Source: Candidatus Omnitrophota bacterium (lineage in GTDB: Bacteria > Omnitrophota > Gorgyraeia > Tantalellales > Tantalellaceae). From it: DNA of 64,000 bases. Of this stretch, positions 1-64,000 are shown one piece after another. Under the pieces are notes generated by a model. The model worked only from the letters and a program-made list of their open reading frames with translations, made no database searches and was not told where the DNA came from. Made by a program: the position numbers and the translations under genes. Location of the stretch: positions 7,137 to 71,136 of the forward strand of contig JBDRNE010000025.1 in the NCBI GenBank assembly GCA_043811395.1, given 5' to 3'. How positions within the stretch are numbered: the stretch's first letter is position 1; the number at the start of each line of letters is the position of its first letter.

Positions 1-372
1 CCCAAAAAACAGATAAATTTAGACAGCGTGCTTTTTTACCTGAATGTTATACAGCAGAATTTTGATTACGCGAATAATTTAAATTCCCAGCTTGTTGAGA
101 TAAAAACTGAAAAAGAAGAGACCCTGTCAGAGATTAGAGATTTAGAAAGAGTTGTGAACGAAACAGAACAAGAGATAAAACAAAAAAAAGCTTATGAGGA
201 CGAAATCCGCAATATTGAAATTGTCCAGGCGCCAAAAGTCGCGCGGTGTTGTCCTAAGACAAATATTTTTCGAAACTTTATCGGGGCAATATTTTTGAGT
301 ATGATTATTGGCATTTTTGCGGTATTTCTCGCGGAATTTTGGAAAAACATGGATAAAAATGATGGTAAATAA
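1..372 (+). CDS. C-terminal fragment of a polysaccharide chain-length determinant (Wzz/GumC-like) protein; reading frame is open from base 1, so the 5' end lies outside the window
   Basis: Frame 1 is open from the window edge. It has a coiled-coil-like charged stretch (EEKEETLSEIRDLERVVNETEQEIKQKKAYEDE) followed by a C-terminal hydrophobic helix (IGAIFLSMIIGIFAVFLAEF), the typical C-terminal architecture of Wzz/PCP proteins. Confidence 0.4.
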   Translation, partial: PKKQINLDSVLFYLNVIQQNFDYANNLNSQLVEIKTEKEETLSEIRDLERVVNETEQEIKQKKAYEDEIRNIEIVQAPKVARCCPKTNIFRNFIGAIFLSMIIGIFAVFLAEFWKNMDKNDGK

Positions 373-1531
373 TGTTATCTTGAAAAAACGATTCTTTTTA
401 AACGCTACAGTTATTGGTGTAATAAGTTTTGTTTTGGTAATCTTGACCGTTAATAGTGCAACTTGGTTTAGGGTGAAAAGGGCTCAGGGGTTTATTGAAC
501 GCGGTCAGACTGATTCAGCGCTTTCAATCTTGAAAAAAGCGTTTCGCAAGGAAACACTTTCTCCAGACAGACGCATTTTTGATTTAAGAAAAATCGCTGT
601 AAAAGATTTTATAGCTGTGGAATTAAATTCATTGTACTTAAAAAGCGCGAATCAAAGTTTAGAGAATGCTACCACGTTTTTTAAATCGCGGCTGAGAGAT
701 GCAAACAATTTTGAAAAGTCAATGGATGAATATTTGAAAATAATTGAACTTAAAAACGATTATGATGTTGCCTTAGGTGAAAACACAATGGCAACAGTGG
801 AATGGGACGTAATTTTAACTAAAACTAAAAACAAAAAGGCTACAGATTGTTTTATCTTTGGGGAAGAGCTTGTTGAATCTCAAAAATGGGATGACGCCAG
901 GATGTTTTACACCAAAGAAATTTTAAAATACCTGAGCCCGGTGGATGTTTTGCAAGCGTTACATAAACTTTATCCTAAAGGCGGACGGAAGAGCGAAAAG
1001 GAACACATTTGGGGAGGAGACATATTTGTAATTTTAGAAGATTTTGAAGAAAAGGACGCTCCTGTTTTAGGACCGTGGGCAAAATCGAGTGAACCCCGAG
1101 TAAACGAACATAGTATTTCAGAGGAAGAAGCCGTGAGCGGTAAAAGTTCAGAGTATTTCAATGTAGAATATGCTGGCGGACGTAATGATTATTGGGCAAA
1201 AACAGTAGATATCCCGTTAAATAATCCCGATTTGTCTTTGGGAATAAGAGTGTTTATAAAAAGTAACGGAAGTTTTAAGGGAGACTTGCGGGTTAATACT
1301 ACTTATCCTCCTAGTGGCAGATGCGGGATTACGTCTTCAACTTACCGGAAAAATTTGGAAAATGGCTGGATAGAATATGGTTTGGAAAACTTATATGAAA
1401 AAGCCCGCGAAAACGGTTTACAGCATAAATGGTCTGTTGATAACATGAAAATAGACAAAGTGCTTATTGACACATCTTGTGCTTTTTGCAAATTTTATGT
1501 TGATGACATTCAGCTGTATATCGTGGAGTAG
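359..1531 (+). CDS. hypothetical membrane-anchored protein (N-terminal TM helix, large soluble domain); function unknown
   Basis: ORF 308..1531 in the track; likely start is ATG 359/362 (MMVNNVILKK...), overlapping the upstream stop. One N-terminal TM segment (VIGVISFVLVILTV); no recognisable catalytic motif by eye. Confidence 0.45.
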   Translation: MMVNNVILKKRFFLNATVIGVISFVLVILTVNSATWFRVKRAQGFIERGQTDSALSILKKAFRKETLSPDRRIFDLRKIAVKDFIAVELNSLYLKSANQSLENATTFFKSRLRDANNFEKSMDEYLKIIELKNDYDVALGENTMATVEWDVILTKTKNKKATDCFIFGEELVESQKWDDARMFYTKEILKYLSPVDVLQALHKLYPKGGRKSEKEHIWGGDIFVILEDFEEKDAPVLGPWAKSSEPRVNEHSISEEEAVSGKSSEYFNVEYAGGRNDYWAKTVDIPLNNPDLSLGIRVFIKSNGSFKGDLRVNTTYPPSGRCGITSSTYRKNLENGWIEYGLENLYEKARENGLQHKWSVDNMKIDKVLIDTSCAFCKFYVDDIQLYIVE

Positions 1532-1620
1532 TATGAAGAAAAAAGAAGTTATCATGTTTTAGTTTTTTATTTCTCAACTGTGGCTATTCAAAAAACAAAA
1601 AAAGGTAAAGGTTTATTATT

Positions 1621-3429
1621 ATGGAAAACGAATATATTTTAGCGATTCATTGTGGGCATAACGCCTCTTGCGCGCTTATGCGGGATGGTAAGATAATAGT
1701 CGCGGTGCAGGAAGAGCGGTTTACACGTAAAAAAAATCATACCGGTTATCCCAAGTGTTCAATTGATTATTGTATGAGTAAGGTTGGCATTAGGGGGCAG
1801 GATCTTTCACGAATTGCTTATACGTCGACCAATTTAAGCGGCATTCTTGTTAAATCAAAATATTCGCTTAATTTTTCTGTGAGGGATTATCTCGATTATT
1901 ACGGAAAAAGATACTATCTCCCAAAAATGAATATGGAAAATGAAACGTGTTTCGAGTACTTAAAATGGCTACGTGATTCAGAAAAGTTCAATAAAGAGCC
2001 CCATTATTTTGATTACTCTTTTCTAACAGATGAAGTATTGAGGGACTATAATAAAAGTTTTAGTCTTTTTCGCGATGAACAAACTAAAACTTTATCTAAA
2101 CATTTAGGTGTAGAGCGTAATAAAATACGCTTCATTGACCACCATACTTGTCACGCGCATTATGCCTATTATGGGAGTCCTTTTCTCGGAGAGGATAGTA
2201 TCGTTATTACGCTGGACGGATGGGGGGACGGACGGAATCAGACTGTTTGGAAAGCATCAAATGATGGGCTCGAATTGCTGGCTGAGTCTTGTCAAAATGA
2301 TGTTGGACGGGTGTATAAGATGGCAACTTTGATTTTAGGCATGCGTCCGGACGAACATGAGTATAAGGTTATGGGGCTTGCGCCTTACGCGAAAAAATCT
2401 TACTGCCAAGGTCCGTTTGACGTTATCAAAGATATCTCACAGGTTGAGGATATGAAAATTGTATACAAAAATCGTCCGGAAGACTTATTTTCTTATTTGA
2501 AAAAACATTGGGAAGAATATCGTTTTGATAATATTGCCGCTGCCGTCCAATTGTATGTGGAAACCTTGGCAAAAGAGCTTATCGAAGATGTTGTCAAAAA
2601 AACCGGTATTAAAAAAATTGTACTTAGCGGCGGGATCTCGATGAATGTGAAAATGAATATGGCCATCGCGGAATTACCGTGTGTTTCTTCGTTGTTCGTT
2701 TGCGGTTCAGGCGGAGATGAATCTCTCAGTCTTGGCGGATGCTATTATCTGAATCGAAAGAATAAGAACAATCGACCGGTAGAAAGTTTGTGCATAGGGT
2801 ATGATGTTAAGGATGACTTGAGATCTATTGGCGAAGAGTTTGTTTCCGACCGCTATAATGTAAATAAAAACGTTTCAAATGCCGAAGTAGCTAGATTATT
2901 GGCTCGAGGACATATTATAGCCAGGGTTTGCGACTGTGCGGAGTTTGGGGCAAGAGCATTGGGTAATCGCAGTATTTTGGCTGATCCAAGTAAAAATGAT
3001 GTAGTACAAAAAATAAACAGAATGATTAAAAGAAGAGATTTTTGGATGCCTTTTGCTTTGTCAATACTCGAAGAATACACGGATGAGTATATTCTTAATC
3101 CAAAGAAAATAAAAGCTCCGTTCATGGCGCTTGCATTTAGCACTTTTCCGGATTTATACCGGAATATTCATGCGGGGACGCATCCCTACGACAAGACAGT
3201 TAGACCACAATTTGTTTCAAAGAAAACAAGTACTGGCTATTATAATTTGATAGAAGAATTTCGACAATTAACGGGTATTCCAGCCTTGTTGAATACTAGT
3301 TTTAATTTGCATGGTGAGCCTATCGTGAATGATGTGAAAGATTCTTTGCGCGCGTTTGAACTTTCTGGTCTGGATCATTTGCTGATAGAAGATACATTAG
3401 TCTCAAAACGTGACAAAAAGAGCGCATAA
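1621..3429 (+). CDS. carbamoyltransferase (NodU/CmcH/NovN family)
   Basis: 602 aa. N-terminal Kae1/YgjD-like carbamoyltransferase domain (ILAIHCGHNASCALMRDGKIIVAVQEERFTRKK; HHTCHAHYAY; GWGDG) plus C-terminal carbamoyltransferase domain. Size and motifs fit NodU-type O-carbamoyltransferases. AAAGG RBS precedes ATG 1621. Confidence 0.75.
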   Translation: MENEYILAIHCGHNASCALMRDGKIIVAVQEERFTRKKNHTGYPKCSIDYCMSKVGIRGQDLSRIAYTSTNLSGILVKSKYSLNFSVRDYLDYYGKRYYLPKMNMENETCFEYLKWLRDSEKFNKEPHYFDYSFLTDEVLRDYNKSFSLFRDEQTKTLSKHLGVERNKIRFIDHHTCHAHYAYYGSPFLGEDSIVITLDGWGDGRNQTVWKASNDGLELLAESCQNDVGRVYKMATLILGMRPDEHEYKVMGLAPYAKKSYCQGPFDVIKDISQVEDMKIVYKNRPEDLFSYLKKHWEEYRFDNIAAAVQLYVETLAKELIEDVVKKTGIKKIVLSGGISMNVKMNMAIAELPCVSSLFVCGSGGDESLSLGGCYYLNRKNKNNRPVESLCIGYDVKDDLRSIGEEFVSDRYNVNKNVSNAEVARLLARGHIIARVCDCAEFGARALGNRSILADPSKNDVVQKINRMIKRRDFWMPFALSILEEYTDEYILNPKKIKAPFMALAFSTFPDLYRNIHAGTHPYDKTVRPQFVSKKTSTGYYNLIEEFRQLTGIPALLNTSFNLHGEPIVNDVKDSLRAFELSGLDHLLIEDTLVSKRDKKSA

Positions 3430-3876
3430 ATCACAGAGAGTCCTCAGATTGTTTTGAAAATAGGACATGTTCCGGATTTCATGACAATAGATGAGTTAAA
3501 AGACCTGATGGATGGAGGCTACAAGCAGTTTTATTACAGGGCATTCTATTATCTTAAAAAGTTTAATGAACATAAGGTTTTTTGAAGATCTTAGAAAAAA
3601 CATAGTGGGGGCGCTTGGGTTTATGGGGATAGGCAAAGCATGATGAGATTTTTTTGTAGATTTTAGTTAAGTTTCCCCTCTCCATGTTAAGTCTTAAAAA
3701 GTTATTTTTCATTTCCTCTTTGGTTTTGATGACGTATCGCTAGAACGTTTCATTATATTTTGTACTTTGTGTAGCATAACTGCGTAACAAATTTCTTTTC
3801 AAAAAATGCAATATTACGAGAAATATTCGGGTTAAAAGCTTACAGATTTTATGTGAATTGGTTCCACGAAAGAGTC

Positions 3877-3906
3877 TTGACAGTATGTATATGTGTATTA
3901 TACAAT
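3877..3906 (+). promoter_or_regulatory. candidate sigma70-type promoter (TTGACA - 18 nt - TACAAT) in the 611-bp gap upstream of the epimerase gene
   Basis: TTGACA at 3877-3882 and TACAAT at 3901-3906, separated by 18 nt. It lies in the only long non-coding gap (3430-4040) of the left half of the locus. Confidence 0.35.
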
Positions 3907-4040
3907 AACGTCGTTTTGTTCGTTGAGTGTGTGTAAGATATTAAGAGGAAAACATTTAGAAGCCAATAAGCTTATCAGAATCTAATTGATGCTACTGATA
4001 ATTGGCTGAATCCAAAGTTTTTATAACTAGAGGATAGAAA

Positions 4041-5054
4041 TTGAGGACGGAAAATACGGAGAGGAAAGTAATTGTTACCGGTGGAGCTGGGTTTATCGGA
4101 TCACATCTTGTTGATTATCTCGTAGAAAAAGGATGTGAGGTTACTGTAATTGATAATTTTTCAACCGGTAGAAGGTCTAATCTTAAACATATCATTAGTA
4201 ATATCAGATTGGTCGAAGCAGATGTTACGAATTTTGAAGCTATTTTGCCCCATTTCCAAAATAAAGACATAGTTTTTCATTTAGCCGCTTTAGCGGATAT
4301 AGTTCCCTCTATTGTAAATCCTCTTAATTATTACCGGTCTAATGTTAATGGTACTATCAATGTAATGGAAGCTGTACGTTTGTCCAAAGTCAAAAAAGTG
4401 GTCTATTCAGCGTCTTCTTCGTGTTATGGTATTCCCTCCGAAGAACCTCGCCCGACATCTGAAACAGATCCAATAAATCCGCAGTATCCTTACGCGCATA
4501 CTAAATTTTTGGGAGAAGAAATAGTTCTGCATTATGGTAAAATTTATGAAATGCCAGTTGTTTCTTTGCGGTTATTTAATGTTTATGGTCCAAGGTCAAG
4601 AACATCAGGTACTTATGGAGCGGTTTTTGGGGTGTTTTTGGCTCAGAAACTTAAAAATAGTCCGTATACTGTCGTTGGCGACGGTACGCAGACACGTGAT
4701 TTTATTTATGTAAGAGACGTAGCGCATGCTTTCGCGAAAGCCGGGTTTTCGGATGTTAAAAATGAAGTATTTAATGTGGGATCCGGCAATCCTCAGAGTG
4801 TGAATAAACTGGTTTCACTTTTGGGAGGAGATAAGATTCACATACCTAAAAGACCGGGAGAGCCGGAATATACCTGGGCGGACATAAGTAAAATAGCGGA
4901 ACGTCTTTCTTGGCAGGCGGAAGTGTCTTTTGAAGAAGGTGTTGAGAGAATCGTGAAAAAAATTGATTATTGGCAGTCAGCTCCGGTTTGGACACCAGAT
5001 ACGATCGAAAATGAAACAAAAGAGTGGTTTCGGTATTTGACGAAAGGTGTATAG
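4041..5054 (+). CDS. NAD-dependent epimerase/dehydratase (extended SDR; UDP-sugar 4-epimerase / UDP-glucuronate decarboxylase-like)
   Basis: TTG start at 4041 with AGGATAG RBS. N-terminal Rossmann motif VTGGAGFIGSH; Yxx(x)K-type catalytic region (YAHTKFLGE); length 337 aa. Confidence 0.75.
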   Translation: MRTENTERKVIVTGGAGFIGSHLVDYLVEKGCEVTVIDNFSTGRRSNLKHIISNIRLVEADVTNFEAILPHFQNKDIVFHLAALADIVPSIVNPLNYYRSNVNGTINVMEAVRLSKVKKVVYSASSSCYGIPSEEPRPTSETDPINPQYPYAHTKFLGEEIVLHYGKIYEMPVVSLRLFNVYGPRSRTSGTYGAVFGVFLAQKLKNSPYTVVGDGTQTRDFIYVRDVAHAFAKAGFSDVKNEVFNVGSGNPQSVNKLVSLLGGDKIHIPKRPGEPEYTWADISKIAERLSWQAEVSFEEGVERIVKKIDYWQSAPVWTPDTIENETKEWFRYLTKGV

Positions 5055-6586
5055 TGAATCAGAAAGCATTAGAAAAAATAAAAACAATAGATGAATTATC
5101 CCTGATTTCGGAGACTCTAAAAAACGAAGGTCGAAAAATTGTTCAGTGTCACGGGGTGTTTGATCTTGTCCATTTAGGGCATATCAGGCATTTTAATTTG
5201 GCAAAAAAAGAAGCAGATGTTCTGATCATAACACTTACCGCTGACAAGCATGTCAAGAGAGGTCCCGGGCGGCCTGTTTTTAATGAACATTTAAGAGCGG
5301 AAACATTGGCGTCACTTGCTGTTAGCGATTATGTGTGTGTTATGGATTTTCCAACAGCTATCGAGGCTATTAAGCGGATTAAACCTGATATCTATGCGAA
5401 AGGGCTTGATTATAAAGAAAAGAGTAAAGATGTTACCGGCAAGATTTATGATGAAGAAGAGGCTGTTCGTGCTGTCGGTGGAGAAGTAGTGTTTACGGAC
5501 GACATTACTTTCAGTTCTTCAAATTTGATAAATAGTTATCTTGATGTGTATCCGCCCAAAACCATTAAATATTTAAAAGCTATAGCAAAAAGGCATAGCA
5601 CGGATTTAATAGTAGAAAGTCTCAATTTATTAAAAGATTTAAAAGTACTGGTTATCGGGGATGCTATTGTTGATCAGTATCACTATTGCACGCCCATGGG
5701 GAAGTCTTCTAAGGAACACCTGGTTGCGAACAGATACGTTTCAAAAGAAATGTTTGCCGGAGGAAGTTTGGCTACGGCAAACAATGTAGCAAGTATTTGT
5801 GATAAAGTGGATCTTTTGACAGTATTAGGAGAAAAGAGTTCTTTTCAGGAGTTTATTGAAAATCGTTTAGTTGAGAACGTCAATCCCGTATTTTTTTATC
5901 GGTCGGATACCGGGACTATCGTTAAAAGAAGGTTTGTCAGCCAAGGGGTTAATCGGAAACTTTTTGAAATTTGTTATATGAAAGATGATGATATTTCATT
6001 GCCGGCAGAAACGAAAATACTAGAACATCTTAAAAAAAATATTGAAAATTATGATTTGGTTGTTGTCTCTGATTTTGGGCATGGGCTTATGACAAAAAGG
6101 ATTATTGATTTTATTTGTGAAAACGCGAAATACCTGGCGCTTAATGTTCAGACAAATAGCGCCAATATCGGGTTTAACCTTGTAACAAAATACCCAAAAG
6201 CGGATTGTGTATGTGTTGATGAAATGGAGCTCAGGTTTGCCACGCATGATAGATTCAGCGATTTGCGTACACACGCGAAGGATATTTACGGGCGTCTTGG
6301 GTGCAGGCATATTATTGCCACTCGTGGCGCTCATGGTTCATTGTGTTATTCAAAAGAAGACGGGTATCATGAAACGCCCGCGTTTTCATACCGGGTTATT
6401 GACGCGATAGGCGCGGGAGACGCGTTTTTCGCGTTTGTAGCGCCGTGCTTTGCTAAAGGGTTTCCTCAGGACTTAGTGTCATTTATCGGCAATAGTGTCG
6501 GGTCATTGGCGGTTCAAATAGTATGTAACAGGGAACCCGTGAAATCAGTGGATTTAATAAAATTTATTACGCGGCTTTTAAAATGA
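5054..6586 (+). CDS. bifunctional sugar-phosphate nucleotidyltransferase / PfkB-family sugar kinase, HldE(RfaE)-like but with reversed domain order (cytidylyltransferase-like N-terminus, ribokinase-like C-terminus)
   Basis: N-terminus carries the nucleotidyltransferase HxGH motif (CHGVFDLVHLGHIRHF) as in RfaE domain II. The C-terminal half is a PfkB/ribokinase fold with the DAIGAGDAF anion-hole/ATP motif. Probable start is GTG 5054, overlapping the upstream TAG (TAGTG); the track ORF begins at the in-frame GTG 5024. Confidence 0.65.
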   Translation: MNQKALEKIKTIDELSLISETLKNEGRKIVQCHGVFDLVHLGHIRHFNLAKKEADVLIITLTADKHVKRGPGRPVFNEHLRAETLASLAVSDYVCVMDFPTAIEAIKRIKPDIYAKGLDYKEKSKDVTGKIYDEEEAVRAVGGEVVFTDDITFSSSNLINSYLDVYPPKTIKYLKAIAKRHSTDLIVESLNLLKDLKVLVIGDAIVDQYHYCTPMGKSSKEHLVANRYVSKEMFAGGSLATANNVASICDKVDLLTVLGEKSSFQEFIENRLVENVNPVFFYRSDTGTIVKRRFVSQGVNRKLFEICYMKDDDISLPAETKILEHLKKNIENYDLVVVSDFGHGLMTKRIIDFICENAKYLALNVQTNSANIGFNLVTKYPKADCVCVDEMELRFATHDRFSDLRTHAKDIYGRLGCRHIIATRGAHGSLCYSKEDGYHETPAFSYRVIDAIGAGDAFFAFVAPCFAKGFPQDLVSFIGNSVGSLAVQIVCNREPVKSVDLIKFITRLLK

Positions 6587-7161
6587 AACAAGACATTAAA
6601 CAATATTTTGGAGTTTTAAAATCTCTTTTTGATGAAGTTATCGTTACAGCCGAGGGCGGCGTGGTATGCCAGTTTAATGAAGCTATCAAAATGGCGGTAG
6701 AACTTATTTTGGATCAGGCTGGGCTTGGCGGGAAAGTTTTATTTGTGGGTAATGGCGCGAGCGCCGCGATTTCAAGTCATATGGCAACGGATTTTTGGAA
6801 AAATGCCGGGGTAAAAGCTCTTTCGTTTAATGACAGTTCATTGCTGACGTGTATAAGTAATGATTTTGGATATAAGCATGTCTTTGAAAAACCTGTTGAA
6901 ATGTTTGCCGAAAGTGAAGACGTTTTAGTCGCGATTTCAAGTTCAGGAGAGTCTGAAAACATTTTGAACGCGGTAAGCGCGGCAAAAAAAATAGGGCTTA
7001 AAATTGTGACTTTGTCAGGATTTAAAGATAATAATCCTTTAAGAAAAATGGGAGACATAAATTTTTATATGCCTTCAGTAAGTTACGGGCATGTTGAGAT
7101 AACGCATCTTTCGGTGTGTCATTGTATGTCTGATATCATAAAGGTTGGTAAAAATGGATAA
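6583..7161 (+). CDS. gmhA: D-sedoheptulose-7-phosphate isomerase (SIS domain, GmhA)
   Basis: 192 aa SIS-domain protein with VLFVGNGASAAISSHMATDF and SSSGESENIL motifs typical of GmhA. ATGA overlap with the upstream gene. Confidence 0.75.
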   Translation: MKQDIKQYFGVLKSLFDEVIVTAEGGVVCQFNEAIKMAVELILDQAGLGGKVLFVGNGASAAISSHMATDFWKNAGVKALSFNDSSLLTCISNDFGYKHVFEKPVEMFAESEDVLVAISSSGESENILNAVSAAKKIGLKIVTLSGFKDNNPLRKMGDINFYMPSVSYGHVEITHLSVCHCMSDIIKVGKNG

Positions 7162-8227
7162 GTACAAGATTGACGATCATAAGCTTATGTATCATGTCTC
7201 AAGGGTAAATGATTGGTTGAATGGTAAAATTGTTTATCCGATATACATGGAAATATGTCCTTCAGGCGCGTGCAATCATAGATGCACTTATTGTGCTTAT
7301 GATTTTGCCGGGTATAAGAATAAGTTTTTAGAGACTGAAGTATTAAAAAAGAAATTATCGGAGTTAGGTGCCAGAGGACTAAAAAGCGTTGTGTATGCAG
7401 GTGAGGGCGAACCTTTTTTACATCCTGATATGGCGGATATAATAAGTCATACTGCAAAGTCGGGTATAGATGTCGGCATTGCAACGAATGCGGTGTTTTT
7501 TAATGAAGAAACAGCAGAAAAAACACTTAAAGATATTACTTGGCTCAAAGTCAGTATTTCCGGGGCGACGGAAGACACCTATAGAAAAATACACAGGTCG
7601 AAGCCTGGAGATATTTCCCGTGTTATTAACAATATGAAAACCGCTTCAGAAATAAAGAGAATAAAAGGTTATTCCTGCACTCTTGGTATGCAACTCTTAC
7701 TTTTGCCGGAAAATTGTAACGAAGCCGTAGATTTAGTTAAATTGGCTCGGGATATTGGAATGGATTACGTGGTCATAAAGCCTTACTCACAGCATCCGCA
7801 GAGCAAGACCACGAAATATAATTCTGTGAAGTATAGCGAATATGAACATTTAGGAGACAAAATTGCTCAATTAAATACAAACAAATTTAGTGCTGTTTTC
7901 AGAATACAAACAATGCGTGAATGGGACAGCGGAAATAGTGTACGCGGGTACAATCGATGTCTTTCAACCCCTTTTTGGTCGTATATTGATATGGAAGGCA
8001 ATGTGTGGGGATGCGCAATATATTTGGGTGATGAAAAGTTTTTGTATGGAAATATTTATGAAGAGTCTTTTCAGGAAATTTGGCAAGGGAAAAAACGTAA
8101 AAAATCTCTCGCATGGATGGAAAATGAGTTAGATATTTCCAAGTGCAGAGTTAATTGCCGGATGAATAAGATAAATAAGTATCTGTGGGATTTAAAAAAC
8201 CTGCCGGAACATGTAAATTTTATATAA
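7154..8227 (+). CDS. radical SAM enzyme with C-terminal Cys-rich (SPASM/twitch-like) extension
   Basis: CxxxCxxC motif CNHRCTYCAY near the N-terminus and glycine-rich SAM motif (VVYAGEGEPF). C-terminal cysteines (GCAIYLG ... KCRVNCRMN). Paralogous to the 12376 gene. Start ATG 7154 follows AAGGTTGG. Confidence 0.7.
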   Translation: MDKYKIDDHKLMYHVSRVNDWLNGKIVYPIYMEICPSGACNHRCTYCAYDFAGYKNKFLETEVLKKKLSELGARGLKSVVYAGEGEPFLHPDMADIISHTAKSGIDVGIATNAVFFNEETAEKTLKDITWLKVSISGATEDTYRKIHRSKPGDISRVINNMKTASEIKRIKGYSCTLGMQLLLLPENCNEAVDLVKLARDIGMDYVVIKPYSQHPQSKTTKYNSVKYSEYEHLGDKIAQLNTNKFSAVFRIQTMREWDSGNSVRGYNRCLSTPFWSYIDMEGNVWGCAIYLGDEKFLYGNIYEESFQEIWQGKKRKKSLAWMENELDISKCRVNCRMNKINKYLWDLKNLPEHVNFI

Positions 8228-8378
8228 CCCGAATTTCGCGTTAATCGGAATTCGCCTTTTGAAATTGTCATTCCCCTGTTTTCACAGGGGCAGGCTATGC
8301 GAAAGCAGGAATCTAGAAGGATATAGATTCTGGATTAAATTCGGGATGGCAACATTTTTGAAGAAGGGACCGGTCTTT

Positions 8379-8410
8379 CCCCCCTTTGAAAAAGGGGGTT
8401 AGGAGATTTT
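8379..8410. terminator. GC-rich hairpin (CCCCCCTTT-gaa-AAAGGGGG) followed by a T-rich tail; member of a repeat shared with 50093-50212; probable intrinsic terminator of the upstream operon segment
   Basis: 8-bp G/C stem at 8380-8387 / 8391-8398 with a 3-nt loop, then TTAGGAGATTTTAATT. Two further hairpins lie at 8273-8290 and 8309-8330 in the same 223-bp gap. Confidence 0.35.
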
Positions 8411-8450
8411 AATTAATGTCTGATTTTTAAATAAACAACGGTAAAAACAA

Positions 8451-9284
8451 ATGCATGACTTAGAAAAAAAAGCTAAAGAACTAAGACGCGTTATAGTAAA
8501 AACAATTTGTAATGGCGGCGGGGGGCATACTCCCGCTTCTCTTTCAATAGTTGAAATATTAACGGTTCTTTATTACAAAATTTTAAATATTGATCCTAAT
8601 AATTTGAAATCTCTAGAAAGAGACCGGTTTATCTTAAGTAAAGGGCATGCGGGTGTGGCTTTATACGCGATTCTTGCCGAAAAAGGTTTTTTCCCGAAAG
8701 AAGAGCTTAATACCTTTGGTCAAAAAGGAACAATTTTAGGCGGGCATCCCGATATGCATAAAATTCCAGGAGTGGAAGCTTCAACAGGCGCTCTTGGTCA
8801 CGGATTTTCGTTTGGCGCGGGGATAGCTTTAGCGGGTAAACTTGATAAAAAAAATTACAGGGTTTTTGCGCTTTTAGGAGATGGAGAATGCCAGGAAGGT
8901 TCTATCTGGGAAACAGCTTTATTCGCGCCGCAACATGGTCTTGATAATCTAATTGCAATAATTGATTATAACAAATATCAGGCGTTGGATAATTTGGAAA
9001 AAATAGTTTCGTTAGGCGCGTTGGCTGATAAATGGAAAGCATTCGGTTGGGAAGTAAAAGAAGTTGATGGTCATGACATAACTGAGTTAACGAAAGTCTT
9101 AAAAAAAGTTCCTTTTTCTTTTGGTAAACCAAGTGTCGTAATCGCGAATACCATTAAAGGTAAAGGCGTGTCTTTTATGGAAAACGTGCCGATTTGGCAT
9201 TACAGACTGCCGAATGAAAAGGAAATGAAAATATTATGTAAAGAACTTGAAATAACAATGGATGAAAGGGTAGCTTCTGAATGA
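8451..9284 (+). CDS. transketolase, N-terminal (thiamine-diphosphate-binding) subunit
   Basis: 277 aa with GHTPASLSIVEIL, SKGHAGVALYA, GALGHGFSFGAGIA and LGDGECQEGSIWE, the canonical split-transketolase A subunit motifs. Confidence 0.85.
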   Translation: MHDLEKKAKELRRVIVKTICNGGGGHTPASLSIVEILTVLYYKILNIDPNNLKSLERDRFILSKGHAGVALYAILAEKGFFPKEELNTFGQKGTILGGHPDMHKIPGVEASTGALGHGFSFGAGIALAGKLDKKNYRVFALLGDGECQEGSIWETALFAPQHGLDNLIAIIDYNKYQALDNLEKIVSLGALADKWKAFGWEVKEVDGHDITELTKVLKKVPFSFGKPSVVIANTIKGKGVSFMENVPIWHYRLPNEKEMKILCKELEITMDERVASE

Positions 9285-10228
9285 GAGATGCTTATTTGCG
9301 TGCTTTATATAGTTTAGCCAAAAACGATGAACGAATTTTCGCGCTTGTCGCGGATAATGGCGCGATTGTTTATGACAAGTATCGGCAAGATTTTCCGGAA
9401 AGGTTCATTAATTTTGGCATAGCGGAAGCCAATATGGTAAGCGTTGCCGCGGGTCTTGCTTCATGCGGGAAAGTACCTTTCGCGTATACCATTTCTAATT
9501 TCATCACAATGCGCGCGTTTGAACAGGTAAGAAACGATGTTTGTATGCAAAAAATGAATGTTAAATTAGTTGGTATCGGTGCGGGGTTTGTTTATAGCAA
9601 TTTAGGACCTACGCATCACGCTGTTGAGGATATCGCCCTTATGTCGGTTTTACCGGGCATGACAATTTTTTCCCCGGCAGATCCAATAGAAGCCTATGAA
9701 GCAACCATAGCCTCAGCAGAGATAAATGGACCAGTATATTTGCGTCTTGCAACCGGTGGCACGCCTGTAATTTACAAAGAAGATTATGAATTTAATCCCG
9801 GCAAGGGTGTGATCTTAAGGGAAGGTAGAGATGTCGCAGTTATTACCACAGGCAATATCACGCATGAAGTTATTCTTGCTATAGATGAACTTAAAAGAGA
9901 AGGCATATCAGTGCGCCTAATAAATATGCATACGATAAAACCTATTGATAAACAGATTATAGTTAAAGCGGCTGAAGATACCGGGGCTATTTTGACTATT
10001 GAGGAACATTCACTTTTTGGCGGGTTAGGTAGTTTGGTATCATTGATTTTAGTTGAAACAGATGTTTCGGTAAGTTTCAAGAGTTTAGGGTTCGACAATA
10101 CTTTTCCAGAAGGGTATGGAACATATCAGGATATGAAAAAAATGAATGGTCTTTCAAAAGATGATTTTATAAGAGAAACAAAACTTCTTTATGAAAGAAA
10201 AATGCAGAAAAACGGAATAGTGTTTTAG
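9281..10228 (+). CDS. transketolase, C-terminal (pyrimidine-binding / C-terminal domain) subunit
   Basis: 315 aa; ATGA overlap with the N-terminal subunit; FGIAEANMVSVAAGLA and GPTHHAVEDIALM motifs. Confidence 0.85.
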   Translation: MRDAYLRALYSLAKNDERIFALVADNGAIVYDKYRQDFPERFINFGIAEANMVSVAAGLASCGKVPFAYTISNFITMRAFEQVRNDVCMQKMNVKLVGIGAGFVYSNLGPTHHAVEDIALMSVLPGMTIFSPADPIEAYEATIASAEINGPVYLRLATGGTPVIYKEDYEFNPGKGVILREGRDVAVITTGNITHEVILAIDELKREGISVRLINMHTIKPIDKQIIVKAAEDTGAILTIEEHSLFGGLGSLVSLILVETDVSVSFKSLGFDNTFPEGYGTYQDMKKMNGLSKDDFIRETKLLYERKMQKNGIVF

Positions 10229-10242
10229 GGTAAAAGGAAATT

Positions 10243-11688
10243 ATGGGGGGAAAGAACGAAATAAAAAAGGTATTATTGGTTTCGCCAAGGTTTAATAAAG
10301 GCAGACATCAAATATCTATTCATCCTTTGGCAGGTCTTGGGTATATTGCCGAATCTTTAAAAAATAACGGTTTTGAAGTTAATGTTTTCGACATGAACTT
10401 GCAGTATTCTGAAAAGGATTTGGCAGAGAAAATACATAGTTTTCTTCCCGATATGGTAGGTTTTTTGATTATGACTTTTGGCTATAAAGATACTTATCGT
10501 CTGATTGAAGGAGTTAAAGAGCTGGAGCCGAATGTTAAAATTGCTGTTGGTGGACCACATATTTCTACTTTAAAAGAAAAGGTTTTACAGGAATGCTCCG
10601 CAATTGATTATGGCGTTTTGCTCGAAGGTGATAAAAGTTTTGTTAGGTTGTGTCTTAATGACGACGTAAAGAATATTCCGGGGATAGTTTATCGCGCGGA
10701 AGGTAAAATAAGAAAAAATGAGTTTAATGAATTTATTGAAAATCTAAATGAATTACCTTTTCCTAGATATGAAGCATTTGAACTTGAAAAGTACCCTGTT
10801 AAACAGATAGGCATTGTTACTTCAAGGGGGTGCCCGTATAAGTGCATATATTGTCCGGTAGTTTCTGCCATAGGTCGAAAATTTAGAGCTAGGAACGCTG
10901 ACAATATTGCAGAAGAAATAGAATATTGGCACAGTAAAGGATACAGAGAAATTCTTATTTTGGACGACAATTTTACTTTAGTTCGTTCACGCGTGGAAGA
11001 ATTATGTTGGTTGCTTATAAACAAAGATTTAAAAGACATTAGACTTAAATGTCCCAATGGTATAAGAGCTGATAAAACAGATTATGAACTTTTAAAGCTT
11101 ATGCGAAAAGCCAGGTTTGATATGATCTCTTTTGGAGTGGAATCTGCCAGTAGTAAGGTTTTAAAAAATATAAATAAAGACGAGAATATTGATGTAATAG
11201 AAGAAGCTATAAAAAACGCGTGTAGTTTAGGGTTTGAAGTTAGCCTGTTTTTTATAATAGGTTCTCCGGGAGAAACCCCGGAAGATGTTCAAAAGTCTTT
11301 TTCTTTGGCATTAAAATATCCAGTTGCTGTCAGTAATTTTTATAATATTATTCCGTTTCCTGATACAGAACTTTTTGACTGGATTAGTAAAAATAAATAT
11401 TTCTTGCGTCCATTGGAAGACATTATGAATAACGCGTCACATTTTATAAATGAGCCCTGTTTTTTTACGCCTGAAATGTCTTACGAAGAAAGAAAGCGCG
11501 CTTTTAAAAATGGTAAGAAAATTTCGAAAATTATACGAAAAAGGTTTATCGAAAAAAAACTAAAGGGTCCTGAAGTTTTAAAGAGATTGTTCAGCTGTAT
11601 TTACACTATTGGGGTTGTGGAACAAGTTTTAACGACAAATAAATCTGTAATAAAACTGAAGGAAAAATTGAAACAAGCAGTTTGTTAA
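10243..11688 (+). CDS. cobalamin (B12)-binding domain radical SAM enzyme (class B)
   Basis: N-terminal B12-binding Rossmann-like region (KKVLLVSP...GLGYIAESLKNNGFEV...IAVGGPHIS) followed by SRGCPYKCIYCPV (CxxxCxxC) and an elongated radical SAM core. Confidence 0.8.
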   Translation: MGGKNEIKKVLLVSPRFNKGRHQISIHPLAGLGYIAESLKNNGFEVNVFDMNLQYSEKDLAEKIHSFLPDMVGFLIMTFGYKDTYRLIEGVKELEPNVKIAVGGPHISTLKEKVLQECSAIDYGVLLEGDKSFVRLCLNDDVKNIPGIVYRAEGKIRKNEFNEFIENLNELPFPRYEAFELEKYPVKQIGIVTSRGCPYKCIYCPVVSAIGRKFRARNADNIAEEIEYWHSKGYREILILDDNFTLVRSRVEELCWLLINKDLKDIRLKCPNGIRADKTDYELLKLMRKARFDMISFGVESASSKVLKNINKDENIDVIEEAIKNACSLGFEVSLFFIIGSPGETPEDVQKSFSLALKYPVAVSNFYNIIPFPDTELFDWISKNKYFLRPLEDIMNNASHFINEPCFFTPEMSYEERKRAFKNGKKISKIIRKRFIEKKLKGPEVLKRLFSCIYTIGVVEQVLTTNKSVIKLKEKLKQAVC

Positions 11689-11701
11689 CGAAGGAGCACA
11701 A

Positions 11702-12364
11702 ATGGGAAGCCTTCTAAATGTAATAACGCCGCTTCATAAAAGGGCAAAAAGAGATTATGTCGCGAGGATGATAAAAGATAAAGTCGATTGTTCCCGAATT
11801 GCCCGCCAATATGGAAAAGATTATTGGGATGGTGACAGAAAATACGGGTATGGCGGGTATAAATATGACGGTAGATGGAGTGTTGTTGCACAAGGGTTAA
11901 TTGATTTATATAAACTTCCAGTAAATGCAAAGATTTTAGATGTTGGGTGCGGGAAAGGGTTTCTTTTGTATGAATTAAAAAAACTTCTGCCCCGTGCGGA
12001 AATAAAAGGATTTGACATTTCAAGCTATGCAATTGAAAATTCAAAGGAAGAGGTCCGGGATAGTTTGTTTGTGCATAAAGCAGAGGACGAGTTTCCTTTT
12101 AATGACAAAGAATTTGATCTGGTTATTTCGATCTCAACGCTTCACAATTTGTGCGTGGGCGACTTAAAAAGCGCTCTCAAAGAAATTGAGAGAACCGGCC
12201 GGAATAAGTATGTTACGATGGAAGCTTACAGGAACGAAGAAGAACTTTTTAATCTCGAGTGTTGGGCATTGACTTGTGAATCGTTTTTTAGACCCGAAGA
12301 ATGGCAGTATTTGTTTAATGAGTTTGGGTATTCGGGTGATTTTGAATTTATTTATTTTGAATAA
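11702..12364 (+). CDS. class I SAM-dependent methyltransferase
   Basis: Motif I ILDVGCGKGFLL, acidic motif II (EIKGFDIS), motif III (FDLVISISTLHNL). AAGGAG RBS 6 nt upstream of ATG 11702. Confidence 0.65.
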   Translation: MGSLLNVITPLHKRAKRDYVARMIKDKVDCSRIARQYGKDYWDGDRKYGYGGYKYDGRWSVVAQGLIDLYKLPVNAKILDVGCGKGFLLYELKKLLPRAEIKGFDISSYAIENSKEEVRDSLFVHKAEDEFPFNDKEFDLVISISTLHNLCVGDLKSALKEIERTGRNKYVTMEAYRNEEELFNLECWALTCESFFRPEEWQYLFNEFGYSGDFEFIYFE

Positions 12365-12375
12365 TAAGAGGGGTT

Positions 12376-13446
12376 ATGGGGAATATTTATACTAAAATGA
12401 AAATATTTCATTTCAAAGAAAAAATAGATTCTCTTCCAAGGGAAAAAGGAAAAGTTTTAGCGCCTATTCACATCAGAATAAAACCGACAAATGTGTGCAA
12501 TCATAACTGTTCGTATTGCGCGTATAGGGCGGACGATTTGCAGTTGGGCAAAGACATGGTTCAGCGTGATTTTATTTCTAAAGAAAAAATGATGGAAATA
12601 ATTGATGATGTAATTGAAATGGGGGTTAAAAGTGTTACTTTCTCCGGCGGGGGAGATCCTTTTTGTTATCCATATCTTTTTGACGCGGCAAAAAGATTAT
12701 CCGAATCAGATGTTAAATTTGCTTCACTTACAAATGGGGCTTTGCTGGACGGGGAAAAAGCTGAAATTTTCGCGAAAAACGCTTCCTGGATTCGAATTTC
12801 TATGGATGGGTGGGATGACGAAAGTTATTCTGAGTATCGGGGGGTACCCAAAGGAGAATTTACGAAAGTTTTGAATAACATAAAAAATTTTAAAACGTAT
12901 AATGGTGCCTGTTTTTTAGGGGTTTGTATTATTGTTGATAAAAAAAATGCGTCACATGTATATGAATTAGCGGAACAAATAAGAGAGAGCGGGGCTAATA
13001 GCGTGAAAATAGCGCCGTGTATTGTTAGTAACAGCGGTAAAGAGAATAATGAGTATCATGAGCCTATATTTGATAAAGTTAAAGTAGAGATTGCTCGAGT
13101 TATAAAAAAACTTGGTGATGTTGATTTTGAGATATTTGATTCATACCACGGACAACTAGAAACTTTTGAAAAAGAATATTCATGGTGCCCGTATCTGCAG
13201 ATTTTGCCTGTTATTGGCGCGGATCTCAATATTTATCCGTGTCAGGATAAGGCTTATAATCTTGACGAAGGGCTGATAGGATCTATAAAAGAAGTCAGGT
13301 TTAAAGATTTTTGGTTTTCTGATAAAAATAAGTTTTTTAAAGTTAATCCTTCGCGGCATTGCGCGCATCATTGCGTGGCAGACGGCAAAAATAAACTCAT
13401 TTTAGATTACTTGAATGTAGACAAAAATCATATGGGGTTTGTATAA
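12376..13446 (+). CDS. radical SAM enzyme with C-terminal Cys-rich (SPASM/twitch-like) extension; paralog of 7154-8227
   Basis: CNHNCSYCAY cluster, SFSGGGDPF SAM-binding motif, C-terminal cysteines (WCPYLQ ... YPCQDK ... HCAHHCV). Confidence 0.7.
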   Translation: MGNIYTKMKIFHFKEKIDSLPREKGKVLAPIHIRIKPTNVCNHNCSYCAYRADDLQLGKDMVQRDFISKEKMMEIIDDVIEMGVKSVTFSGGGDPFCYPYLFDAAKRLSESDVKFASLTNGALLDGEKAEIFAKNASWIRISMDGWDDESYSEYRGVPKGEFTKVLNNIKNFKTYNGACFLGVCIIVDKKNASHVYELAEQIRESGANSVKIAPCIVSNSGKENNEYHEPIFDKVKVEIARVIKKLGDVDFEIFDSYHGQLETFEKEYSWCPYLQILPVIGADLNIYPCQDKAYNLDEGLIGSIKEVRFKDFWFSDKNKFFKVNPSRHCAHHCVADGKNKLILDYLNVDKNHMGFV

Positions 13447-13462
13447 CCAAAAGAAGTATCGG

Positions 13463-14482
13463 ATGTATTTAAAAAAAACGAAATTGCATAAACGTCAAAG
13501 GTTGCATAGAGCCGGAGATTTGAGAACTATTTCGCTTGATGTGACATCCCTGTGTAGTATGAATTGTCCTCATTGTTATGCTGAATCATTTGTAAATGCG
13601 AAACCTATAGAACTTGATGTTTTGAAGCGCGCCATGGACGAAGCATATGAACTTGGTGTATTTCACTATGTTTTTCAGGGAGGAGAGCCCATTGAGGATC
13701 CTGAGAGGTTGGAAGCGATATTTCGCATGTGTTATCCTGATGAAACTTACATGAATGTTGTAAGTAACGGGTGGCACATGAATCGTGATATGATACGTTG
13801 GCTAAAGAGTTTAAAGGTTGATAAAATTGCTTTTAGTCTGGATTCGGGGATAGAAGAAGAACATGATAAGAACAGGCGAGCGGGTTCTTATAACAGAGTT
13901 CTTGAGGCCGTGGATATTGTTTTGGGAGAAGGTCTTTTAACATCCATTTCTATCGTAGTTACCCATCACTCTTTGCATTCGGCAGGATTCAAGGCCGCGT
14001 ATGATTATGCCGAAAGTAAAGGAATAAGACTGGATGTGCAGATAGCCGAACCTGTCGGAAAGTGGGATGGCAACACAACATGTCTTATGACTCCCGACGA
14101 TTCTCTGTATATCAAGGAATTGCAAAGAAAAGCTCCTATCTTAAAAAACGGACAATGTATGGTGAATCGCGATATTTTTTGCGGAGAACAAGATCATTGT
14201 CCCGCCGGAACCGAATTTATGGGGCTTTCCATTGACGGTGAGTTATTGCCGTGTAATTTTCTTCAATTCAGCGTAGGGAATATACGCAAGGAAACAATAG
14301 GAGAAATGCGTAGGAAATTGTTGACGAATCATTGGTTTTGGGGACAACACCCTTGTTGCTTATGTGGAGAAGATCCTGACTTTATAAATTCATTTATTAC
14401 TCCTTATGTCGGGCAGAAAAAACCGCTTGATGCGAACAAAATCTTTAATTTAATGAAAGGGGCAGAGCATGGGAGAGTTTGA
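13463..14482 (+). CDS. radical SAM / SPASM-domain enzyme
   Basis: CSMNCPHCYA cluster and FQGGEP motif; C-terminal SPASM-like cysteine pattern (FCGEQDHCPAG ... LPCNF ... HPCCLCGE). Track ORF begins at TTG 13439; ATG 13463 is preferred. Confidence 0.65.
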   Translation: MYLKKTKLHKRQRLHRAGDLRTISLDVTSLCSMNCPHCYAESFVNAKPIELDVLKRAMDEAYELGVFHYVFQGGEPIEDPERLEAIFRMCYPDETYMNVVSNGWHMNRDMIRWLKSLKVDKIAFSLDSGIEEEHDKNRRAGSYNRVLEAVDIVLGEGLLTSISIVVTHHSLHSAGFKAAYDYAESKGIRLDVQIAEPVGKWDGNTTCLMTPDDSLYIKELQRKAPILKNGQCMVNRDIFCGEQDHCPAGTEFMGLSIDGELLPCNFLQFSVGNIRKETIGEMRRKLLTNHWFWGQHPCCLCGEDPDFINSFITPYVGQKKPLDANKIFNLMKGAEHGRV

Positions 14483-15236
14483 TGGTTTTAAGAAAACAGG
14501 GATAGATTCAGATGTTGAAAAGGACCTGGAAAAGCATTTTCGCAGATTTAATATTGGCCCCTTGGATGCGCTTAAACTTTTTCCCGTACTTGCTCGCCGG
14601 CAGTGGTTGAAGCGATTCTTAGCCCATGTTGAGCTGTTCCAAAAGACCTTAGATGTGCCTGGGGATATTGCGGAGTTGGGAGTCTTTCGCGGATTGGGTC
14701 TTATGACGTGGGCTAATTTGCTGGAAGCCTACTGCATAGGGGACCGCACAAAGATTGTTTATGGGTTTGACAATTGGAAGGGGTTTACTGAACTTGATCC
14801 AGAAGACGGAAAAGACTCTACCTCAGTTCAAAAGTTTGTTGGTGGGTTTTCTCCGGAAAAATACTATAACGAGATAAAACAAGCGATTGCCATTTTTGAT
14901 AAAGACAGATTTATTCCATGGAAACCACGTGTAAAATTGGTCAAAGGAGATGTAGTAAAAACAGTACCAAAATTTATAAAAGAGAATCCAGGAACACGTT
15001 TTTCTTTGATTCATTTTGATTGCGATCTATATCGTCCTACGAAGATTGCACTAGAAGTTCTATGGCCTGTTTTGTCTCGAGGTGGAGTAATGTTGTTCGA
15101 TGAATATTCTATTTCGGAATGGCCGGGAGAAACCAGAGCTGTTGATGATTTTTTTAACAACAAAGCAAATGTTAGGATCAAGGCGCTTTCGTGGACCAAT
15201 GCTCCAGCAGGCTATGTTATTAAGGGAAGCGATTGA
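14469..15236 (+). CDS. TylF/MycF/NovP-family sugar O-methyltransferase (class I SAM MT)
   Basis: 255 aa with ELGVFRG(L) SAM-binding motif and DCDLYRPT metal/substrate motif resembling macrocin O-methyltransferases; overlaps the upstream gene by 14 nt. Confidence 0.55.
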   Translation: MGEFDGFKKTGIDSDVEKDLEKHFRRFNIGPLDALKLFPVLARRQWLKRFLAHVELFQKTLDVPGDIAELGVFRGLGLMTWANLLEAYCIGDRTKIVYGFDNWKGFTELDPEDGKDSTSVQKFVGGFSPEKYYNEIKQAIAIFDKDRFIPWKPRVKLVKGDVVKTVPKFIKENPGTRFSLIHFDCDLYRPTKIALEVLWPVLSRGGVMLFDEYSISEWPGETRAVDDFFNNKANVRIKALSWTNAPAGYVIKGSD

Positions 15237-15381
15237 GGGGGATAATAAAAAGCCCACCGCTCAAATAGGAGAGGAAAGTGGTAGGGGGGGCGCATAGGAA
15301 CTATGTTGTTGATTTTGGTTCTTTTTTTGAAAACGTACTGTATAAACGAGGCGATATCATAAAGAGGCAGGTGGGGGACGT

Positions 15382-16287
15382 TTGACATATTTGATAGTAG
15401 GATCGGACAGTCTTATCGGAGGGGCTTTGATGTCCGAGTTGAAACGGACTGGCAGGCAGGTAATAGGGACGACAAGGCGCCGCGAAACCGTAGATACGGA
15501 TCATTTTTATCTTGACCTATTAAAAGACCCCGGAACGTGGAATTGTCCCGATTTTGTTACTGTTGCTTTTGTCTGTGCCAGTGTAACCAGGATCGAAAGT
15601 TGTAGACGTGATCCAGTTGAAAGCGCTCGTGTGAACGTAAAAGGAATATTCGAATTGGTTAGGAATTTGACTGAGAAGGGGATATTTGTGATTTACCTGT
15701 CGACGAATCAGGTGTTTGACGGGACGGTACCACATCGTTTGCCAGATGATCAATTGTCTCCCATTACAGAATATGGAAAACAGAAGGCAGAAGCCGAACG
15801 CTTGATCAGCCGGTTTGATCCTCTTGTTGCGATTGTACGTTTTTCAAAGATTTTGGAACCGAGGAATCCGCTTTTTTGCGAGTGGCAAAGGCTTCTTCGA
15901 AAAGGGAAAGTTATTCATCCTTTTTTCGATATGGTTATGGCTCCGGTGGGGCTTGCTTGTGCGGTTTCCATATTATCGATTATGGGAGAACATTGTTTAC
16001 CCGGTATTTTTCAAGTGTCCGGAAATGAGGACGTTTCGTATGCCGAAGTTGCCCATATAGGAGCGACAATATGTGGCGTAGATGAAAGATTAGTACAGCC
16101 GGTTCTTTCATCCAGATCCGGGTGTTATTTAGAAAAAGTAGTCGAACACACGACTATGGATGTGACCAGGTTAAAATTAGTTTTTGGAGTAGAAATACCG
16201 GATGTAAGAACTACAATTAAGACAATATTTACTGAACTACTGGCATTCGAAGAACGTTCTGTATCTCTGAAAAAAGGAGAATATTAA
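15382..16287 (+). CDS. RmlD-like NAD(P)-dependent sugar reductase/epimerase (dTDP-4-dehydrorhamnose reductase family)
   Basis: TTG start; N-terminal LIVGSDSLIGGAL nucleotide-binding loop; YGKQK catalytic YxxxK; ~300 aa, typical RmlD size. Locally higher GC than the rest of the window. Confidence 0.55.
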   Translation: MTYLIVGSDSLIGGALMSELKRTGRQVIGTTRRRETVDTDHFYLDLLKDPGTWNCPDFVTVAFVCASVTRIESCRRDPVESARVNVKGIFELVRNLTEKGIFVIYLSTNQVFDGTVPHRLPDDQLSPITEYGKQKAEAERLISRFDPLVAIVRFSKILEPRNPLFCEWQRLLRKGKVIHPFFDMVMAPVGLACAVSILSIMGEHCLPGIFQVSGNEDVSYAEVAHIGATICGVDERLVQPVLSSRSGCYLEKVVEHTTMDVTRLKLVFGVEIPDVRTTIKTIFTELLAFEERSVSLKKGEY

Positions 16288-16289
16288 TA

Positions 16290-17474
16290 ATGCCAACAAA
16301 CCCGGTCGAAATGTGTGTGTTATGTGGTCACGATACTTTTAAAGAATTTTCCCAATCTATGCGGTTAAAGTCTGTTACTTCGGATTGTAAATTCTGGGAT
16401 TGTGGCGGAATTATCGAGGTTTGCGAATATTGCGGGCATATCCAAAAACGAATGGATCCTTTGTGGAGGGAAGAAGTATCTCGGATATATGCCAACTATA
16501 CGATATACCACTTAAGTGAGGGGAAAGAACAGGTTGTTTTTGATGATGATAGTTCAGCAGTTTTTCCCCGGTCCTTGCGGATATTTGAGTCCTTGGAAGG
16601 ACAAGTTAACATATCGGAGCAAGGTTGTTTGATGGATGTGGGATGCGGAAATGGAGAATTACTGTGTTTGTTCAATAAAAAATATCCTGGGTGGGTTCTT
16701 GCTGGATACGAGCAGGACGAAAAATGTAGAGGAAATATTGTCCGAATACCTGGTGTGCGGCATTTTTATTCCGGCGAGATCGATCTGATCGATCAGATCG
16801 ATCAGAAATTTGATTTCATCACACTTATGGATGTTTTGGAACATGTATTCCAGCCAGTGCAGTTATTGAAACAGCTGCGTAGTAAGCTCGTTTCGGGCGG
16901 TATGGTACTTGTCCATGTGCCTGATTATTCACAGAATCCGTTTGATTTGTTAGTTATGGATCATTGTTCTCATTTTACACCGGAAACGCTCATCCAGACC
17001 GCCCGGCATTCTGGTTTTGAAGTAAGAGTTTTCGCTACGGACTGGATACCGCGATACATTACGGTTGTACTGTGTGTTACGAAAAACCAGGCCATGCAAA
17101 AGATCGCGAAAAGGGATCCGAAGGATGTGGCAAAAGCAGTGGCAGTTGATATCAAATGGTTGGAGGATGTGGTTGAGCACGCTCGTAAGAGTGCAGATAA
17201 GGGCGAGTTGGGTGTTTTTGGAACAGCGATAGCCGGAACTTGGCTGGCTGGCAGGTTGGGTTCCTTGGCATGTTTTTTTGTGGATGAAGATCCTATGAGA
17301 TTGGGGAAAACGCACATGGGTAGGGAAGTTATTCATCCGTTTGATGTGCTCGAAAACAACGAAGTATATTTACCCGTGGTGCCTGAAAAAGCTACACAAA
17401 TTAATAATCGCTTCAAAAGATCTGAAAAATTATTGAAACTTATTCTTCCTCCGATGTTTTCTAGCAAATTATGA
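16290..17474 (+). CDS. NDP-hexose C-methyltransferase-like enzyme (N-terminal Zn-ribbon, class I MT core, C-methyltransferase C-terminal domain; TylC3/EvaC-like architecture)
   Basis: CVLCGHD ... CEYCGH zinc-ribbon; LMDVGCGNGELL motif I; C-terminal GVFGTAIAGTWLAGRLG ... FFVDEDP Rossmann-like tail characteristic of sugar C-methyltransferases. AAAAGGAGAA RBS upstream. Confidence 0.55.
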   Translation: MPTNPVEMCVLCGHDTFKEFSQSMRLKSVTSDCKFWDCGGIIEVCEYCGHIQKRMDPLWREEVSRIYANYTIYHLSEGKEQVVFDDDSSAVFPRSLRIFESLEGQVNISEQGCLMDVGCGNGELLCLFNKKYPGWVLAGYEQDEKCRGNIVRIPGVRHFYSGEIDLIDQIDQKFDFITLMDVLEHVFQPVQLLKQLRSKLVSGGMVLVHVPDYSQNPFDLLVMDHCSHFTPETLIQTARHSGFEVRVFATDWIPRYITVVLCVTKNQAMQKIAKRDPKDVAKAVAVDIKWLEDVVEHARKSADKGELGVFGTAIAGTWLAGRLGSLACFFVDEDPMRLGKTHMGREVIHPFDVLENNEVYLPVVPEKATQINNRFKRSEKLLKLILPPMFSSKL

Positions 17475-17674
17475 ACAACTGTTTGCTAAGTTTTTTATGT
17501 TCTTTACAAGATAATTTAGAGCTATGTGGGCTAAATGGATGAATGGTTTGTTTGTGAGGTTAGTGGAGAAATTTTGATAAAGAATGTGTAAGTAAAAAGC
17601 TTTGAAACCACAACATTTTGTGGTTAACTGCGGTGTTTCCATAAAAACAGTACCTTGAATAGGAGACGTAGTTA

Positions 17675-19009
17675 ATGAAAAGCGATAAGATGAGGAAAAT
17701 GTTAAAATTTGGAATCAGGCAGTTTTATCATATTCGGGAAGGCGGAATTCCTGTACTATTTCGAAAAGTGGTTATTTTATTCCGGGTGTCTTTTGAAATG
17801 TTATTAGTCTTGTTGGCGGTTCCGATAGTGCTTTTTGCGCGGTTGTTAAAACCAATTATCTGGATACGGTTTGGGTGTCTTATTAGTCCCAGGATTGGAC
17901 ATTTTGCGGCCAATACGGAAATGTATATGTGTTTTCGCGATATGGACGAGCGTAGTAAGCGCCGATTAGATCTGTTTTATTGTACAAAACCGATTTGTAA
18001 TCGCCAGTTAAAAAAAATGTGGGGACGAGTTTTACATATTTTTAAGCTAGTACGCTGGTGTGATAAAGCAAATCAATTATTGCCGGGAGGAAAAGATTAT
18101 AGGGTTGTTTTATTGTCGGATAGAGATACATGTGGTGTCCTTCAGCAGGTTAAGAAACATCTTTTTTTTACAGACAGAGAAGATCGGTTCGGTAAGAAAG
18201 AGATCGAAAAAATGGGGATTTCTACAGATGCTTCTTTTGTTTGTTTTTACGCTCGTGACGCCGCGTATCTTGATTCTATAGCTCCGGGAATTGATTGGAA
18301 GTATCACAACTACAGAGATTCAAACATAAAGGACTATCTTCTTGCGGCAGAAGAACTAACAAGAAGAGGGCATTTTGCCGTTAGAATGGGAGCTGTGGTG
18401 AAAGATGAGTTAAAAGTCAGTAATCCCTCAATAATTGATTACGCATCAAAGGGAAGAACCGATTTTATGGATATATATCTTGCAGCAAACTGCAAATTTT
18501 TTCTTTCATCTACAGGAGGAATTAATGCGGTAACGACAGTGTTTAGGCGTCCGGTAGTTTTTGTGAATAATATGCCGCTTGCATGTTTTCCTGCTTCAAA
18601 TTATGGGGACTTATTTATTCCAAAAAAATTATGGTTGCGAGACGAACGTCGTTTTTTAACTTTTCAAGAGATTTTAGATTCGGAAATAGCTTTTTTCTTT
18701 TTTTTCGAACAGTATGAGAATAGAGGAATTGAACTTGTTGACAATACTCCGGAAGAGATTATGGATGTGACTGTGGAAATGGATCAGCGTTTAAACGGAC
18801 AATGGCAAACTATGGAAGAAGATGAAGAATTGCAGAGATATTTTTGGTCGTTGTACAATTCGGAAGAATACAAACGATATTGTAAGATGTTTCGAAGATT
18901 TGGCAATATGCCGTATCATCGAATACCATGTCGTATTGGTGCTAAGTTTTTGCGAGAAAATAAAGAATTGCTATACGGCAAGAGGATAATGGGAATTGAT
19001 CTCAAATAA
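17675..19009 (+). CDS. hypothetical protein, possibly a GT-B-like glycosyltransferase / capsule-type transferase; N-terminal hydrophobic segment
   Basis: 444 aa; AGGAGA RBS; N-terminal TM-like helix (LLVLLAVPIVLFARLL); no motif I can assign with certainty. The layout (N-terminal domain plus C-terminal STGG-containing region FFLSSTGGINA) is reminiscent of GT-B sugar transferases. Confidence 0.35.
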   Translation: MKSDKMRKMLKFGIRQFYHIREGGIPVLFRKVVILFRVSFEMLLVLLAVPIVLFARLLKPIIWIRFGCLISPRIGHFAANTEMYMCFRDMDERSKRRLDLFYCTKPICNRQLKKMWGRVLHIFKLVRWCDKANQLLPGGKDYRVVLLSDRDTCGVLQQVKKHLFFTDREDRFGKKEIEKMGISTDASFVCFYARDAAYLDSIAPGIDWKYHNYRDSNIKDYLLAAEELTRRGHFAVRMGAVVKDELKVSNPSIIDYASKGRTDFMDIYLAANCKFFLSSTGGINAVTTVFRRPVVFVNNMPLACFPASNYGDLFIPKKLWLRDERRFLTFQEILDSEIAFFFFFEQYENRGIELVDNTPEEIMDVTVEMDQRLNGQWQTMEEDEELQRYFWSLYNSEEYKRYCKMFRRFGNMPYHRIPCRIGAKFLRENKELLYGKRIMGIDLK

Positions 19010-19038
19010 GCTAAAATTGTTTTCAAAGCGTACATATT

Positions 19039-19839
19039 ATGAATAGCAGAACAAAAAACTTGAAATTCAAACAAACATCCGTAAGTAAAGAAATCGCGGG
19101 AAAACTTTTTTTCTTTGAAGGTTATAGCGAAAAGAATGTTGAAGATGGAGTAGATTCGTTTAAACATTTTTTAAAGAAATACAAAAAACTATACAGAATT
19201 CTGAAGGTTATGATCTCACCTGTATGTTTTGATAATTCGTTGGGTCGGTTCATAAATAAAGAGATTGGTAATCAAGAAGGTTGTTTTATAAACTTAGGAT
19301 CAGGGAATGAACGAATTCATGAGAAAGTAGTTAATTTTGATATTTTTGGCTATGATGAAGTGGACATTATTTGTGATATTTGCAGTCTTCCAATTGAAGA
19401 TAATTCGGTTGATGTGGTTTTTAATTTGTCTGTGTTAGAACATGTTCCATTTCCGCAGAAGGTTGTATCTGAAATTTGGCGGGTACTTAAACCTGGCGGA
19501 TTGGTTTTTTCTGATGTGCCGTTTGTTATGGGGTTTCATGCTTCGCCATATGATTATAGCCGATGGACAGCTGTTGGCATAAAAAAACTTTACGCGAAAT
19601 ATGACATTTTAGATTTTAAAGTTAACGGAGGGCCGACTTCCGCATTTTTGTGGATTTTTCAGGAATGGTTTGCTATGCTGTTATCCTTTGGTATAAAGGC
19701 GTTATATCTTTTATTGCACATTTTTATAATGTGTTTGACTTTTCCGATAAAGTTTATCGACATAATTTTGAGATATCATCCAATGGCCGAAAATATTGCG
19801 GCCTCATATATTTTGATTGGAAGAAAAACCTATGAGTAG
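19039..19839 (+). CDS. class I SAM-dependent methyltransferase (Methyltransf_11-like)
   Basis: INLGSGNERI motif I, DIICDICSLPIEDNSVDVVFNLSVLEHV motif II/III region, VLKPGG post-III motif. Confidence 0.6.
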   Translation: MNSRTKNLKFKQTSVSKEIAGKLFFFEGYSEKNVEDGVDSFKHFLKKYKKLYRILKVMISPVCFDNSLGRFINKEIGNQEGCFINLGSGNERIHEKVVNFDIFGYDEVDIICDICSLPIEDNSVDVVFNLSVLEHVPFPQKVVSEIWRVLKPGGLVFSDVPFVMGFHASPYDYSRWTAVGIKKLYAKYDILDFKVNGGPTSAFLWIFQEWFAMLLSFGIKALYLLLHIFIMCLTFPIKFIDIILRYHPMAENIAASYILIGRKTYE

Positions 19840-21772
19840 TTTAAAAAAGTATATAGATTCTTTTACTCATTCCTTGGTAATTCAGTTTATCTGTAGAAAA
19901 AAAATTACAATATTTGTTGGTGCGGGTCTTATATTTTTTGTAGTGTTTTTAGCGGTAAACAATTATTCTCCGATCATAGGATTGTGGGAAGGATCGGTTG
20001 TATATTGGAATTTTTTGCCGGAAAGACAACCTTCCTTAATGTTGTCAATTTCAGTGTCTGGGGATACTATCAGTATGCATGGTAGGGGGTATGCTTTATT
20101 ATACATTTCCCGTTGGGTATTGGATATAGTTGGGCATAGTCTTACAATGATGAGGCTTTTTCCCGTTATGTATGGACTTAGTGCCCTTTTTTTATTTTTC
20201 ATTGTTTTAAAAAGATGGTTTGGGGTTAAAACTGCGTTTTTAGGTGTACTTTTATTATCAACAAATCATGTGTTCTTAACCTATCAGCATATGTTGGTTG
20301 TGCAGATGGTATCTCTCGCGGCTGTATTATTTTGCATTGAACGTTTTCAAAATCTCAACTATAAACACACTAAGGTTGCGGCAATTACCATGGGATTGGC
20401 CTGTGCTTTAGTGTCTCCGCACTACATTATAGGTCGTTTTTGCATGCTGGCAATTCTGATGTTTTATGTCATAGACTGTGGAGGTAGCTATACCGCTTGT
20501 AGTAAAGATTATACGTCGATTAGTGCTCGTGAAAGGGTGAACACAATTGTAATTATATTTCTGAGTGCAATAGCCATACTATTTCTTTTCTATCCAGGGA
20601 ACGTTTTTTTACTTTTAAGCAAAAAGTTTATATTCACTGCGGCCGGAGAATATACCGTTACTTGGCGTGAAGCCCTAAACAGTATTGTACATAATGCTAA
20701 ATTTTTTTTAAGATACTTTGCTCTTGGAAATTTTTGCTCTAAATATCCCGATGACATTCTGGTAACTTTGCCGTATCCACTCGAAAGTAAGATAATTACG
20801 GTTTTGGCAGTTTTAGGGATAGCAGTTAGTTTGAAGAGAGTCAAAAACTACAAAATATTGTTTTTATTCATGATGTTATCAGTTACGAGTTTTATGCCGT
20901 TTTTTTCTCAAATTTATCCGGGAAAAATTTTTTTTGATTCTTCGAGTTTAAGTTCTTTTCGTACATTTTTTATTATTCCCTTCATGCTTATTTTCGCGGT
21001 TTTGGGAGTGAAGTATGTTTATCGAAAAATAAAAGATAGAAAAGTTTTTTGGATAAAATGTTTTTATATAGCGCTTGTTGTGTTGATTCTGTCTAGGCTT
21101 GGAGTTTGTTTGTACGAACAAAACCGGTTCCAGGCATATGTTGATAACTATCAATTTGATTTTTCACAGAAAGCTGTCCAAGCATCTCGAGATGAAAATA
21201 TTGCTTTACCGAATGACCAGAAAAGAGAATTGAACATAAATCAAATCTATTATCATAATCTTGCACAATTCATTGCTGATAAAATAGATGAGAAAAAAAA
21301 TATTTCGCAAAATACAGAATTGATCTATATACCAGAGGAATATTATACCCCGGATTATTATAGGTATGGTTCGGGAAATATGCCATTTAAGGGTGATTCA
21401 TATTACTTCAAGATGTACTTGACGTTTTACCTGAGGGAAGCAGGGATGAATGTGGGATATTTGGCTCTTAAAACAGATTATCCTCAGCCTCTAACGGGTA
21501 GGATAATTGGAATGCTGGAAAATTTCAGCTATACAGAAGGTGCAATGCGACAGCTAAAAACAAATCCGAAATATAACAATTTTATCGGTAATTTGCGCGA
21601 GTGGTCCCCGATTAAATCTAATTTTAGGCAGATTGGGGAATATGTTGTAAATGGAGCTGGACTTTGCCCTGCTGAATATATTTTGGTCACGAATAAAGAG
21701 GAAGCAGATGCCTGCGAGAAGCTACTGGGGAAAGCTATAACATTGAGAATGCCTGATGATATAGCAAAATGA
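19832..21772 (+). CDS. polytopic membrane protein, GT-C fold glycosyltransferase-like (ArnT/PMT family-like)
   Basis: ~12 predicted TM helices in the N-terminal two-thirds, a large C-terminal soluble domain, and an early loop RWVLDIVGHSLTMMRLFPVMYGLSALFLFFIVLKRWFG resembling the ArnT/PMT first-loop region. ATG 19832 overlaps the upstream TAG. Confidence 0.45.
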   Translation: MSSLKKYIDSFTHSLVIQFICRKKITIFVGAGLIFFVVFLAVNNYSPIIGLWEGSVVYWNFLPERQPSLMLSISVSGDTISMHGRGYALLYISRWVLDIVGHSLTMMRLFPVMYGLSALFLFFIVLKRWFGVKTAFLGVLLLSTNHVFLTYQHMLVVQMVSLAAVLFCIERFQNLNYKHTKVAAITMGLACALVSPHYIIGRFCMLAILMFYVIDCGGSYTACSKDYTSISARERVNTIVIIFLSAIAILFLFYPGNVFLLLSKKFIFTAAGEYTVTWREALNSIVHNAKFFLRYFALGNFCSKYPDDILVTLPYPLESKIITVLAVLGIAVSLKRVKNYKILFLFMMLSVTSFMPFFSQIYPGKIFFDSSSLSSFRTFFIIPFMLIFAVLGVKYVYRKIKDRKVFWIKCFYIALVVLILSRLGVCLYEQNRFQAYVDNYQFDFSQKAVQASRDENIALPNDQKRELNINQIYYHNLAQFIADKIDEKKNISQNTELIYIPEEYYTPDYYRYGSGNMPFKGDSYYFKMYLTFYLREAGMNVGYLALKTDYPQPLTGRIIGMLENFSYTEGAMRQLKTNPKYNNFIGNLREWSPIKSNFRQIGEYVVNGAGLCPAEYILVTNKEEADACEKLLGKAITLRMPDDIAK

Positions 21773-21830
21773 CGCTTATTTTGTGAAACTTAACATAGAA
21801 AAAGGTTAATAGACTAATAAGGTGGTAAAG

Positions 21831-23411
21831 ATGCGAATAATGTTTATTATAAACGAGTTAGGAATAAACGCGCCTTTTGGACCGATGATATTATCGGCGG
21901 TTCTTAAAAAAAAAAGACATGATGTTAGTCTAGGTGTAATACAAAAGGAAGACCTTGAAAAAAAAATAGGTTCATGGAAACCAGATATTCTCGCGTATAG
22001 TATGATGTCAGTTGACATGAAGGACATGAAGAAGTTCAATGATTCTTTGCGAAAAAAAATAAAGATTTTCACTATTTTGGGCGGTGCTCATCCTACCTTA
22101 GATCACAGTTGTATAGATGATCCCGGAATTGACGCAATTTGTGTGGGAGAAGGGGAAGAGGCGATAGTTGAGGTTGTTGAGGCGCTAGAAAATGGAAAAA
22201 GTTTGGAAGGTATTAAAAACATTATTACAGATAAGGCGTCTCCTTTAGAGTTGAGAGATCTTATAGAAGATTTAGATACGGTTCCTTTTATGGACAGGGA
22301 ACTCGTTTACGCGCATCGGGAAATGGCACGTTTTGGGGTTAAAGGGATTTGGACAAGCAGAGGATGTGTTTTTAGGTGTCCGTATTGTTTTAATAGCCGT
22401 ACGAATGAAATTTTCAAAAACAAAGGAAGAATTTTTAGACGGCGCAGTGTTGAGTCAGTAATAAAAGAAACCGAACAATTGGTTTCAAAGTATCGAGTTG
22501 ATTTTATTCGGATGCAGGATGATGTTTTTATTTATAAAGTTGATGATTGGTTAAAAGAATTTGTGGATAAATGGGCAACTCGAATAAAAATTCCATTCTA
22601 TTGTTTACTGCGTTCAGAGACTGTTACGGAAGAAATGGCTTTTTATTTAAAAAAGGCAGGTTGTTTTTCTATCGCGATGTCAATAGAGTCAGCAGATGAT
22701 GATATAAGAATTCGTATGATGCGCCGAAAAGTTGAAAAATCAGATTTAGAGAAAGCGTTCAGTATTTTTAAGGAACATAAGATCAATGTGTACGCTAACA
22801 CAATGCTGGCACTTCCATTTACAAAGCTTGAAGATGATATTGCGTCGGTCGATTTTGCTATAAAAGTTAAGCCTGAAATGCCGAACTTTTCAATTTTTAT
22901 GCCATATCCTGGTACGGATTTAGGAGATTATTGCGCGAGAATCGGAGTGTATGATGTTAACCAGAATCATATAGAATACGGTATGCGTAACGCAAGTTCT
23001 TTAAAATGTTTTACAAAAAAAGAAAAAGATGCCCAATATAACCTTTGCGAACTGGCAATAATCGCTGTTAAATTACCTTTTTTGAGAAATTTAATCGTAA
23101 ATCATCTTATACATTGGAGCCCGAATAATTTTTTCTTTTTTATGCACTACATTTTTTCTATTACAGCTTATGGGAAAAAGATCTTTTATTTCAAGCATAC
23201 ATTTTTTGAATATTTTGAACTATTGGGACGGACCCTAAAACATTATATCTATGATTTTTTGAAAGGTGAAAAGAAAGATATGTGTAAAGAGAAGCAAGAA
23301 AAAATAAACAAATGTGAGACGGTTCTTGCCGAAAAAGAGCGTAAAGAAGAACTTGAAAAATGTATGGAGGCGATGGAAACCGGTGAACCAGTCGGCTGGT
23401 TGGCAAGTTGA
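21831..23411 (+). CDS. cobalamin (B12)-binding domain radical SAM enzyme (class B)
   Basis: N-terminal B12-binding domain (FTILGGAHPTL, CVGEGEEAIVEVVEAL) then SRGCVFRCPYCFNS. AAGGTGG RBS before ATG 21831. Confidence 0.8.
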   Translation: MRIMFIINELGINAPFGPMILSAVLKKKRHDVSLGVIQKEDLEKKIGSWKPDILAYSMMSVDMKDMKKFNDSLRKKIKIFTILGGAHPTLDHSCIDDPGIDAICVGEGEEAIVEVVEALENGKSLEGIKNIITDKASPLELRDLIEDLDTVPFMDRELVYAHREMARFGVKGIWTSRGCVFRCPYCFNSRTNEIFKNKGRIFRRRSVESVIKETEQLVSKYRVDFIRMQDDVFIYKVDDWLKEFVDKWATRIKIPFYCLLRSETVTEEMAFYLKKAGCFSIAMSIESADDDIRIRMMRRKVEKSDLEKAFSIFKEHKINVYANTMLALPFTKLEDDIASVDFAIKVKPEMPNFSIFMPYPGTDLGDYCARIGVYDVNQNHIEYGMRNASSLKCFTKKEKDAQYNLCELAIIAVKLPFLRNLIVNHLIHWSPNNFFFFMHYIFSITAYGKKIFYFKHTFFEYFELLGRTLKHYIYDFLKGEKKDMCKEKQEKINKCETVLAEKERKEELEKCMEAMETGEPVGWLAS

Positions 23412-23470
23412 ACATATTGCACGTATCAGGTGTGTCACGCAGTACGTTAAAAAATTAACGAGGTGAGAGT

Positions 23471-24403
23471 ATGCAGATAACAATTGTTATTCCGATTTAT
23501 AATAGCGAAAGTACGATTGGGAAGCTTGTGCCGAATTTGATCGAAAATTTGAAAGAAGTAAGTCTTCAAATAGTTTTAGTCAATGACGGAAGCAGTGACA
23601 AAAGTCATGAAGCGTGTCTTAGTCTTCGGGAAGCATATTCTTCGATAGTTGAGTATATAAATCTTGCCAGGAATTTTGGTGAACATAACGCGGTTATGGC
23701 AGGGTTGAATTACGCTAAGGGAGATTATGTCGTAATTATGGATGATGATTTTCAGAATCCGCCTCGTGAGGTGCCCCGTCTGGTTGCGGAAGCGAAGGAT
23801 AAGGGGTATGATATTGTTTATACATGTTATGAGAAAAAGTGTCATAGTTGGTTTAGAAATTTTGGAAGTAAGTTTAATGAAAAAATAGCGAATTTAATGC
23901 TGGATAAACCTAAAGACTTGTATTTATCAAGTTTTAAGTGTTTGAGCGCGTTTGTTGTTCGGGAGATAATAAAGTATAAAGGACCGTTTCCTTATATTGA
24001 CGGATTAGCTTTAAGATGCACACGAAACATAGGAATTATTAAAGCTCAGCATCAGAAGCGGGAAGACGGCAAATCGAATTATACGTTAAAAAAACTAGTT
24101 AATTTGTGGCTAAATATGTTTGTCAATTTTTCGATAATTCCTTTACGCATAAGTGTTTTTCTGGGGTTAATATTGGGTGGAATGGGAATACTCATAAGCA
24201 TTTATGTGATAATTGAAAAAATATTGTATCCGGGTGTTCCCGTGGGATGGACGTCTCTCATGTTAGCTGTAATGGTGTTTTCAGGAGTACAGCTTTTAAC
24301 GCTAGGGCTTTTAGGGGAATATGTTGGGCGGTTATTATTGAGTAATAATCAGACGCCGCAATTTGTTGTTAGGGAAATTTATGCAGGCGAAACGAATGAA
24401 TAA
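23471..24403 (+). CDS. GT2-family polyprenyl-phosphate sugar transferase (ArnC/GtrB/DPM1-like) with C-terminal TM hairpin
   Basis: IVIPIYNSESTI, VNDGSSDKS, DDDFQNP (DXD) motifs; two C-terminal TM helices (IPLRISVFLGLILGGMGILISIYVI; LMLAVMVFSGVQLLTLGLLGEYVGR) as in ArnC/GtrB. Confidence 0.8.
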   Translation: MQITIVIPIYNSESTIGKLVPNLIENLKEVSLQIVLVNDGSSDKSHEACLSLREAYSSIVEYINLARNFGEHNAVMAGLNYAKGDYVVIMDDDFQNPPREVPRLVAEAKDKGYDIVYTCYEKKCHSWFRNFGSKFNEKIANLMLDKPKDLYLSSFKCLSAFVVREIIKYKGPFPYIDGLALRCTRNIGIIKAQHQKREDGKSNYTLKKLVNLWLNMFVNFSIIPLRISVFLGLILGGMGILISIYVIIEKILYPGVPVGWTSLMLAVMVFSGVQLLTLGLLGEYVGRLLLSNNQTPQFVVREIYAGETNE

Positions 24404-25397
24404 TATATCATGTAAGGATTTTTTCAAAAACAAAAAAGTACTTATAACAGGCGGGTTGGGTTTTATTGGTTCAAATTTGGCAATTAGGCTAGTTGAACAA
24501 GGCGCGACGGTTACTTTGCTGGATGGAATTATTGAGGGACACGGGGGTAACGAATTCAATATAGACCCAATAAAGGGGGAAGCAGAAGTTGAATTTGGTG
24601 ACATAAGAGATGCAGTTCTAATGAACAAAATTGTAAAGGACAAGGACTTTATTTTTCATTTGGCAGGGCAGAATGACCATGTTTTAAGCATTAGGGATCC
24701 TTTTCCGGATATTGATATTAACATAAAAGGGTCTGCCGTTCTTTTGGAAGCGTGCAAAAATTTTAATAAAACCGCAAAATTAATTTATACCGGAACACGT
24801 GGAGAATATGGAACTGCGGCAAGCTTGCCGGTCAAAGAAACCGCGGCCATAAACCCGAAAGGAATTTATGAACTTTCAAGTTTGACGGTGCAGAAATTAT
24901 TTAAGATTTATCATGAAAACCATGGAGTTAAATCTATAACTCTAAGATTGACTAATATTTATGGTGAGCGCGCGCAAATGAGGCATAATCGGTTTGGAGT
25001 AGCAAACTGGTTTGTCCGTTTGGCTGTTGAAGGCAAGACAATAAAAGTTTTTGGTGATGGGTCGATATTAAGAGATTTTCTGTATGTTGAAGATACTGTC
25101 AGGGCCCTTTTGACCTGCGCTATGTGTGAAGAGGCTTATGGCGAGGTTTTTAATGTAGGGCATAATAAACCCAGCACTTTTTTGGAATTAGCAAAAAATA
25201 TTGTAAAAATAGCGGGAAAGGGAGACTGGGAAATGGTTCCCTTTACAAAAGAACGACTTATCCAGGAGCCAGGTGATTTTTATTCAGATATAACGAAGAT
25301 TAAGAATATTGTCGGATGGGAGCCAAAAGTTTTTTTAGAGGAAGGAATTGGAAGAACGGTTAGGTATTATGAAGAGCACAAACAATATTATTGGTAA
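24381..25397 (+). CDS. NAD-dependent epimerase/dehydratase (extended SDR)
   Basis: VLITGGLGFIGSNL Rossmann motif, catalytic YELSSLTVQK (YxxxK); ~339 aa. Confidence 0.75.
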   Translation: MQAKRMNNISCKDFFKNKKVLITGGLGFIGSNLAIRLVEQGATVTLLDGIIEGHGGNEFNIDPIKGEAEVEFGDIRDAVLMNKIVKDKDFIFHLAGQNDHVLSIRDPFPDIDINIKGSAVLLEACKNFNKTAKLIYTGTRGEYGTAASLPVKETAAINPKGIYELSSLTVQKLFKIYHENHGVKSITLRLTNIYGERAQMRHNRFGVANWFVRLAVEGKTIKVFGDGSILRDFLYVEDTVRALLTCAMCEEAYGEVFNVGHNKPSTFLELAKNIVKIAGKGDWEMVPFTKERLIQEPGDFYSDITKIKNIVGWEPKVFLEEGIGRTVRYYEEHKQYYW

Positions 25398-26520
25398 AAA
25401 AAACAGCAGTATACCTTTTGTGGACTTGTCAGCGCAGTATATGGGGATAAAAGGAGAAGTTGATAAATCTGTGAACGGAGTTATTACAAAGGGATGGTTT
25501 GTTTTAGGCAAAGAACTTGAATGTTTCGAGAAAGAGTTTGCGGCGTATTGCGCCTCAAAATACGCGGTTGGTGTGGGTTCAGGCACGGCGGCATTATTTT
25601 TGTCTTTAGTTGCGTGCGGGCTTGAACCTGGGGACGGTGTTATAACAACTCCGAATACAGCTCTTCCAACAATTTCCGCAATAACTTGGGCAAATTGCCG
25701 GCCTTTTTTTGTTGATATTGCCCCTGATACGTATACTTTGTGTCCCGAAAAATTGGAATGTTTTTTACAAAACAATTTTTCAAAATTTAAGATTAAAGCG
25801 ATAATTCCGGTTCACCTTTACGGCAATTCCGTTGATATGGATCCTATTTTGAAAATCTCGGAAAAATACGGATTAAAAGTTATTGAGGACGCTTGCCAGG
25901 CCCATGGGACAGAATACAAAGGGAAAAAAACAGGTACAATGGGAACTGCGGGATGTTTCAGTTTTTATCCGACAAAAAATTTAGGTGCATATGGTGACGC
26001 GGGAATGGTTGTTACCGATAGCGAAAAAATAGCAAACAAGCTATGTATGCTGAGAAACTATGGAGAGAAAAGCAAATATTTCAATGTGGAAAAAGGAGTT
26101 AATTCAAGACTCGATGAAATTCAAGCCGCTGTTTTAAGAGTAAAACTAAAATATCTTGATACTTGGAATCAAAAAAGGCGAGGGCTTGCTGGAGTATACG
26201 CGGATTTATTAAAAGATACATGTATTCAATTGCCGGTAGAAAAAAAATACGCGAAGCACATATTCCATCTTTATGTTGTGAAAACTAAAAATAGGGATGG
26301 TTTAAAAGAAAAACTTATGAATAATGGAATAACTACGCATATTCATTATCCTATGCCTGTTCATCTTCAGCCGGCATATAAAGATTTGGGATATTCTTCG
26401 GGAACGTTTCCTGCGGCGGAAAAGTGTTCGGAAGAGATTCTTTCTTTACCCATGTTTCCGGAGTTGGAAAGGGAACGCGTGGAAAGAATTTGTAGCGTTG
26501 TAAAGGAATTTGCCGGATAG
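25369..26520 (+). CDS. DegT/DnrJ/EryC1/StrS-family PLP-dependent sugar aminotransferase
   Basis: IPFVDLSAQY N-terminal signature, GSGTAAL, DACQAHG and SFYPTKNLGAYGDAG (PLP lysine region) motifs. Confidence 0.85.
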   Translation: MKSTNNIIGKKNSSIPFVDLSAQYMGIKGEVDKSVNGVITKGWFVLGKELECFEKEFAAYCASKYAVGVGSGTAALFLSLVACGLEPGDGVITTPNTALPTISAITWANCRPFFVDIAPDTYTLCPEKLECFLQNNFSKFKIKAIIPVHLYGNSVDMDPILKISEKYGLKVIEDACQAHGTEYKGKKTGTMGTAGCFSFYPTKNLGAYGDAGMVVTDSEKIANKLCMLRNYGEKSKYFNVEKGVNSRLDEIQAAVLRVKLKYLDTWNQKRRGLAGVYADLLKDTCIQLPVEKKYAKHIFHLYVVKTKNRDGLKEKLMNNGITTHIHYPMPVHLQPAYKDLGYSSGTFPAAEKCSEEILSLPMFPELERERVERICSVVKEFAG

Positions 26521-26578
26521 ATTTTAGTGCTTGGGGAATTTGTAAATTTTAAATTATAGATAAACATTAGGATGGGCA

Positions 26579-28339
26579 ATGAAGGCAGAAATTTTTGTGC
26601 GAAAAATTTTTAAAAAATTTCCATTACTTTTAACCGGCAATATTGTCTTGTCGGTAATAATGAGTTTATTTGCGGCATGTTCTTTGTTTACTATCAGCCC
26701 TCTTGTTGATTTTTTGATTAATCCGGATCTCAAGAATATAAGCCCTTTGACTCAAAAAGCCATAGACATATTGAAATGGTTTAATATGCCAGTATCGTTA
26801 TGGAGTTGGCTGGCAGTGTTTGTTGTTTTCGTAGCTTTGAGCAGTTTATTTCAAGTATTCGCGAAGTATTCGATACTTAAAACAAAATATGCGGTTTTGC
26901 GAGATATTATCTTAGGCACATTTAAAGATTTTTTTGATTCAGGCTGGTACTTTTTCTCGAGCGGCAAGCAAGGAGTACTTTTAAATACTTTTACGAGAGA
27001 AATTACGACTGTGGGAGACGCTTTCGGTGCGATGGCGCTTTTTTTCTCGAGTATTTTGCAGACTGTTTTTTTTCTGACGGTTCCTTTTTACATTTCATGG
27101 CAGGTAACTATTATTAGTCTCGGCGTATCGCTTTTATTTGCTGTTCCGTTCATTCTGCTCGGTAAATACAGCTATCGGTTGGGGGTTTTAAATACAACAA
27201 CCTCCAATCATACAAAGTCGGTCATTCAAGAAAATATAAGTCTCGCAAAAATTGTGTTGGGCTTTGGTAAACAGCAAAAAAGCGTGGATAGCCTTGCTAA
27301 TGCCTTTGACGCGCATCGGGACGCGACACTTAAATCACAGTTTTTAAGTATTGCTATTCCTATTCTGTACGATCCTTTTGGAGTTGTAATGATCGTTATC
27401 GCGCTTTTTACCGCTCGCAGATTCAATGTACCGTTATCAGAACTAATGGTGCTTCTCTTGGCGTTAAGGCAGGTTGCCTTTAGCGTAGGGAACCTAACCG
27501 CGCAGAAAAATTCTTTAGAGAATTTTTTTCCGAGTTATGAGCAAATTGAAAACTTAAGGAATCGCGCCAAGCGCTTAAAACAAAAATCGGGAGAAAAATG
27601 CTTTAATGGTATTGAGCGGGAAATTTCTCTTCAAAATGTTTCTTTTAGTTATCCCGGACATGGAGAAGTATTAAGCGCTGTGAGTGTTCGCGTGCCAAAA
27701 GGCAAAATGATAGCTTTTGTGGGAGGATCAGGCGCGGGGAAATCTACTTTAATTGATGTGATACTGGGATTTCACTCTCCAAGTGATGGTCGTGTTCTTT
27801 GTGACGGAGTTTCTTTGGCAGAGTTTGAAATTAATTCTTTTCGTAGGAAAGTTGGATATGTACCGCAGGATAGCGCGCTTTTTAACATGACAATAAAAGA
27901 TAATTTATTATGGGCTTTGGAAACGGCTCAAGAAAAAGACATTATTTCTGCTTGTTGCCAGGCTAATGCCGATGAGTTCATTAGGCAACTTCCGGAAGGT
28001 TATAATACTTTTGTGGGAGACCGGGGAGTTCGGCTTTCGGGAGGTCAGGTCCAAAGAATAGCCTTAGCAAGGTCTATTTTGCGGAAGCCTGAGCTTTTGA
28101 TTCTGGATGAAGCGACAAGCGCGTTGGATACACATTCGGAAAAATTAATTCAGCAGGCTATTGAAACAATCGCGAAAAAAACAACGGTAATTGTTATCGC
28201 GCACAGGCTCTCAACCATTGTAAACGCGGATTACGTGTACGTATTAGAAAAAGGACGTATTGTCGAAGAGGGCACTTATCGTTGGCTTATGGAGAACAAT
28301 GGATATTTTAACCGTATGGTGGCGATGCAGACCCTGTGA
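26579..28339 (+). CDS. ABC exporter, fused permease + ATPase (MsbA/PglK/Wzk-like type)
   Basis: Six N-terminal TM helices, Walker A GGSGAGKST, ABC signature LSGGQVQRIALARS, Walker B ILDEATSALD, H-loop AHRLST. Confidence 0.85.
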   Translation: MKAEIFVRKIFKKFPLLLTGNIVLSVIMSLFAACSLFTISPLVDFLINPDLKNISPLTQKAIDILKWFNMPVSLWSWLAVFVVFVALSSLFQVFAKYSILKTKYAVLRDIILGTFKDFFDSGWYFFSSGKQGVLLNTFTREITTVGDAFGAMALFFSSILQTVFFLTVPFYISWQVTIISLGVSLLFAVPFILLGKYSYRLGVLNTTTSNHTKSVIQENISLAKIVLGFGKQQKSVDSLANAFDAHRDATLKSQFLSIAIPILYDPFGVVMIVIALFTARRFNVPLSELMVLLLALRQVAFSVGNLTAQKNSLENFFPSYEQIENLRNRAKRLKQKSGEKCFNGIEREISLQNVSFSYPGHGEVLSAVSVRVPKGKMIAFVGGSGAGKSTLIDVILGFHSPSDGRVLCDGVSLAEFEINSFRRKVGYVPQDSALFNMTIKDNLLWALETAQEKDIISACCQANADEFIRQLPEGYNTFVGDRGVRLSGGQVQRIALARSILRKPELLILDEATSALDTHSEKLIQQAIETIAKKTTVIVIAHRLSTIVNADYVYVLEKGRIVEEGTYRWLMENNGYFNRMVAMQTL

Positions 28340-28375
28340 CGGTATAGTTACTAATAAAGCTAAATTAGAGGAAAT

Positions 28376-29248
28376 ATGAATAAATTGATGGTTAAAGGTA
28401 AAAAAGCTTTGAAATTTATGGTTTTTAACCCTAGAGAATTTATTGCGAGGCTAAAACTAAATTTGTATCCGTTGTTCTTTAAAGCTCAGTCCGGAAAAGT
28501 ATTGCTGAACGGTATTTGTTTCCAAATTGATCTTGATTATGATGTTGTAATGCGCAATATGTACTATGGGCTTTATGAGAGCGTGATCAGTTCTTTGTTG
28601 AAAAAGTATCTTCGGGAAGGTGATGTGTTCATTGATGCGGGTGCGAATATCGGGTATATGTCAGCTTTTGCTTTGGGTATGGTAGGTAAAACCGGTGAAG
28701 TTCATTCTTTCGAACCGGTCCCGCGGTATTTTAAACGGCTCGAGAGAATTAAAGAAGATAATCCAGAGTATAATATTTTCGCGAATAATACCGCGCTTGG
28801 AGAAAAAGAAGAAACTTTAAGTATTAAGGTTACGAATGTCCGGAATATTGGGTGGAACACTATGGTTCCGGACTTTATGGACGAGAGCGCGGTGAAAGAA
28901 GAAATACCGGTTAGTGTTATGAGGTTGGATGAGTATATTTTTTCTAAAGAAATTGAAAATGTACGTTTGATAAAAATAGATGTGGAAGGATATGAGTTTC
29001 CCGTACTTAAAGGGCTCAACAAATACTTATCAGGTGCGAAACAACTGCCGATTATTATTGCTGAAATTGTTCCGGATAGTTATCCAAGGCTAAATAGTAC
29101 GCTCCATGAATTTTCTAAATATATGCGAAGATTTAGATATCAGGCATATAGTGTTGATTCGAGACGCGAGATTGAGATTACATCATTAGCCATAACAACC
29201 GATGTGGTATTTTTACCGGAGTTTGTCAACGACAGCTCGAAGAATTAA
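28376..29248 (+). CDS. FkbM-family methyltransferase
   Basis: FIDAGANIGYMS and IKIDVEGYEFPVLKG motifs diagnostic of FkbM-type MTs; AGAGGAAA RBS. Confidence 0.75.
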   Translation: MNKLMVKGKKALKFMVFNPREFIARLKLNLYPLFFKAQSGKVLLNGICFQIDLDYDVVMRNMYYGLYESVISSLLKKYLREGDVFIDAGANIGYMSAFALGMVGKTGEVHSFEPVPRYFKRLERIKEDNPEYNIFANNTALGEKEETLSIKVTNVRNIGWNTMVPDFMDESAVKEEIPVSVMRLDEYIFSKEIENVRLIKIDVEGYEFPVLKGLNKYLSGAKQLPIIIAEIVPDSYPRLNSTLHEFSKYMRRFRYQAYSVDSRREIEITSLAITTDVVFLPEFVNDSSKN

Positions 29249-29335
29249 GTTATTTTGCAAAAGTAAAGGGTGTTGTCTTAGGGGAACATTGACCAATGCT
29301 TCGGCATGGGGTGTTGCTAGGGGGGGTATTTAGGC

Positions 29336-30016
29336 ATGGACGAGAAAAAAACTCGTGAACCGCAATATCAAATAACGGTGGATTTGTGTAAGGAAAAGGG
29401 GCTGACGCGGTTGGGGCTGATGACCAATCAGGTCTGGCATGACGATCCGCGACGTATGCTTTTTATTTTGGCAAGGTATAAGTTCGTGGCTAAAATGCTA
29501 AGCGGAAAGGGAAAAGTTCTGGAAGTTGGATGCGGAGACGCATTCGGTACGCGTATCGTTCTCCAGGAGGTTGGTATGGTTTGTGCCGTTGATTTCGATC
29601 CCGTTTTTATTGAAGACGTCAATGAAAGAATGGAAGAGCGGTGGGAGTTTGAGTGTAAGGTACATGATATTCTTTCAGCGCCAGTTGAAGGCGTTTTTGA
29701 CGCGGCATATTCTATTGATGTGATTGAACATATACCAAGTGACCTGGAATGGAAATTTATGCAAAATGTCGTGAGTTCTCTTAGTGATAAGGGTACTTTT
29801 ATAATTGGAGTTCCGTCAAGTCAATCCCAGGAATATGCTTCGGAATCGAGCAGAAAGGGACACGTTAATTGCAAAGATTACCAAGGGCTTGATAGTCTTA
29901 TGAAAAAATATTTTCACAATATTTTTATTTTTTCGATGAATGACGAAGTCGTTCATACGGGGTTTTCTCCAATGGCGCATTACTTATTTGCGATTGGTGT
30001 CAATAAGAAACAGTGA
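29336..30016 (+). CDS. class I SAM-dependent methyltransferase
   Basis: VLEVGCGDAFGT motif I and YSIDVIEHI motif; 226 aa. Confidence 0.6.
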   Translation: MDEKKTREPQYQITVDLCKEKGLTRLGLMTNQVWHDDPRRMLFILARYKFVAKMLSGKGKVLEVGCGDAFGTRIVLQEVGMVCAVDFDPVFIEDVNERMEERWEFECKVHDILSAPVEGVFDAAYSIDVIEHIPSDLEWKFMQNVVSSLSDKGTFIIGVPSSQSQEYASESSRKGHVNCKDYQGLDSLMKKYFHNIFIFSMNDEVVHTGFSPMAHYLFAIGVNKKQ

Positions 30017-30147
30017 TATAACATGTTGTATAAGGGTTTCATTCAGATCATAACTTTTATGTCAGATGAATCTGTTTTTGTGAGTGATATGTTTGATATC
30101 TTATAAAGTTATCTTTGTTTTAGGTCTCAGAGTGAAAGAAAAGTTTT

Positions 30148-30503
30148 ATGTTTATAGAAACATGTGACGTTTCAGGTTTTGGAAAAACGCAGAGAGGTGT
30201 GATACCTGTAGGAACTATGTTATTTTCGAAGGAATGTGATATTGCTATCGAGAATGATGTTTCAATTGGCTCTAGTGTGCATATGTGTAGTCAATCATAA
30301 ATTTAAAGATACAGAGGTGGTCAATTATTCGATCAGGGGTTTTTCCCTTATCAAGAGGTGGTGTTAAAAAAGGGCTCTTGGCTCAGGGCAAATGTTACAA
30401 TTTTCCCGGGGGGTGACCGTTAGAAAGAATGTTGTGGTTGGTGCGGGTAGTGTTGTTACCAAAAGTATTCAGGATAGGGTGATAGTAGCAAGTTGTTCTC
30501 AAT
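30148..30503 (+). pseudogene. degraded hexapeptide-repeat (LbH, maltose/galactoside O-acetyltransferase-like) acetyltransferase remnant, broken by a stop and at least one frameshift
   Basis: A 50-codon ORF (30148-30300: ...IPVGTMLFSKECDIAIENDVSIGSSVHMCSQS*) is followed in other frames by SWLRANVTIFPGG and [27 protein letters not shown]. Together these match the C-terminal half of sugar O-acetyltransferases (compare [39 protein letters not shown]). Confidence 0.5.
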
Positions 30504-30521
30504 AATATCAAAAAAATAAAA

Positions 30522-32330
30522 ATGGCCATTGGAATTTTGAATAATACATATAGATATATATTTTTGGTCCAAAATAGGGATTTTTGGAGAGCGCTTCCTT
30601 TTTCCTATGATAAAGAAAAAGATCTTGTTTTGACTTTTGATTTCGGGTTAAAACAGGAAATTCTTGGTCAAGGCGGCAAGGTTGACTTTATTGATCATCT
30701 TGTTGATGATGATCAAATGGAAGGCTATAATTTCGAAGCGTATAAGTTCTTTGACCGATGGCATTATGACAAAGATGGAAATGATATTTTTATGTACAAA
30801 GGCATTGAAGTCGGAAATATTTTTAGAATAGAAATTTGGAATGAAATTACGTATTATCCAAGAATGTTTTTAAACGTGCATGAAATCTTAAAAATAAAAT
30901 GTAAAGAAATTTTAGTAGGAGTTAATGATAAGTATTTACTTGATATTTTAAACTTACTGAAAGTAAAGGCGGGATATTGGACTATTGATAAAAAGAATAT
31001 ATGCAAAAATTATTATTTCCCAATATTTCAGTGGGTAAATGAAGGTATGTACTCTTTTAAAAGAAATTCTGGTAAAAGAAAAATTAAAAATTTTTTATGG
31101 TATTGTCTGGACAAAATACTAAATTTGCTAGATAAATTTAGTATTTTCGCTAAAAACAAAAAATATGTGTTTGCTTTAGAGTATTATCCAACAAGGAGTC
31201 TGATAAAAAGGCTTATCAGGGAAAATAAGGTTAGAATTGCCGTGGTAGATTATTGTTTGGATGAAAATCTATTTGTGCAGAGAAGATTGCCACCGACTAA
31301 CAATTTTTCTTTTCGAGATAGACAAAAATCAGAAAAATTGATTAAAAAATTTTTAGCAGAAAAACATGAAAAGTGGATACTTAAAAATATTGATATAAGC
31401 GAAAGGCTTTACACAATAATCATTAGGAGAATAAGAGATTCTTTCCCGCGTTATATAAAAATTTTAGATACGATTGTAAAATTTTTTGACAAAAAAGCAT
31501 TGTCTTTGATGATTACAGTTTCGAATATCGGAATAGTAAATTGTTTGGTGGCTAATTATTGCAAAAAAAACGATATACCGGTTTATCTTATCGTCAACGG
31601 TTTTTTGGGTAAGGCGTATCTTTCTGAAGCTAAAGAAGCTACTTGGATAAATTCTTATGGTAGATCTATGAAAGAAAATTATTTTAGGGACATGAAGAAT
31701 GTGGTTTGTCTGGGGGATCCGCGAATGGATAGCTATATGGAAAGTTCCGCAAAGAAAAGCATAAATACGGAAACCCCCACGATTGTTATTGGTGCCGGCG
31801 GGTTTAGTAATATTGATTTAAATTCATATGTTGCCTTTGAATTTGATTTTCTGAACGATATAATGGCGGCTTGCCGGAAGCTTCGGGAAAACGGTAGAAA
31901 AATGGATATTATAATAAAAGTTCGTACAAATGGTTATATGGAACAGTATTTAAATTTTGTTAAAGAGTATTATAACGATTTTCATATTCAACTATACGAC
32001 AAGGTTTCAATGAAAGAAGTTCTTGAAAAAGCTGATTTTTATATTTCAATCTATTCTCAAACGTTGTTTGAAGCGTCATGCCTGGGGATTCCAGTTCTTT
32101 TTTACAAGAAGGATACGGAAAAATCGTATCCGCCTTTTGACGGTAAATCAGAGTTAGTAACCGCTTTTTCTTTCGAAGATTTGCTCGAGAAAATGGAGTT
32201 ATTCTATAAAAGTGATTCGATATTTGATGGTTTTAAAAAGAAAGAGAAAATGGAGAAATATATAGGTCTTCTTGATGGTCATAATTTAGAGCGGAATAAA
32301 GAATTTATTTATTCAAAGATAGCCCAGTAA
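30522..32330 (+). CDS. hypothetical protein, 602 aa, C-terminal region GT-B-like (possible capsule/surface-carbohydrate transferase); lies in a markedly AT-rich block
   Basis: Long unique ORF. C-terminal stretch (EVLEKADFYISIYSQTLFEASCLGIPVLFYKKD) resembles the donor-binding half of GT-B enzymes; no firm family assignment by eye. Confidence 0.35.
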   Translation: MAIGILNNTYRYIFLVQNRDFWRALPFSYDKEKDLVLTFDFGLKQEILGQGGKVDFIDHLVDDDQMEGYNFEAYKFFDRWHYDKDGNDIFMYKGIEVGNIFRIEIWNEITYYPRMFLNVHEILKIKCKEILVGVNDKYLLDILNLLKVKAGYWTIDKKNICKNYYFPIFQWVNEGMYSFKRNSGKRKIKNFLWYCLDKILNLLDKFSIFAKNKKYVFALEYYPTRSLIKRLIRENKVRIAVVDYCLDENLFVQRRLPPTNNFSFRDRQKSEKLIKKFLAEKHEKWILKNIDISERLYTIIIRRIRDSFPRYIKILDTIVKFFDKKALSLMITVSNIGIVNCLVANYCKKNDIPVYLIVNGFLGKAYLSEAKEATWINSYGRSMKENYFRDMKNVVCLGDPRMDSYMESSAKKSINTETPTIVIGAGGFSNIDLNSYVAFEFDFLNDIMAACRKLRENGRKMDIIIKVRTNGYMEQYLNFVKEYYNDFHIQLYDKVSMKEVLEKADFYISIYSQTLFEASCLGIPVLFYKKDTEKSYPPFDGKSELVTAFSFEDLLEKMELFYKSDSIFDGFKKKEKMEKYIGLLDGHNLERNKEFIYSKIAQ

Positions 32331-32364
32331 TTTTTATTCGAAAAACAATAGGAACGGAAATATA

Positions 32365-33039
32365 GTGAAAAAAGTATTATTAAAAAATATCGTTAATAGT
32401 TTGAGAATGTGGTGGAGTTCGATATTTAATTTAACTGAGTTACAAAAGAGGCATCCTACCTGTCATTTTTATTCAGGCGCGGTTGTTGATGCTAATTCTT
32501 CACTCGGAAAATACAATATAATCTGTGAGAATACTAAAATTATTGATTCGACAGTAGCGGATTATACTAATATCCAAAAAAATTCGTGTATTATTTCAGC
32601 TGATATTGGTAGGTTTTGTTCTATTGCTTCAAGAGTCAGTATTGGCTTAGGTAGGCATCCCACTACGTATGTCAGTACCCATCCGGCATTTTATTCATTG
32701 ACCCAACCACTTGCGAAAACATTTAGTGAAAGGGATCGATATAATGTTTTTAAACGTACTTGTATCGGACACGATGTTTGGATAGGAGAAAATGCCATGA
32801 TTATTGATGGTATTAAGATAGGAACAGGCGCGGTTATTGCGGCAGGAGCGTTTGTTATAAATTCAGTTCCGCCGTACGCGGTTGTTGTGGGGGCTCCAGC
32901 AACAGTAATGTTGTATCGTTTTGATAAGGAAACGAGAGATGCGCTTTTAGAAACTAAGTGGTGGGAAAGACCCGAAAAATGGCTCCAGGAACATTATAAA
33001 AGCTTTGATAATGTTGATAATTTTTTGAAACTTTTTTAA
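32365..33039 (+). CDS. hexapeptide-repeat acetyltransferase, xenobiotic acyltransferase (CatB/Vat-like) subfamily
   Basis: GTG start after AGGAACGG; LbH repeats (VWIGENAMIIDGIKIGTGAVIAAGAFVINSVPPYAVVVGAPA) and the C-terminal LETKWWERPEKW tail typical of XAT-type enzymes. Confidence 0.65.
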   Translation: MKKVLLKNIVNSLRMWWSSIFNLTELQKRHPTCHFYSGAVVDANSSLGKYNIICENTKIIDSTVADYTNIQKNSCIISADIGRFCSIASRVSIGLGRHPTTYVSTHPAFYSLTQPLAKTFSERDRYNVFKRTCIGHDVWIGENAMIIDGIKIGTGAVIAAGAFVINSVPPYAVVVGAPATVMLYRFDKETRDALLETKWWERPEKWLQEHYKSFDNVDNFLKLF

Positions 33040-33057
33040 AATGGATAGAAGTATAGA

Positions 33058-33657
33058 ATGAAAAAAATAATAAATAGAATGTGCGCGTTAATTAGGTTGA
33101 CTAGTAAGTACATTGTTAGCAGAAACCGTTTTGAATACTTCGCGCGTAATTCCTATTACCAAAAGCCTTTAAGAATAATAGGAGGTAAATACATCAAGAT
33201 TTATGAAAATGTTAGTATAAAGAAATATATTTCGTTAGAGGCGAAAAAGATTTATGCGGAAAATCCGGAAATAGTTTTTGGAAAAGGATCTGTAATCGGG
33301 GATTTTAATCATATAAGTGCTGTTAAAAGAATTATAATTGGGGAATATGTTTGTACGGCGAATGGGATCTACATTTCAGATTATATGCCATCAAATTATG
33401 ATAAGAAGAGTGCCGTTAGGAATCAAGCTCCGAACCTTATTTCTGATGTATACATTGGTGATGGAACGTGGATAGGGGAAAATGTTGCGATTATGTGTGC
33501 TAAAATTGGAAAGAATTGCGTGATTGGTGCTAATTCAGTTGTGACATCAGATATTCCAGATTATTCTGTTGTTGTAGGAAATCCTGGGAAAATAATTTCT
33601 AATCTTAAATTGAAAAATATGACAAGAAAACGTGAAATTAGTAAAACGTATTATTAG
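33058..33657 (+). CDS. hexapeptide-repeat (LbH) sugar acyl/acetyltransferase
   Basis: VYIGDGTWIGENVAIMCAKIGKNCVIGANSVVTSDIPDYSVVVGNPGK hexapeptide run; 199 aa. Confidence 0.6.
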   Translation: MKKIINRMCALIRLTSKYIVSRNRFEYFARNSYYQKPLRIIGGKYIKIYENVSIKKYISLEAKKIYAENPEIVFGKGSVIGDFNHISAVKRIIIGEYVCTANGIYISDYMPSNYDKKSAVRNQAPNLISDVYIGDGTWIGENVAIMCAKIGKNCVIGANSVVTSDIPDYSVVVGNPGKIISNLKLKNMTRKREISKTYY

Positions 33658-33668
33658 AGGAGTTATTG

Positions 33669-34211
33669 ATGGTAAGTAGGTTTGTCGAACGTGCGAGAAA
33701 ATGGTTTTTTTTTATACGTAATTGTCGTAAATACAAACATTTAGGAGAAGGTGCCTTTATTAGTAGACCATTACGTCTAAATGGTAGGAAATATATTTCG
33801 TTAATGAAAAATGTTGTAATAAATGAGTTTGCATGGCTTATTGCTTTTAAAGTTGATAAGAACGATCCTGAACTAATCTTTGGTGAAGGTGTTCAGGTTG
33901 AACCTGTTAGTCATATTGCCGCAGTAAGAAGAGTAGTTATAGATAGCGATGTTTATATTTCTTCACGTGTATTTATTTCTGACAATACACATGTTTTTGA
34001 TGATATAAATACGCCAATAGCGTTACAACCTATTCGATTTAATTCGGAAGTATATATCGGAAAAGGGTCATGGATAGGTCAAAATGTTTGTATCATAGGC
34101 GCAAAAATTGGGAAAAATTGTTTTATAATGCCTAATTCGGTTGTTTTAAATGATATTCCAGATTATTCCGTAGCTTCAGGAGCGCCTGCAGTGGTTGTCA
34201 ATATAGTATGA
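33669..34211 (+). CDS. hexapeptide-repeat (LbH) sugar acyl/acetyltransferase, tandem paralog of 33058-33657
   Basis: VYIGKGSWIGQNVCIIGAKIGKNCFIMPNSVVLNDIPDYSVASGAPA, nearly collinear with the preceding gene; GAGGAG RBS before ATG 33669. Confidence 0.6.
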   Translation: MVSRFVERARKWFFFIRNCRKYKHLGEGAFISRPLRLNGRKYISLMKNVVINEFAWLIAFKVDKNDPELIFGEGVQVEPVSHIAAVRRVVIDSDVYISSRVFISDNTHVFDDINTPIALQPIRFNSEVYIGKGSWIGQNVCIIGAKIGKNCFIMPNSVVLNDIPDYSVASGAPAVVVNIV

Positions 34212-34260
34212 TGTAAATGATATGACGTGATCGTGAATAAATATTTAAAAGAGAGGTGTT

Positions 34261-35259
34261 ATGGATGTTAAAATCAGTGCTGTTGAATACTTTTTGCCCA
34301 AAAAGGTTTTGTCGAATACTGATTTAGAAAGGCAGTTCTATGGGTGGGATGCGGATAAGGTTGAAAAAAAAATCGGCATTAAAAGTCGACATATAGTCGA
34401 TGAGAATGAAACTGCTATGGATTTAGCGTATGAAGCCGCTATTAAAGTGTTTAAAAATTTTAATAAAGAAAAGATAGATTTTTTGATTTTTTGTACTCAA
34501 AGTCCGGATTATTATTTGCCCTCATGTGCATGCATACTTCAAGATCGATTGCATCTTAAAACAACGGTTGGAGCTTTTGATATTAATCAGGGATGTTCCG
34601 GGTATATTTATGGTCTTGCGGTAGCTAAAGGATTAATTCAATCAAAAATTGCAAGACATATTCTGTTTATAACAGCAGAAACATATACCAAGCACATATA
34701 TCATAAGGATAAAAGTAATCGGACAATTTTTGGAGACGCGGCTTCCGCGACAATTATAGAAAAATCCGAAAATAGGGGCATCTTTGAGTTTGTTTTTGGA
34801 ACCGATGGGAGCGGAGCTAAAAACCTAATCGTTCCGAATGGAGGGTTGCGCAATAGATATAATTTGGAAGAAAAAGAAGTTGAGGACTATAATGGGAATA
34901 TAAGAACTGACAATAATTTATACATGAATGGACCGGAAATATTTAAGTTTACAATTGATGCCGTTCCAAAAATATTTTCTGAAATATTGCGGGTTAATGG
35001 ATTAGATCTTGATACTGTTGACTATATCATTTTTCATCAGGCAAACAAATATATGATTGAATATCTGAGAGATAAGATTAAAATTCCGCGTAAAAAATTT
35101 TACTTAGATCTAGTACATGTAGGAAATACAGTTTCATCGACTATTCCGATTGCGCTTAAAGAAAGTATAAGCAAAACTAATGTTGTTAAAGGGGACAAAA
35201 TACTTTTACTTGGTTTCGGTGTTGGATATTCGTGGGGAGGAACAGTAATTCAACTTTAA
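34261..35259 (+). CDS. 3-oxoacyl-ACP synthase III (FabH/KAS III family)
   Basis: Active-site Cys context DINQGCSGYIYGL, His/Asn region IFHQANKYM and GNTVSSTIP; 332 aa. Confidence 0.8.
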   Translation: MDVKISAVEYFLPKKVLSNTDLERQFYGWDADKVEKKIGIKSRHIVDENETAMDLAYEAAIKVFKNFNKEKIDFLIFCTQSPDYYLPSCACILQDRLHLKTTVGAFDINQGCSGYIYGLAVAKGLIQSKIARHILFITAETYTKHIYHKDKSNRTIFGDAASATIIEKSENRGIFEFVFGTDGSGAKNLIVPNGGLRNRYNLEEKEVEDYNGNIRTDNNLYMNGPEIFKFTIDAVPKIFSEILRVNGLDLDTVDYIIFHQANKYMIEYLRDKIKIPRKKFYLDLVHVGNTVSSTIPIALKESISKTNVVKGDKILLLGFGVGYSWGGTVIQL

Positions 35260-35283
35260 AATGATCTTGGATAGGGAGGAACA

Positions 35284-35514
35284 GTGAAAAAAATAGAGTT
35301 TTTTGAGGAATTAAAAAAAGTTTTAGAAATTGAAGGTGAAATAGATGAAAATACAAATTTAAAAGATTTAGAAACATATGATTCATTATCAAATCTTGTT
35401 CTTATAGCTTTTGTTGATTCCAAGTTTAAAAAAAGAATGGGTGCGGAAGAAGTGGTATCCATTACTACGATAAAAAGTTTAATGGAAATTATAGGACTTG
35501 AGAATTTCGAGTGA
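35284..35514 (+). CDS. acyl carrier protein
   Basis: 76 aa acidic protein, GTG start after GGAGGA RBS, phosphopantetheine-attachment-like DSLS motif (LETYDSLSNLVLIAF). Confidence 0.6.
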   Translation: MKKIEFFEELKKVLEIEGEIDENTNLKDLETYDSLSNLVLIAFVDSKFKKRMGAEEVVSITTIKSLMEIIGLENFE

Positions 35515-35522
35515 GGTATAAA

Positions 35523-36287
35523 ATGAATAAATATTTAACTGATTTAAATGGAAAAAATATTTTGATAACGGGAGCTTCGCGTGGTATTGGCAAAGAGTGT
35601 GCTATTGCCGCGAATAGACTTGGTGCAAACGTGTGCCTGGTTGCTAGAAACATGGAAAAAATCAAAAAAACTTTGGACATAATAGAAAAAGAAAAAAGTT
35701 GTTATTACGCGGTGGATGTTACGGATTATCTACAAGTTGAAGATGTTGTGAATGTGTTTGTTGAGAAATTCGGTAGAATTGATGGTTTTATTCATTCTGC
35801 TGGGTTTGAAGAGAGTGTTCCGCTACAAGTAATTTCGAGTGAAAATTATGAAAAATTATTTGCAACGAATGTTATAGCTGGATTTGAATTTGCTAAAGTA
35901 ATATCTAAAAAAAGATTTTTAAATCCAAACGGCGCAAGTTTTGTTTTTATTGCATCTGTTATGGGGATTGTGGGACAGGCGGCAAAGATTGGATATTGTG
36001 CTAGTAAAGGTGCGTTAATAGCCGGGGCAAGAGCAATGGCGGTGGAGTTAGCAAAGAAAAAAATTAGAGTGAATTGTGTTTCTCCTGGAATGGTTGAGAC
36101 GGAAATCGCAGAAAATATATTTAAAATGATATCCGAAGAACAAAAAAGAGCGGTAGTTTTAGGGCACCCTTTAGGGATAGGAAGTCCTGAAGATGTAGCA
36201 GGATTATGTTCATTTCTTTTGTCAGACCAAGCTAAGTGGATAACTGGTACGAATATAATTATTGATGGTGGTTATAGCGCAGTCTGA
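35523..36287 (+). CDS. SDR-family oxidoreductase (3-oxoacyl-ACP reductase FabG-like)
   Basis: ILITGASRGIGKECA (TGxxxGxG), NNAG-like region HSAGF, catalytic YCASKGAL (YxxxK), PG motif VSPGMVETE. Confidence 0.8.
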   Translation: MNKYLTDLNGKNILITGASRGIGKECAIAANRLGANVCLVARNMEKIKKTLDIIEKEKSCYYAVDVTDYLQVEDVVNVFVEKFGRIDGFIHSAGFEESVPLQVISSENYEKLFATNVIAGFEFAKVISKKRFLNPNGASFVFIASVMGIVGQAAKIGYCASKGALIAGARAMAVELAKKKIRVNCVSPGMVETEIAENIFKMISEEQKRAVVLGHPLGIGSPEDVAGLCSFLLSDQAKWITGTNIIIDGGYSAV

Positions 36288-36313
36288 CGTGGTATCGATA
36301 AAAGGATGCAAAA

Positions 36314-37828
36314 ATGATAGCGAATATAGCTTTATTTTCATTTTTAGATAACAGTATCAATACAAGATTACTTTCGTCTTATCTAAAAAAAAACGGTTAC
36401 GAAGTTACTTGTTTCTTTTGTGAAGGTTCTTTGAATAGATGTAATTCGCGGGAACTTATACGAATTTTAAAGGAAAAGAAGATTGATTTTGCCGGAGTTA
36501 GTCTGGTAACTGATAATTTTTTGTCTGCTGTTACTTTGACAAAAATCATAAAAGAGGATTTACATATTCCGGTTATTTGGGGCGGGGCTCATGTAAATGT
36601 TATGCCGGAAGAGTGTTTGCGTTACGCGGATATGATTTGCCTGGGAGAAGGTGAAGAGGCTTTGCTGGAAGTAGCAAATAGTATCTCCCAAAATAAGCAT
36701 AATACGGAAATAAAGAACATTTGGTTTAAAGACCGTGGTAATATTATACGGAACGAACTGCGTTCTTTGGAAGAAAACCTTGATAAGTACCCTTTTCCGG
36801 ATTTTGATTTTGATACCCAGTATTTTATGAATTCAGAAGATTTTTCTCAGAGAAGTCGTCAAAAAAAAACGTTAGAATATAGTTTGATGACTTCTCGGGG
36901 GTGCCCTTATCGATGTTCTTATTGTTATAATAGCTATCGTTGGAAAAATTACGCGGGTAAGGGTAAGTATGTGAGAACCAGAAGTATAGAAAATGTGATA
37001 GAAGAATTAGTTTCTGCTAAACAGTATTTTGGCAAGATAGAAAGAGTTAACATTTGGGATGACAGCTTTTTAGTGCGAGACATTGATAATTTGCTGAAAT
37101 TCAAAGAGCTGTATGTCAGAAAAATTAATATTCCGTTTTTTATTATGGCTGAGCCTATGGCTTTTAACGAAGAGAAAATAAAAATTCTTAAGAACTCTGG
37201 ATTGAGCGAGATACAAATGGGTATTCAGTCAGGGAGTGAACGGGTTAACCGCGACGTATATAATAGGCCAATTTCCAATGAAAAGATTTTAGATATCTCT
37301 CGTGTTATACATCAATTGGGAATTCGCGTGAAATACGACATAATTTTTAACAATCCGTATGAAAATAAGGACGATTTACTGGAAACCATCGGACTTTTAA
37401 GGCGGTTTCCAAAACCTTTTTTCTTACAGGGATACAATTTAATTTTTTATCCGGGAACAGAAATTACGGAAACAGCTTTAAAAGACCAATATATTTCAAA
37501 GAAAGCGCAAAGAAAAGAGGATTTTTCGACCATACAGGGAAAAAATAATTCACCAATTGCTTTGGATAAAAAGGATATAGTTAGCAGTAGGTTTTATGAC
37601 ATAGAATATAGAACAAAAGAGAAAGATTATTTAAATATTGTTATTTCAACCTTGGGATTTAAGTATGTACCGGATGGATTTTTGGATTTTATGATAAAAT
37701 CAGAAACGGTTTTTAAACAAAAAATGTTGAGAATGCTAATAAGGTTGTATTTAAGTTTAGGGCGGGTAAAAAGGTTTATTGATAGCGCGAGAAACGCGTA
37801 TTTTATGAAAACATTAAAAAGGACTTGA
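36314..37828 (+). CDS. cobalamin (B12)-binding domain radical SAM enzyme (class B)
   Basis: B12-binding N-terminus (VIWGGAHVNVMPEE, CLGEGEEALLEV) and SRGCPYRCSYCYNS cluster. Confidence 0.8.
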   Translation: MIANIALFSFLDNSINTRLLSSYLKKNGYEVTCFFCEGSLNRCNSRELIRILKEKKIDFAGVSLVTDNFLSAVTLTKIIKEDLHIPVIWGGAHVNVMPEECLRYADMICLGEGEEALLEVANSISQNKHNTEIKNIWFKDRGNIIRNELRSLEENLDKYPFPDFDFDTQYFMNSEDFSQRSRQKKTLEYSLMTSRGCPYRCSYCYNSYRWKNYAGKGKYVRTRSIENVIEELVSAKQYFGKIERVNIWDDSFLVRDIDNLLKFKELYVRKINIPFFIMAEPMAFNEEKIKILKNSGLSEIQMGIQSGSERVNRDVYNRPISNEKILDISRVIHQLGIRVKYDIIFNNPYENKDDLLETIGLLRRFPKPFFLQGYNLIFYPGTEITETALKDQYISKKAQRKEDFSTIQGKNNSPIALDKKDIVSSRFYDIEYRTKEKDYLNIVISTLGFKYVPDGFLDFMIKSETVFKQKMLRMLIRLYLSLGRVKRFIDSARNAYFMKTLKRT

Positions 37829-37829
37829 T

Positions 37830-38840
37830 ATGCAAAAAAGAATTTTTATTACCGGAATAGCGGGTTTTTTAGGAAGTTATATGGCGTCCGCCATGCTTGC
37901 GGACGGGCATATAGTTTCAGGATGTGATAACTTAATCGGTGGGTATCTGGATAATGTTCCTAGCGGAGCGGATTTTCATCAGGTGGATTGTGGGAACCTT
38001 CACGCGATGAAAGAGTTAACGAAAAACGTGGATGTTATTTATCATTGCGCTTGTACTGCTTATGAGGGCTTGAGCGTGTTTTCTCCGAATTTAGTTTGTC
38101 AGAACACTTTTCAGATAACAGCCGCGCTAATTAGTTCCGCGATCGCGAATGATGTTAAGCGTTTTGTGTTTTGTTCAAGCATGGCAAGATACGGTACCCA
38201 GGAAAGAATACCTTTTACGGAAGACATGACGCCGAAACCCCAGGATCCGTACGGTATATCTAAATACGCCGCTGAGGAGCTCTTAAAAAATATGGCAGAA
38301 GCTCACGGCATGGAATATGTTATTATTGTGCCTCATAACATTATTGGACCGCGCCAGAAATATGATGATCCTTACAGGAATGTTGCTTCAATAATGATAA
38401 ATCTGATGAAGCAGGGTCGTCAGCCTATGATTTATGGCGATGGTGAACAGAAAAGATGTTTTTCTTTTATTGATGACGTTGTTTATTGTTTAACCCGTGT
38501 TGCGTTTCAGGAAAACGTGGTAGGTAAGGTAATAAACATTGGTCCGGATGAGGAATTTGTTTCAATTAATCAGCTTGCGCGGAATATCGCGGAACTGCTT
38601 AAATTTGACCTAAAGCCAAAATATTTACCCGAGAGACCGCAGGAAGTCAAATTGGCCTCCTGTAGCGCGGATAAGGCCCGGAAACTTTTAGGCTATAAAA
38701 CGCAAGTAACATTAAAACAAGGATTGCAATCCATAATTGATTATATTACGGTAAAAGGCGTGAAAGATTTCAAATATCATCTTGATCTTGAAATTGTAAA
38801 TGACAAATGTCCAAAAACATGGAAAGATAGATTGTTTTAA
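37830..38840 (+). CDS. NAD-dependent epimerase/dehydratase (extended SDR; UDP-sugar epimerase-like)
   Basis: IFITGIAGFLGSYM Rossmann motif, catalytic YGISKYAAE. Confidence 0.8.
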   Translation: MQKRIFITGIAGFLGSYMASAMLADGHIVSGCDNLIGGYLDNVPSGADFHQVDCGNLHAMKELTKNVDVIYHCACTAYEGLSVFSPNLVCQNTFQITAALISSAIANDVKRFVFCSSMARYGTQERIPFTEDMTPKPQDPYGISKYAAEELLKNMAEAHGMEYVIIVPHNIIGPRQKYDDPYRNVASIMINLMKQGRQPMIYGDGEQKRCFSFIDDVVYCLTRVAFQENVVGKVINIGPDEEFVSINQLARNIAELLKFDLKPKYLPERPQEVKLASCSADKARKLLGYKTQVTLKQGLQSIIDYITVKGVKDFKYHLDLEIVNDKCPKTWKDRLF

Positions 38841-38864
38841 GCTTAACGAAGGATGCGCTAAAAA

Positions 38865-39851
38865 ATGAGCGAATTAGTGAGTGTTATAGTAACAAGTTAT
38901 AATCACGCGGAATATCTTGAAAAGCGTTTAGACAGCCTTTTAGTCCAAACGTATAAGAATATTGAAATTATTGTTGTGGATGACGGGTCTACGGACGAGA
39001 GCCGTCGAGTTTTGAAAAAATATGAAAAGTTTTCTAATTTTAAAAGTATTTTTTTAGAAAAAAATAAAGGATACGCTAACGCGAGTAATTTTGGTGTTAA
39101 AGTAAGCCGCGGAAAATATATTATGTTTGCTGAGGCGGATGACTTCAATGATATTGAACAGATAAAGTTGTTGTTAGCCAGTGCCATAAAAACTTCCGTA
39201 GGCGTAGTATATTCTCGTAGCAATATTGTGGATTCGGAAGGAAAAGTAATTGGGGATGATTATAGGTTTCGGGAAGTTGCTTTTCGGAGGCATTGTTCAA
39301 AAGATTGCTTTATTAAAGGCGAGAAAATGCAAAGATTTCTTTTAAATAGTTGTGTTATTCCTAATATGAGCGCTGTATTGATGAAAAAAGAGATTTTTGA
39401 GAAAGTTGGCGGGTTTTCTGAAAAATATAAATTAACCGCGGATTGGGATTTTTGGTGCCGTATGGCAAAAGAAAGTGATTTTTTTTACATTACAAAACCA
39501 TTAAATTATTTCAGGACTCACAACACAACATTAAGAAGCACTGTTCGTTTAAACGTTCAGCTTGGAGAAATGTTCAGCCTTTTAGAAAACGCTTTTTCTA
39601 AAATGAACGCGAATTTTGTCAGAAAACAACTTTTTAAATTTAATATGGGGACTATTTTGGCTCATGTGATTATTTGTAACAGGGTAAAAGACGCGCGTAA
39701 TTTTGTGCAACTCATAAAAAAGGGCATGGAATATGAAAAGTTTATTGGGCTATATTTTGTATTCGGATTAATTAAAAAAATATACGTTTTAGTATACGCG
39801 AAACTTTGCGAAAAGTGTGTGAAGTATGAGTATGGGAATATAATCAGTTAG
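38865..39851 (+). CDS. GT2-family glycosyltransferase
   Basis: VSVIVTSYNHAEYLEKRLDSLLVQTY, VVDDGSTDES and EADD (DXD) motifs. Confidence 0.75.
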   Translation: MSELVSVIVTSYNHAEYLEKRLDSLLVQTYKNIEIIVVDDGSTDESRRVLKKYEKFSNFKSIFLEKNKGYANASNFGVKVSRGKYIMFAEADDFNDIEQIKLLLASAIKTSVGVVYSRSNIVDSEGKVIGDDYRFREVAFRRHCSKDCFIKGEKMQRFLLNSCVIPNMSAVLMKKEIFEKVGGFSEKYKLTADWDFWCRMAKESDFFYITKPLNYFRTHNTTLRSTVRLNVQLGEMFSLLENAFSKMNANFVRKQLFKFNMGTILAHVIICNRVKDARNFVQLIKKGMEYEKFIGLYFVFGLIKKIYVLVYAKLCEKCVKYEYGNIIS

Positions 39852-39859
39852 TTTTGGGG

Positions 39860-40651
39860 ATGGAGGGAATCGTGGGCGTTAAAGTAGTGATTCTATGCGG
39901 TGGATTAGGCACAAGATTGAGGGAAGAAACGGAAATTAGACCAAAGCCGATGGTAGAGATTGGTGGAAGACCTATTCTTTGGCATATAATGAAAACATAT
40001 GCTCATTACGGCGTCGATGAATTTATTCTTTGCCTGGGATACAAGGGAGATATTATAAAAGAGTACTTTTATAATTATGAGATGCTTTCCAATGATTTTA
40101 CTATTGAACTTGGGTCTAAAGATATTGTGGTGTATCCTCGCCATTCAGAAAAAGGTTGGAAAGTAACGTTGGTTGATACTGGGCTCTCTACTATGACAGG
40201 CGCTCGTGTTAAATGTATAGAAAAGTTTATTGATTCGGATGTGTTTATGCTTTCTTATGGTGACGGTGTGGCTGATATTAATGTTACCGATTTATTAAAC
40301 TTTCATAAAAAACATGGAAAAATCGGTACGGTAACCGGTGTGTTCCCGCCGTCGCGATATGGAGAGCTTGCTATTCAGGAAGATCATGTTATTTCTTTTT
40401 CTGAAAAACCGGAGAATCGTGAAAATTCAATTAACGGCGGATACTTTGTATTTAACAGGGAGTTTTTTAAATATCTTCGAGGGGATACGGAATGTGTCCT
40501 TGAACGGGAACCTTTACAGACGTTAGCCGCGGAAGGTCAGTTGAAGGTCTATCATCATAAAGGTTTTTGGCAGTGTATGGATACTTACAGAGATTATACA
40601 TTTTTACAAGATTTATGGAAAAAAGGAGAAGTTCCATGGAAAGTTTGGTAG
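39860..40651 (+). CDS. rfbF: glucose-1-phosphate cytidylyltransferase (RfbF/DdhA)
   Basis: VVILCGGLGTRLREETEIRPKPMVEIGGRPILWHIMK ... FILCLGYKG is near-canonical RfbF. Start ambiguous (ATG 39860 or GTG 39872); the track ORF begins at TTG 39854. Confidence 0.85.
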   Translation: MEGIVGVKVVILCGGLGTRLREETEIRPKPMVEIGGRPILWHIMKTYAHYGVDEFILCLGYKGDIIKEYFYNYEMLSNDFTIELGSKDIVVYPRHSEKGWKVTLVDTGLSTMTGARVKCIEKFIDSDVFMLSYGDGVADINVTDLLNFHKKHGKIGTVTGVFPPSRYGELAIQEDHVISFSEKPENRENSINGGYFVFNREFFKYLRGDTECVLEREPLQTLAAEGQLKVYHHKGFWQCMDTYRDYTFLQDLWKKGEVPWKVW

Positions 40652-41766
40652 ATTCTCCGGATATTTTTTTCGGAGCATACAGAGAAAAACGTGTTTTAGT
40701 GACAGGGCATACAGGTTTTAAGGGGTCGTGGCTTACGCTTTGGTTATTAGAGCTAGGAGCCCAGGTTGCTGGTTTTTCTCTTTATTTGCCGTCAGATCCG
40801 TGTAATTTTGAAATATTGAATTTAAAAGAAAAAATCTCGCATTACGAGGGAGACATTAGGGATATAAATGCTTTGAAGGATGTTTTTGAAAAGTTTCAAC
40901 CCGAAATTGTTTTTCATCTCGCGGCTCAGCCTATTGTCCGAAAAGCCTATGATGATCCAAAACTTACTTTTGATACAAATCTTGGAGGAACTGTAAATAT
41001 TCTTGAGTGTATAAAAAACTCTAATTCAGTCGAAGCGGCAGTTATGATTACTAGTGATAAATGTTATGACAATGTTTCCTGGGAATGGGGATATCGTGAA
41101 AATGACCGTTTAGGCGGGGATGATTCTTATAGCGCGTCAAAAGCTTGCGCGGAAATTGCCTGTCGCGCGTATATTAGCTCGTTTTTTCGTGGGGACAACG
41201 CTCCAAAAATTGTAACTACCCGAGCAGGAAATGTTATTGGAGGCGGAGATTGGGCTGAGGACAGAATCGTTCCTGATTGTATGAGGGCGTGGAGTAAAGG
41301 TGAGGATACTGTTATAAGGAATTTTCAAGCTACACGTCCCTGGCAGTACATACTGGAACCCTTAAGCGGTTATCTGCATTTAGGGGCTGAAATTAGTAGG
41401 GATGCTCGCGGGATAACCGGGGAAGCGTTTAATTTTGGTCCGGGAAGCGATATTATCAAATCTGTTGGAGAGTTGGTTGATATGTTATCACGGTTTTGGG
41501 ATAAAGTAAGCTGGAAAACAGATCCAAAAGCGCAAGACAAAAAAGAAGCAAAATTGCTTAAATTGAATTGCGATAAGGCTCTTTTTCATCTTGGGTGGCG
41601 CGCAGTTCTTGGTTTTGAAGAGACGTGTAAATTAACGACCGAATGGTATAAGAGTTATTATCAGAACGAAGATTGTTACTCTGTTTCTCGCGACCAGATA
41701 TGTAATTATATCAAAAAAGCCGAGAGGCGAGGCATCCCATGGGCAGTTGGAAAGGGCGCGGTATGA
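40636..41766 (+). CDS. rfbG: CDP-glucose 4,6-dehydratase (RfbG/DdhB)
   Basis: KRVLVTGHTGFKGSWL N-terminal signature, YSASKACAE catalytic YxxxK; AAAGGAGAA RBS before ATG 40636. Confidence 0.8.
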   Translation: MESLVDSPDIFFGAYREKRVLVTGHTGFKGSWLTLWLLELGAQVAGFSLYLPSDPCNFEILNLKEKISHYEGDIRDINALKDVFEKFQPEIVFHLAAQPIVRKAYDDPKLTFDTNLGGTVNILECIKNSNSVEAAVMITSDKCYDNVSWEWGYRENDRLGGDDSYSASKACAEIACRAYISSFFRGDNAPKIVTTRAGNVIGGGDWAEDRIVPDCMRAWSKGEDTVIRNFQATRPWQYILEPLSGYLHLGAEISRDARGITGEAFNFGPGSDIIKSVGELVDMLSRFWDKVSWKTDPKAQDKKEAKLLKLNCDKALFHLGWRAVLGFEETCKLTTEWYKSYYQNEDCYSVSRDQICNYIKKAERRGIPWAVGKGAV

Positions 41767-42218
41767 TGATAGAGGATGTTTTTATTAGACCGCTTAAAGT
41801 GTTTTCCGACTCGCGCGGCAGTGTTTTGCATATGGTTCGCCGGGATAACGATTTTTTTAACCAATTTGGTGAAATATATTTTTCCCAAATTAACCCTGGA
41901 ATTATAAAAGGATGGAAAAAGCACTTAAAAATGACGCAATATTTTGCCGTTCCTATGGGCAACGTTAAGTGGGTACTTTATGATGAGAGAGAAAACTCTT
42001 CCACATATGGTGAGATCCAGGAAATTTTTATGGGTATAGATAAGTACAGGTTAGTTTGTATTCCCCCTTTAGTGTGGTATTCGTTCATGGCTTTGGAAAA
42101 TAAATCCGCTTTAATTGCCAATTGTACTGATATTCCTCATGATCCGAAAGAGGTTATTGTAACCGATATTTTTGATGAAAAAATACCTTATAAATGGGAA
42201 TTACCTGTCAGGGAATGA
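41763..42218 (+). CDS. RmlC-like cupin sugar-nucleotide 3,5-epimerase (dTDP-4-dehydrorhamnose 3,5-epimerase family)
   Basis: MMIEDVFIRPLKVFSDSRGSVLHM matches the RmlC N-terminal region; ~150 aa cupin; ATGATGA overlap with rfbG. Confidence 0.6.
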   Translation: MMIEDVFIRPLKVFSDSRGSVLHMVRRDNDFFNQFGEIYFSQINPGIIKGWKKHLKMTQYFAVPMGNVKWVLYDERENSSTYGEIQEIFMGIDKYRLVCIPPLVWYSFMALENKSALIANCTDIPHDPKEVIVTDIFDEKIPYKWELPVRE

Positions 42219-42243
42219 ACGTTCCCGGGAGAAAACAAAAACC

Positions 42244-43191
42244 ATGAGACTTTTAATAACGGGGGGATTGGGGTACATTGGCGGCAGGGTAGCGGCGTAT
42301 TGCAAAAAAGAAAATCCTGAACTTGAAATTATTTTAACTACCAGAAAAAAGCGGAAATATTTTCCAAAATGGACCACTGGTTTTAGAGTATCGCGTTTGG
42401 AACTTTTGGATGAACGTTCGATAACGGAATGTATAGCAGGAAGCGACCCGGATTGCATTATTCATTTAGCGGCGGTTAATGAGATTGATTCAGAGGCTGA
42501 TCCGGATTTGGCGCGAGAAGTAAATTTTCATGGTACAGAAAAACTTTTACGCGCGGCTTCTATTAAAAACGTGAAAAAATTTATTTATTTTTCGACCTTT
42601 CATGTCTATGGCGCGCATAACGGAAGAGTTATTACGGAAGAATCTTCCGTCCATCCGAAACACCCCTATTCTGTTACGCACCTTGCCGCGGAAAAAGCCG
42701 TAAAAACATTTAATGGTAACGGAATGAAGACGCTGATTTTTAGGCTTTCTAATAGTTATGGATATCCAATGGATGAGTTTATAAATCGATGGACGCTTGT
42801 TGTAAATGATTTATGCCGGCAGGCGGTTGTAACCGGAAGAATTGTTTTGAAGTCTTCAGGAAGGCAATACCGGGATTTCATAGCCTTACATGATGTCGCG
42901 AGAGCGGTATATCATTTTGTTGAAACGGATATAGAAACAAATGAATTATATAATCTTGGAGGTGAGTCTTCTATGACGATACGTGAGATGGCGTCAGCGG
43001 TGGCGGAAACATACGAAAAACAGTATGGCAAAAAAATAAAAGACTTTTGTATCGGGAAAGATACTGGCAAAGATCCAAAAGAGGTTATATACAATATAGA
43101 AAAGCTCAAAAACACCGGGTTTATTTTGAAAGGCAATATGGTGAACGAAATCGAGAAAACACTTACTCTATGTGAAAGCTTTGTAAAATGA
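42244..43191 (+). CDS. NAD(P)-dependent SDR epimerase/reductase (probable 4-keto-6-deoxy-CDP-hexose reductase)
   Basis: LLITGGLGYIGGRV Rossmann motif, catalytic YSVTHLAAEK (YxxxK); directly downstream of RfbF/RfbG/RmlC-like genes. Confidence 0.6.
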   Translation: MRLLITGGLGYIGGRVAAYCKKENPELEIILTTRKKRKYFPKWTTGFRVSRLELLDERSITECIAGSDPDCIIHLAAVNEIDSEADPDLAREVNFHGTEKLLRAASIKNVKKFIYFSTFHVYGAHNGRVITEESSVHPKHPYSVTHLAAEKAVKTFNGNGMKTLIFRLSNSYGYPMDEFINRWTLVVNDLCRQAVVTGRIVLKSSGRQYRDFIALHDVARAVYHFVETDIETNELYNLGGESSMTIREMASAVAETYEKQYGKKIKDFCIGKDTGKDPKEVIYNIEKLKNTGFILKGNMVNEIEKTLTLCESFVK

Positions 43192-44012
43192 AAATAACTA
43201 GTTCAAAACCCTTGGTTAGTGTGATAATGCCGACCTATAATCAGGCTCAATTTATCGGAATGGCAATAAATTCTATTTTGCGGCAGACTTATGGGAATTT
43301 TGAAATTATAATTATTGATAACTATTCCAGTGATGATACGGAAAAGAAAGTTTTGCATTACGCTAATAACGACATAAGGATTAGATATAGTAAATTTTCC
43401 AATAATGGGATAATTGCCGCCTCCAGGAATGTAGGCATTAGGATGGCAAAAGGTGATTTAATAGCCTTTCTTGATTCTGATGACGTATGGCTACCTGAAA
43501 AGCTTGAGAAACAAGTCCGGTTTATGGAAGAAAATAAAGACGTTTTTTTGATATATTCAAAATGTTTAATCAGGGAAAACGATAAAATTGTTGGAATAAG
43601 CCCGATGATTCCTAAGAAAGGTTATATCTTTAATGATTTATTTTTGTCCTATAATTTCATCGCGTGTTTAACCGTTATGATGAGGCGCGGTCCGTATCTT
43701 TTTGATGAACATAAGAAATTACGAGCCGCTGAAGATTATGATTTGTGGTTACGGATTTCCCTGAAAGAAAAGATTTCATTTGTTGATGAACCGTTAGCCG
43801 TATATGTGAAGCATGCCGGAAACATTTCGAATGACGAGCTAAAAACTTTGGAGAAATGGAAATTTATTATTGAAAGATATGGATCATCTACGTCCAAAAT
43901 GAAATTGTTGCGTAAATACGTATCATTTTATAAGAAAGCTTTTCGTATCCAAGCTGTGCATGTATTAAAAAACATTAAAAAAGATTACCGAATAAAGGTA
44001 CCCAATATTTAG
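43188..44012 (+). CDS. GT2-family glycosyltransferase
   Basis: VSVIMPTYNQAQFIGMAINSILRQTY, IIDNYSSDDT and DSDD (DXD) motifs. Confidence 0.75.
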   Translation: MKITSSKPLVSVIMPTYNQAQFIGMAINSILRQTYGNFEIIIIDNYSSDDTEKKVLHYANNDIRIRYSKFSNNGIIAASRNVGIRMAKGDLIAFLDSDDVWLPEKLEKQVRFMEENKDVFLIYSKCLIRENDKIVGISPMIPKKGYIFNDLFLSYNFIACLTVMMRRGPYLFDEHKKLRAAEDYDLWLRISLKEKISFVDEPLAVYVKHAGNISNDELKTLEKWKFIIERYGSSTSKMKLLRKYVSFYKKAFRIQAVHVLKNIKKDYRIKVPNI

Positions 44013-44016
44013 ACCG

Positions 44017-45480
44017 ATGAAAATACTTTTTATATATTCGTTATATGAGATCATGTCCTTTGAAAAACCACTTAGTACACCAGAAGTGATTCAATTTGGC
44101 ATATCCTACATATCTTCTTTTTTAAAAAAGCATGGGCATAAAACGCGGTTAATGGTTTTAAGCCGGGTTTCCGGTAAGAAAAATCTGGAACTGATAGACC
44201 GCTATCTTGAAGAATTTTCCCCTGATTTAATTTGTTTTTCAGCAGTAAGTAGTGAATACGGTTTTATTCGGGATATAGCCACATATATCAGAAAAAAATT
44301 TCCGGATATTTATCTCGCAATAGGCGGTGTTCACGTTTCTTTGAATCCTGATGATGAAGTTTTAAATACTTTTGATGCTTTATGCATAGGAGAAGGCGAA
44401 TGGCCGGTGCTTGAATTGGTTAACAACTTGCGGGACAAAAAAAAACCTGCCGGGATACAAAACCTTTGGATAAAAAGTGAAAAAGGTATTGAGAAAAATT
44501 CTGTCCGTTCATTTTTAAGAGATCTTGACCAATTGCCGTTTCCTGACAGGGATATGTGGAAAGAATGGATCAGTGAAACGCGCGGCGCGCGGGAATCAAT
44601 ACTTCTCGGGAGGGGATGTCCTTTTGAATGTACTTATTGTTCCAACCACGCGCTTAAAAAAATAGCAGGAGGAACATATACAAGATTCCGTTCTCCGGAC
44701 AATATCTTGAGTGAAATTAAAAGTATCGTTTCTGAAACTGACAAAGGAAAAGAAATATATCTTGAAGTGGAAAGCATTTCCGTAAACAAAGAATGGGTTC
44801 TGGAGCTTTGCGGAAAAATAGAAGAATTTAATAAAGAGCGAATTAGGCCTATTTCTTTCGGTGCGAATGTAAGAATTACTCCGAAAGCGGATCTTGAAGA
44901 TGTTTTTTACGCGTTTAAGAAAAGTAATTTCAGATTCATAAATATAGGCCTTGAATCCGGAAGCGAAAGAGTGCGGCGCGATATACTTAAACGCAATTAT
45001 TCAAATGAGGATGTTATAAACGCGGTGAAGACGGCCAGGAAATACGGTTTTGAGGTGTCTTTTTTGAACCTTGTAGGTATTCCGGGAGAAACCATTGAAG
45101 ATTTTAAGGAAACGATAAAGATTAATAAGATATGTCAGCCGGAACTGACAGGTCTTTCTATTTTTTATCCTTATCCTGGTACAGAGCTTTATTCCGTGTG
45201 TGAGAGAAAAGGATTTTTGAAAGAACCGCTTAATACCGAAATGGAGAGAGGAAGAGCCAGGTTGAATTTACCTGGATTCAGTCGGAAGCAAATCGAGAAG
45301 AATTATATCTGGTTTGATTATAATGTATACCGCGGAAAGAAATCCTTAAGTGTATTATTAAAACGGGTTTTGGCTCGGCAGATAAGGGCAAATCCGGGGC
45401 TTTTTGTTTTGTATAAAAAAATTAAGAAAAGTATATATTCATCCGGGAATTTTTTAAAAAAGGAAAAAACACGGTTTTAA
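44017..45480 (+). CDS. cobalamin (B12)-binding domain radical SAM enzyme (class B)
   Basis: B12-binding N-terminus (AIGGVHVSLNPDD, CIGEGEWPVLELV) and GRGCPFECTYCSNH cluster. Confidence 0.8.
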   Translation: MKILFIYSLYEIMSFEKPLSTPEVIQFGISYISSFLKKHGHKTRLMVLSRVSGKKNLELIDRYLEEFSPDLICFSAVSSEYGFIRDIATYIRKKFPDIYLAIGGVHVSLNPDDEVLNTFDALCIGEGEWPVLELVNNLRDKKKPAGIQNLWIKSEKGIEKNSVRSFLRDLDQLPFPDRDMWKEWISETRGARESILLGRGCPFECTYCSNHALKKIAGGTYTRFRSPDNILSEIKSIVSETDKGKEIYLEVESISVNKEWVLELCGKIEEFNKERIRPISFGANVRITPKADLEDVFYAFKKSNFRFINIGLESGSERVRRDILKRNYSNEDVINAVKTARKYGFEVSFLNLVGIPGETIEDFKETIKINKICQPELTGLSIFYPYPGTELYSVCERKGFLKEPLNTEMERGRARLNLPGFSRKQIEKNYIWFDYNVYRGKKSLSVLLKRVLARQIRANPGLFVLYKKIKKSIYSSGNFLKKEKTRF

Positions 45481-45484
45481 TAAT

Positions 45485-46366
45485 ATGAAGTTTTCATTTA
45501 TTGTTGCAACATATAAAAGAAATCGGGAATTAGAGAATTGTCTCGCGTCGATTGAAAAAGTTTATTTAAGAAAGAAAAAATATGAGGTTGAAGCAGTTGT
45601 AGTTTTTCAGGCGGGAGAACAACCTTTGGAAAATATGGCGCAGAGGTTTTCAGCGTTCGGGAAGTTTCATTGTATTCAAGGCAAAGGACTCGCGAAAGCT
45701 AGAAATTACGCTGTAAAAACAAGTACAGGGGATATTTTTATCTTTTTAGACGATGATGCTGAAATCAAGGAAGATTTTGTGGAGATATTGGCAGAACACG
45801 CCCAAAATAATGAGACAGGAGCTTTTTCGGGCAGAATTCTTGAAAAACAAACCAATAGATGTTTCGCGGAATGTTTTAACGATACTCGGGTGAAACGTCT
45901 CAGATGTAGGGATTTTAAGTATTTTATGGGAAGCGCGCATGTCTTCAGAAAAGAAGTTTTTGTAAAAATCGGATTTTATGATGAAGCTTTTGGTAGCGGT
46001 GCGAAATATGCGGGCGCGGAAGAAACGGATATGTTTTTTAGAGCTCAGAAGAAAGGCGTAAAAATATTGTATATTCCGGAACTGGTTTTTTTTCATCCAA
46101 TAACAGGTGAAACGTCAGCTGACAAAGTATTTAGCTACTCGCACGCGTTTGGAGCTATGTGCGCGAAACAAATGTTTTCCGACTGGAAAAGGTTGCCGGT
46201 ATATATGTGTCTATTGTCCAAAATTTTTTTAAAAAGCCTAATACGGGTTTGTCAGCTGAAAATTTTCCCAAAAAGTATTGAAGAAAAAAACGCGCGGTTT
46301 AAATATGAATCAGTCATGTTTGGCATAACAAAGGGCGTATTGTCCTATATGGGGGAACGGGAATGA
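45485..46366 (+). CDS. GT2-family glycosyltransferase
   Basis: FSFIVATYKRNRELENCLASI and DDDAEI (DXD) motifs; 293 aa. Confidence 0.6.
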   Translation: MKFSFIVATYKRNRELENCLASIEKVYLRKKKYEVEAVVVFQAGEQPLENMAQRFSAFGKFHCIQGKGLAKARNYAVKTSTGDIFIFLDDDAEIKEDFVEILAEHAQNNETGAFSGRILEKQTNRCFAECFNDTRVKRLRCRDFKYFMGSAHVFRKEVFVKIGFYDEAFGSGAKYAGAEETDMFFRAQKKGVKILYIPELVFFHPITGETSADKVFSYSHAFGAMCAKQMFSDWKRLPVYMCLLSKIFLKSLIRVCQLKIFPKSIEEKNARFKYESVMFGITKGVLSYMGERE

Positions 46367-47496
46367 GGATAGGAATTAATGCCAGATATATTCAAGGGAA
46401 ACAAAGCGGTATTGGCATTTTTTTGCGGAATTTAATCTTAAACCTAAAAAAATATGACAGAAAAAATGAGTATGTTTTGTTTTTTGGAGATAAACTTATT
46501 CCTAAAGAAATACAAGAGACCGGATTTGAGTGTGATGTTCCTAAAAAACCGACCGGCAATCAAATCTCAAAGATAATGTGGGCGCATTGTTACCTTCCTT
46601 CGGCGGCTAAAAGAAGAAGGATAGATGTTTTTCATGAAACGTCATTTGTAGCTCCGATATTTGGAAAGATTCCGTGTGTAACAACCGTACATGATACGGC
46701 ATATCTGCGCTTTCCGTATTGTTATACCCGTCGTAACAGGTTATATTTTAAGGCGTTAGTTCCAAAAACTTTAAAAAAGTCAAAACTGATAATAGCACCC
46801 TCAAATTTTACAAAAAGCGATATTATAAACACTTTTAGTGTGAAAGAAGAGAAAATTAGAGTTGTATATCGTTCAGTTAATGAATCATTTAAAGTTTTAG
46901 ACGATAAAGATAGTCTTAAAAAGGTTAAACAGAAGTATGGAATAAAAGGCGACTTTGTATTAAGCGTGTCGGCTATTTCTCCGCGAAAAAACCTTATTAC
47001 GGCAATTAAAGCGTTTAAACTTTTAAAGGATAAAAATGATTTTAACGGGCAGTATGTGATTGTGGGCGGGAAGGGATGGCTTTACGAAGAAGTTTTTAAG
47101 GAAGTTGCGGATTCCGGATTGAGTGAAGATATTGTTTTTTGTGAGTATGTGCCGGAAGATGATTTAGTGTCTCTTTATAACGGTGCGAGTGTTTTTGTAT
47201 ATGTTTCACTTTTTGAAGGTTTTGGGATCCCTCTTGTTGAAGCAATGGCCTGCGGTTTGCCGATAGTGACTTCAAATGTGTCCTCAATGCCGGAAATCGC
47301 CGGCAAGGCCGCAAGGTTGGTTGATCCTAATAAAGTTGAAGAAATAGCTCGCGCTATAAGTGATCTTTCAGATAAAGCGTCTTCATTAAGAAGTACCGCG
47401 GTTGAGCTCGGATTAAAGCAAGCTCGCGAGTTTTCATGGAAAAAAACGACAAAAAATATGATAGCGGTTTACGAGGATGCGGCAGTACGAAGATAA
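46363..47496 (+). CDS. GT4-family (GT-B) glycosyltransferase
   Basis: C-terminal EGFGIPLVEAMACGLPIVTSN (E-x7-E-type) motif typical of GT4; ATGA overlap upstream. Confidence 0.8.
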   Translation: MRIGINARYIQGKQSGIGIFLRNLILNLKKYDRKNEYVLFFGDKLIPKEIQETGFECDVPKKPTGNQISKIMWAHCYLPSAAKRRRIDVFHETSFVAPIFGKIPCVTTVHDTAYLRFPYCYTRRNRLYFKALVPKTLKKSKLIIAPSNFTKSDIINTFSVKEEKIRVVYRSVNESFKVLDDKDSLKKVKQKYGIKGDFVLSVSAISPRKNLITAIKAFKLLKDKNDFNGQYVIVGGKGWLYEEVFKEVADSGLSEDIVFCEYVPEDDLVSLYNGASVFVYVSLFEGFGIPLVEAMACGLPIVTSNVSSMPEIAGKAARLVDPNKVEEIARAISDLSDKASSLRSTAVELGLKQAREFSWKKTTKNMIAVYEDAAVRR

Positions 47497-47629
47497 TACC
47501 AAGCTCAAAAAATAATGTTCCAAATTGTCATCTCGTAATTTTGATGAAATCGGGATATTCGGGATCTTAAATGTGTATTTATTTGTGGAATTGGTTTAAT
47601 ATGTTCAAAAAAAGGTTAAGGGTTGGGTT

Positions 47630-48931
47630 ATGATAGATAGATTTTTAAAAAAAATATCAATGAAAGAAGTTATAAATTATCTCGCTATTTTTATTATTTT
47701 TGCCGGCGCGTGGATGTATAACATCGGTTCATTTCATATGGTGAGGGGATACTTTATCTTGATGTTTGCTGTTTTGATATTATGGATGCCGTTTCTAAAG
47801 CGGCTTTATTTTAACAAACCTTTTTTAATTTTGTTTTCCATAATAGTTTTTCTTTCGTTTTTAAACATAATACTTGGAAACAATACCGTTACGCTTCTTA
47901 TGAAGCAAACCGTAGGCATAATTTTAAGCGCGTTCATTTTTTATATCTTGATTAGAATAAATGAATACGACATGAAAAAATTATTCAATATTTATTTAAA
48001 TATCGCTTTTATTGTTGCTCTTGTCGGGATATTTCAGGGAGTGAGTTTTTTAATAGGCTTTAAGCCTGGATATGACTACAGTTGGTTTTTATCTCATTGG
48101 AGGGTAAATCCAAACCCGCAATTGGGAGGCATTAGAATTAGTTCGATTTTAGTGGAACCTTCGCAGTTCTGCAATGTAATGATTCCAGCGATATTTGTGT
48201 CTATTACGTCTCTTTTTAATATCGGTTATAAATTTATAGGCAAAAGAAAAGCAATAATTTTTATTTTGCCTTTTCTTTTTACTTTTTCGTCAATGGGGTT
48301 TTTATCGATTTTAGTAGTTTTTATTTTGTTGGGCTACAATTACTTTAACATAAAAAATATGATTATGGCGGGCGCGGCGGTTTTAGCTTGTTTGTGTTTA
48401 TTTTATTTTTCAGTTGACGCTTTCAGGACAAGACTTGATGATTCTATCCGGCTCGTAAAAGGTGAGGTTGCCCCGGAAATAACAAATTTAAGCACTTTCG
48501 CGCTTTACAGCAACGCGCGCGTGGCTTTTTCAAGTTTTATAAACAATCCGTTTTTTGGCGCTGGATTAGGTTCCCATGAAGAAAACTATTATAAGTATAT
48601 CGGCGAAGTTGTTAATGTTGATAAGGTTAAAGATTTTGTAAATGTGAAAGACTCAGGGTCATTGTTTTTAAGGCTTTTGTCTGAGACCGGTTTTTTGGGG
48701 GTATTGGTAATTTTTATTTTTGTATTTAAGTTTTATCTTAAAAGACGAAGTGATCCCACAGAATATTTGTGGATGATAAATAATGCTGTCGCAACAATAT
48801 TTTTTATGAGGCTCGTTAGAAACGGGCATTATTTTAATGAAGGCTTTTTCTTTTTTATCTGGATGTATTATTTTTCAAAGAAAAAAGCGATCAGGGAATC
48901 TGCGGAAATCAAAAGTGTGGAGAGTTTATGA
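47630..48931 (+). CDS. O-antigen polymerase/ligase-family membrane protein (Wzy_C-like)
   Basis: ~10 TM helices plus the periplasmic-loop motif GAGLGSHEENYY ... GSLFLRLLSETGFLGVLV, matching the H...L..L.E.G..G signature of Wzy/WaaL proteins. Confidence 0.55.
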   Translation: MIDRFLKKISMKEVINYLAIFIIFAGAWMYNIGSFHMVRGYFILMFAVLILWMPFLKRLYFNKPFLILFSIIVFLSFLNIILGNNTVTLLMKQTVGIILSAFIFYILIRINEYDMKKLFNIYLNIAFIVALVGIFQGVSFLIGFKPGYDYSWFLSHWRVNPNPQLGGIRISSILVEPSQFCNVMIPAIFVSITSLFNIGYKFIGKRKAIIFILPFLFTFSSMGFLSILVVFILLGYNYFNIKNMIMAGAAVLACLCLFYFSVDAFRTRLDDSIRLVKGEVAPEITNLSTFALYSNARVAFSSFINNPFFGAGLGSHEENYYKYIGEVVNVDKVKDFVNVKDSGSLFLRLLSETGFLGVLVIFIFVFKFYLKRRSDPTEYLWMINNAVATIFFMRLVRNGHYFNEGFFFFIWMYYFSKKKAIRESAEIKSVESL

Positions 48932-50082
48932 AAGTTCTTTACGTTTGTCCCGGGTTAAATATTCAAAGAGGGGGAGCAATAACCGCAGTCGTAAATTTGG
49001 CAAGGACGCTTTCTGCTAAAGGTGTTTCAATCTCCATTTTTGCTCCGCGGTCGGACTGTGAAGAATACGGGTATACGGACGAGCTTAAAAATGTAAACGT
49101 GGAATTTTTTAAAAAGGGATTATTGTCTAAAATTTGGACAGGATATTCGCCGCGTTTAGCACGCAACTTAAAAAAAAGAGTTAGGGAATTTGATTTGATA
49201 CATATTCATGAATTGTGGCATTATCCAGCTTTTTCGGCTTACCGCGCGGCGAAACGCGCGGGTATTCCTTTTGTTATAACGGCGCATGGTGAACTGACAT
49301 CGCGAATGCGTGGATATAAGTCTTTCAGAAAAAAGATTTATATGCGTTTTGTTCAAAAAGATATTCTTAAAAATGCGCGCGCGCTTCACGCTATCACACG
49401 AGAAGAAGTTAAGGATTTTTATAATTTAACAAAACATGGAAATGTGGTTCATATCCCGAATGGATTAGATGTTGAAGAATTTAAGAATTTACCAAACGCG
49501 GATATTTTTAAAAATGTTTTTCCGGAAACGAAAAATAAAAAAATAATTTTGTTTTTAGGACGTATGCATCCGGTTAAAGGGATTGACATTCTTGCACAAG
49601 CTTTTGGCGCGCTTGCAAAAAATAGAAACGATGTACGTTTAATAATTGCCGGACCGGACAATGAAGGGTATCTCCGGAATATTGTTAAAATACTTAAAAA
49701 AGAAAAAGCTTTAGAAAAAACGGTTTTTACTGATATGGTGTCAGGGGAACTTAAAAAATCACTTTTGCGAGCGGCAGACATTTTTGTTTTGCCATCGCAT
49801 TCGGAAGTTTTGGGTCTAAGTACGTTAGAAGCTATGGTTTGCGGAGTGCCCGTAATTATCAGCAAAAATTGTAATTTTCCTGAAGTCGAAGAGCGTTTCG
49901 CGGGCAAAGTTATTAATATGACACGAGGAGAATTATGTAAAACACTCGATTTTTTACTTGATAATACTGAAATTCGCGCTGAAATGGGAGAAAATGGAAA
50001 GAGGTTAATTGAAGATCAATATACTTTGGATGTCGTGGGAGAGAAAATAAAAACGTTTTATGAAGATATAGTTTTAAATTAG
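48928..50082 (+). CDS. GT4-family (GT-B) glycosyltransferase
   Basis: HGELT, FLGRMHPVKGID and EVLGLSTLEAMVCGVPVIISKN motifs. Confidence 0.8.
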   Translation: MKVLYVCPGLNIQRGGAITAVVNLARTLSAKGVSISIFAPRSDCEEYGYTDELKNVNVEFFKKGLLSKIWTGYSPRLARNLKKRVREFDLIHIHELWHYPAFSAYRAAKRAGIPFVITAHGELTSRMRGYKSFRKKIYMRFVQKDILKNARALHAITREEVKDFYNLTKHGNVVHIPNGLDVEEFKNLPNADIFKNVFPETKNKKIILFLGRMHPVKGIDILAQAFGALAKNRNDVRLIIAGPDNEGYLRNIVKILKKEKALEKTVFTDMVSGELKKSLLRAADIFVLPSHSEVLGLSTLEAMVCGVPVIISKNCNFPEVEERFAGKVINMTRGELCKTLDFLLDNTEIRAEMGENGKRLIEDQYTLDVVGEKIKTFYEDIVLN

Positions 50083-50092
50083 AAAAAAATGG

Positions 50093-50212
50093 AAAAATCC
50101 CCCTGCCCCCCTTTTACAAAGGGGGAAGAAATCATAGTGGGATAAGTTTTTTTTATTTGTAATGAAAAATATCCAAGTTCCCCCTTTGTAAAAGGGGGTT
50201 AGGGGGATTTTT
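50093..50212. repeat. composite palindromic element: 12-bp outer inverted repeat (AAAAATCCCCCT ... AGGGGGATTTTT) enclosing two G5/C5 hairpins; related to the hairpin at 8379-8410; likely terminator/REP-like
   Basis: Hairpin A 50107-50125 (CCCCCTTT-tac-AAAGGGGG); hairpin B 50180-50198 (CCCCCTTT-gta-AAAGGGGG); outer arms 50093-50104 and 50201-50212; followed by TTTT. Same core CCCCCTTTG.AAAAGGGGGTTAGG.G.ATTTT as at 8380-8410. Confidence 0.45.
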
Positions 50213-50228
50213 TAACAATAGGAGATGT

Positions 50229-51212
50229 ATGACTCCTCGTATACTCATAACCGGAGCATCGGGTTTTATAGGAACAAATGTCTTAAAGTTTTATCTTGAT
50301 AAAGGTATTGAAGTTATAAACGTTGACAAGAATCCGCCTATGGATAGCGCTAACCTTAAATATTGGCGGGAAACTGATATTTTGAATCTTAATGAACTTA
50401 AAAAAGCTGTGCGCGAGTTTGTGCCTACACATATAATACATTTGGCCGCGCGTACGGATTTAGATGAAAAAAAAGATATAAGAGGATACGATGTTAATGT
50501 CAAAGGCACGGAAAATCTGATTAACGTTGTTAAGGAATACGCTAGCATTAAACGTGTTATTTTTGCTTCAAGCATGCTTGTTTGTAAGCTTGGATACAAT
50601 CCTAATAATAAATGTGACTATATGCCCTCAACTTTATACGGCGAAAGTAAAGTTTTAGGGGAGAAACTTGTGTATGAAAATGATGCAATGCTTCCGGAAT
50701 GGGTTATAGTTAGACCCACTTCTATCTGGGGGCCATGGTTTGGCGATCCGTATTATAAATTTTTCGATATGGTAATAAAAAGGAAGTATGTCTCGTTAGG
50801 CAAATACGCCGCAACTAAAACGTTCGGATATATAAAAAATGCAGTATTTCAAATGGATAAACTCCTTTTTGAAGAGAGCAGAAAAGTAGAGAAAAGAATG
50901 TTTTATTTGGGAGATTACAGTCCTCTCAATATTTCCGTGTGGTCAGATAATATAACCGAAGTTTTAAAAGAAAAACCTGCAAAGCGCGTTCCAATGTTTA
51001 TCTTTCGCATGGCCGCGTTAGTGGGAGATATGCTAAGGATGTTAAATTTTAAAAAGTTCCCAATGAATAGTTTTAGGTTGAAAAATATGACAAAAGATAA
51101 TATCATTAACTTACGCGATATTAAACAAATTGTGCCGGCTTTACCGTGTTCATTAGAAGAAGGCATACAGGAAACTTTAGAGTGGATGAAAGAAAGTGCC
51201 GCAAAAGTATGA
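50229..51212 (+). CDS. NAD-dependent epimerase/dehydratase (extended SDR)
   Basis: ILITGASGFIGTNV Rossmann motif, catalytic YGESKVLGE. Confidence 0.75.
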   Translation: MTPRILITGASGFIGTNVLKFYLDKGIEVINVDKNPPMDSANLKYWRETDILNLNELKKAVREFVPTHIIHLAARTDLDEKKDIRGYDVNVKGTENLINVVKEYASIKRVIFASSMLVCKLGYNPNNKCDYMPSTLYGESKVLGEKLVYENDAMLPEWVIVRPTSIWGPWFGDPYYKFFDMVIKRKYVSLGKYAATKTFGYIKNAVFQMDKLLFEESRKVEKRMFYLGDYSPLNISVWSDNITEVLKEKPAKRVPMFIFRMAALVGDMLRMLNFKKFPMNSFRLKNMTKDNIINLRDIKQIVPALPCSLEEGIQETLEWMKESAAKV

Positions 51213-51958
51213 AAGTTTCTATTATAACAGATGTTTTAAATTCAGAAAACACTTTAGAAGAATCTATTCTAAGTGTTTTAAATCAGGATTACGAAAACAT
51301 TGAGTACATAATAGTCGATGGCTGGTCTACTGACGGAACTTTGAAAATTATTGATAAATATATGAAAGGCATCTCGAAGTTTATTTCGGAGCCGGATAAA
51401 AATCATTTTGACGCGATGAATAAAGGGATAAGGCTTGCATCCGGGGATATTATAGGATTCCTTCATGCGGATGATATTTTTGCCGATAATTTTGTTATAC
51501 GAAAGATCGCGGAAGAGTTTATTCGTAAAGACATAGATTGCGTGTGGGGGGATTTACTATACGTTGATAAAGAGGATACGGACAAGATCGTTAGATGGTG
51601 GAAGAGTTCCGAGTATAAGAAAGATCTATTCAGAAAAGGGTGGATGCCGGCTCACCCGACTTTTTTTGTAAAAAGGGAAGTATATGAAAAACACGGGAAT
51701 TTTAATCTTGATCTGCCGATAGCAGGAGATTATGAAATCATGCTTAGGTTTCTTCACAAATGCGGAATAAAAGGGTCTTATATCCCGGAGGTGTTAGTTA
51801 AAATGCGGTTAGGCGGGTTAAGTAACCAAAGTTTGAAGAATATCATCCAAAAATCAAGTGAAGATTTGAAAGCGTGGCAGGTTAACGGATTTAGTAGGAG
51901 TTTGGGAACGTTGTTTCTAAAGAACATATCAAAGGTTTCACAGTTTTTTGTGAAATAA
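51209..51958 (+). CDS. GT2-family glycosyltransferase
   Basis: VSIITDVLNSENTLEESILSVLNQDY, IIVDGWSTDGT and HADD (DXD) motifs; ATGA overlap upstream (the track ORF starts earlier at 51146). Confidence 0.7.
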   Translation: MKVSIITDVLNSENTLEESILSVLNQDYENIEYIIVDGWSTDGTLKIIDKYMKGISKFISEPDKNHFDAMNKGIRLASGDIIGFLHADDIFADNFVIRKIAEEFIRKDIDCVWGDLLYVDKEDTDKIVRWWKSSEYKKDLFRKGWMPAHPTFFVKREVYEKHGNFNLDLPIAGDYEIMLRFLHKCGIKGSYIPEVLVKMRLGGLSNQSLKNIIQKSSEDLKAWQVNGFSRSLGTLFLKNISKVSQFFVK

Positions 51959-52006
51959 GAAGTATTATTTTAAAACAAAAAACCGACCAATGGTGAAAGG
52001 CACAAG

Positions 52007-53026
52007 ATGACAGGTAAAAAGATTTTGGTAACCGGCGCAGGCGGATTTATAGGGTCACACCTAGCAAAAAAACTTTTTAATGAGGATAATTTTGTCCGAG
52101 CGGTTGATATAAAATGGGATAATTATATTGACGAAAAATATTTTTCAGAAGAACTTACGCTTGATTTAAGAAAATATGAAAATTGCGTTCTAGCAGTAAA
52201 AGATATGGATTATGTTTTTAATTTAGCGGCAAATATGGGAGGCATAGCTTTTATTACTGAAGTAGGCGCGGATATAATGCATGACAATACGCTTATAAAT
52301 TTTTATATGGCCAAAGCTTGTTTAGCGGAAAAAGTGAGGCGTTTGTTTTTTTCATCATCCGCGTGTATTTATCCGACATATAAACAAACTGCCGCGGAAG
52401 TTAAGCCCCTCAAAGAAACAGATGCTTATCCCGCTAACCCGGATGATTTTTACGGTTGGGAAAAACTTTACGCGGAAAAGATGCTGGAAGCTTTTTCTCG
52501 GGATTACGGGCTAGACGCGCGTATCGCTCGATTTCATAACATTTATGGTCCCGAAGGTACATACAAAGGTGGAAGGGAAAAGTCACCCGCCGCGCTTTGC
52601 AGGAAAGTTTCATCAGCGACTGAAGACGGCGAGATAGAAATTTGGGGCGATGGGGAGCAAACCCGTTCGTATTGTTATATTGATGATTGTTTGAAAGGGA
52701 TAATAATGCTCATGGAGTCTGACTATACAGAGCCTCTTAACATCGGTTCGGATAGACTTGTTACGATCAATGAACTGGCGGACATTATTATTAAGATTTC
52801 CGGTAAAAATATTGCAAAAAAGTATAATTTGAACGCGCCACAAGGCGTCAGGGGTCGAAACGCGGATTTAACCATTGCTGAAAGTTTAGGGTGGCTTCCG
52901 GAAGTAAGTCTGGAGGAAGGCATTAGGAACGTTTATTTATGGATAACTTCCGAGTTAGAAAAAGTAAAGCAAAAGAAATCAAATTTTGACACCTCAACCG
53001 CAGGAAATATCTGCGTTAAGCCATAA
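52007..53026 (+). CDS. GDP-mannose 3,5-epimerase-like (GME family) NAD-dependent sugar-nucleotide epimerase
   Basis: ILVTGAGGFIGSHL motif, catalytic YGWEKLYAEK and ARFHNIYGPEGTYKGGREKSPAALCRK, which closely resemble the GME signature (ARFHNIYGP.GT.KGGREKAPAAFCRK). Confidence 0.6.
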   Translation: MTGKKILVTGAGGFIGSHLAKKLFNEDNFVRAVDIKWDNYIDEKYFSEELTLDLRKYENCVLAVKDMDYVFNLAANMGGIAFITEVGADIMHDNTLINFYMAKACLAEKVRRLFFSSSACIYPTYKQTAAEVKPLKETDAYPANPDDFYGWEKLYAEKMLEAFSRDYGLDARIARFHNIYGPEGTYKGGREKSPAALCRKVSSATEDGEIEIWGDGEQTRSYCYIDDCLKGIIMLMESDYTEPLNIGSDRLVTINELADIIIKISGKNIAKKYNLNAPQGVRGRNADLTIAESLGWLPEVSLEEGIRNVYLWITSELEKVKQKKSNFDTSTAGNICVKP

Positions 53027-53028
53027 AT

Positions 53029-54018
53029 ATGGATTCTATAACAGTCGAAAATGTTACGAAAACAAAAACTTTAAAAAAAGCCATTGTTGTCCCGTCTTAT
53101 AAAGTGTCGGATAGCTTGCCGCTTCTCTTAGAAAAAATACCATCGACGAGCGTTGATTATATCATTGTGGTTGATGATAAATGCCCTGATGGTTCAGGTC
53201 TTGGCGCGGAGAAACTTAACAAAAAAAATTGTGTTGTAATTTATCATGAACAAAACCAAGGCGTTGGCGGCGCGGTTATTTCAGGGTATTTAAAAGCACT
53301 TGATTTAGGTTGTGACATAATTGTAAAAATGGACGGAGACGGTCAAATGGATCCGGCGGATTTAGAAAAGTTTATAGAAGCACTTTCGCGCGGGTCAGCC
53401 GATTATGTTAAAGGCAATAGGTTTAATGATGTTACGGCGTTAAGAAATATGCCGAAAATACGTCTTTTCGGTAACAGTGTACTGTCTTTTATCATCAAAG
53501 TGGTTTCCGGCTATTGGGATATAATGGACCCCACGAACGGTTATACCGCAATCCATAGAAAGGTATTGGAAAGGATTGATTTGAATAAAATATCTAAAGG
53601 ATATTTTTTTGAAACAAATATGCTGATAGAGCTTAATATTGTTGACGCGGTTGTAAAGGATATTTCTATCCCGGCTAAATATGATAATCAAAACAGTTCT
53701 CTTAGCATAGGAAGAGTTCTCATAGAGTTTCCGTTTAAGCTGATGAATGGGCTGTTAAGAAGAATTTTCTTAAAATATTTTGTTTATGATTTTAATGTCG
53801 CGTCAGTTTGTATTTTGCTGGGAGTTCCACTTTTTATGTGTGGTATCATTTTTGGCGCTAAAGAATGGATAAATTCGTGTTTAACTGGCCAGCCGAGGAC
53901 TTCCGGAACGATTATTCTTATCGCGTTAATTTTAATTGTTTCTTTTCAGATGCTACTCAAAGCGGTAAGCATAGACATTTATAAAACACCTAAAAAGCCT
54001 CAATTTCGAACAGACTGA
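53029..54018 (+). CDS. GT2-family polyprenyl-phosphate glycosyltransferase (DPM1/GtrB-like) with C-terminal TM segments
   Basis: AIVVPSYKVSDSL, VVDDKCPDGS and DGDGQMD (DXD) motifs; C-terminal TM helices (VASVCILLGVPLFMCGIIFG; IILIALILIVSFQMLL). Confidence 0.7.
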   Translation: MDSITVENVTKTKTLKKAIVVPSYKVSDSLPLLLEKIPSTSVDYIIVVDDKCPDGSGLGAEKLNKKNCVVIYHEQNQGVGGAVISGYLKALDLGCDIIVKMDGDGQMDPADLEKFIEALSRGSADYVKGNRFNDVTALRNMPKIRLFGNSVLSFIIKVVSGYWDIMDPTNGYTAIHRKVLERIDLNKISKGYFFETNMLIELNIVDAVVKDISIPAKYDNQNSSLSIGRVLIEFPFKLMNGLLRRIFLKYFVYDFNVASVCILLGVPLFMCGIIFGAKEWINSCLTGQPRTSGTIILIALILIVSFQMLLKAVSIDIYKTPKKPQFRTD

Positions 54019-54062
54019 AAGATATTTGGTTTTAACTCAAACAAATTTAAAGGATATGATAG

Positions 54063-55457
54063 ATGCCGTTAAAGGTAATGTTCATTAACGCGATAAATCC
54101 CTACAGGGAAATTGAATCCCGGTATCCCCCGCTTGGAGTAGGGTATCTCATAAGTTCTCTTAGGCATCATTTTGACAAGAATACTTTTGAATTTAAGGTA
54201 ATTGATCATAATGTTAAAGCGGAAATTGCCGAATTTGAGCCAAGTATTGTAGGAATTACCTTTGTTACGCAAAATTGTAATATTGCCGTTAAATATGCTG
54301 AAATATGTAAAGGAAAAAGTATTCCGGTGATCGCGGGAGGTATTCATATTTCGTCATTACCTTTTTCTCTTTCTTCTCATATGGATATAGGAGTTGTTGG
54401 CGAGGGAGAGAGAACGATTATTGATATTTTTAAGTTATTTTTAGAACGCGGCAAGTTTGACGCGGAAGATCTTGAGAAAATTAAGGGTATTGTGTATAGA
54501 ACCGGTGCGGGAGACCTGAAACTTACGCCGGAACGTGAGAAAATATTACCATTGGATGAAGTACCTTTGCCGTCGAGAGATCTGTTTGAGATCAAACGGC
54601 ATAGTTATTTGTTCTCTTCAAGAGGATGTCCTTATCATTGTTCTTTCTGCGCGTCTTCCAGGTTCTGGAACCAGGTCAGGTTCTTCTCAGCGGAATATGT
54701 GGTTGGTGAGATAAGGGAATTGGCAGAAAAATATAAAGTGAATCTTATAAGTTTTTACGATGATTTAATGATCGCCGATCGTGCGAGGGTAGAAAAAATA
54801 GCTAGTTTATTACGGAAAGAATACAGCTTGAACAAAATTAAATTCGCGATTAACGCGAGAGCTAATTTGCTTACGGACAATATGGCAGGGCTTCTTAAGG
54901 ATATGAATGTTGTTTCAGTAAACATGGGATTAGAGTCCGGGAGCGAAAAGGTGCTTCGTTATTTAAAAGGCGGCTCGGTTAGTGTTGAGCAGAATAGGAG
55001 GGCAATAAAATCCTTGAAAAAATTTGGAATAGCCGCTAACGCGTCTTTTGTTATAGGATCTCCGAATGAGACCAAAGAAGATATTCTCAAGACATATGAT
55101 TTTATCGGCAAAAATAAACTAAATCACATAGATATCTATCTTTTAACTCCCTTACCCGGAACGCCCATGTGGGGTTACGCTAAAGAGAGAGGGCTTGTCG
55201 ATGATAATATGAATTGGGATGACTTAAACCTTAACTTTGCGCCCGGCGCGCGTGGAACAATTAATCTGTCGGAGACTCTGACAGAGAAAGAAATATACGC
55301 GTTATACAGAAAATTTCAGAGACGAAGGGTATATACTGTTATTAAAAATTTGCCAAGACATCCTTTCCGCCGAGATATTTGTTCCTCTTTCGGTAGAATG
55401 GCGGCAAATCTTATCAAAAAAGGAATAAAACGGCAGAATGAAAATACTATTAATTAG
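54063..55457 (+). CDS. cobalamin (B12)-binding domain radical SAM enzyme (class B)
   Basis: B12-binding N-terminus (VIAGGIHISSLPF, VVGEGERTIIDIF) and SRGCPYHCSFCASS cluster. Confidence 0.8.
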   Translation: MPLKVMFINAINPYREIESRYPPLGVGYLISSLRHHFDKNTFEFKVIDHNVKAEIAEFEPSIVGITFVTQNCNIAVKYAEICKGKSIPVIAGGIHISSLPFSLSSHMDIGVVGEGERTIIDIFKLFLERGKFDAEDLEKIKGIVYRTGAGDLKLTPEREKILPLDEVPLPSRDLFEIKRHSYLFSSRGCPYHCSFCASSRFWNQVRFFSAEYVVGEIRELAEKYKVNLISFYDDLMIADRARVEKIASLLRKEYSLNKIKFAINARANLLTDNMAGLLKDMNVVSVNMGLESGSEKVLRYLKGGSVSVEQNRRAIKSLKKFGIAANASFVIGSPNETKEDILKTYDFIGKNKLNHIDIYLLTPLPGTPMWGYAKERGLVDDNMNWDDLNLNFAPGARGTINLSETLTEKEIYALYRKFQRRRVYTVIKNLPRHPFRRDICSSFGRMAANLIKKGIKRQNENTIN

Positions 55458-56856
55458 CGCGCCGTATGTAGATTATTACGGTCCTATAAAATTGGCTTCA
55501 GGAAGATATTTTCCTCTTGGTTTGGGGTATATTGCTTCATATTTGCGTAGGAAAAGTCATGAAGTTCTTTTATGTGAACCGGAAGCGCAAGGGTTAAGCT
55601 ACAAAATGATACATGATATTTTTTTTAGGGAGAAACCCGATGTCATTGGGATCTCGAGTGCTACCCCCAATTTTTATAACGCGGTAAAACTTGCCAAGTT
55701 AGCAAAAACCGCGACCACTGCCGTGGTAGTTTATGGTGGCGCTCACGCCAGCGCTATCCCGGAATTTATTGTTCAAAAGTACGGCGAATATTTTGATTAC
55801 TTAGTTGTTGGTGAGGGTGAAGAAACCCTTGGAGAGCTTGCCGCCTGCTTAAATGACAGGCAAATACCTTTTGAAGTCCCGGGGCTTTGCTTTTCTCACA
55901 ATGGGAACGTAGTCAGGACAGAGAATCGAAAACCTATGGAAAATTTAGACTCTTTGCCGTATCCCGCGAGGGATCTTATCTCTCCGAAATTATTCAGACC
56001 TAACATGCACAATGTTCGTTATAAAAAGTGTTTTACTATGCTGACAAGCCGTGGCTGTCCTTTCAATTGCTCTTTTTGCGCTTCGTATTTAACTATGGGG
56101 AAAAGATATCGTCCACATAGCGCTGATTATGTGCTTGGTGAGATGAGTTTTTTGCGCGAGCGCTATAATGCCCAACAATTGATAATAAATGATGACACAT
56201 TTACTTTGGATAGAGGTAGATTGGTCGAAATTTGTGAAGGTATGATAAAAAAACGGCTTAATTTTAAGTGGTTTTGTTTTTCTCAAATTGCGGCAGTAGA
56301 TAAAGATGTTTTAAAATTGATGAACGAGGCAGGCTGTTATAACATAGGGTTTGGAGTTGAATCGGCTTCCCCCCGCATTATGGAATCGATTGGTAAAACT
56401 ATTCCTTTAAAAAAATGCGCCGAAGTTATTAATGACGCGAACGCCCTAGGGATAAAGACCCAGGCCTTTTTTGTTTTCGGAAAAAAAGGAGAAACTCTTC
56501 AGGAAATGAAAGATACTGTGAAATTCGCGCTTAGCGTCAATCCGACATTGGCGTTTTTTAATATGCTTGTTCCGTATCCAGGGACGAGAGATTTCTCGGA
56601 TTTCTTTAAGGATGTTCCGTTAGAACAGATTGAATGGAAAGATTTTGTTGCCATAGGTACAAAATCCGTGTTAAAACAATCTTGCGGTAGAGCAATAGAT
56701 TTGGAGAAGATGCTAAGCGAGGCTAATTTGAAATTCTATTTCAGAGGCAAACAACTTTTACATATTTTATCGAAGATCGGGACTTGGCACGAATTCCGGG
56801 CATATATAACAGGCGCGGCGGCTTTAAGCTTGCAGATGATGAAATGGAATAAGTAG
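55438..56856 (+). CDS. cobalamin (B12)-binding domain radical SAM enzyme (class B); tandem with 54063-55457
   Basis: B12-binding N-terminus (VVYGGAHASAIPE, VVGEGEETLGELA) and SRGCPFNCSFCASY cluster; 20-nt overlap with the upstream paralog. Confidence 0.8.
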   Translation: MKILLISAPYVDYYGPIKLASGRYFPLGLGYIASYLRRKSHEVLLCEPEAQGLSYKMIHDIFFREKPDVIGISSATPNFYNAVKLAKLAKTATTAVVVYGGAHASAIPEFIVQKYGEYFDYLVVGEGEETLGELAACLNDRQIPFEVPGLCFSHNGNVVRTENRKPMENLDSLPYPARDLISPKLFRPNMHNVRYKKCFTMLTSRGCPFNCSFCASYLTMGKRYRPHSADYVLGEMSFLRERYNAQQLIINDDTFTLDRGRLVEICEGMIKKRLNFKWFCFSQIAAVDKDVLKLMNEAGCYNIGFGVESASPRIMESIGKTIPLKKCAEVINDANALGIKTQAFFVFGKKGETLQEMKDTVKFALSVNPTLAFFNMLVPYPGTRDFSDFFKDVPLEQIEWKDFVAIGTKSVLKQSCGRAIDLEKMLSEANLKFYFRGKQLLHILSKIGTWHEFRAYITGAAALSLQMMKWNK

Positions 56857-57645
56857 ATGACTACACAATGCGGACATACATTTGTGATACCTGTATATGG
56901 TGAATCGCCTTATTTGGAAGAATGCGTTATTTCCTTAAAAAAACAGACTGTACAAAGTGATGTTTTGATGACCACGTCTACACCTTCAGTTTTTTTAGAA
57001 AATTTGTCAAAAAAATACAATATTCCCATAATAATAAACCCTGTTTGTGAAGGCATTGCTTCGGACTGGTCTTTCGCGTACAATTCTTGCCGTACTAAAT
57101 ATGTGACATTGGCTCATCAGGATGATCTGTATTTTCATAAATATTGTGAACTGTGTTTATGCGCCGTAAAAGGGCAAAAAGACAATGTAATTACGTTTAC
57201 GGATTATTATGAATTGATCAAGGATAAGTTTGTGGGGTACAACTTGCATCTCTTAATAAAGAAAATACTGCTGACACCTTTTTTGCTAAAGAGAAATATT
57301 GCCTTTCCATTTATTAAAAGAACAATACTTTCTTTCGGTAACGCGATTTCCTGTCCGACGGTTATGTACAACAAAGAGCGTATAGGTTTTTTTAAATTTT
57401 CAGAAAAATTTAAATGCAATGTGGATTGGGACGCGTGGTTTAGATTGTCGGGGATAGACGGAAGTTTTGCTTATGTGGACAAAAAGATTATGGCGCATCG
57501 GATGCACAAGGAATCGGAAGCGTATTTGCTGAGGGAAAAAGGCGCGCGGGAAAAAGAGGATCAGGAAATGCTGGAGAAATTCTGGCCGAAAAAAATTGCC
57601 CGAATTATGGCATTTTTATACCGGTTCAATCTTAAACTCAACTAA
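56857..57645 (+). CDS. GT2-like glycosyltransferase (tentative)
   Basis: N-terminal FVIPVYGESPYLEECVISLKKQT pattern (GT2 beta1-alpha1) and acidic HQDDLY motif; weaker than the other GT2 calls. Confidence 0.4.
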   Translation: MTTQCGHTFVIPVYGESPYLEECVISLKKQTVQSDVLMTTSTPSVFLENLSKKYNIPIIINPVCEGIASDWSFAYNSCRTKYVTLAHQDDLYFHKYCELCLCAVKGQKDNVITFTDYYELIKDKFVGYNLHLLIKKILLTPFLLKRNIAFPFIKRTILSFGNAISCPTVMYNKERIGFFKFSEKFKCNVDWDAWFRLSGIDGSFAYVDKKIMAHRMHKESEAYLLREKGAREKEDQEMLEKFWPKKIARIMAFLYRFNLKLN

Positions 57646-57664
57646 TAGCATTCGCGGAATCAAT

Positions 57665-58963
57665 ATGGAAACAAAAATAAAAAGTATAACAAATTGGATA
57701 ATACGCCACAAGGGGGAACTTGTAGTGCTTTTTGTGTTTTTATTATTTGCTTTTGGGTATAACATATATCGTGTTCAAGGTGATGGAAAACTGTATTATG
57801 CTTTGTTGGAGAGAACTTTGAATATACCTGATCCTGAAAGTGCGCCTAATTTTCTTGAGTTGGGTTTTCTTCAAAGTATTTGTTCTTTTTTTAATATGCC
57901 GTTTTATCTTGCTGGTTACGCCATAGAAAAAATGCTTGCCGCGCCGATACTTCTCAAAGGAATAACCCTTCGTTCAGCGTTCATAAATATTGCCAGTAAT
58001 TTTTATATAGGCGCGTCTATAATTCTGATTTTTAAAATACTGGCCATGCTGAACTTTAAGCATAGAATAAGTTCTGTTCTCAGTATTCTTTTTTCAACGT
58101 CAGCGTTTGTCGCGGCGGTAGTTATGCCGGCGTATAATCACGCGGTGGATGTACTTATAGTTACTTTTTTTATATATGTGATATTGAAGCGTGAGAGGAT
58201 GTTGCCGATTAAAAGTTTCTGGATTGGCGCGGTTTATTCTTTGGCCATAGCTTCGCGATATTTTAATTTTGTGTTAATAGTTCCGTTACTTGTTATGCTT
58301 ATGATAAAAAAAGATTATTCAAGGATAAAATATATTTTGTTTGGATTCTTTAGCACAATATGGATTTTACCTGTACTGTTCTATTATTACAACGGAAGTC
58401 CGTTTAATCCATGTTTTTCTCAAGAAGCGGTTGGAAATGTTATTCATCGTATGACATTATTTCCGAAGTATACGTTTAGATATTTTGTTCACCCTTTGCA
58501 CGGATTATTTGTTTGGTCGCCGGTAACTATACTTTCAGCCATAGGGTTAGGGGTGATGCCTCGGGACAAAAAAGAGATAGGGTACATGTTTTTGGCGATG
58601 TGGGCACTAATTGTTATGATGAATGGCTATTTCTTTGAATGGACCGCTGGCTGGTCGTTTTCAAATCGTTATCTTACGGGATTATTTCCTATCTACATAG
58701 TCGGATTGGCCGCTTTGGCTGAAAAATATGGAAAAAGAATAGTTGTTTTAGCGGCGGCGTTAACTTTCTATTCAGTTTTTTTATTTTTCAACTGGTATAT
58801 GTGTGTAATAGACGGCGGCTGGGGCACGCCTTGGAATATGATTGAGGCATGGCAAAGGGGAAAGTTTTTTTATAGTACAGGTAAAGAGCTGAATTTTCGC
58901 GTATTTTGTGAAATGATGTATGAACACTCGAGGTATAAATATATTTTCAGGGGTTTTAATTAA
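57665..58963 (+). CDS. polytopic integral membrane protein of unknown function (possible GT-C-like transferase or polymerase)
   Basis: ≥10 hydrophobic helices across 433 aa, no soluble catalytic domain recognisable; start ATG 57665 chosen downstream of the preceding stop (the track ORF starts at 57596). Confidence 0.4.
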   Translation: METKIKSITNWIIRHKGELVVLFVFLLFAFGYNIYRVQGDGKLYYALLERTLNIPDPESAPNFLELGFLQSICSFFNMPFYLAGYAIEKMLAAPILLKGITLRSAFINIASNFYIGASIILIFKILAMLNFKHRISSVLSILFSTSAFVAAVVMPAYNHAVDVLIVTFFIYVILKRERMLPIKSFWIGAVYSLAIASRYFNFVLIVPLLVMLMIKKDYSRIKYILFGFFSTIWILPVLFYYYNGSPFNPCFSQEAVGNVIHRMTLFPKYTFRYFVHPLHGLFVWSPVTILSAIGLGVMPRDKKEIGYMFLAMWALIVMMNGYFFEWTAGWSFSNRYLTGLFPIYIVGLAALAEKYGKRIVVLAAALTFYSVFLFFNWYMCVIDGGWGTPWNMIEAWQRGKFFYSTGKELNFRVFCEMMYEHSRYKYIFRGFN

Positions 58964-58964
58964 A

Positions 58965-59372
58965 ATGAAAAAGATTGTTTCAATATTATTAGCTGTATGG
59001 ATGTTTGTATTATTTCTAAATTATTCTGGTTTTTTTCGGGATGATACAGATCCTGTCGGTGTGACGGAATTTTATTTTCGATGTATGGGGGCAGGTGATT
59101 GGACATTAACATACCAAATTACCGATCCAAAAAGTTTTGATCATCAAGAATTGTTGGATTTGAGGAACAATTTATTTTTTAAAGAACAACTTTGCAACTA
59201 TAAGACGGAATTGAAAACCTTGGAAGAGAAAAAAGCAGTTACGGAAACTCAGCTATTTTTCGAAAGTGGAAAAACTATTAAATGTACTACAGTACTGGAG
59301 AAACTGGGTACAGACGTGTGGTATATTAGGGAAACCCGTTATGATGAGGGAAAAATGGCGGTCAAAAAATGA
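58965..59372 (+). CDS. small hypothetical protein with N-terminal signal/anchor helix
   Basis: MKKIVSILLAVWMFVLFLNYSG hydrophobic N-terminus, then a soluble ~110-aa domain with no recognisable motif. Confidence 0.35.
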   Translation: MKKIVSILLAVWMFVLFLNYSGFFRDDTDPVGVTEFYFRCMGAGDWTLTYQITDPKSFDHQELLDLRNNLFFKEQLCNYKTELKTLEEKKAVTETQLFFESGKTIKCTTVLEKLGTDVWYIRETRYDEGKMAVKK

Positions 59373-60406
59373 GTAACAACCTGGCAAAAATTTTTTCAAT
59401 AGTGGTTTCTTTTGTTCTTGTGATATTTTTGATTTTACTGGGAGAATTATATTGCCGCGTATTTTGTGATATTCCGTTTTTGGGAAATAGTCGGGCTTTA
59501 TTTGTTAAAAACGCTTATGGAGACAGCATCGGAAATGCCGCCAAGATTGAAGCAGTGTCTTTTGGAACAAAAGTATATACAGATATTAACGGCTTTAGAG
59601 TTCCAATAGATTTTGAGGGTATCAGAAAACCAGGTAGAGCAATTTTATTTTTGGGGGATTCGGTTGCTTTTGGTCCCGGGACTAGAGAAGAGGATACCTT
59701 TGTTGGTTTGGCAAGAAAAGAATTTTTGACGATGAACATATATAATTCGGCAGTAATAGGTTATGATACGCGTGACTATAAAAACGTTATGGAACACTTT
59801 ATTCCTCAACATGAAGAGGTTGAGAGGATCTATTTAATCTTTTGTTTAAACGATATTTGTCATAGAAGCGCTGAACTAATTGATAATGCCATCGGGGCAT
59901 TAAAACAGGAATCCGGGCAGGCAAATAAGATGATTTGTTCGTTAGGGGCGAATAGATTTATCCAAAAAATAAATCAGTATTTAAGGTCTCGCTCTAAACT
60001 CTATTTAGCTCTGCGTCACATATTAACAGACCCTTCGGCTTTAAGTTGGGAAGCGGATAGGCTTCTCTATGAATCTGATAATGAGGAAAATTTTATGAAA
60101 ACTATGCGGGCGATAATCTATATAAATGATGCCGCAAAAATTAAAAAAATTCCGTTTACTGTTATAATTGCTCCATATGAATTCCAGTTACGTGATAATT
60201 TTAAGGGGAATCATTTGCCGCAGGAAAAACTAGTTAGTTTTTTTAAAAAGGAAGGGATTAATTATATCAATGCGCTTGATTACTTTAAAGATAGAGGGAT
60301 AAAGTCTAAAGAAATTTTTTTAACTTCCGATCCAATGCATTTTTCGCCAAAGGGACATAAAATAATGCATGAAATTATATGTGAAGACTATTCCGGTCAA
60401 AATTAA
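59369..60406 (+). CDS. SGNH/GDSL-family hydrolase (esterase/acyl-esterase-like) with N-terminal TM anchor
   Basis: N-terminal TM helix, then block I LFLGDSVAFG (GDS(x) Ser motif) and a late DPMHFSPKGH block V-like His motif. Confidence 0.5.
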   Translation: MSNNLAKIFSIVVSFVLVIFLILLGELYCRVFCDIPFLGNSRALFVKNAYGDSIGNAAKIEAVSFGTKVYTDINGFRVPIDFEGIRKPGRAILFLGDSVAFGPGTREEDTFVGLARKEFLTMNIYNSAVIGYDTRDYKNVMEHFIPQHEEVERIYLIFCLNDICHRSAELIDNAIGALKQESGQANKMICSLGANRFIQKINQYLRSRSKLYLALRHILTDPSALSWEADRLLYESDNEENFMKTMRAIIYINDAAKIKKIPFTVIIAPYEFQLRDNFKGNHLPQEKLVSFFKKEGINYINALDYFKDRGIKSKEIFLTSDPMHFSPKGHKIMHEIICEDYSGQN

Positions 60407-60518
60407 TAGACCTGAATTTTACGTCGATAGAGGCTCTACAATTGTGAAAAATGTGTTAAAATAAAGCGTAGTTTATGTTTAGGTTATAACAATTTTTTAA
60501 CTCAAAAAAGTGTTTATT

Positions 60519-61469
60519 ATGACGTATCTTTTTATTTTTATGATTGCTTGCGGAATAACTTTTTTAATTACGCCGACGATTCGTTATATGGCGTTAAAGT
60601 TTTCTGTTATTGACCGGCGAAACGCTCGCAAAATACATACCAGGATAGTAACTCGGTTCGGCGGAATAGGCATATACATAGGTTTCATATTCGCGATTTT
60701 AAGTTTATTTTTAATGCAGTTTGGCGTAAATAGCGCTAATTCCAAGCCTTTATGGGCCATAATTATGGCCTCTACTATGATTTTGATTTTAGGAATGTAT
60801 GATGACGCGAAAGGCGCGGACGCGAAAGTGAAATTTTTTGTTCAGATATTAGCAACTTTTCTTTTAATAAATGCTGGTTTTAAAATTGACATAGTTGGTA
60901 ATCCCTGGGGGGACCCTCTGAACTTGGGTATCTTTAGCATTCCTGTAACAGTTTTATGGATGGTAGGCATAACAAACGCTATTAACCTAATAGACGGGTT
61001 AGATGGGCTTGCGGTAGGTATAGCTTTTATATGCGCAATGGGTCTTTTTGTTAAATTTTTGATAGTTGGGCTTGTTTTGCCCGCTTTTTTTGCCGTGAGT
61101 TTGGCCGGGGCATGTTTGGGTTTTTTAAGGTATAATTTTTCACCCGCAAAGATATTTATGGGAGACACTGGAAGCATGTTTTTGGGGTTTTCAATAGCCG
61201 CGCTTGCTATATGGACAGGACAGAAAGCTTCAACAGCTGTGGTTTTAATTGTGCCGCTTTTGGGTCTTGGCGTACCTGTTTTAGATACGATTCTTGCTTT
61301 TTCCAGGCGCATTATACGCAGGCAAAATCCTTTTACAGCAGACAAAGAGCATCTTCACCATCTATTTTTAAAGACAGGACTTAGTGAAAAACAAGTTGTT
61401 TTTGTCTTTTGGGGAATAACGCTTTTTTTGAATATTTGTGCCTGTTATTTCTTCTGCCCTCCGCAGTAA
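60519..61469 (+). CDS. polyprenyl-phosphate N-acetylhexosamine-1-phosphate transferase (WecA/WbpL/MraY-family initiating phosphoglycosyltransferase)
   Basis: Multi-TM protein with DDxxG (MYDDAKGAD), NAINLIDGLDGLA and FMGDTGSMFLG motifs diagnostic of the MraY/WecA superfamily. Confidence 0.8.
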   Translation: MTYLFIFMIACGITFLITPTIRYMALKFSVIDRRNARKIHTRIVTRFGGIGIYIGFIFAILSLFLMQFGVNSANSKPLWAIIMASTMILILGMYDDAKGADAKVKFFVQILATFLLINAGFKIDIVGNPWGDPLNLGIFSIPVTVLWMVGITNAINLIDGLDGLAVGIAFICAMGLFVKFLIVGLVLPAFFAVSLAGACLGFLRYNFSPAKIFMGDTGSMFLGFSIAALAIWTGQKASTAVVLIVPLLGLGVPVLDTILAFSRRIIRRQNPFTADKEHLHHLFLKTGLSEKQVVFVFWGITLFLNICACYFFCPPQ

Positions 61470-61535
61470 CCTATGCCGGGCAAGTTTCATATTGGCAATA
61501 GTCCATAATAAATACGATAAATACATTAAAATGCA

Positions 61536-61564
61536 TTGACATATGTAGGTAATATTCATATAAT
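61536..61564 (+). promoter_or_regulatory. perfect-consensus sigma70 promoter (TTGACA - 17 nt - TATAAT) immediately upstream of the MarR-like gene; predicted leaderless or near-leaderless transcript
   Basis: TTGACA 61536-61541, 17-nt spacer, TATAAT 61559-61564; the ATG of the downstream gene is at 61573, 8 nt past the -10 box, with no room for an SD sequence. Confidence 0.5.
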
Positions 61565-61572
61565 ACTGTTCA

Positions 61573-61926
61573 ATGAATGAACAGTATCAAGCCAAAGAAG
61601 AAGTTCTCTACCTTATCCGAGAGATTGACGATACGCCCGGGGTGACCCAGCGCGACTTATCGGCAAAATTAGGCATATCTCTCGGGAAGACCAATTATCT
61701 CCTCAAAGAACTTGTTAAAAAAGGCATTGTTAAGATCCAGAGTTTTACCACACATGACCAAAAATTAAAGAAAATCAGCTATATTTTGACTCCAGAAGGG
61801 ATAAGTGAACAACTGCGTCTTACGTATTATTATTTGAAACTCAAAGAAAAAGAATATTTAAAACTCAAACAGGAAGCTGAGATGATCGCGGAGAGGACTC
61901 AAGCTAAAGAGACCATTGGTAGTTAA
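61573..61926 (+). CDS. MarR-family winged-helix transcriptional regulator (EPS-associated MarR type)
   Basis: 117 aa; LYLIREIDDTPGVTQRDLSAKLGISLGKTNYLLKELVKKGIV is a classic wHTH recognition-helix segment. Small size and EPS-locus context match the EPS-associated MarR subgroup. Confidence 0.55.
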   Translation: MNEQYQAKEEVLYLIREIDDTPGVTQRDLSAKLGISLGKTNYLLKELVKKGIVKIQSFTTHDQKLKKISYILTPEGISEQLRLTYYYLKLKEKEYLKLKQEAEMIAERTQAKETIGS

Positions 61927-61955
61927 GGTTGATACCGTGATTTTTAAAATATATT

Positions 61956-62891
61956 ATGAAAAATAATAAATGTTCTCACGGGGTTATGTTTCACCATTTT
62001 TATGACCATACTCATGTAAAGAGCCAGGGGTCAATTTCTGCTGAACAATTAAGGCAAATAATAGAGTCTTACAACAGTGATTATGAAATTTTGTCTGCCG
62101 ATGAATGGATGTATAAAGCATGCCGTGGAGGGTTAAACGAAAATGAAGTCTGTCTGACTTTTGACGACGCTCTTTTATGTCAGTATGAGATAGCCCTGCC
62201 TGTTTTAGAAGATCTAGGTCTTACCGCTTTTTGGTTTATTTATTCGTCCATAATTGTTGGCAATGTAGAAATGCTGGAAGTATATAGAAAATTCCGGACA
62301 GATCATTTCAGGGATATTAACGATTTTTACGAAAAATTTTTTAATACGGTAAAACGTTTAGAACTTTGTATGAACATAGAATCAGTTCTAGAAAAAATTC
62401 CGAGAACTTTTCTTTATGATTTTTTGTTTTATTCGAAAGAAGACAGAGAGTTCAGATATTTTAGGGATATTATGCTCGGCGCAGATAATTATCGGAAGAT
62501 TATGAGTCTAATGATGGAAGAATGTAATGTTGATATAGACGAATTTGCAGATGGTTTATGGATGAAAGAAAAACATTTGAAGGATTTAGATTCGAAAGGT
62601 CACATTATCGGTCTGCATTCGCATAGTCATCCCACTTCAATGGCTTCATTATCCAGGAAAGAACAAAAGAAAGAATATAAGCTGAACTATGATATCCTTT
62701 ATCAAATATTGAACAAACATCCTGAAACTATGGCGCATCCGTGTAATTCATACAATCAAGACACGATGTCTATTCTTAAAGAATTTGATATTAAAATAGG
62801 TTTCAGGTCTAATATGGGAAAATGTCCTGTTTCTGAGTTGGAATTCAAGAGGGAAGATCACGCTAATGTTATGAGAAGGATAAACGGATGA
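61956..62891 (+). CDS. polysaccharide deacetylase (NodB-homology, CE4) family protein (ArnD-like deformylase/deacetylase candidate)
   Basis: TFDD (NodB motif 1, LTFDDAL) and HSHSHP (His-x-His metal motif) present; 311 aa. Confidence 0.6.
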   Translation: MKNNKCSHGVMFHHFYDHTHVKSQGSISAEQLRQIIESYNSDYEILSADEWMYKACRGGLNENEVCLTFDDALLCQYEIALPVLEDLGLTAFWFIYSSIIVGNVEMLEVYRKFRTDHFRDINDFYEKFFNTVKRLELCMNIESVLEKIPRTFLYDFLFYSKEDREFRYFRDIMLGADNYRKIMSLMMEECNVDIDEFADGLWMKEKHLKDLDSKGHIIGLHSHSHPTSMASLSRKEQKKEYKLNYDILYQILNKHPETMAHPCNSYNQDTMSILKEFDIKIGFRSNMGKCPVSELEFKREDHANVMRRING

Positions 62892-63682
62892 AGATAACTG
62901 TTTTTACAAGCAATCAGCCGCGCCATATCGCGCTTATTGAACAGATGGCTTCCATTGCTGATGAGGTTTTCGCGATTCAGGAATGTAATACTGTTTTTCC
63001 AGGACAAAGGGAAGATTTTTTTAAAAAAACAAAAGTTATGCAGGAATATTTCAGCAATGTTATTGAAGCGGAAAAGACTGTTTTTGGTTTGCCCCGTTTT
63101 TTGCCTGCGAATGTATGTTCTATGTCAATAAAATTGGGCGATTTAAATAAATTAGAACTAGATGTTTTAAGACCGGCTCTTGAAAGTGATTTCTACATTA
63201 TATTCGGAAGCAGTTTTATTAAAGGCGAGTTATGTGAATTTCTTATATCGCGAAAAGCGTTAAATATTCATATGGGACTTTCACCCTACTATAGAGGAAA
63301 TAGTTGTAATTTTTGGGCGCTTTTTGACGGTAAGCCGGACTATGTTGGTGCTACTATACATTTACTTTCAAAAGGGCTAGATTCAGGACAGATGCTTTTT
63401 CACGCTTTGCCTGGGGCGCGGAAGGTGGATGCGTTTTTGTTGGGCATGTTCGCAGTGAAATCCGCTCAGGAAGGATTAATGGCGTATTTAAAAAAAGGGA
63501 CTATCTTTGAAATAGCGCCAGTTGAACAGGATAAAAATCTTGCAATTAAATATACGCGCAACAAAGATTTTACTGATGAAGTGGCTTTAACTTATTTAAA
63601 AAACCAGCCTATAATGGAAGATATTTTTAATTCTTTGCTATGCAGGGATATGAGTAAATTTTTGCGTCCCTATGTTTATTAA
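62888..63682 (+). CDS. formyltransferase-domain protein (sugar N-formyltransferase, ArnA-N-terminal/Fmt-like)
   Basis: NIHMGLSPYYRGNSCNFWALFDG parallels the H-x-S-L-L-P-x-x-R-G-x-x-P-x-x-W-A signature of formyltransferases; ATGA overlap with the deacetylase gene. Confidence 0.55.
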   Translation: MKITVFTSNQPRHIALIEQMASIADEVFAIQECNTVFPGQREDFFKKTKVMQEYFSNVIEAEKTVFGLPRFLPANVCSMSIKLGDLNKLELDVLRPALESDFYIIFGSSFIKGELCEFLISRKALNIHMGLSPYYRGNSCNFWALFDGKPDYVGATIHLLSKGLDSGQMLFHALPGARKVDAFLLGMFAVKSAQEGLMAYLKKGTIFEIAPVEQDKNLAIKYTRNKDFTDEVALTYLKNQPIMEDIFNSLLCRDMSKFLRPYVY

Positions 63683-63695
63683 CACTGGAGGATGA

Positions 63696-64000
63696 ATGAA
63701 AGGCATAATCTTAGCGGGAGGGAAAGCGACACGGCTTTATCCTATAACAAAAGGCGTTTGCAAGCAGATGTTGCCGGTATATGATAAACCTCTTGTTTAT
63801 TATCCTTTATCAGTTTTAATGCTTGCCGGGATAAAAGACATTTTGATTATTTCGACGCCTAAAGATACCTCGAGGTTTAAAGACTTATTGGGTACGGGCA
63901 GAGATCTCGGAATTAACCTTACATACAAAGTGCAGGACGCGCCGCGCGGGATCGCGGAAGCTTTTATCGTGGCGGAAGAATTTATTGGCAAGGATACAGT
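63696..64000 (+). CDS. rmlA: glucose-1-phosphate thymidylyltransferase (RmlA), N-terminal part; continues beyond the window
   Basis: [57 protein letters not shown] ... is near-identical in pattern to RmlA N-termini; GGAGG RBS 4 nt upstream of ATG 63696; no stop before the window end. Confidence 0.8.

Follow-up and report, generated by a model that had tools for sequence, protein, structure and literature searches.

A radical SAM-rich region of a Candidatus Omnitrophota genome that probably joins several circulating surface-glycan modules

The analysed window is a 64-kb stretch of a 71,281-bp contig from a Candidatus Omnitrophota metagenome-assembled genome, and its + strand is tiled by 61 ORFs (Table 1). 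The minus strand has 13 ORFs of 100 aa or more, every one of them nested within these genes, in agreement with the earlier sequence-only reading that every credible gene lies on the + strand. The GC skew is positive along the whole window. Neither tRNA genes nor IS or Rfam elements break up the region, which has two non-coding gaps, one of 505 bp and the other of 611 bp, and a GC content that is uneven among blocks (0.32 to 0.42). Two independent assemblies match the stretches 742-5024, 9991-12005 and 62456-64000 at 99.94-100%, the junction over the 3430-4040 gap being included; in another assembly, GCA_018814505.1, the same region is split into contigs of approximately 2-3.5 kb. The glycan genes extend beyond the window, as the RmlA-like gene runs off its end.

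Profile searches confirmed the carbamoyltransferase, the three hexapeptide transferases, the FabH/ACP/FabG cassette, the WecA-like PNPT, the Wzy_C protein, the ABC exporter, the DegT aminotransferase, the formyltransferase and the CDP-glucose pathway, the last above NCBIfam equivalog cut-offs (cytidylyltransferase 363 > 300; CDP-glucose 4,6-dehydratase 457 > 278). At least ten glycosyltransferases were found, including seven GT2, two GT4 and one TIGR04372 member, which has homologues of 31-49% identity near the module A cassette elsewhere. Other assignments made from the letters had to be revised: Pfam gives six SAM methyltransferases rather than seven, the supposed NDP-hexose C-methyltransferase (16290-17474) matches the generic Methyltransf_23 and neither Methyltransf_13 nor 14, the "Wzz fragment" has a coiled coil and a C-terminal TM helix with no family match, and the two "GT-C" proteins (19817-21772 and 57596-58963) are polytopic membrane proteins that match no family.

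Table 1. Features of the 64-kb window (rSAM, radical SAM; identities are those of homologues)
Position	Strand	Feature	Basis or remark
1-372	+	3' gene end cut by window edge; coiled coil, C-terminal TM helix	Wzz/PCP-like reading: topology only
308-1531	+	407-aa protein, N-terminal TM helix	no Pfam or NCBIfam match
1621-3429	+	carbamoyltransferase (NodU/CmcH type)	Carbam_trans_N, Carbam_trans_C; NodU 93 bits, below cut-off
4041-5054	+	GalE/UXS-like NDP-sugar SDR, module A	54-69% in L005, L006, L010
5024-6586	+	HldE-like sugar-phosphate kinase + nucleotidyltransferase, module A	HldE 153 bits vs cut-off 521
6583-7161	+	GmhA-like SIS isomerase, module A	SIS_2; gmhA 108 bits vs cut-off 209
7145-8227	+	rSAM 1 of 9, SPASM, module A	Radical_SAM, SPASM; cassette homologues 41-62%
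8451-9284	+	transketolase-like N subunit (ThDP binding), module A	profile; residue conservation
9281-10228	+	transketolase-like C subunit, altered acceptor/phosphate pocket, module A	residue comparison, 48 homologues
10243-11688	+	rSAM 2 of 9, B12-binding	PF04055, PF02310
11702-12364	+	class I SAM methyltransferase, module A	58-72%, beside rSAM in other genomes
12376-13446	+	rSAM 3 of 9, 356 aa, twitch-like, module A	PF04055; window's most conserved gene
13439-14482	+	rSAM 4 of 9, SPASM	PF04055, SPASM
14469-15236	+	TylF-like O-methyltransferase	profile
15382-16287	+	RmlD-like NDP-sugar reductase	profile
16290-17474	+	394-aa class I methyltransferase	Methyltransf_23 only; 38% in S. carbinolicus pDCAR1
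17675-19009	+	TIGR04372-family glycosyltransferase	230 bits vs cut-off 45
19039-19839	+	class I methyltransferase	profile
19817-21772	+	651-aa polytopic membrane protein, candidate GT-C or flippase	at least 9 TM; no family match
21822-23411	+	rSAM 5 of 9, B12-binding	PF04055, PF02310
23471-24403	+	ArnC/PgfS-like polyprenyl-phosphate GT2	two C-terminal TM helices
24363-25397	+	NDP-hexose 4,6-dehydratase-like SDR	profile
25348-26520	+	DegT/PseC/ArnB-type sugar aminotransferase	profile
26579-28339	+	fused TMD-NBD ABC exporter, HepA/MsbA/PglK-like	55-60% in L008, L012
28376-29248	+	FkbM-type methyltransferase	profile
29336-30016	+	class I methyltransferase	profile
30522-32330	+	602-aa protein, module B	faint GT-B-like matches only; 49.5% in L082
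32365-33039	+	hexapeptide-repeat acyltransferase, module B	Pfam; L082 homologues of the three, 55-57%
33058-33657	+	hexapeptide-repeat acyltransferase, module B	as above
33666-34211	+	hexapeptide-repeat acyltransferase, module B	as above
34261-35259	+	FabH-like KAS III	
35284-35514	+	ACP	DSL motif
35511-36287	+	FabG-like reductase	
36314-37828	+	rSAM 6 of 9, B12-binding, module B	PF04055, PF02310; homologue in L082
37830-38840	+	SDR epimerase/dehydratase	profile
38865-39851	+	GT2, module B	profile; 45% in L082
39854-40651	+	glucose-1-P cytidylyltransferase	CDP-6-deoxyhexose pathway
40567-41766	+	CDP-glucose 4,6-dehydratase	CDP-6-deoxyhexose pathway
41739-42218	+	RmlC-like epimerase, CDP-6-deoxyhexose pathway	Pfam
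42172-43191	+	SDR reductase, CDP-6-deoxyhexose pathway	Pfam
43188-44012	+	GT2, module C	stops 4 nt before rSAM 7
44017-45480	+	rSAM 7 of 9 (g42), B12-binding, module C	PF04055, PF02310
45485-46366	+	GT2, module C	41% to L079 neighbour
46363-47496	+	GT4, module C	
47630-48931	+	Wzy_C-domain polytopic protein (polymerase or ligase)	33 bits vs cut-off 31.7; at least 9 TM
48928-50082	+	GT4	
50229-51212	+	SDR	
51146-51958	+	GT2	
52007-53026	+	GDP-fucose-synthase-like SDR	
53029-54018	+	AglJ/PpgS-like polyprenyl-phosphate GT2	C-terminal TM helices
54063-55457	+	rSAM 8 of 9, B12-binding	PF04055, PF02310
55438-56856	+	rSAM 9 of 9, B12-binding	PF04055, PF02310
56857-57645	+	weak GT2	
57596-58963	+	455-aa polytopic membrane protein	no family match
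58920-59372	+	150-aa protein	
59369-60406	+	SGNH/GDSL esterase-like protein	
60510-61469	+	WecA/MraY-family polyprenyl-phosphate N-acetylhexosamine-1-P transferase (initiator)	Glycos_transf_4 139 bits; WecA 134 bits, below cut-off
61573-61926	+	MarR/HTH_24 regulator	profile
61956-62891	+	polysaccharide deacetylase-family protein	putative ArnD/ArnA-like pair with next
62888-63682	+	formyltransferase	putative ArnD/ArnA-like pair with preceding
63696-64000	+	5' part of RmlA-like nucleotidyltransferase	RmlC-like gene next in L002

Among the 61 ORF products, nine score above the gathering threshold of the Pfam Radical_SAM profile (PF04055) and each carries one CxxxCxxC motif. Six have an N-terminal B12-binding domain (PF02310) and three, of about 350 aa, are SPASM/twitch-like proteins without it, as had been counted before; with Pfam, SPASM is above cut-off in 7145-8227 and 13439-14482 and is not matched by 12376-13446, where four family-invariant C-terminal cysteines are present. 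If, as we assume, 2-3% of the genes of an anaerobe encode radical SAM enzymes, the probability of finding at least nine in 61 genes is 3e-6 to 8e-5. None of the nine reaches a curated family cut-off in NCBIfam, and each reaction type, including the several C-methylated sugars foreseen earlier, is for that reason a prediction. In NCBIfam the B12 proteins come closest to HpnJ, BchE and the ladderane-lipid B12 radical SAM, all far below cut-off. Among solved structures, DesII, BlsE and SkfB are closest to the 7145 and 12376 proteins (DesII being the best for 7145). Three B12 proteins were compared in this way, and AprD4 ranks first for two of them, followed by TokK, CysS and OxsB; the likeness is superfamily-level only (16-22% identity, TM-score ≤0.57). 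DesII, BlsE, AprD4, BtrN and the B12-dependent GenK/GenD1 type are sugar-tailoring radical SAMs of antibiotic pathways, with which the window proteins share the CxxxCxxC core and a position beside NDP-sugar enzymes; they differ from these in belonging to a polymer locus instead of an antibiotic cluster and in their NCBIfam scores far below cut-off.

Four of the nine radical SAM genes have orthologues in glycan loci of other genomes, across phyla. A metagenomic protein, P0138, is a fusion whose N-terminal half is 46% identical to the GT2 at 43188-44012 and whose C-terminal part is 62% identical to the B12 radical SAM at 44017-45480, and it is from these two observations that the radical SAM genes appear really to belong to glycan synthesis. 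In a crude test, made with home-made HMMs on a biased sample of loci, a GT2 ORF was directly adjacent to 9 of 67 B12-type and 1 of 128 SPASM-type radical SAM ORFs (p = 3e-4); four of the six B12 radical SAM genes of the window adjoin GT2 genes directly. In its load of radical SAM and methyltransferase genes the window, as claimed, greatly exceeds characterised O-antigen and capsule loci, but it is not unique: comparable radical SAM densities are usual around the homologues of 12376-13446 in 39 species genomes of many phyla, where 21 kb holds a median of 3 and a maximum of 5 such genes, and that maximum equals the peak density in the window.

Module A (4041-13446) is centred in this comparison on its second radical SAM, 12376-13446, which has more than 2000 homologues (the top 120 at 66-77% identity), is found in 70 loci in GTDB species genomes of many phyla, and has the methyltransferase 11702-12364 as its constant partner. 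The order SDR, HldE, SIS, radical SAM, transketolase-like N and C subunits, methyltransferase, radical SAM is retained elsewhere, L010 being one case (60-75% identity). Of 39 related loci that are at least 20 kb long, 30 have the transketolase-like genes, 30 the methyltransferase, 20 the first radical SAM and 21 HldE/SIS. L010 is from a complete chromosome of another Omnitrophota, and its module order matches that of the window. HTH genes resembling 61573-61926 are found near the cassette in L008, L010 and L035. Carriers of module A include S. carbinolicus DSM 3852 and Magnetospirillum moscoviense BB-1. On pDCAR1 of Solidesulfovibrio carbinolicus, the trio of transketolase-like, methyltransferase and radical SAM genes lies amid pseudaminic-acid and Maf-type genes with neither HldE nor GmhA beside it, which implies that the substrate of module A is not necessarily a heptose or a lipid-linked polymer sugar. 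Like the ADP-heptose pathway (GmhA, HldE, GmhB, HldD), the window co-encodes a SIS isomerase, a PfkB kinase with a cytidylyltransferase-like domain, and an SDR; it differs in that its proteins are below the equivalog cut-offs, the HldE domains are reversed (in Pfam, CTP_transf_like at residues 43-134 and PfkB at 207-498) and no GmhB phosphatase is present in the window.

The transketolase-like enzyme resembles the split-chain transketolase of Carboxydothermus hydrogenoformans (PDB 6YAJ/6YAK; 246-263 bits) in its two subunits and in retaining all ThDP-, metal- and donor-binding residues: His37, His77, His258, the GDG..N motif and Glu366 are present in every homologue, and His110 in 46 of 51. 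The residues that contact the sugar phosphate and the acceptor C2-OH are, in contrast, systematically replaced in the C subunit (48 homologues, human numbering), with H416 changed to Gly or Ala and S345 replaced in all 48, D424 replaced in 47, and R474 changed to Lys or Thr in 43; with a frequent Lys at R474 and with R318 retained, the enzyme may still bind phosphate to some extent. Two-carbon branches are attached to NDP-ketosugars by the ThDP enzymes YerE and the E1-like AlmDI/DII. The transketolase-like enzyme, which has no sequence relationship to YerE, may have a role in branching or chain extension.

Glycan loci of many phyla contain counterparts of at least three modules of the window, at 41-77% identity. 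Module B is found in L082, with homologues of g03, g27, g28, g30, g34 and g36 at 43-60% identity, the carbamoyltransferase being at 43%. The glycan context of L082 is pgl-like. Members of the B12 radical SAM family of module C (g42) have glycosyltransferase genes around them in Staskawiczbacteria, Saganbacteria and further lineages, and the Wzy_C protein has a 45% homologue in L079.

With enterobacterial Wzy-dependent O-antigen and capsule loci (rfb/cps) the window shares the WecA-family initiator, GT2 and GT4 transferases, the Wzy_C polytopic protein, a CDP-glucose 4,6-dehydratase, RmlA/C-like enzymes, a DegT aminotransferase and hexapeptide acyltransferases. It differs from them in that HMMs recognised no Wzx-type flippase, Wzm/Wzt pair or Wzz in the window, in its HepA/MsbA-type ABC exporter and two polyprenyl-phosphate GT2s, in its nine radical SAM enzymes and six methyltransferases, and in its size of at least 64 kb, several times the usual. 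The ArnC/PgfS-like GT2, the ArnB-like aminotransferase, the nearby polytopic proteins and the formyltransferase adjoining a deacetylase-family protein recall the Arn (L-Ara4N) and Gtr-type periplasmic glycosylation systems; unlike in these, the proteins are below equivalog cut-offs, no ArnT/GT-C family match is present, and B12 radical SAM genes lie between the GT2 and the membrane protein. By analogy with the Arn pathway, the formyltransferase and deacetylase may handle a transient N-formyl group instead of making a formyl decoration. The Campylobacter jejuni HS:19 capsule locus has a methyltransferase beside a radical SAM gene (PMC8743553), but this likeness is one of gene content alone, with a single such gene in the capsule cluster and no B12-type enzymes (PMC8743553).

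These observations are best explained if the window is part of a surface-glycan supercluster, in which at least three circulating modules have been joined with ordinary nucleotide-sugar pathways, and we consider this reading, together with the mechanism outlined here, to be probable. The modules circulate among bacteria and archaea, mostly anaerobic and uncultured, and their products are probably cell-surface sugars not characterised so far. In the proposed mechanism, three routes, one through CDP-glucose 4,6-dehydratase, one of RmlA type and one HldE/GmhA-like, would supply activated sugars, following which the ThDP enzyme of module A, with intact catalysis and no canonical sugar-phosphate pocket, would give an unusual acceptor a two-carbon ketol unit. 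The two paralogous SPASM/twitch radical SAMs would then act on the activated sugar, e.g. by deoxygenation, oxidation or epimerisation, and the class I methyltransferase would act after this radical chemistry. The hexapeptide transferases would N-acylate amino sugars made by the DegT enzyme, and a 3-hydroxyacyl group from the FabH-ACP-FabG cassette would probably be one of the acyl groups. The WecA-like enzyme would begin the repeat unit on polyprenyl phosphate, and GT2 and GT4 enzymes would extend it. The six deeply diverged B12 radical SAMs would most likely methylate unactivated carbons, or, less likely, perform other B12-radical chemistry, on the glycosyl product of the neighbouring transferase, be it a lipid-linked sugar or the growing glycan. 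Export and assembly would proceed via the ABC exporter (HepA/MsbA/PglK-like) and the Wzy_C protein, with the two polyprenyl-phosphate GT2s and unassigned polytopic proteins attaching side residues outside the cytoplasm.

The sequence-only reading went further, to a single contiguous locus for one glycan bearing all the decorations (several C-methyl or radical-modified sugars and O-methyl, acyl, formyl and carbamoyl groups), and while its glycan region stands, the "one locus, one glycan" part is tentative at best. Co-oriented, tightly packed genes, an unbroken region, one WecA-like initiator and only one Wzy_C protein speak for it; the mosaic of modules, which are separate elsewhere in differing contexts (pgl-like in L082, Pse/Maf-like on pDCAR1), the two assembly or export routes (Wzy_C and ABC), the two polyprenyl-phosphate GT2s, the two gaps, the uneven GC and the run of glycan genes past the window speak against it. 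Given the separate modules, the two routes, the two GT2s, the gaps and the GC, more than one glycan product is as likely as one.

That the radical SAMs are passengers for lipid, cofactor or peptide modification, placed among glycan genes by chance, is suggested by the lipid and tetrapyrrole enzymes among the sub-threshold NCBIfam matches of the B12 proteins, but is improbable in view of the glycan-gene neighbours retained across phyla by orthologues of four of the nine, the GT2 fusion, and a number far above chance. It is very improbable that the contig is a chimera of glycan loci from different genomes: the short contigs of GCA_018814505.1, as expected for a strain-variable region, and the block-to-block GC differences would fit, whereas the GC skew is positive throughout, module orders are as in complete chromosomes of other Omnitrophota, e.g. 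L010, and three stretches are matched by two assemblies, most junctions lying outside these. Least probable of all is that the cluster makes a glycosylated natural product, a small molecule of aminoglycoside-like or nucleoside-like kind. Antibiotic clusters do typically contain B12 radical SAMs, TylF- and FkbM-like methyltransferases, a carbamoyltransferase and FabH-ACP-FabG, and the radical SAMs of the window have DesII, BlsE and AprD4 as nearest solved relatives, but a profile search of the window found no PKS, NRPS, cyclitol synthase or precursor peptide, the window holds initiator, Wzy_C, glycosyltransferase and polyprenyl-phosphate GT2 genes, and orthologues elsewhere lie beside flippases, PglB/STT3, PMT_2 and capsule genes.

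A joint reading of the window, which we hold to be possible and somewhat short of probable, is that the core of module A encodes a new pathway for a chain-extended or branched, radical-modified sugar that is spread over more than 10 phyla, and that the B12-binding radical SAM (rSAM) proteins linked to GT2 glycosyltransferases C-methylate residues after these have been transferred. In this model, the core, often together with HldE/GmhA-like activation genes, would make the modified sugar in bacteria as well as in archaea, and a B12-binding rSAM protein encoded beside a GT2, to which it is fused in one case, would act on the glycosyl residue subsequent to its transfer, which, if true, would add a new class of tailoring at the level of the glycan. 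The sequence-only reading is borne out in kind, in that the region is a glycan locus in which radical tailoring is exceptional, while its "one locus, one glycan" view and its claim of uniqueness went too far. What makes the region valuable is not so much the number of rSAM proteins (nine) as three conserved and testable units: the core of a split transketolase-like (TK-like) pair, two rSAM proteins and a methyltransferase (within an eight-gene cassette, with Solidesulfovibrio carbinolicus DSM 3852 and Magnetospirillum moscoviense BB-1 as cultured carriers), the GT2 and B12 rSAM pair with its natural fusion, and the module of hexapeptide transferases and a B12 rSAM. Experiments are possible in at least one cultured organism, and at least four of the nine rSAM proteins are members of families without assigned function that show high conservation across phyla. 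If the reading is true, the surface glycans of uncultured anaerobes (Omnitrophota, CPR, DPANN, Planctomycetota and Nitrospirota) would hold sugar types absent from current glycan databases, with a bearing on phage/host recognition and on the demand for B12.

All nine proteins that had been read as rSAM match PF04055 at 64-97 bits (Pfam gathering cut-off 29.5), each with one CxxxCxxC motif, and the six assigned to the B12 type do carry an N-terminal PF02310 domain (43-75 bits, cut-off 32.1). The other three, all of approximately 350 aa and lacking a B12 domain, had been taken for SPASM/twitch proteins, which holds for two of them (PF13186 at 33.2 bits for the protein starting at 7145 and 22.9 bits for that at 13439, cut-off 21.5); the one at 12376 has no SPASM match, but four cysteines (C271, C289, C329 and C333) are invariant in 39 sequences of its family. 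The proteins at 7145 and 12376 are paralogous over their full length (25% identity), with matching C-terminal cysteines. The six B12-binding proteins are mutually only 24-31% identical, which makes them old paralogues rather than recent duplicates. Assuming, as was done here, that 2-3% of genes encode rSAM proteins, the probability of finding at least nine among 61 genes is 3e-6 to 8e-5.

Main features of the window, with family matches for some of them
Feature	Position	Strand	Family match
HldE-like protein	5024-6586	+	
SPASM-type rSAM	7145-8227	+	PF04055 + PF13186
TK-like N subunit	8451-9284	+	
TK-like C subunit	9281-10228	+	
B12-binding rSAM	10243-11688	+	PF02310 + PF04055
rSAM of 356 aa	12376-13446	+	PF04055
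SPASM-type rSAM	13439-14482	+	PF04055 + PF13186
Methyltransferase	16290-17474	+	Methyltransf_23/12/11
Membrane protein	19817-21772	+	
B12-binding rSAM	21822-23411	+	PF02310 + PF04055
B12-binding rSAM	36314-37828	+	PF02310 + PF04055
GT2	43188-44012	+	
B12-binding rSAM	44017-45480	+	PF02310 + PF04055
B12-binding rSAM	54063-55457	+	PF02310 + PF04055
B12-binding rSAM	55438-56856	+	PF02310 + PF04055
Membrane protein	57596-58963	+	
Small regulator	61573-61926	+	MarR/HTH_24

In NCBIfam, none of the nine rSAM proteins reached a curated cut-off, including that of any curated methylase family; the B12 proteins scored at most 179 bits with HpnJ, BchE, ApyD or MJ_1487-type models (cut-offs 251-750) and the SPASM-type proteins at most 96 bits. 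As no equivalog was reached by these nine or by the module A proteins searched (most of them), no function can be transferred. A sequence search of solved structures, which covered five of the nine (7145, 12376, 10243, 44017 and 55438), gave DesII as nearest to the 7145 protein, SkfB and BlsE to the 12376 protein, AprD4 to those at 10243 and 55438, and the rSAM entry 9ccb to that at 44017, with CysS, TokK, OxsB and TsrM scoring lower for the last three. An AlphaFold2 model of the 12376 protein (pLDDT 76, pTM 0.80) retrieved SkfB, BlsE, DesII, SuiB, anSME and viperin in Foldseek, with TM-scores of at most 0.57. These relatives are of superfamily level, i.e. generic SPASM/twitch or class B, and do not decide the reaction. 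Three of the top structural matches are enzymes acting on nucleotide-linked sugars, which is suggestive, but no more. To our knowledge, sugar-acting rSAM enzymes are few, and each of them (DesII, BtrN, AprD4, GenK, BlsE) has revealed new chemistry.

The rSAM of 356 aa, which closes module A, has more than 2000 homologues, of which the top 120 share 66-77% identity with it and, with few exceptions, its length of approximately 356 aa, and in a scan using one genome per species it was found at 70 loci with 44-77% identity, bar one weak match. Its carriers include Omnitrophota, Planctomycetota, Verrucomicrobiota, Nitrospirota, Desulfobacterota, Campylobacterota, Leptospira and Actinomycetota, as well as M. 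moscoviense BB-1 and the archaea Methanoperedens, Nanoarchaeota and Woesearchaeota. The recurring gene order is SDR, HldE-like, SIS, SPASM-type rSAM, TK-N, TK-C, a methyltransferase of 220 aa and rSAM; it is kept at 60-75% identity on an Omnitrophota chromosome (locus L010), and similar gene sets occur in Methanoperedens, Nitrospirota and Actinomycetota. Gene presence was counted in those 39 loci that cover 20 kb or more around a homologue of the 356-aa rSAM: TK-like genes are found in 30, 28 of which also have the methyltransferase (itself in 30/39), the first rSAM in 20, in all but one of these (19) together with TK-like genes, the HldE-like gene in 21, and the SIS gene in 16, always accompanied by HldE. 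These counts define a tight core of the TK-like genes, the methyltransferase and the two rSAM genes, with HldE and SIS being frequent, yet separable. An obligatory link of HldE/GmhA to the core trio is ruled out by their occurrence in only 21 of the 39 loci and by their absence from the plasmid pDCAR1.

This plasmid, from the sulfate reducer S. carbinolicus DSM 3852, represents the cultured carrier found in the plasmid collection (NZ_CP026539.1, 87-120 kb, with the module A genes at 101-106 kb), and its core, 58% identical to that of the window, lies among pseB, pseC, pseF and an MptE-like (Maf-type) gene, with neither HldE nor SIS. The region looks like a flagellin glycosylation island; it holds two TK-like gene pairs in all, the methyltransferase/rSAM pair, a TIGR04372 glycosyltransferase and further rSAM genes. 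In Candidatus Omnitrophota bin17 (CP070780.1) there are two separate rSAM/TK-like cores, L010 and L012, at approximately 165-186 kb and at 1140-1161 kb, each in its own glycan region and with 72% and 70% identity to the window gene.

The HldE-like protein of the window has its nucleotidyltransferase at the N-terminus and its PfkB kinase at the C-terminus, an order opposite to that of E. coli HldE, and in related loci (L015, L016 and L040) the halves are encoded by separate genes. The equivalogs of the ADP-heptose pathway were all missed (gmhA 108 vs 209, HldE 153 vs 521 and heptose_epim 134 vs 275 bits), and no HAD phosphatase (GmhB) was found in the window.

The closest solved relative of the TK-like pair is the split transketolase of Carboxydothermus hydrogenoformans (263 and 246 bits). 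In cassette-linked homologues (51 of the N and 48 of the C subunit; human numbering), His37, His77, His258 and the GDG..N metal motif are kept in 51/51 and His110 in 46/51 N subunits, and the cofactor-activating Glu366 is kept in 48/48 and R318 and His428 in 47/48 C subunits, so that the ThDP/metal-binding and catalytic residue set of a transketolase (EC 2.2.1.1) is present. In human transketolase, R318, S345, H416 and R474 bind the phosphate of the substrate and D424 contacts the C2-OH of the acceptor. From this sugar-phosphate/acceptor set only R318 is retained in the TK-like enzyme: H416 is replaced by G or A and S345 is absent in all 48 sequences, D424 is L, Q, A or another residue in 47, and R474 is K or T in 43. 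Judged from these residues, the pocket predicts an acceptor that is non-phosphorylated and has no 2-hydroxy group, and the enzyme would still transfer a two-carbon ketol unit, to a non-canonical acceptor. The replaced residues make it unlikely that the split transketolase is a mere supplier of sedoheptulose-7-P, and the most economical guess would be that it extends the carbon chain of a sugar or adds a branch to it.

While the genes for the SPASM-type rSAM proteins are part of the nucleotide-sugar cassette, those for four of the six B12 rSAM proteins (at 21822, 44017, 54063 and 55438) directly adjoin GT2 genes, and two of these GT2s are full-length polyprenyl-phosphate transferases of the ArnC/PgfS-like or AglJ/PpgS-like kind with C-terminal TM helices. 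Across the fetched loci, a GT2 ORF is adjacent to 9 of the 67 B12-type and to 1 of the 128 SPASM-type rSAM ORFs (Fisher p = 3e-4), in a crude test that relies on home-made HMMs and a biased sample of loci. In module C, the GT2 ends 4 nt before the B12 rSAM gene at 44017, the family of which has relatives with 55-65% identity in Saganbacteria, Elusimicrobia, Patescibacteria, Pacearchaeota, Margulisbacteria and others, located among GT2, GT4 and PMT_2 genes in the three contexts looked at. The metagenomic protein P0138 (758 aa) is a fusion of the two, with its N-terminal 265 residues 46% identical to the GT2 and its C-terminal part 62% identical to the rSAM, and its locus, L079, also has counterparts to the window's next GT2 (41%) and Wzy_C protein (45%). 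Together, the adjacency and the fusion suggest that the B12 rSAM enzymes act on the product of the glycosyltransferase, i.e. on a sugar already linked to a lipid or bound in a polymer, and not on free nucleotide sugars.

The B12 rSAM of module B (at 36314) has many relatives at 46-60% identity. In locus L082, an orthologue (60%) is preceded by homologues of the window's unassigned 602-aa protein (49.5%) and of two of its hexapeptide transferases (55-57%) and followed by a GT2 (45%), with a carbamoyltransferase (43%) upstream, and PglC-like, PglF-like and STT3/PglB genes are present as well. A conserved link by which this rSAM would modify the acyl chain of the FabH-ACP-FabG cassette is ruled out, since L082 lacks all three genes, which marks the acyl cassette as an insertion specific to the window. 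A further fusion, P0370 (706 aa, ENA metagenome), joins a class I SAM methyltransferase domain to a B12 rSAM that is 48% identical to the module B protein.

With regard to uniqueness, the number of rSAM ORFs in the 39 related loci has a median of 3 and reaches 5 at most, as counted with HMMs built from the window's own rSAM proteins at 40 bits or more, and the densest 21 kb of the window likewise hold 5; under a less strict threshold, 6-7 are found in single loci. The high total of nine reflects the length of the region and the several modules stacked in it. We know of few rSAM genes in characterized glycan loci. Among published full texts on rSAM proteins and surface glycans, no description of these cassettes was found, and the only relevant one concerns the capsule cluster of C. 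jejuni HS:19, in which one rSAM adjoins a methyltransferase (PMC8743553). Glycan loci rich in rSAM genes are thus common in uncultured, mostly anaerobic lineages and appear to be undescribed.

The single-strand layout stands, with 61 ORFs tiling the + strand and each of the 13 ORFs on the minus strand (100 aa or longer) lying within a + strand gene. Family searches also confirm the carbamoyltransferase, the three hexapeptide transferases, the DegT aminotransferase, the fused ABC exporter, the FabH/ACP/FabG cassette (the ACP having a DSL motif), the Wzy_C protein, the CDP-glucose pathway, the deacetylase and formyltransferase pair, and the glycosyltransferases (a WecA-family initiator, seven GT2, two GT4 and one of the TIGR04372 family). 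Other assignments were not borne out: Pfam gives six SAM methyltransferases instead of seven; the protein at 16290, read as C-MT-like, lacks the Methyltransf_13 and Methyltransf_14 domains of the TylC3-type NDP-hexose C-methyltransferase (a true one, with both, is present in L079); the supposed Wzz fragment has no family match; and the two putative GT-C proteins, at 19817 (at least 9 predicted TM helices) and 57596 (at least 7), matched no family, including PMT_2, ArnT, STT3 or similar, at E-values up to 1.

As for assembly and export, the initiator scores 139 bits with Glycos_transf_4 and does not reach the WecA equivalog (134 vs 326), and the Wzy_C match is at 33 bits (cut-off 31.7) to a domain common to Wzy and WaaL ligases. 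No Polysacc_synt, MOP or Wzz match, indicative of Wzx or Wzz, was found among the 61 proteins, those without an assignment being searched up to E = 1, and neither was a Wzm/Wzt or KpsM/KpsT pair; the sole ABC protein is the exporter with fused ABC_membrane and ABC_tran domains, for which the best matches are HepA (429), MsbA (341) and PglK (244 bits), all below cut-off. The CDP-6-deoxyhexose pathway is assigned by NCBIfam equivalogs (glucose-1-P cytidylyltransferase 363 vs 300 and CDP-glucose 4,6-dehydratase 457 vs 278 bits).

Short contigs of GCA_018814505.1 and Logan SRR27458548 match 742-5024, 9991-12005 and 62456-64000 at 99.94-100% identity, which takes in the junction across the gap of 611 bp (3430-4040), and nothing points to a chimera within the few junctions covered by these independent contigs. 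The same region is split in GCA_018814505.1 into pieces of approximately 2-3.5 kb (JAHIZQ010000310, 133 and 185; L001, L002 and L004), which would be expected if co-existing strains differ here, as in a hypervariable glycan region. The GC content is 0.32-0.42, with a positive GC skew in every 2-kb window; it drops to 0.32-0.34 in module B (30000-37000) and reaches 0.42 towards the end of module A (14000-17000), a contrast in line with different origins of the modules. Long non-coding gaps are limited to two, that of 611 bp and one of 505 bp (30017-30521), which lie at the starts of modules A and B. RmlA-like and RmlC-like genes continue downstream, which makes the glycan region longer than 64 kb. 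Scans of the window with Rfam and for tRNAs, promoters and terminators gave nothing above chance except one promoter-like site at 3877-3906 (TTGACA, 18-nt spacer, TACAAT; 11/12 match), the number of such sites being not above that in shuffled controls. The second gene, taken as the longest ORF with a TTG start at 308, shares 65 nt (308-372) with the end of the first gene, and its true start is probably further downstream.

The deacetylase-family gene overlaps the start of the formyltransferase by 4 nt (61956-63682), and as the pair recalls ArnD and the N-domain of ArnA, N-formylation may by analogy be transient rather than a final decoration. Inside the locus there is also the small MarR/HTH_24 regulator; HTH proteins with 36-42% identity recur near the cassette in L008, L010 and L035, which hints at a dedicated regulator.

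Follow-up and report, generated by a model that had tools for sequence, protein, structure and literature searches.

The 64 kb stretch of DNA analysed here (the window) is filled by a large surface-polysaccharide cluster of an uncultivated Omnitrophota bacterium. Within it, genes for a nucleotidyltransferase-kinase fusion, a GmhA-like isomerase and a split transketolase-like enzyme lie close together. Which activated sugar would these enzymes make, and what is the role of a transketolase among them?

A conserved cassette in a surface-polysaccharide cluster

The genes at 4041-10228, together with tailoring genes up to about 13446, make up a cassette that is conserved and horizontally mobile. 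Across relatives, the order is a C4-type SDR, the fusion, the SIS isomerase, either an SDR or a radical SAM enzyme, the ThDP pair and methyltransferases. The first-pass annotation missed three of these members, namely the SDR encoded ahead of the fusion (upstream, 4041-5054), the radical SAM enzyme at 7145-8227 and the methyltransferase at 11702-12364. Full-length homologues number in the hundreds; the cassette ORFs are real conserved genes, not chance ORFs. All features described individually below are on the + strand. Elsewhere, the window encodes glycan assembly functions, among them Wzy, an ABC exporter and glycosyltransferases (about nine of GT2 and two of GT4).

A gap of 612 bp lies upstream of the SDR gene, and it contains the best sigma-70-like promoter match of the region (3877-3906, +, TTGACA-18-TACAAT, 11/12). 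Promoter-like matches in the region are in total not above the shuffled expectation, and this match is a weak hint that the operon may start here.

A widespread fusion with the domain order of HldE reversed

The fusion ORF (5054-6586, 510 aa) begins with a GTG codon that overlaps the TAG stop of the upstream SDR gene by 1 nt, and an NCBI protein of 510 aa from a Candidatus Omnitrophota MAG matches its product at 100% identity. Pfam places CTP_transf_like (PF01467) at the N-terminus and PfkB (PF00294) at the C-terminus. Likewise, the NCBIfam model rfaE_dom_II (aa 19-160, 100.8 bits for a cut-off of 181.5) precedes rfaE_dom_I (aa 192-489, 119.8 bits for a cut-off of 345) and the domain order is therefore opposite to that of HldE. 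The first-pass annotation had described this reversal, and its coordinates are exact. The HldC-like transferase half covers about aa 1-165 (nt 5054-5550) and the HldA-like PfkB kinase half about aa 192-510 (nt 5627-6583); a helical linker at about aa 166-191 connects them.

Two other identities had been named as possible for the halves: a glycerol-3-phosphate cytidylyltransferase and a non-heptose PfkB kinase. Neither is the nearest family. The transferase half scores 100.8 bits with HldC/HldE domain II compared to 25.6 with glycerol-3-phosphate cytidylyltransferase, and the kinase half 119.8 bits with the HldA-type model compared to 40.9 with ribokinase. By fold (AlphaFold2 model of the fusion, pLDDT 89.9; Foldseek), HldA of B. 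cenocepacia comes first for the kinase half (E 7e-24, TM 0.86) and leads the next PfkB kinases (about 2e-16) by around 7 orders of magnitude. HldC-type proteins and HldA are also among the PDB sequence matches of the fusion, and all 26 of 26 diverse family members score best on the HldE, rfaE_dom_I and rfaE_dom_II models.

While the folds are those of HldE, the resemblance is distant: identity to the E. coli protein is 34% in the transferase half and 21.6% in the kinase half, and the scores reach between one third and one half of the equivalog cut-offs. We aligned 116 representatives of the family to assess motif conservation. The transferase half keeps HxGH, KGxxRP, KG..Y and SS(S/T), and the kinase half keeps GG, TxxKxR and GAGD; HxGH, KGxxRP, S(T/S)(T/S) and the three kinase motifs are the catalytic motifs shared with HldE. 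By contrast, several HldA-typical motifs of the substrate region are altered (SPEAPVP to GKxxK, SDYxKG to DxGHG and DPKG to NxQxNxxNxG), so that the sugar or its phosphate pattern could differ from heptose-7-phosphate. The HENase hallmark (F/L)xxGxSTT of heptose nucleotidyltransferases is not kept either and reads DDITFSSS.

The loss of the HldC hallmark and of several HldA motifs is also what speaks for a different reading, in which the fusion is not an anomeric activator. It would instead combine a primary-hydroxyl kinase with the synthesis of a CDP-linked donor (CDP-heptitol, CDP-ketose or CDP-alditol) for phosphodiester decoration of the polysaccharide, on the model of most PfkB and most PF01467 enzymes (TagD, CCT, ECT). 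The best PDB sequence match of the transferase half is indeed an ethanolamine-phosphate cytidylyltransferase (50 bits over two repeats, with HldC-type proteins at 40-45), the glycerol-3-phosphate cytidylyltransferase model is also matched by 24 of the 26 family members, and such a route would be expected to lack GmhB. Nevertheless, the HldE-domain models beat the TagD and ribokinase models widely in 26 of 26 members, the HldC-typical KGxxRP is kept, HldA is clearly the best fold match and GmhB-like genes do occur beside the fusion in some loci. Moreover, the Pfam-scanned ORFs of the window include no LicD/TagF-type phosphotransferase. We regard a CDP-linked donor of this kind as quite improbable.

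The reversed fusion is a large conserved family and not a peculiarity of this locus, a point missed by the first-pass annotation. Clustering at 50% identity divides it into more than 1,200 clusters, with carriers in Omnitrophota, Planctomycetota, Auribacterota, Actinomycetota and one archaeal MAG, and it is also plasmid-borne in Solidesulfovibrio and Azospirillum. Some transferase paralogues stand alone, and in some gene pairs the transferase is followed by the kinase, which makes it plausible that the reversed order arose by an independent fusion event, as the first-pass annotation had suggested. In the summaries of Tang et al. 2024 (via PMC11573728, PMC11461863), heptose-activating enzymes are widely distributed, with viral sets that have no phosphatase, and relatives can make CDP- or UDP-heptose besides ADP-heptose. 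These summaries list three architectures (transferase alone, kinase/transferase and isomerase/kinase/transferase), and the transferase-then-kinase order is not among them. The fusion itself may use a nucleotide other than ADP, as the first-pass annotation suggested (GDP or CDP). At the position of the STTR5 arginine, which is linked to nucleotide promiscuity, the fusion has Phe. The literature that we searched contained no assayed member of the fusion family or of the cassette transketolase subfamily. The family amounts to a widespread, unstudied back-to-front version of a heptose-activating enzyme, found in a context of polysaccharide tailoring as opposed to the LPS core synthesis of HldE.

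A GmhA-like partner and a rare phosphatase

Like HldE, the fusion has a GmhA-like isomerase as its partner, joined by GmhB in some loci. The SIS sugar-phosphate isomerase gene (6583-7161), whose first 4 nt overlap the end of the fusion ORF, adjoins the fusion in 57 of 83 loci and is absent beside it in about 30%. The best PDB matches of its product are phosphoheptose isomerases (91 bits). The partner had been called GmhA, which stands in the sense of GmhA-like: the protein has the same SIS fold and 34% identity to E. coli GmhA, and scores 108 bits on the equivalog model TIGR00441 compared to a cut-off of 209.

Using the ligand roles described for GmhA (PMC5387315), we find H61 and H180 of the Zn site kept and the other two positions changed (E65 to D, Q172 to E). 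D94 and the Ser-rich phosphate loop are also kept, while the R69 loop is gone through a 6-aa deletion. This pattern is invariant in 11 orthologues.

The first-pass annotation saw no GmhB in the window, and our searches agree. Using tblastn with E. coli GmhB and two GmhB-like ORFs of related loci, we found nothing across the 64 kb (E > 1), and a Pfam scan of most of the larger ORFs up to about 59.4 kb, other than 308-1531 and 47630-50082, found no HAD phosphatase. Among related loci, about 10% have a GmhB-like gene beside the fusion (L015, L019, L074, L085 and L101) and about 89% lack it. Canonical-type GmhA and GmhB adjoin the fusion in a few of them (L085, L015 and L019); in L085, fusion, GmhA and GmhB follow one another without gap.

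A transketolase-like pair with a remodelled acceptor site

The split transketolase reported earlier is confirmed by Pfam, with Transketolase_N in the N-terminal (PP domain) subunit (8451-9284) and Transket_pyr plus Transketolase_C in the C-terminal (Pyr + TKC) subunit, TK_C (9281-10228). Among the neighbours of the fusion, a ThDP enzyme pair of one type or another recurs most constantly, in 43 of the 48 loci whose sequence runs at least 6 kb downstream.

Sedoheptulose-7-phosphate is a product of transketolase in central metabolism, and the pair had been proposed to supply it locally to a plain NDP-heptose module, as a pentose-phosphate-type booster. In favour of this proposal, the N subunit is canonical, and a split transketolase of demonstrated biochemical activity shares about 50% identity with each of the two subunits. 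By alignment, the cofactor and catalytic residues of the N subunit are intact: across 38 orthologues, H26, H66, H100, D155, N185 and H261 are fully or almost fully retained (H100 in 33 of the 38), although R91 is C, G or Y in most of them. In TK_C, R358, E411 and H473 are kept.

The other substrate-site residues tell a different story. In canonical transketolases, H461, D469, S385 and R520 contact the substrate phosphate and the C2-OH. Compared to the E. coli enzyme, TK_C of the window has S385 replaced by I, H461 by G, D469 by L and R520 by T. Among 32 cluster-linked relatives, H461 is G in 30 and D469 is L in 29, S385 is non-Ser in all the commonest variants (at least 28), and R520 remains Arg in only 3, with K, T, A or E in at least 28. 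The change at R520 is conservative in the 21 relatives that have Lys, which would suit the supply proposal. As judged from these residues, the acceptor site of TK_C is remodelled. S385, D469 and R520 are also the positions engineered in E. coli transketolase to switch acceptor specificity (PMC10787763).

The split transketolase of C. hydrogenoformans (PDB 6yak/6yaj; PMC7661550) provides a direct comparison. It has the same two-chain organisation (262.8 bits between the N chains and 246.3 bits between TK_C and the 6yaj C chain), and its ThDP-binding and catalytic histidines are intact in the window pair as well. The four substrate-site residues, however, are kept in the C. hydrogenoformans, human and E. 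coli enzymes and replaced in the window enzyme and most of its 32 relatives.

Furthermore, PDH-E1 alpha/beta-type enzymes stand in for the transketolase in homologous cassettes. Of the 43 loci with a ThDP pair, 27 have the transketolase type only, 12 (of the 48 cassettes) the E1 alpha/beta type only and 4 have both. An E1-type enzyme cannot make sedoheptulose-7-phosphate. In addition, a methyltransferase and an oxidoreductase consistently lie beside the ThDP pair. Taken together, these observations argue against local sedoheptulose-7-phosphate supply, which we find quite improbable; the transketolase looks built for decorating an activated heptose, not for supplying its precursor.

Could the ThDP enzyme nonetheless act first, on another substrate? 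It might form an unusual ketose phosphate (for example octulose-8-phosphate from hexose-6-phosphate) that the cassette would turn into an NDP-octose or other higher sugar. The lincosamide (lincomycin) GDP-octose route is an analogue, with its transaldolase, GmhA-like isomerase, kinase, phosphatase and nucleotidyltransferase. That the ThDP enzyme is so closely linked to the fusion would fit this idea, and the diverged isomerase and HldA-like kinase could both reflect a non-heptose substrate. But the loss of the acceptor phosphate-binding residues is contrary to an aldose-phosphate acceptor. E1-type enzymes would yield 1-deoxy-ketoses. Neither an aldose-ketose isomerase nor an anomeric kinase could use these, and yet the E1-type loci retain isomerase and fusion. 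The canonical-type GmhA and GmhB of L085 and L015 further suggest ordinary heptose phosphates. This order of events is, in our view, unlikely.

Oxidoreductases and a proposed pathway

The extended SDR encoded at 4041-5054 (SDRa; Pfam Epimerase, 207.7 bits) is of the NDP-sugar C4 epimerase/oxidoreductase type. It has the SSS..YG and YxxxK motifs and is without the dehydratase Asp-Glu pair. NCBIfam models for GalE (192 bits) and heptose 6-epimerase (134 bits) match it below their cut-offs. Its nearest solved relatives are of the GalE, WbpP/WbgU and UXS types, and none of the best 60 listed is a chain named heptose epimerase. In 42 of 69 related loci, the gene directly upstream of the fusion is an orthologue with at least 50% identity.

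The radical SAM/SPASM enzyme at 7145-8227 (Pfam Radical_SAM and SPASM) has DesII, viperin-type enzymes and cytosylglucuronate decarboxylase as nearest solved relatives, all with nucleotide-linked substrates. We infer from this that it would act on a nucleotide sugar, by oxidation or rearrangement, ahead of the ThDP step. The slot before the ThDP pair is filled by either an SDR or a radical SAM enzyme in related loci.

We lean, with modest confidence, towards a cassette that makes an NDP-heptose for a surface glycan: once oxidised, the NDP-heptose would receive a C2 branch or an extension from the transketolase-like enzyme. The substrates and the order of the steps are predictions. The GmhA-like isomerase would convert sedoheptulose-7-phosphate to the 7-phosphate of D-glycero-D-manno-heptose, as its homology and retained metal and phosphate sites suggest. 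The C-terminal HldA-like half of the fusion would phosphorylate O-1, a phosphatase encoded elsewhere (GmhB or a promiscuous HAD enzyme) would remove the 7-phosphate, and the N-terminal HldC-like half would form the NDP-heptose. The C4-type SDR, the DesII-like radical SAM enzyme or both would then provide a keto (or aldehyde) nucleotide sugar. To this, the transketolase-like enzyme, which has all ThDP and donor-side catalytic residues and has lost the sugar-phosphate acceptor site, would add a two-carbon ketol (hydroxyacetyl or dihydroxyethyl), so that the product would be a sugar with a C-branch or a longer chain. The final tailoring would fall to methyltransferases, joined in some relatives by aminotransferases and a carbamoyltransferase.

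Several observations weigh against this pathway: both fusion halves and the isomerase score far under the equivalog cut-offs, HldA motifs and the HENase hallmark are altered, GmhB is rare and the isomerase is missing beside the fusion in the roughly 30% of loci noted above. As to the acceptor of the ThDP enzyme, the fusion product is one candidate; another nucleotide sugar of the cluster, such as that of the second NDP-sugar pathway in the window (39854-43191), is an alternative.

Three ThDP classes are known or proposed to branch keto sugars (PMC12247030): YerE-like lyases for LPS sugars, E1 alpha/beta-type alphaKADH2 for aldgamycin, kibdelomycin and paulomycin, and split-gene transketolases, proposed for miharamycin and amipurimycin. 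The cassette pair likewise has two subunits and lies beside an oxidoreductase that could create the keto acceptor. Homologous cassettes use transketolase- and E1-type enzymes interchangeably, and one related locus has a YerE-like gene as well. The branching-type split-gene transketolases known or proposed are all from Streptomyces antibiotic clusters and none is characterised (PMC12247030), while the cassette pair accompanies a heptose-type activation module and lies in surface-glycan clusters of several phyla, Omnitrophota and Planctomycetota among them.

Tailoring genes

A class I SAM methyltransferase (MTa, 11702-12364; Pfam Methyltransf_31/11/25) travels with the transketolase-like pair: orthologues with 59-75% identity directly follow TK_C in seven related loci, and others do so in several more distant ones. 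In the window, TK_C and MTa are separated by the gene of a B12-binding radical SAM enzyme (10243-11688; Pfam B12-binding and Radical_SAM). Its role is probably in tailoring, of the C-methylation type, and it is loosely associated with the cassette (relatives of low identity in 14 of 53 loci). A second radical SAM enzyme (rSAMb, 12376-13446; Pfam Radical_SAM) is an occasional member, with orthologues of 62-69% identity in four loci, mostly after MTa.

Finally, a NodU/CmcH-type carbamoyltransferase (1621-3429; Pfam Carbam_trans_N and Carbam_trans_C) is probably an O-carbamoylating tailoring enzyme. Homologues are found near the fusion in three related loci and on an Azospirillum oryzae plasmid, and cyanophage S-SSM7 has carbamoyltransferases near transferase and kinase genes.

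A reversed HldE-like fusion

The first-pass annotation had read the ORF at 5054-6586 as an HldE-like enzyme with the nucleotidyltransferase first and the kinase second, and domain placement bears out this order at the stated coordinates. The ORF starts with a GTG at position 5054 that overlaps by 1 base the TAG stop of the upstream SDR gene. On the encoded fusion of 510 residues, Pfam places CTP_transf_like N-terminally and PfkB C-terminally, and the NCBIfam models rfaE_dom_II (TIGR02199) and rfaE_dom_I (TIGR02198) match residues 19-160 (100.8 bits, cut-off 181.5) and 192-489 (119.8 bits, cut-off 345), respectively. The HldE model NF008454 scores 152.3 bits against an equivalog cut-off of 521. 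While HldE has the kinase N-terminal and the transferase C-terminal, the reversed order is found in all 116 full-length representatives aligned. Compared to E. coli HldE (from NC_000913.3), the fusion has 34% identity in the transferase half and 21.6% in the kinase half.

For all 26 diverse members of alignment A1, the best models are HldE, rfaE_dom_I and rfaE_dom_II, with best E-values of 2e-56, 1e-41 and 1e-32, respectively. The first-pass annotation had also named two alternatives to a heptose enzyme. The first, a transferase half of the glycerol-3-phosphate cytidylyltransferase type, is not what we found: among the 26 members this model reaches only 7e-13 compared to 1e-32 for rfaE_dom_II. 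The second, a kinase half from a non-heptose PfkB clade, fares no better, with the ribokinase model reaching 7e-17 and both HMM and fold matching best to HldA. Indeed, the AlphaFold2 model of the fusion (pLDDT 89.9) has B. cenocepacia HldA (4e84) as its best PDB fold match in Foldseek (E 7e-24, TM 0.86, rmsd 2.8 Å). Other PfkB kinases begin near E 2e-16, and the HldA fold is thus the nearest.

The catalytic motifs of both halves of HldE (HxGH and the ISST-type motif; GG and GAGD with its catalytic Asp) are present in the family. In the family alignment, the transferase half keeps HxGH (cHGvFDllHxGH), KGxxRP (KGpgRP), KG..Y and SS(S/T) (SSS), and the kinase half keeps GG, TxxKxR and GAGD (GAGDA). 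Three HldA segments are altered in the kinase half: SPEAPVP to GKxxK, SDYxKG to DxGHG and DPKG to NxQxNxxNxG. The motif (F/L)xxGxSTT, published as a hallmark of heptose nucleotidyltransferases (PMC11573728), is not kept: the aligned segment is DDITFSSS, with the F/L and G positions lost, and the 'R5' position of the hallmark is Phe rather than Arg in the fusion family. Since all scores lie far under the equivalog cut-offs, the fusion is not a member of HldE as curated, and both domain order and hallmark also place it outside; yet its predicted function is most like that of HldE. No sequence feature of the fusion points to a particular nucleotide.

The fusion family is large and crosses phyla

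Searching 5.8 billion proteins with the fusion returned more than 6,000 matches. The best 120 of these are all ~510 aa long and carry the two Pfam domains in the order of the fusion, at 69-78% identity; in their source records they are named only 'PfkB family carbohydrate kinase', 'adenylyltransferase/cytidyltransferase family protein' or 'rfaE bifunctional protein'. Of 1.84 billion cluster representatives, 16,610 match at E <= 1e-3, with 1,248 of them reaching E <= 1e-30. The best 150 are for the most part full-length with 33-50% identity, and the remainder are shorter, partial or matched in two stretches. We considered the possibility that two genes had been joined by an annotation or assembly artefact and rejected it because the ~510-aa ORF is shared by hundreds of independent contigs.

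Carriers are found in Omnitrophota, Planctomycetota (Sedimentisphaerales and Pirellulales), Auribacterota, Actinomycetota, Bdellovibrionales and one archaeal MAG, and the fusion is also carried on plasmids of the cultured species Solidesulfovibrio carbinolicus (pDCAR1, 43.7% identity) and Azospirillum oryzae (42.6%). The high identity across phyla suggests both strong constraint and horizontal transfer of the fusion.

Review summaries list three architectures for heptose nucleotidyltransferases and do not mention a transferase-then-kinase order (PMC11573728). Our literature search found no characterised reversed HldE, no described heptose/transketolase/radical SAM cluster and no study of the fusion family or of its linked transketolase family. 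Beside the three recognised architectures, the fusion family would form a fourth, common in uncultivated phyla, present on plasmids and with a related form in cyanophages.

Possible origin of the reversed fusion

Free-standing paralogues of the transferase half, with 42-49% identity to it, lie immediately upstream of the fusion in two related loci (9959-10441 in L008, which is on the complete Omnitrophota chromosome CP070797.1, and 2478-3008 in L014). Further short ORFs resembling this half (45-48% identity) are located upstream of the fusion in the related loci L052, L058, L059 and L094. As the extra ORF matches the nucleotidyltransferase half only, the cassettes of all these loci have two transferase domains. 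Kinase-only relatives of ~345-400 aa, which could be fragments, are found among the cluster representatives.

Separate genes also exist in the T4-like Synechococcus phage S-SSM7 (NC_015287.1, 103000-115438; L111), where a transferase (133 aa), a kinase (279 aa), a methyltransferase-like gene and a phosphoheptose isomerase follow each other in this order. Taken together, the free-standing transferases, the kinase-only relatives and the S-SSM7 gene order suggest that the family may derive from a transferase-then-kinase gene pair fused independently of the HldE fusion.

The phage genes are surrounded by two Nol-like carbamoyltransferases, 2OG-Fe(II) oxygenases and a nucleotide-sugar epimerase, with no phosphatase nearby. 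The phage locus resembles a split-gene counterpart of the cassette, and the window too has a carbamoyltransferase (1621-3429) upstream of the module.

The fusion belongs to a recurrent cassette

We compared 18 genome loci, 80 metagenome loci (42-77% identity), two earlier loci and two plasmid loci by calling ORFs in all of them and comparing these ORFs with the window proteins and with E. coli GmhA, GmhB and HldE. The recurrent order is an orthologue of the SDR at 4041-5054, the fusion, a SIS isomerase, an SDR or a counterpart of the radical SAM/SPASM enzyme at 7145-8227, a two-subunit ThDP enzyme and one or more methyltransferases, followed in many loci by two DegT aminotransferases. The SDR orthologue (at least 50% identity) is found just upstream of the fusion in 42/69 loci, the isomerase is adjacent to the fusion in 57/83 loci and the ThDP pair is present in 43 of the 48 loci with at least 6 kb downstream. 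Fusion and cassette are real, widespread and uncharacterised, and one part of the original interpretation, the role of the transketolase, is corrected below.

On plasmid pDCAR1 of the cultured sulfate reducer S. carbinolicus (NZ_CP026539.1, 72487-97995; L029) the fusion directly follows a NeuB-family synthase within a pseudaminic-acid-type cluster containing pseB, pseC, pseF, a second CMP-sugar synthetase and a sialate O-acetylesterase. Three radical SAM genes, a methyltransferase gene and the genes of a split transketolase are part of this locus, too. In 7/53 loci, the fusion has NeuB-like genes nearby. The plasmid locus and these neighbours hint at a link to nonulosonic-acid or flagellin-type glycans.

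The isomerase partner and the missing phosphatase

The ORF at 6583-7161, previously called GmhA, is confirmed as GmhA-like: it has 34% identity to E. coli GmhA, and its best PDB matches are phosphoheptose isomerases. It scores 108 bits against the GmhA equivalog model (cut-off 209). In this isomerase and ten cassette orthologues, H61, H180, D94 and the Ser-rich phosphate loop of GmhA are kept, while E65D, Q172E and a six-residue deletion of the R69 loop are invariant. The zinc ligands of GmhA are H61, E65, Q175 and H183 in gonococcal numbering (PMC5387315); Asp at E65 and Glu at Q172 could both still serve as metal ligands. The machinery is compatible with a ketose-phosphate isomerase, for which a sedoheptulose-7-phosphate substrate is presumed.

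The absence of a GmhB-like phosphatase from the window, noted earlier from the sequence, holds under two scans. Using E. coli GmhB and two GmhB-like ORFs of related loci as queries, tblastn gave only matches with E > 1 in the 64 kb window, and Pfam scans covering most of the larger window ORFs up to ~59.4 kb (308-1531 and 47630-50082 aside) found no HAD domain. Where both flanks extend for at least 5 kb (37 related loci), a GmhB-like HAD gene is present in 4 loci. For example, fusion, GmhA and GmhB are contiguous in L085, and in L015, which is outside the 37, a pair of GmhA-like and GmhB-like genes lies upstream of the fusion. These two loci and the few like them favour a route via heptose-1,7-bisphosphate. 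In usually having no GmhB, the cassette resembles viral and eukaryotic heptose gene sets, which reportedly have no phosphatase (PMC11461863).

Flanking oxidoreductases may supply a carbonyl acceptor

In the SDR at 4041-5054, the SSS..YG/YxxxK pattern is that of C4 epimerases, and the Asp-Glu pair typical of 4,6-dehydratases is absent. Among solved structures, this SDR is nearest to GalE, WbpP/WbgU and UXS enzymes, all of which act via a 4-keto intermediate. We put aside an HldD-type heptose 6-epimerase since the GalE model outscores the heptose-epimerase model and the nearest solved relatives act on C4. For the radical SAM/SPASM enzyme at 7145-8227, the nearest solved relatives are DesII, viperin-type enzymes and cytosylglucuronate decarboxylase, which all act on nucleotide-linked substrates. 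The slot before the ThDP pair holds an SDR in some loci and a radical SAM enzyme in others, and this alternation suggests two ways to a carbonyl acceptor.

The split transketolase has a remodelled acceptor site

A split transketolase-type enzyme is encoded by the ORFs at 8451-9284 (N chain) and 9281-10228 (C chain). Its N chain is canonical and matches the split transketolase of C. hydrogenoformans, an active enzyme, with 262.8 bits. The window enzyme has all of the ThDP, metal and catalytic residues H26, H66, H100, D155, N185, H261, E411 and H473 (E. coli numbering), and in 32-38 relatives these are kept fully or almost fully (H100 in 33/38).

The substrate site is different. Canonical transketolases bind the phosphate of the substrate through R358, S385, H461 and R520 and its C2 hydroxyl through D469. 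We aligned the C chain with E. coli TktA, human transketolase and the C. hydrogenoformans enzyme: S385, H461, D469 and R520 are all kept in these three, while in the window enzyme they are replaced by Ile, Gly, Leu and Thr, respectively. R358, E411 and H473 are kept in the window C chain, R358 being the only one of the five substrate-site residues to remain. Most of the 32 cluster-linked relatives show the changes, with Gly at 461 in 30/32, Leu at 469 in 29/32 and none of the commonest variants at 385 (at least 28/32) being Ser; at position 520, 21 relatives have Lys, 4 have Thr and 3 have Arg. Engineering of E. coli transketolase towards non-phosphorylated acceptors has targeted S385, D469 and R520, and the same pocket contains H461 and R358 (PMC10787763).

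The first-pass annotation had proposed that this pair supplies sedoheptulose-7-phosphate locally. The acceptor and phosphate site is, however, changed at 461, 469, 385 and 520, and E1 alpha/beta-type enzymes occupy the same cassette slot in other loci, which still keep the isomerase and the fusion. E1 alpha/beta-type enzymes decarboxylate pyruvate and cannot produce sedoheptulose-7-phosphate. The supplier model is not supported. An upstream role does not accommodate this exchange; transfer of a C2 unit downstream, onto an activated sugar, does accommodate it.

Exactly three classes of ThDP enzymes that branch keto-sugars are recognised in a review: YerE-like lyases, E1 alpha/beta-type 'alphaKADH2' enzymes and split-gene transketolases (PMC12247030). 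The last class was proposed for miharamycin and amipurimycin, with thirteen putative examples that are all from Streptomyces and none characterised in vitro (PMC12247030). Like these enzymes, the window pair is found in a nucleotide-sugar pathway beside an oxidoreductase able to create a keto acceptor, and the ThDP classes are interchangeable in the cassette: among the 43 loci with the pair, 27 have the transketolase type only, 12 the PDH-E1 alpha/beta type only and 4 have both. An additional YerE-like TPP_enzyme gene is found in L001. Judged by its substrate site, the window transketolase is not canonical, and it is predicted to work most like the proposed sugar-branching split transketolases.

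L001 is from a Sedimentisphaerales MAG (JAFGGI010000042.1), where 18400-21533, downstream of an E1 alpha/beta pair, encodes an acetaldehyde dehydrogenase, an HMGL-like (DmpG-type) aldolase and the YerE/acetolactate-synthase-type ThDP enzyme. One sugar cluster thus has several C-C bond-forming or 2-oxo-acid-supplying enzymes. Shortened transketolase C chains of ~163 aa, with Pyr and without TKC, are found beside a normal N chain in L003 (14018-14509) and L019 (6681-7178), and these may be a minimal variant or decayed genes.

A candidate pathway to a branched or extended heptose

In the pathway that we propose, the GmhA-like isomerase would convert sedoheptulose-7-phosphate to heptose-7-phosphate, which the kinase half, given its likeness to HldA, would phosphorylate at the anomeric position. 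An unlinked GmhB or HAD enzyme would remove the 7-phosphate, the window itself having none, and the transferase half would form the NDP-heptose. The SDR or the radical SAM enzyme would then oxidize the sugar, and the transketolase-like enzyme, whose donor chemistry is intact and whose acceptor site is remodelled, would transfer a ketol C2 unit. Methylation and other tailoring would precede incorporation by the window glycosyltransferases.

A bolder reading, which we put forward only tentatively and hold to be rather unlikely, is that the cassette encodes a widespread route, not described before, by which a nucleotide-activated heptose is C-branched or C2-extended (giving a nine-carbon skeleton) for cell-surface glycans. 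If true, it would be new on three counts. The reversed fusion would be a fourth heptose-activating architecture, possibly using a non-ADP nucleotide or a route that needs no GmhB; the split transketolases with H461G/D469L would be the first found in nature to be specialised for nucleotide-sugar acceptors outside Streptomyces antibiotic clusters; and the DesII-like radical SAM enzyme would be an anaerobic means to the keto acceptor.

NDP-heptoses serve as building blocks for bacterial surfaces and are potent agonists of innate immunity. The linked transketolase-like enzymes have natural substitutions at the positions that engineers mutate for acceptor specificity, and may therefore be natural catalysts that form C-C bonds on nucleotide sugars. 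For split-gene transketolases, this chemistry has been proposed and never demonstrated. The cassette is worth testing for glycobiologists and ThDP enzymologists, and the cultured carriers S. carbinolicus (DSM 3852) and A. oryzae (KACC 14407) make the hypothesis directly testable. For annotation, a transketolase in a sugar cluster should not by default be taken as a pentose-phosphate enzyme.

The cassette lies in a large surface-glycan cluster

The window, from a Candidatus Omnitrophota MAG, has ~36% G+C, all gene-like ORFs of at least 150 aa are on the + strand and GC skew is positive in all 2 kb bins (0.12-0.32); the whole window behaves as one co-directional block. It contains no tRNA and no Rfam RNA family, and therefore no TPP or cobalamin riboswitch, and a promoter/terminator scan gave background level only.

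By Pfam, the window is one very large surface-glycan cluster with about nine GT2 and two GT4 glycosyltransferases, a Wzy-type polymerase, an ABC exporter, many methyltransferases and a DegT aminotransferase. Within this otherwise well-annotated cluster, the ORFs at 17675-19009, 19817-21772, 30522-32330, 57596-58963 and 58920-59372 (444, 651, 602, 455 and 150 aa) have no Pfam match at E <= 1e-5. We found six B12-binding radical SAM enzymes (10243-11688, 21822-23411, 36314-37828, 44017-45480, 54063-55457 and 55438-56856) and three other radical SAM enzymes starting at 7145, 12376 and 13439. So many in one 64 kb cluster suggest that sugars are extensively C-methylated or tailored by other radical reactions.

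Three consecutive hexapeptide-repeat acyltransferases, followed by a KAS III (FabH-like) enzyme and a FabG-like reductase, are found at 32365-36287; such a module would be suited to attach a short acyl chain, possibly a 3-hydroxy one, to a sugar by N- or O-acylation. Finally, a second, separate nucleotide-sugar pathway lies at 39854-43191 and is similar to a route for a 6-deoxyhexose of the rhamnose type, with an NTP_transferase, a 4,6-dehydratase-type SDR, a 3,5-epimerase (dTDP_sugar_isom) and a reductase-type SDR.

Follow-up and report, generated by a model that had tools for sequence, protein, structure and literature searches.

Three uncharacterised twitch-like radical SAM enzymes in a conserved, probable sugar cassette of Candidatus Omnitrophota

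Results

The window analysed here is a 64,000-nucleotide stretch of DNA from Candidatus Omnitrophota, in which three radical SAM genes, rSAM1, rSAM2 and rSAM3, lie within a glycan island. The genes of the surrounding cassette are as follows.

4041..5054, + strand: extended SDR (NAD-dependent epimerase/dehydratase family), the first gene of the cassette (Pfam Epimerase, 2.3e-61)
5024..6586, + strand: HldE-like bifunctional protein (CTP_transf_like at residues 43-134, PfkB at 207-498)
6583..7161, + strand: GmhA-like SIS-domain sugar-phosphate isomerase (Pfam SIS_2, 4.9e-16)
7154..8227, + strand: rSAM1, predicted twitch-type radical SAM enzyme, 357 aa
8451..9284, + strand: transketolase-like ThDP enzyme, N-terminal (PP-domain) subunit (Transketolase_N, 1.7e-42)
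9281..10228, + strand: transketolase-like ThDP enzyme, C-terminal (Pyr plus C-terminal domain) subunit (6yaj, 246 bits)
10243..11688, + strand: B12-binding radical SAM protein (B12-binding, 6.4e-21; Radical_SAM, 2.6e-27)
11702..12364, + strand: class I SAM methyltransferase (220 aa), conserved partner of rSAM2 (Methyltransf_31, 1.2e-19)
12376..13446, + strand: rSAM2, predicted twitch-type radical SAM enzyme and distant paralog of rSAM1, 356 aa
13463..14482, + strand: rSAM3, the third, twitch-like radical SAM enzyme, 339 aa
14469..15236, + strand: TylF-family methyltransferase, conserved partner of rSAM3 (Pfam TylF, 2.1e-15)
15382..16287, + strand: RmlD-like NAD(P)-dependent sugar-nucleotide ketoreductase (RmlD_sub_bind, 2.8e-26)
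16290..17474, + strand: class I methyltransferase (394 aa; Methyltransf_23, 2e-17)
17675..19009, + strand: TIGR04372-family glycosyltransferase (NCBIfam TIGR04372, 230 bits vs a cut-off of 45)

Each of the three open reading frames matched Pfam Radical_SAM (E 2e-21 for rSAM1, 1e-23 for rSAM2 and 6.1e-20 for rSAM3) and none matched Pfam B12-binding, in line with the original prediction of three non-B12 radical SAM enzymes; starting rSAM1 and rSAM3 at the ATG codons 7154 and 13463 agrees with the family N-termini. The motifs singled out in that prediction, CNHRCTYCAY in rSAM1 and CNHNCSYCAY in rSAM2, are present in the translations, and the CX3CX2C cysteines are C40/C44/C47 in rSAM1 (nt 7271-7294), C41/C45/C48 in rSAM2 (nt 12496-12519) and C31/C35/C38 in rSAM3 (nt 13553-13576). 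That rSAM1 and rSAM2 are paralogs also holds, at a distance: they align over their full length (357 vs 356 aa) with 25% identity (E 3e-30) and share their pattern of conserved cysteines. The similarity of rSAM3 to either is confined to the radical SAM core.

Exactly four C-terminal cysteines are invariant in the rSAM1 and rSAM2 families, and we consider them putative auxiliary-cluster ligands; they are C269, C287, C331 and C335 in rSAM1 (nt 7958-8158) and C271, C289, C329 and C333 in rSAM2 (nt 13186-13374), where the cysteines are 100% conserved among 121 relatives. Compared with known auxiliary ligand positions, the first two in rSAM1, C269 and C287, fall on the CX9-15GX4C cysteines when aligned with CteB, a SPASM enzyme of solved structure, and the CX17C (GX4C) spacing surrounds a predicted beta-hairpin, after which comes a helix. 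The C-terminal region of rSAM3 with C246, C264, C299 and C301 corresponds to nt 14198-14365, and in its AF2 model (pLDDT 92.2) residues 252-262, which lie between C246 and C264, form a hairpin. This protein had been credited with a fuller SPASM-type cysteine array, but the extra cysteines proved peculiar to one sequence: across its family (n=121) only C246, C264 and C299 are invariant in the C-terminal part; the shares for C301 and C240 are 74% and 32%, and those for C232 and C298 are <5%. SPASM enzymes, in contrast, have seven cysteines. Because four invariant C-terminal cysteines (three in rSAM3) take the place of that array, the three enzymes look twitch-like with one auxiliary cluster each; judged by cysteine conservation, at most one such cluster is permitted, and they are not full SPASM proteins. 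Each probably binds two clusters, a SAM-cleaving [4Fe-4S] cluster and, within a twitch-type domain at the C-terminus, a single auxiliary one.

The enzymes had been described as SPASM-like representatives of a new subfamily. Their novelty is borne out, as none of the three reached the cut-off of a named NCBIfam family and the closest solved structures share 12-19% identity with them. The SPASM label is apt only in part, since Pfam SPASM scored above its cut-off in rSAM1 (33.2 bits) and marginally so in rSAM3 (22.9 vs 21.5 bits) but below it in rSAM2 (17.0 bits). The families to which the three enzymes belong are large and unnamed: the rSAM1/rSAM2 superfamily comprises 1987 representatives at E<=1e-30, a search for the rSAM2 family gave 2080 matches (the top 120 at 66-77% identity), and one for the rSAM3 family gave 272, among them Azospirillum lipoferum and a Geobacter MAG.

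Above-cut-off SPASM scores, together with W_rSAM_matur, WgkB, SkfB, PqqE, CteB and anSME among the top NCBIfam and PDB matches, would suit SPASM-type peptide or protein maturases resembling those of anaerobic sulfatases, sactipeptides/ranthipeptides or PQQ. We regard this reading as very improbable and largely refuted: the conserved C-terminal cysteines are too few, scores lie far below the curated cut-offs (64.5 vs 349 bits for the anaerobic sulfatase maturase model, to which close homology was not seen, and 91-96 vs 380 bits for W_rSAM_matur), and sugar enzymes make up the neighbours and the fusion partners. The scan of window ORFs of at least 150 aa yielded no sulfatase. Nor was a plausible precursor peptide found near the rSAM genes, where the small-ORF check covered the 224-bp gap 3' of rSAM1 and met only an unconvincing 47-codon TTG ORF. 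Several rSAM1 homologs bear the automatic JGI names 'GTP 3',8-cyclase' (MoaA) or 'wyosine synthetase', and the best Foldseek matches of rSAM3 (TM 0.5-0.6) are MoaA, at the top, SkfB and EpeE, yet a housekeeping role in cofactor synthesis is scarcely credible. The MoaA models, whose cut-offs are 231-325 bits, give scores of 38-62, the TM-score to MoaA is only 0.57-0.60, and the genes sit in a glycan island, are plasmid-borne in some organisms and have a patchy distribution.

The genes upstream of rSAM1 had been called heptose genes. Relatives of such genes are indeed there, but they are divergent: the HldE-like protein scores 153 bits against an HldE cut-off of 521 and has its domains in reversed order (N-terminal cytidylyltransferase-like, C-terminal PfkB kinase), and the GmhA-like gene, whose 3' end overlaps the start of rSAM1, scores 108 bits against 209. 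The window scan found no GmhB-type phosphatase, so the HldE/GmhA analogy is incomplete. The SDR met no NCBIfam equivalog cut-off (GalE, 192 vs 262 bits), and in 14 of 34 loci a homolog with at least 50% identity is found in the 5 kb preceding rSAM1. A promoter-like site (11/12 matches) precedes the SDR gene at 3877-3906. As for the methyltransferase with which the radical SAM genes were said to be interleaved, it is present (11702-12364), but so are the transketolase-like pair (8451-10228) and the B12-binding radical SAM protein (10243-11688). The latter met none of the NCBIfam cut-offs; it is presumed to be of the C-methyltransferase class and is not one of rSAM1-3.

Downstream, the RmlD-like reductase (76 bits vs an rmlD cut-off of 224) recurs in the equivalent position in loci L092, L093 and L097 (Solidesulfovibrio carbinolicus). 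The 394-aa methyltransferase, in which cysteine pairs near the N-terminus may form a zinc ribbon, has homologs after the RmlD-like gene in L093 and before it in L097. The TIGR04372 glycosyltransferase is likely the transferase for the cassette's sugar product; in L014, L038 and S. carbinolicus its homologs follow the cassette. Elsewhere the window is an island for glycan assembly, which encodes GT2/GT4 enzymes, Wzy_C, an ABC exporter and a Glycos_transf_4 (PF00953) transferase that we read as the initiating enzyme, of WecA/MraY type.

Comparison of neighbourhoods in 80 metagenome loci and in genome loci revealed a recurring cassette of three modules, which holds all three radical SAM genes. 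Module A consists of the SDR, the HldE-like kinase/nucleotidyltransferase, the GmhA-like isomerase and rSAM1; Module B of the transketolase-like (TK) ThDP enzyme, the 220-aa methyltransferase and rSAM2; and Module C of rSAM3 and the TylF methyltransferase, followed by the RmlD-like reductase, the second methyltransferase and the TIGR04372 glycosyltransferase. The gene order of the window is nearly matched by L093 and by S. carbinolicus pDCAR1. With rSAM1 as query, an HldE-like gene lay upstream on the same strand within 3.5 kb in 35 of 42 loci, a TK subunit within 4 kb downstream in 26/40, and rSAM2 or the paralog rSAM-X in the flank in 25/29. A TK subunit was found <=3 kb from rSAM2 in 9/13 loci and <=3 kb upstream of rSAM-X in 20/24. 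The tightest linkage, missed in the original prediction, is to the transketolase-like enzyme and the partner methyltransferases.

The methyltransferases raise the possibility that rSAM2 with the 220-aa enzyme and rSAM3 with TylF are two-component systems that add methyl or methylene-derived groups to unactivated carbons of the sugar, in which case the chemistry would be methylation-related and not redox or elimination. A methyltransferase homolog directly adjoins rSAM2 in 11/13 loci, rSAM3 is immediately followed by TylF, with overlapping stop and start codons, in 4/5 other loci and in the window, a natural methyltransferase::rSAM fusion exists (P0395), and pairing of a methyltransferase with each rSAM could hint in this direction. 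There is precedent in CC-1065 cyclopropanation, where C10P/C10Q are a radical SAM and methyltransferase-like pair, but that enzyme is HemN-like and not twitch-type. We think two-component methylation unlikely: an adjacent methyltransferase is usually absent at rSAM1, among the island's genes there are already six for B12-binding radical SAM proteins, the usual C-methylase class, and the superfamily is also fused to other kinds of domain. These natural fusions comprise cytidylyltransferase::rSAM (three separate 50%-identity cluster representatives, one cluster with 4 members), SIS::rSAM1-type (P0368, 4 cluster members), Transket_pyr::rSAM2-type (P0466), an ALS-like ThDP enzyme::rSAM, and a DegT aminotransferase with two rSAM domains. 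Fusions to sugar-enzyme domains and the recurrent HldE-like neighbour support the earlier assignment to sugar-pathway rather than peptide chemistry.

Relative to the split transketolase 6yaj, the TK C-terminal subunit (9281..10228) keeps GIAE, which we take to hold the ThDP-activating Glu, and has VADNGA-I in place of DADLSKST and IGAG..SNLGPTHH in place of THAG..GEDGASHQ, motifs that presumably bind sugar phosphate in canonical transketolases. To judge from these replacements, its substrate-site motifs are non-canonical. Nearly all cassette-linked TK subunits have lost the same motifs, and the TK subtype co-varies with the rSAM partner.

Discussion

Genes, conserved cysteines, fold, synteny and fusions are what the analysis shows, and the latter two show functional linkage, with which a sugar phosphate or a lipid-linked glycan as substrate also fits. 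Taken as a whole, we hold it somewhat better than an even chance that rSAM1-3, each with an auxiliary cluster, modify a higher-carbon, heptose-like sugar that is nucleotide-activated and bound for a lipid-linked glycan of the cell surface. The substrate could instead be a free sugar phosphate before activation (e.g. sedoheptulose or heptose phosphate) or an assembled lipid-linked or polymeric glycan, since rSAM1 lies between an SIS isomerase and a TK-like enzyme, families that normally use sugar phosphates; the SIS::rSAM fusions and the lack of a GmhB phosphatase in the window agree with this, and the many conserved basic residues of rSAM1 suit phosphates or diphosphates. We find this option improbable. 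The cytidylyltransferase::rSAM fusions, three of them independent, and the DegT fusion point to nucleotide-linked keto-sugars, the nearest folds, DesII (the best match of rSAM1), BlsE and viperin, act on nucleotide or nucleoside substrates, and the cassette TK has lost its presumed phosphate-binding motifs.

Chemically, the best reading is that a nucleotide-activated heptose-like sugar undergoes radical oxidation or elimination, with products that feed carbonyl-using partner enzymes. What the substrate is, where hydrogen is taken from it, what each reaction yields and in which order the steps come are all inferred here. Reductive SAM cleavage would yield a 5'-deoxyadenosyl radical, which would attack a carbinol C-H of the sugar and remove its hydrogen. 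The alpha-hydroxyalkyl radical so formed would have two possible fates: oxidation by electron transfer to the auxiliary cluster, with a keto or aldehyde sugar as product, for which BtrN/SpeY and DesII acting as a dehydrogenase are the models, or loss of a beta leaving group, known from DesII and viperin. The carbonyl made in this way would then be consumed by the enzyme encoded adjacent to, or fused with, the radical SAM protein, whether by two-carbon addition (transketolase-like enzyme), by reduction (RmlD-like enzyme) for net epimerisation or deoxygenation, or by transamination, with methylation afterwards. For each enzyme, dehydration, epimerisation, deamination and oxidation are all candidate reactions. 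DesII/AprD4-like logic, as first suggested, is one candidate among others. AprD4 is without an auxiliary cluster. DesII is without one too (PMC11434129). Therefore, twitch redox or epimerase logic of the BtrN/SpeY/HygY type fits rSAM1-3 at least as well.

Our literature search found no paper describing this cassette. It is widely conserved, and its product is apparently an unusual cell-surface sugar of anaerobic bacteria that is heavily methylated. As uncharacterised enzymes within a conserved sugar cassette, rSAM1-3 are a pointer to unexplored sugar chemistry.

Results

Three radical SAM genes and their setting

The three non-B12 radical SAM genes of the glycan island, rSAM1, rSAM2 and rSAM3, are real open reading frames whose chosen ATG starts agree with the N-termini of their respective families, and on this stretch of DNA the original prediction was largely right in what it observed. 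The methyltransferase that it described as interleaved with these genes is present (MT220), but a split transketolase-like (TK-like) ThDP enzyme and a B12-binding radical SAM gene lie between rSAM1 and rSAM2 as well.

The three radical SAM genes and the genes between rSAM1 and rSAM2
7154-8227, + strand: rSAM1, 357 aa (PF04055, E 2e-21)
8451-9284: N subunit of the TK-like enzyme
9281-10228: C subunit of the TK-like enzyme
10243-11688: B12-binding radical SAM gene (PF02310 match)
11702-12364: MT220, a 220-aa methyltransferase
12376-13446, + strand: rSAM2, 356 aa (PF04055, E 1e-23)
13463-14482, + strand: rSAM3, 339 aa (PF04055, E 6e-20)

rSAM1 and rSAM2 can be aligned over their whole length (25% identity, E 3e-30), and the likeness of rSAM3 to either is limited to the radical SAM core. 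A protein search returned P0001, which is 100% identical to rSAM1; an exact-match look-up of the rSAM2 sequence gave no match. Between 3300 and 17800, promoter-like sites are no more frequent than in shuffled sequence, with one located upstream of 4041, and terminator-like sites number 19 against 10.3 expected, those listed falling within coding sequence. Judged from the sequence, this layout is consistent with a single operon. Across the window (1-64000), the + strand carries nearly all ORFs of at least 150 aa, and each 2-kb bin shows a positive GC skew (0.12-0.32), which marks the stretch as one long co-directional gene array.

Predicted twitch-like domains with at most one auxiliary cluster

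All three proteins belong to the radical SAM superfamily: each has a CX3CX2C motif and a PF04055 core, the three cysteines are 94-100% conserved, and AF2 models predict the alternating beta/alpha core. Conservation was read from alignments of each protein with its own best 120 relatives. In rSAM1, C40/C44/C47 and then C269, C287, C331 and C335 are kept at 100% among these relatives; in rSAM2, C41/C45/C48 and then C271, C289, C329 and C333 are kept likewise, and the C-terminal cysteines of both are spaced C-X12-G-X4-C ... C-X3-C. The same three plus four cysteines recur in essentially every complete row of a wider alignment of 156 sequences (the best 150 representatives of 50%-identity clusters and 6 reference sequences). 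The invariant C-terminal cysteines of rSAM3 are C246, C264 and C299 only. At C301, 74% of relatives have Cys and most of the remainder have Ile, Gly or Val, and the additional C232, C240 and C298 of the window copy, which had been read as a fuller SPASM-type array, are unconserved.

The first conserved C-terminal pair has the twitch form CX9-15GX4C, flanking a beta-hairpin just C-terminal to the core. It reads C269-X12-G282-X4-C287 in rSAM1, with predicted strands 275-278 and 283-285, and C246-X12-G259-X4-C264 in rSAM3, with predicted strands 252-255 and 260-262. Both AF2 models (pLDDT 87.5 for rSAM1 and 92.2 for rSAM3) place a beta-hairpin between these cysteines and then a helix, and profile alignment to the solved SPASM enzyme CteB sets C269 and C287 on its CX9-15GX4C cysteines. 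The other twitch features, a helix and one or two further cysteines, are recognized from sequence and predicted secondary structure only: predicted helices at 306-325 precede C331-X3-C335 in rSAM1, and a predicted helix at 279-286 precedes C299 and, in most relatives, C301 in rSAM3. A full SPASM domain has seven cysteines, arranged CX9-15GX4C - gap - CX2CX5CX3C - gap - C, and two auxiliary [4Fe-4S] clusters; none of the three proteins has this arrangement, and the CX2CX5CX3C motif is absent from each. Given the conserved cysteine sets, the hairpin-helix models and the CteB alignment, we predict that all three are twitch-like, with at most one auxiliary cluster each. The SPASM assignment made originally thus gives way to a twitch domain with four (rSAM1, rSAM2) or three (rSAM3) conserved C-terminal cysteines. 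rSAM3 may possess an open iron site like that of MoaA.

The cysteine at C175/C179 was considered as the hydrogen-atom donor of an epimerase and rejected at the superfamily level, since only 50% of diverse representatives have Cys there. In the model it falls at the start of strand 176-183, which by barrel geometry presumably points away from the active site. It is 98-99% conserved inside the rSAM1 and rSAM2 families, where a family-specific role is possible.

Position outside the described families

No NCBIfam model reached its cut-off for rSAM1, rSAM2 or rSAM3.

Scores of rSAM1-3 against named radical SAM families
Tungsten-cofactor maturase (best NCBIfam match): 91-96 bits, cut-off 380
Anaerobic sulfatase maturase, TIGR03942: best 64.5 bits (rSAM2), cut-off 349.45
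DesII, TIGR04426: 61.9 bits with only residues 21-204 matched, cut-off 450
MoaA models: 38-62 bits, cut-offs 231-325 (284-325 for TIGR02666 / TIGR02668)
Prokaryotic viperin, NF038283: 45-57 bits, cut-off 180

A PF02310 match is lacking in all three, which places them outside the B12-binding class. The AprD4 family diol dehydratase model NF033070, which includes a B12-like N-terminal domain, is absent among the best 25 matches listed for each protein and was matched only by the B12-type neighbours, with 59-80 bits (cut-off 500). The DesII- and AprD4-like logic proposed earlier does not extend to membership of either family; rSAM1 would work like DesII at most, from outside the DesII family. With every test of named-family membership failing, rSAM1-3 fall outside all described families. 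In public databases, several rSAM1 homologs are automatically named 'GTP 3',8-cyclase', 'cyclic pyranopterin phosphate synthase' or 'wyosine synthetase'; these names are over-annotations, since scores against the MoaA models are 5- to 7-fold lower than the cut-offs.

The alternative against which the original prediction had asked to be checked, a close homolog of the anaerobic sulfatase maturases with a sulfatase nearby, was not borne out: the TIGR03942 score is far from its cut-off, and no sulfatase domain occurs among the scanned window ORFs of at least 150 aa. The only small ORF in the 224-bp gap downstream of rSAM1 is an unconvincing one of 47 codons with a TTG start. A role in RiPP, peptide or sulfatase maturation was rejected on these low scores, on the lack of a peptide or sulfatase partner, and on neighbours and fusions that are sugar enzymes; readings as peptide maturases or cofactor enzymes can be discounted.

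A conserved cassette in many anaerobic lineages

Each of the three proteins is a member of a large, unnamed, well conserved family. The rSAM1 search returned 5952 matches; the best 120 listed share 59-67% identity with it and belong to Omnitrophota, Planctomycetota (Scalindua, Brocadia), Elusimicrobiota and Actinomycetota. rSAM2 has 2080 matches (the best 120 at 66-77% identity), and rSAM3 has 272, among them Azospirillum lipoferum, a Geobacter MAG and Nitrospirota. A joint rSAM1 and rSAM2 profile matched 1987 representatives at E<=1e-30 among 1.84 billion. Based on metagenome loci and source names, the cassette is carried by Omnitrophota, anammox Planctomycetota, Elusimicrobiota, Desulfovibrionia, Geobacter and Azospirillum.

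Neighbours were counted in 80 metagenome loci, with the loci that have enough flank as denominators, and the counts are unbiased because the loci were retrieved by the rSAM1 query alone. An HldE-like kinase/nucleotidyltransferase gene lies within 3.5 kb upstream of rSAM1 on the same strand in 35 of 42 loci, a TK subunit within 4 kb downstream in 26 of 40, and rSAM2 or rSAM-X, a third paralog 27-33% identical to rSAM1, in the rSAM1 flank in 25 of 29.

Composition of the cassette
Module A: short-chain dehydrogenase/reductase (SDR), HldE-like enzyme, GmhA-like isomerase (SIS), rSAM1
Module B: TK-like N and C subunits, methyltransferase, rSAM2 (with rSAM-X as the alternative to rSAM2)
Module C: rSAM3, TylF methyltransferase
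After the modules: RmlD-like reductase, 394-aa methyltransferase, TIGR04372 glycosyltransferase

An MT220 homolog directly adjoins rSAM2 in 11 of 13 loci, and a TylF-family methyltransferase immediately follows rSAM3 in the window and in 4/5 other loci. Such pairs would suit a methylation-related, two-component chemistry in which each radical SAM enzyme works with its methyltransferase, a reading that we regard as improbable. A TK subunit lies within 3 kb of rSAM2 in 9 of 13 loci and within 3 kb upstream of rSAM-X in 20 of 24. The original prediction had overlooked these key partners, the TK-like enzyme and the partner methyltransferases.

Gene order in one retrieved locus (L093) is almost that of the window. 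Modules A and B also occur, in largely the same arrangement, on plasmid pDCAR1 of Solidesulfovibrio carbinolicus DSM 3852, a cultured strain; the rSAM1 and rSAM2 proteins there are 50% and 58% identical to those of the window, and the rSAM3/TylF pair is lacking. The TIGR04372 glycosyltransferase of the window (17675-19009) scores 230 bits against a cut-off of 45 and recurs downstream of the cassette in two metagenome loci (L014, L038) and on pDCAR1; on this basis it is our candidate for the enzyme that transfers the modified sugar.

A transketolase-like partner that has lost canonical substrate-site motifs

The C subunit of the TK-like enzyme scores 246 bits against the split transketolase of Carboxydothermus and retains the GIAE motif, which presumably holds the ThDP-activating Glu. 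The enzyme (8451-10228) is not a canonical transketolase, since both substrate-site motifs are replaced, DADLSKST by VADNGA-I and THAG..GEDGASHQ by IGAG..SNLGPTHH; in the E. coli and yeast transketolases, these motifs supply the residues for the substrate phosphate and the acceptor C2 hydroxyl. Nearly all cassette-linked homologs share the loss of DADLSKST / H..GEDG..HQ, and two transketolase genes elsewhere in the loci retain the canonical motifs. One subtype, with GDxGxG and YAPxGPTH, is mostly paired with rSAM2, and another, with CDMGFG and YFKFLGPSHCC, is paired with rSAM-X. A housekeeping transketolase supplying sedoheptulose 7-phosphate is made unlikely by the replaced motifs together with this co-variation. 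Because the motifs are replaced and the subtype tracks the radical SAM partner, the sequences favour a specialised ThDP enzyme that co-evolved with that partner, and with the canonical substrate-site motifs lost, sugar phosphates may not be its substrates at all. Many of the cassette-linked C/Pyr subunits are shortened to the Pyr domain alone (~160 aa; L001-L097).

Natural fusions with sugar enzymes

Several relatives from the protein searches are fused to other enzymes.

Fusion proteins of the superfamily
SIS::rSAM1-type: P0368 (4 members, on contigs up to 100 kb)
Cytidylyltransferase::rSAM1-type: P0376 (4 members), P0381 and P0393, in three different clusters
Methyltransferase::rSAM1-type: P0395
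Acetolactate-synthase (ALS/YerE)-type ThDP enzyme::rSAM1-type: P0397
Transket_pyr::rSAM2-type: P0466
DegT sugar aminotransferase domain with two rSAM domains: P0392, 1631 aa

At the P0466 locus, a TK N subunit precedes the fusion gene, and a methyltransferase and an SDR follow it. Through these fusions the superfamily is connected with nucleotide activation and with the isomerisation of sugar phosphates, and also with carbonyl-consuming sugar enzymes, namely ThDP carboligases and DegT aminotransferases. A substrate other than a nucleotide sugar, either a sugar phosphate or the assembled glycan, would sit well with fusion to the isomerase; the cytidylyltransferase fusions point the other way, and we rate such a substrate as quite unlikely. 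Two further superfamily relatives (P0436, P0510) have an intein-type (Hint) domain inserted just past the start of the radical SAM core.

The rest of the island

The scanned window ORFs of at least 150 aa include glycosyltransferases, sugar-nucleotide dehydratases, epimerases, aminotransferases and methyltransferases, as well as an ABC exporter, a Wzy_C protein and a Glycos_transf_4 (PF00953) transferase that we read as a WecA/MraY-type initiating enzyme. Six genes encode B12-binding radical SAM proteins (10243-11688, 21822-23411, 36314-37828, 44017-45480, 54063-55457 and 55438-56856), none of which reaches any named NCBIfam cut-off; six in 64 kb is unusually dense and suggests extensive C-methylation of the glycan. 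Three consecutive hexapeptide-repeat acyltransferases, followed by a KAS III (FabH-like) gene and a FabG-like SDR (32365-36287), suggest a dedicated acyl substituent, and a NodU/CmcH-type carbamoyltransferase upstream of the cassette (1621-3429) may add O-carbamoylation as a further decoration. Five ORFs of 150-651 aa have no Pfam match (308-1531, 19817-21772, 30522-32330, 57596-58963 and 58920-59372), and the one at 19817-21772 looks from its sequence like a multi-pass membrane protein.

The HldE-like protein (5024-6586) has its nucleotidyltransferase domain first and its kinase domain second, the reverse of E. coli HldE. Both it and SIS (6583-7161) score far below the equivalog cut-offs, and the window holds no GmhB-type phosphatase; for these reasons the product may not be ordinary ADP-heptose. 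The cassette is repeatedly found near pseB, pseC, pseF, acylneuraminate cytidylyltransferase and short NeuB-like proteins. Nonulosonic-acid-type genes occur at 86057-100528 of the pDCAR1 record, where pseudaminic-acid-type genes and a NeuB-like gene lie beside the radical SAM cassette, at 15109-16071 of L093, and at 24363-26520 of the window (a PseC-like aminotransferase and a dehydratase). It is possible that the heptose-like sugar is linked to a NeuB-type condensation.

Discussion

In this study, we described three radical SAM enzymes with conserved cysteines for one extra cluster that are dedicated to a glycan-building cassette, and this much is firm. The original prediction was right in direction, in that the neighbours and fusions indicate sugar chemistry and the failure of any NCBIfam model to reach its cut-off indicates new subfamilies. 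On balance, we think it likely, if not strongly so, that these are twitch radical SAM enzymes that tailor a nucleotide-activated, heptose-like sugar. The HldE-like and SIS enzymes would supply this substrate, and the 5'-deoxyadenosyl radical would abstract a carbinol hydrogen from it, after which the substrate radical would either be oxidised via the auxiliary cluster or eliminate a neighbouring group. A carbonyl product could then pass to the TK-like enzyme for two-carbon addition, to the RmlD-like reductase for net epimerisation or deoxygenation, and to the methyltransferases. Auxiliary clusters ligated entirely by Cys are typical of twitch dehydrogenases and epimerases such as BtrN, SpeY and HygY and are not known from the lyases DesII, viperin and AprD4; by this analogy, we lean towards oxidation for rSAM1 and rSAM2.

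A more specific proposal, which we offer tentatively and consider rather unlikely, is that radical SAM and ThDP chemistry are coupled in an anaerobic route to chain-extended or branched higher-carbon sugars. The twitch enzyme would turn a hydroxyl of the nucleotide-activated heptose into an aldehyde or ketone by oxidation, the auxiliary cluster taking up the electrons; the co-evolved, sometimes fused TK-like enzyme would add a two-carbon unit to the new carbonyl; and methylation and keto-reduction would follow before the TIGR04372 glycosyltransferase moves the product. If true, the route would occur widely among uncultivated anaerobic lineages and also in some cultured bacteria, and it would be the first functional radical SAM-ThDP pairing in glycan biosynthesis.

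Among known enzymes, DesII (PDB 8hzv, 8hzy) is 16% identical to rSAM1. Its structure has a single [Fe4S4] cluster, a six-helix N-terminal domain, and a C-terminal beta-hairpin with two helices (PMC11434129). rSAM1, in contrast, has four invariant C-terminal cysteines and only a short N-terminal extension, and it looks like the DesII architecture plus a putative Fe-S site in its C-terminal domain. The core-plus-one-twitch-cluster arrangement proposed here is that of BtrN (2-deoxy-scyllo-inosamine dehydrogenase), of SpeY (PDB 7wzv) and of the epimerases HygY and AbmJ, which carry out anaerobic oxidation or epimerisation at carbohydrate C-H bonds; BtrN and SpeY are among our fold and sequence matches, and AbmJ is cited as a radical SAM heptofuranose C3 epimerase in PMC9978623. 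rSAM3 has no close structural relative: MoaA, its best Foldseek match, SkfB and EpeE reach TM 0.5-0.6. The ancestry of the C-terminal Fe-S domain is shared with anSME, CteB, SkfB, PqqE and SuiB (TM 0.55-0.65), yet the SPASM peptide maturases and anSME have 7-8 conserved cysteines against 4 or 3 in the rSAM1-3 families, whose neighbours and fusion partners are instead sugar enzymes.

For the partner chemistry, YerE of yersiniose biosynthesis is a ThDP enzyme that adds two carbons to a nucleotide-sugar carbonyl, and the P0397 fusion joins an enzyme of this type to an rSAM1-type protein. The keto-sugar for YerE is supplied by NAD- and PMP-dependent enzymes and not by a radical SAM enzyme, and the ThDP enzyme of the window, which may or may not act in a comparable way, is of the transketolase type. 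The lincosamide octose pathway employs the transaldolase LmbR and the isomerase LmbN (PMC5854111, citing Sasaki et al. 2012). It is a precedent in that a C-C-forming, pentose-phosphate-type enzyme and an isomerase lead to a higher-carbon nucleotide sugar, and differs from the cassette in using a transaldolase, in proceeding without a radical SAM enzyme and in making an antibiotic. LmbN is presumably GmhA-like, with kinase and nucleotidyltransferase steps following it. This pathway is the nearest precedent for the sugar-building module, as DesII and BtrN are for the radical step.

To our knowledge, carbohydrate-acting radical SAM enzymes are known almost only from antibiotic pathways (DesII, BtrN, AprD4, HygY, SpeY and AbmJ). 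Since such enzymes are an established kind, rSAM1-3 are not categorically new. A full-text literature search found no description of the cassette, and in the literature searched its setting is unreported: a primary cell-surface glycan cassette, spread over many anaerobic lineages, closely linked to a TK-like ThDP enzyme and in some cases fused to one. Its presence on a plasmid of the cultured S. carbinolicus DSM 3852 makes direct testing feasible. If the proposed role holds, it would constitute a new branch of nucleotide-sugar chemistry in anaerobes, would account for the recurrent unannotated or misannotated 'radical SAM protein' and 'transketolase' genes in glycan loci, and could underlie unusual methylated or higher-carbon surface sugars of bacteria that have never been cultured.
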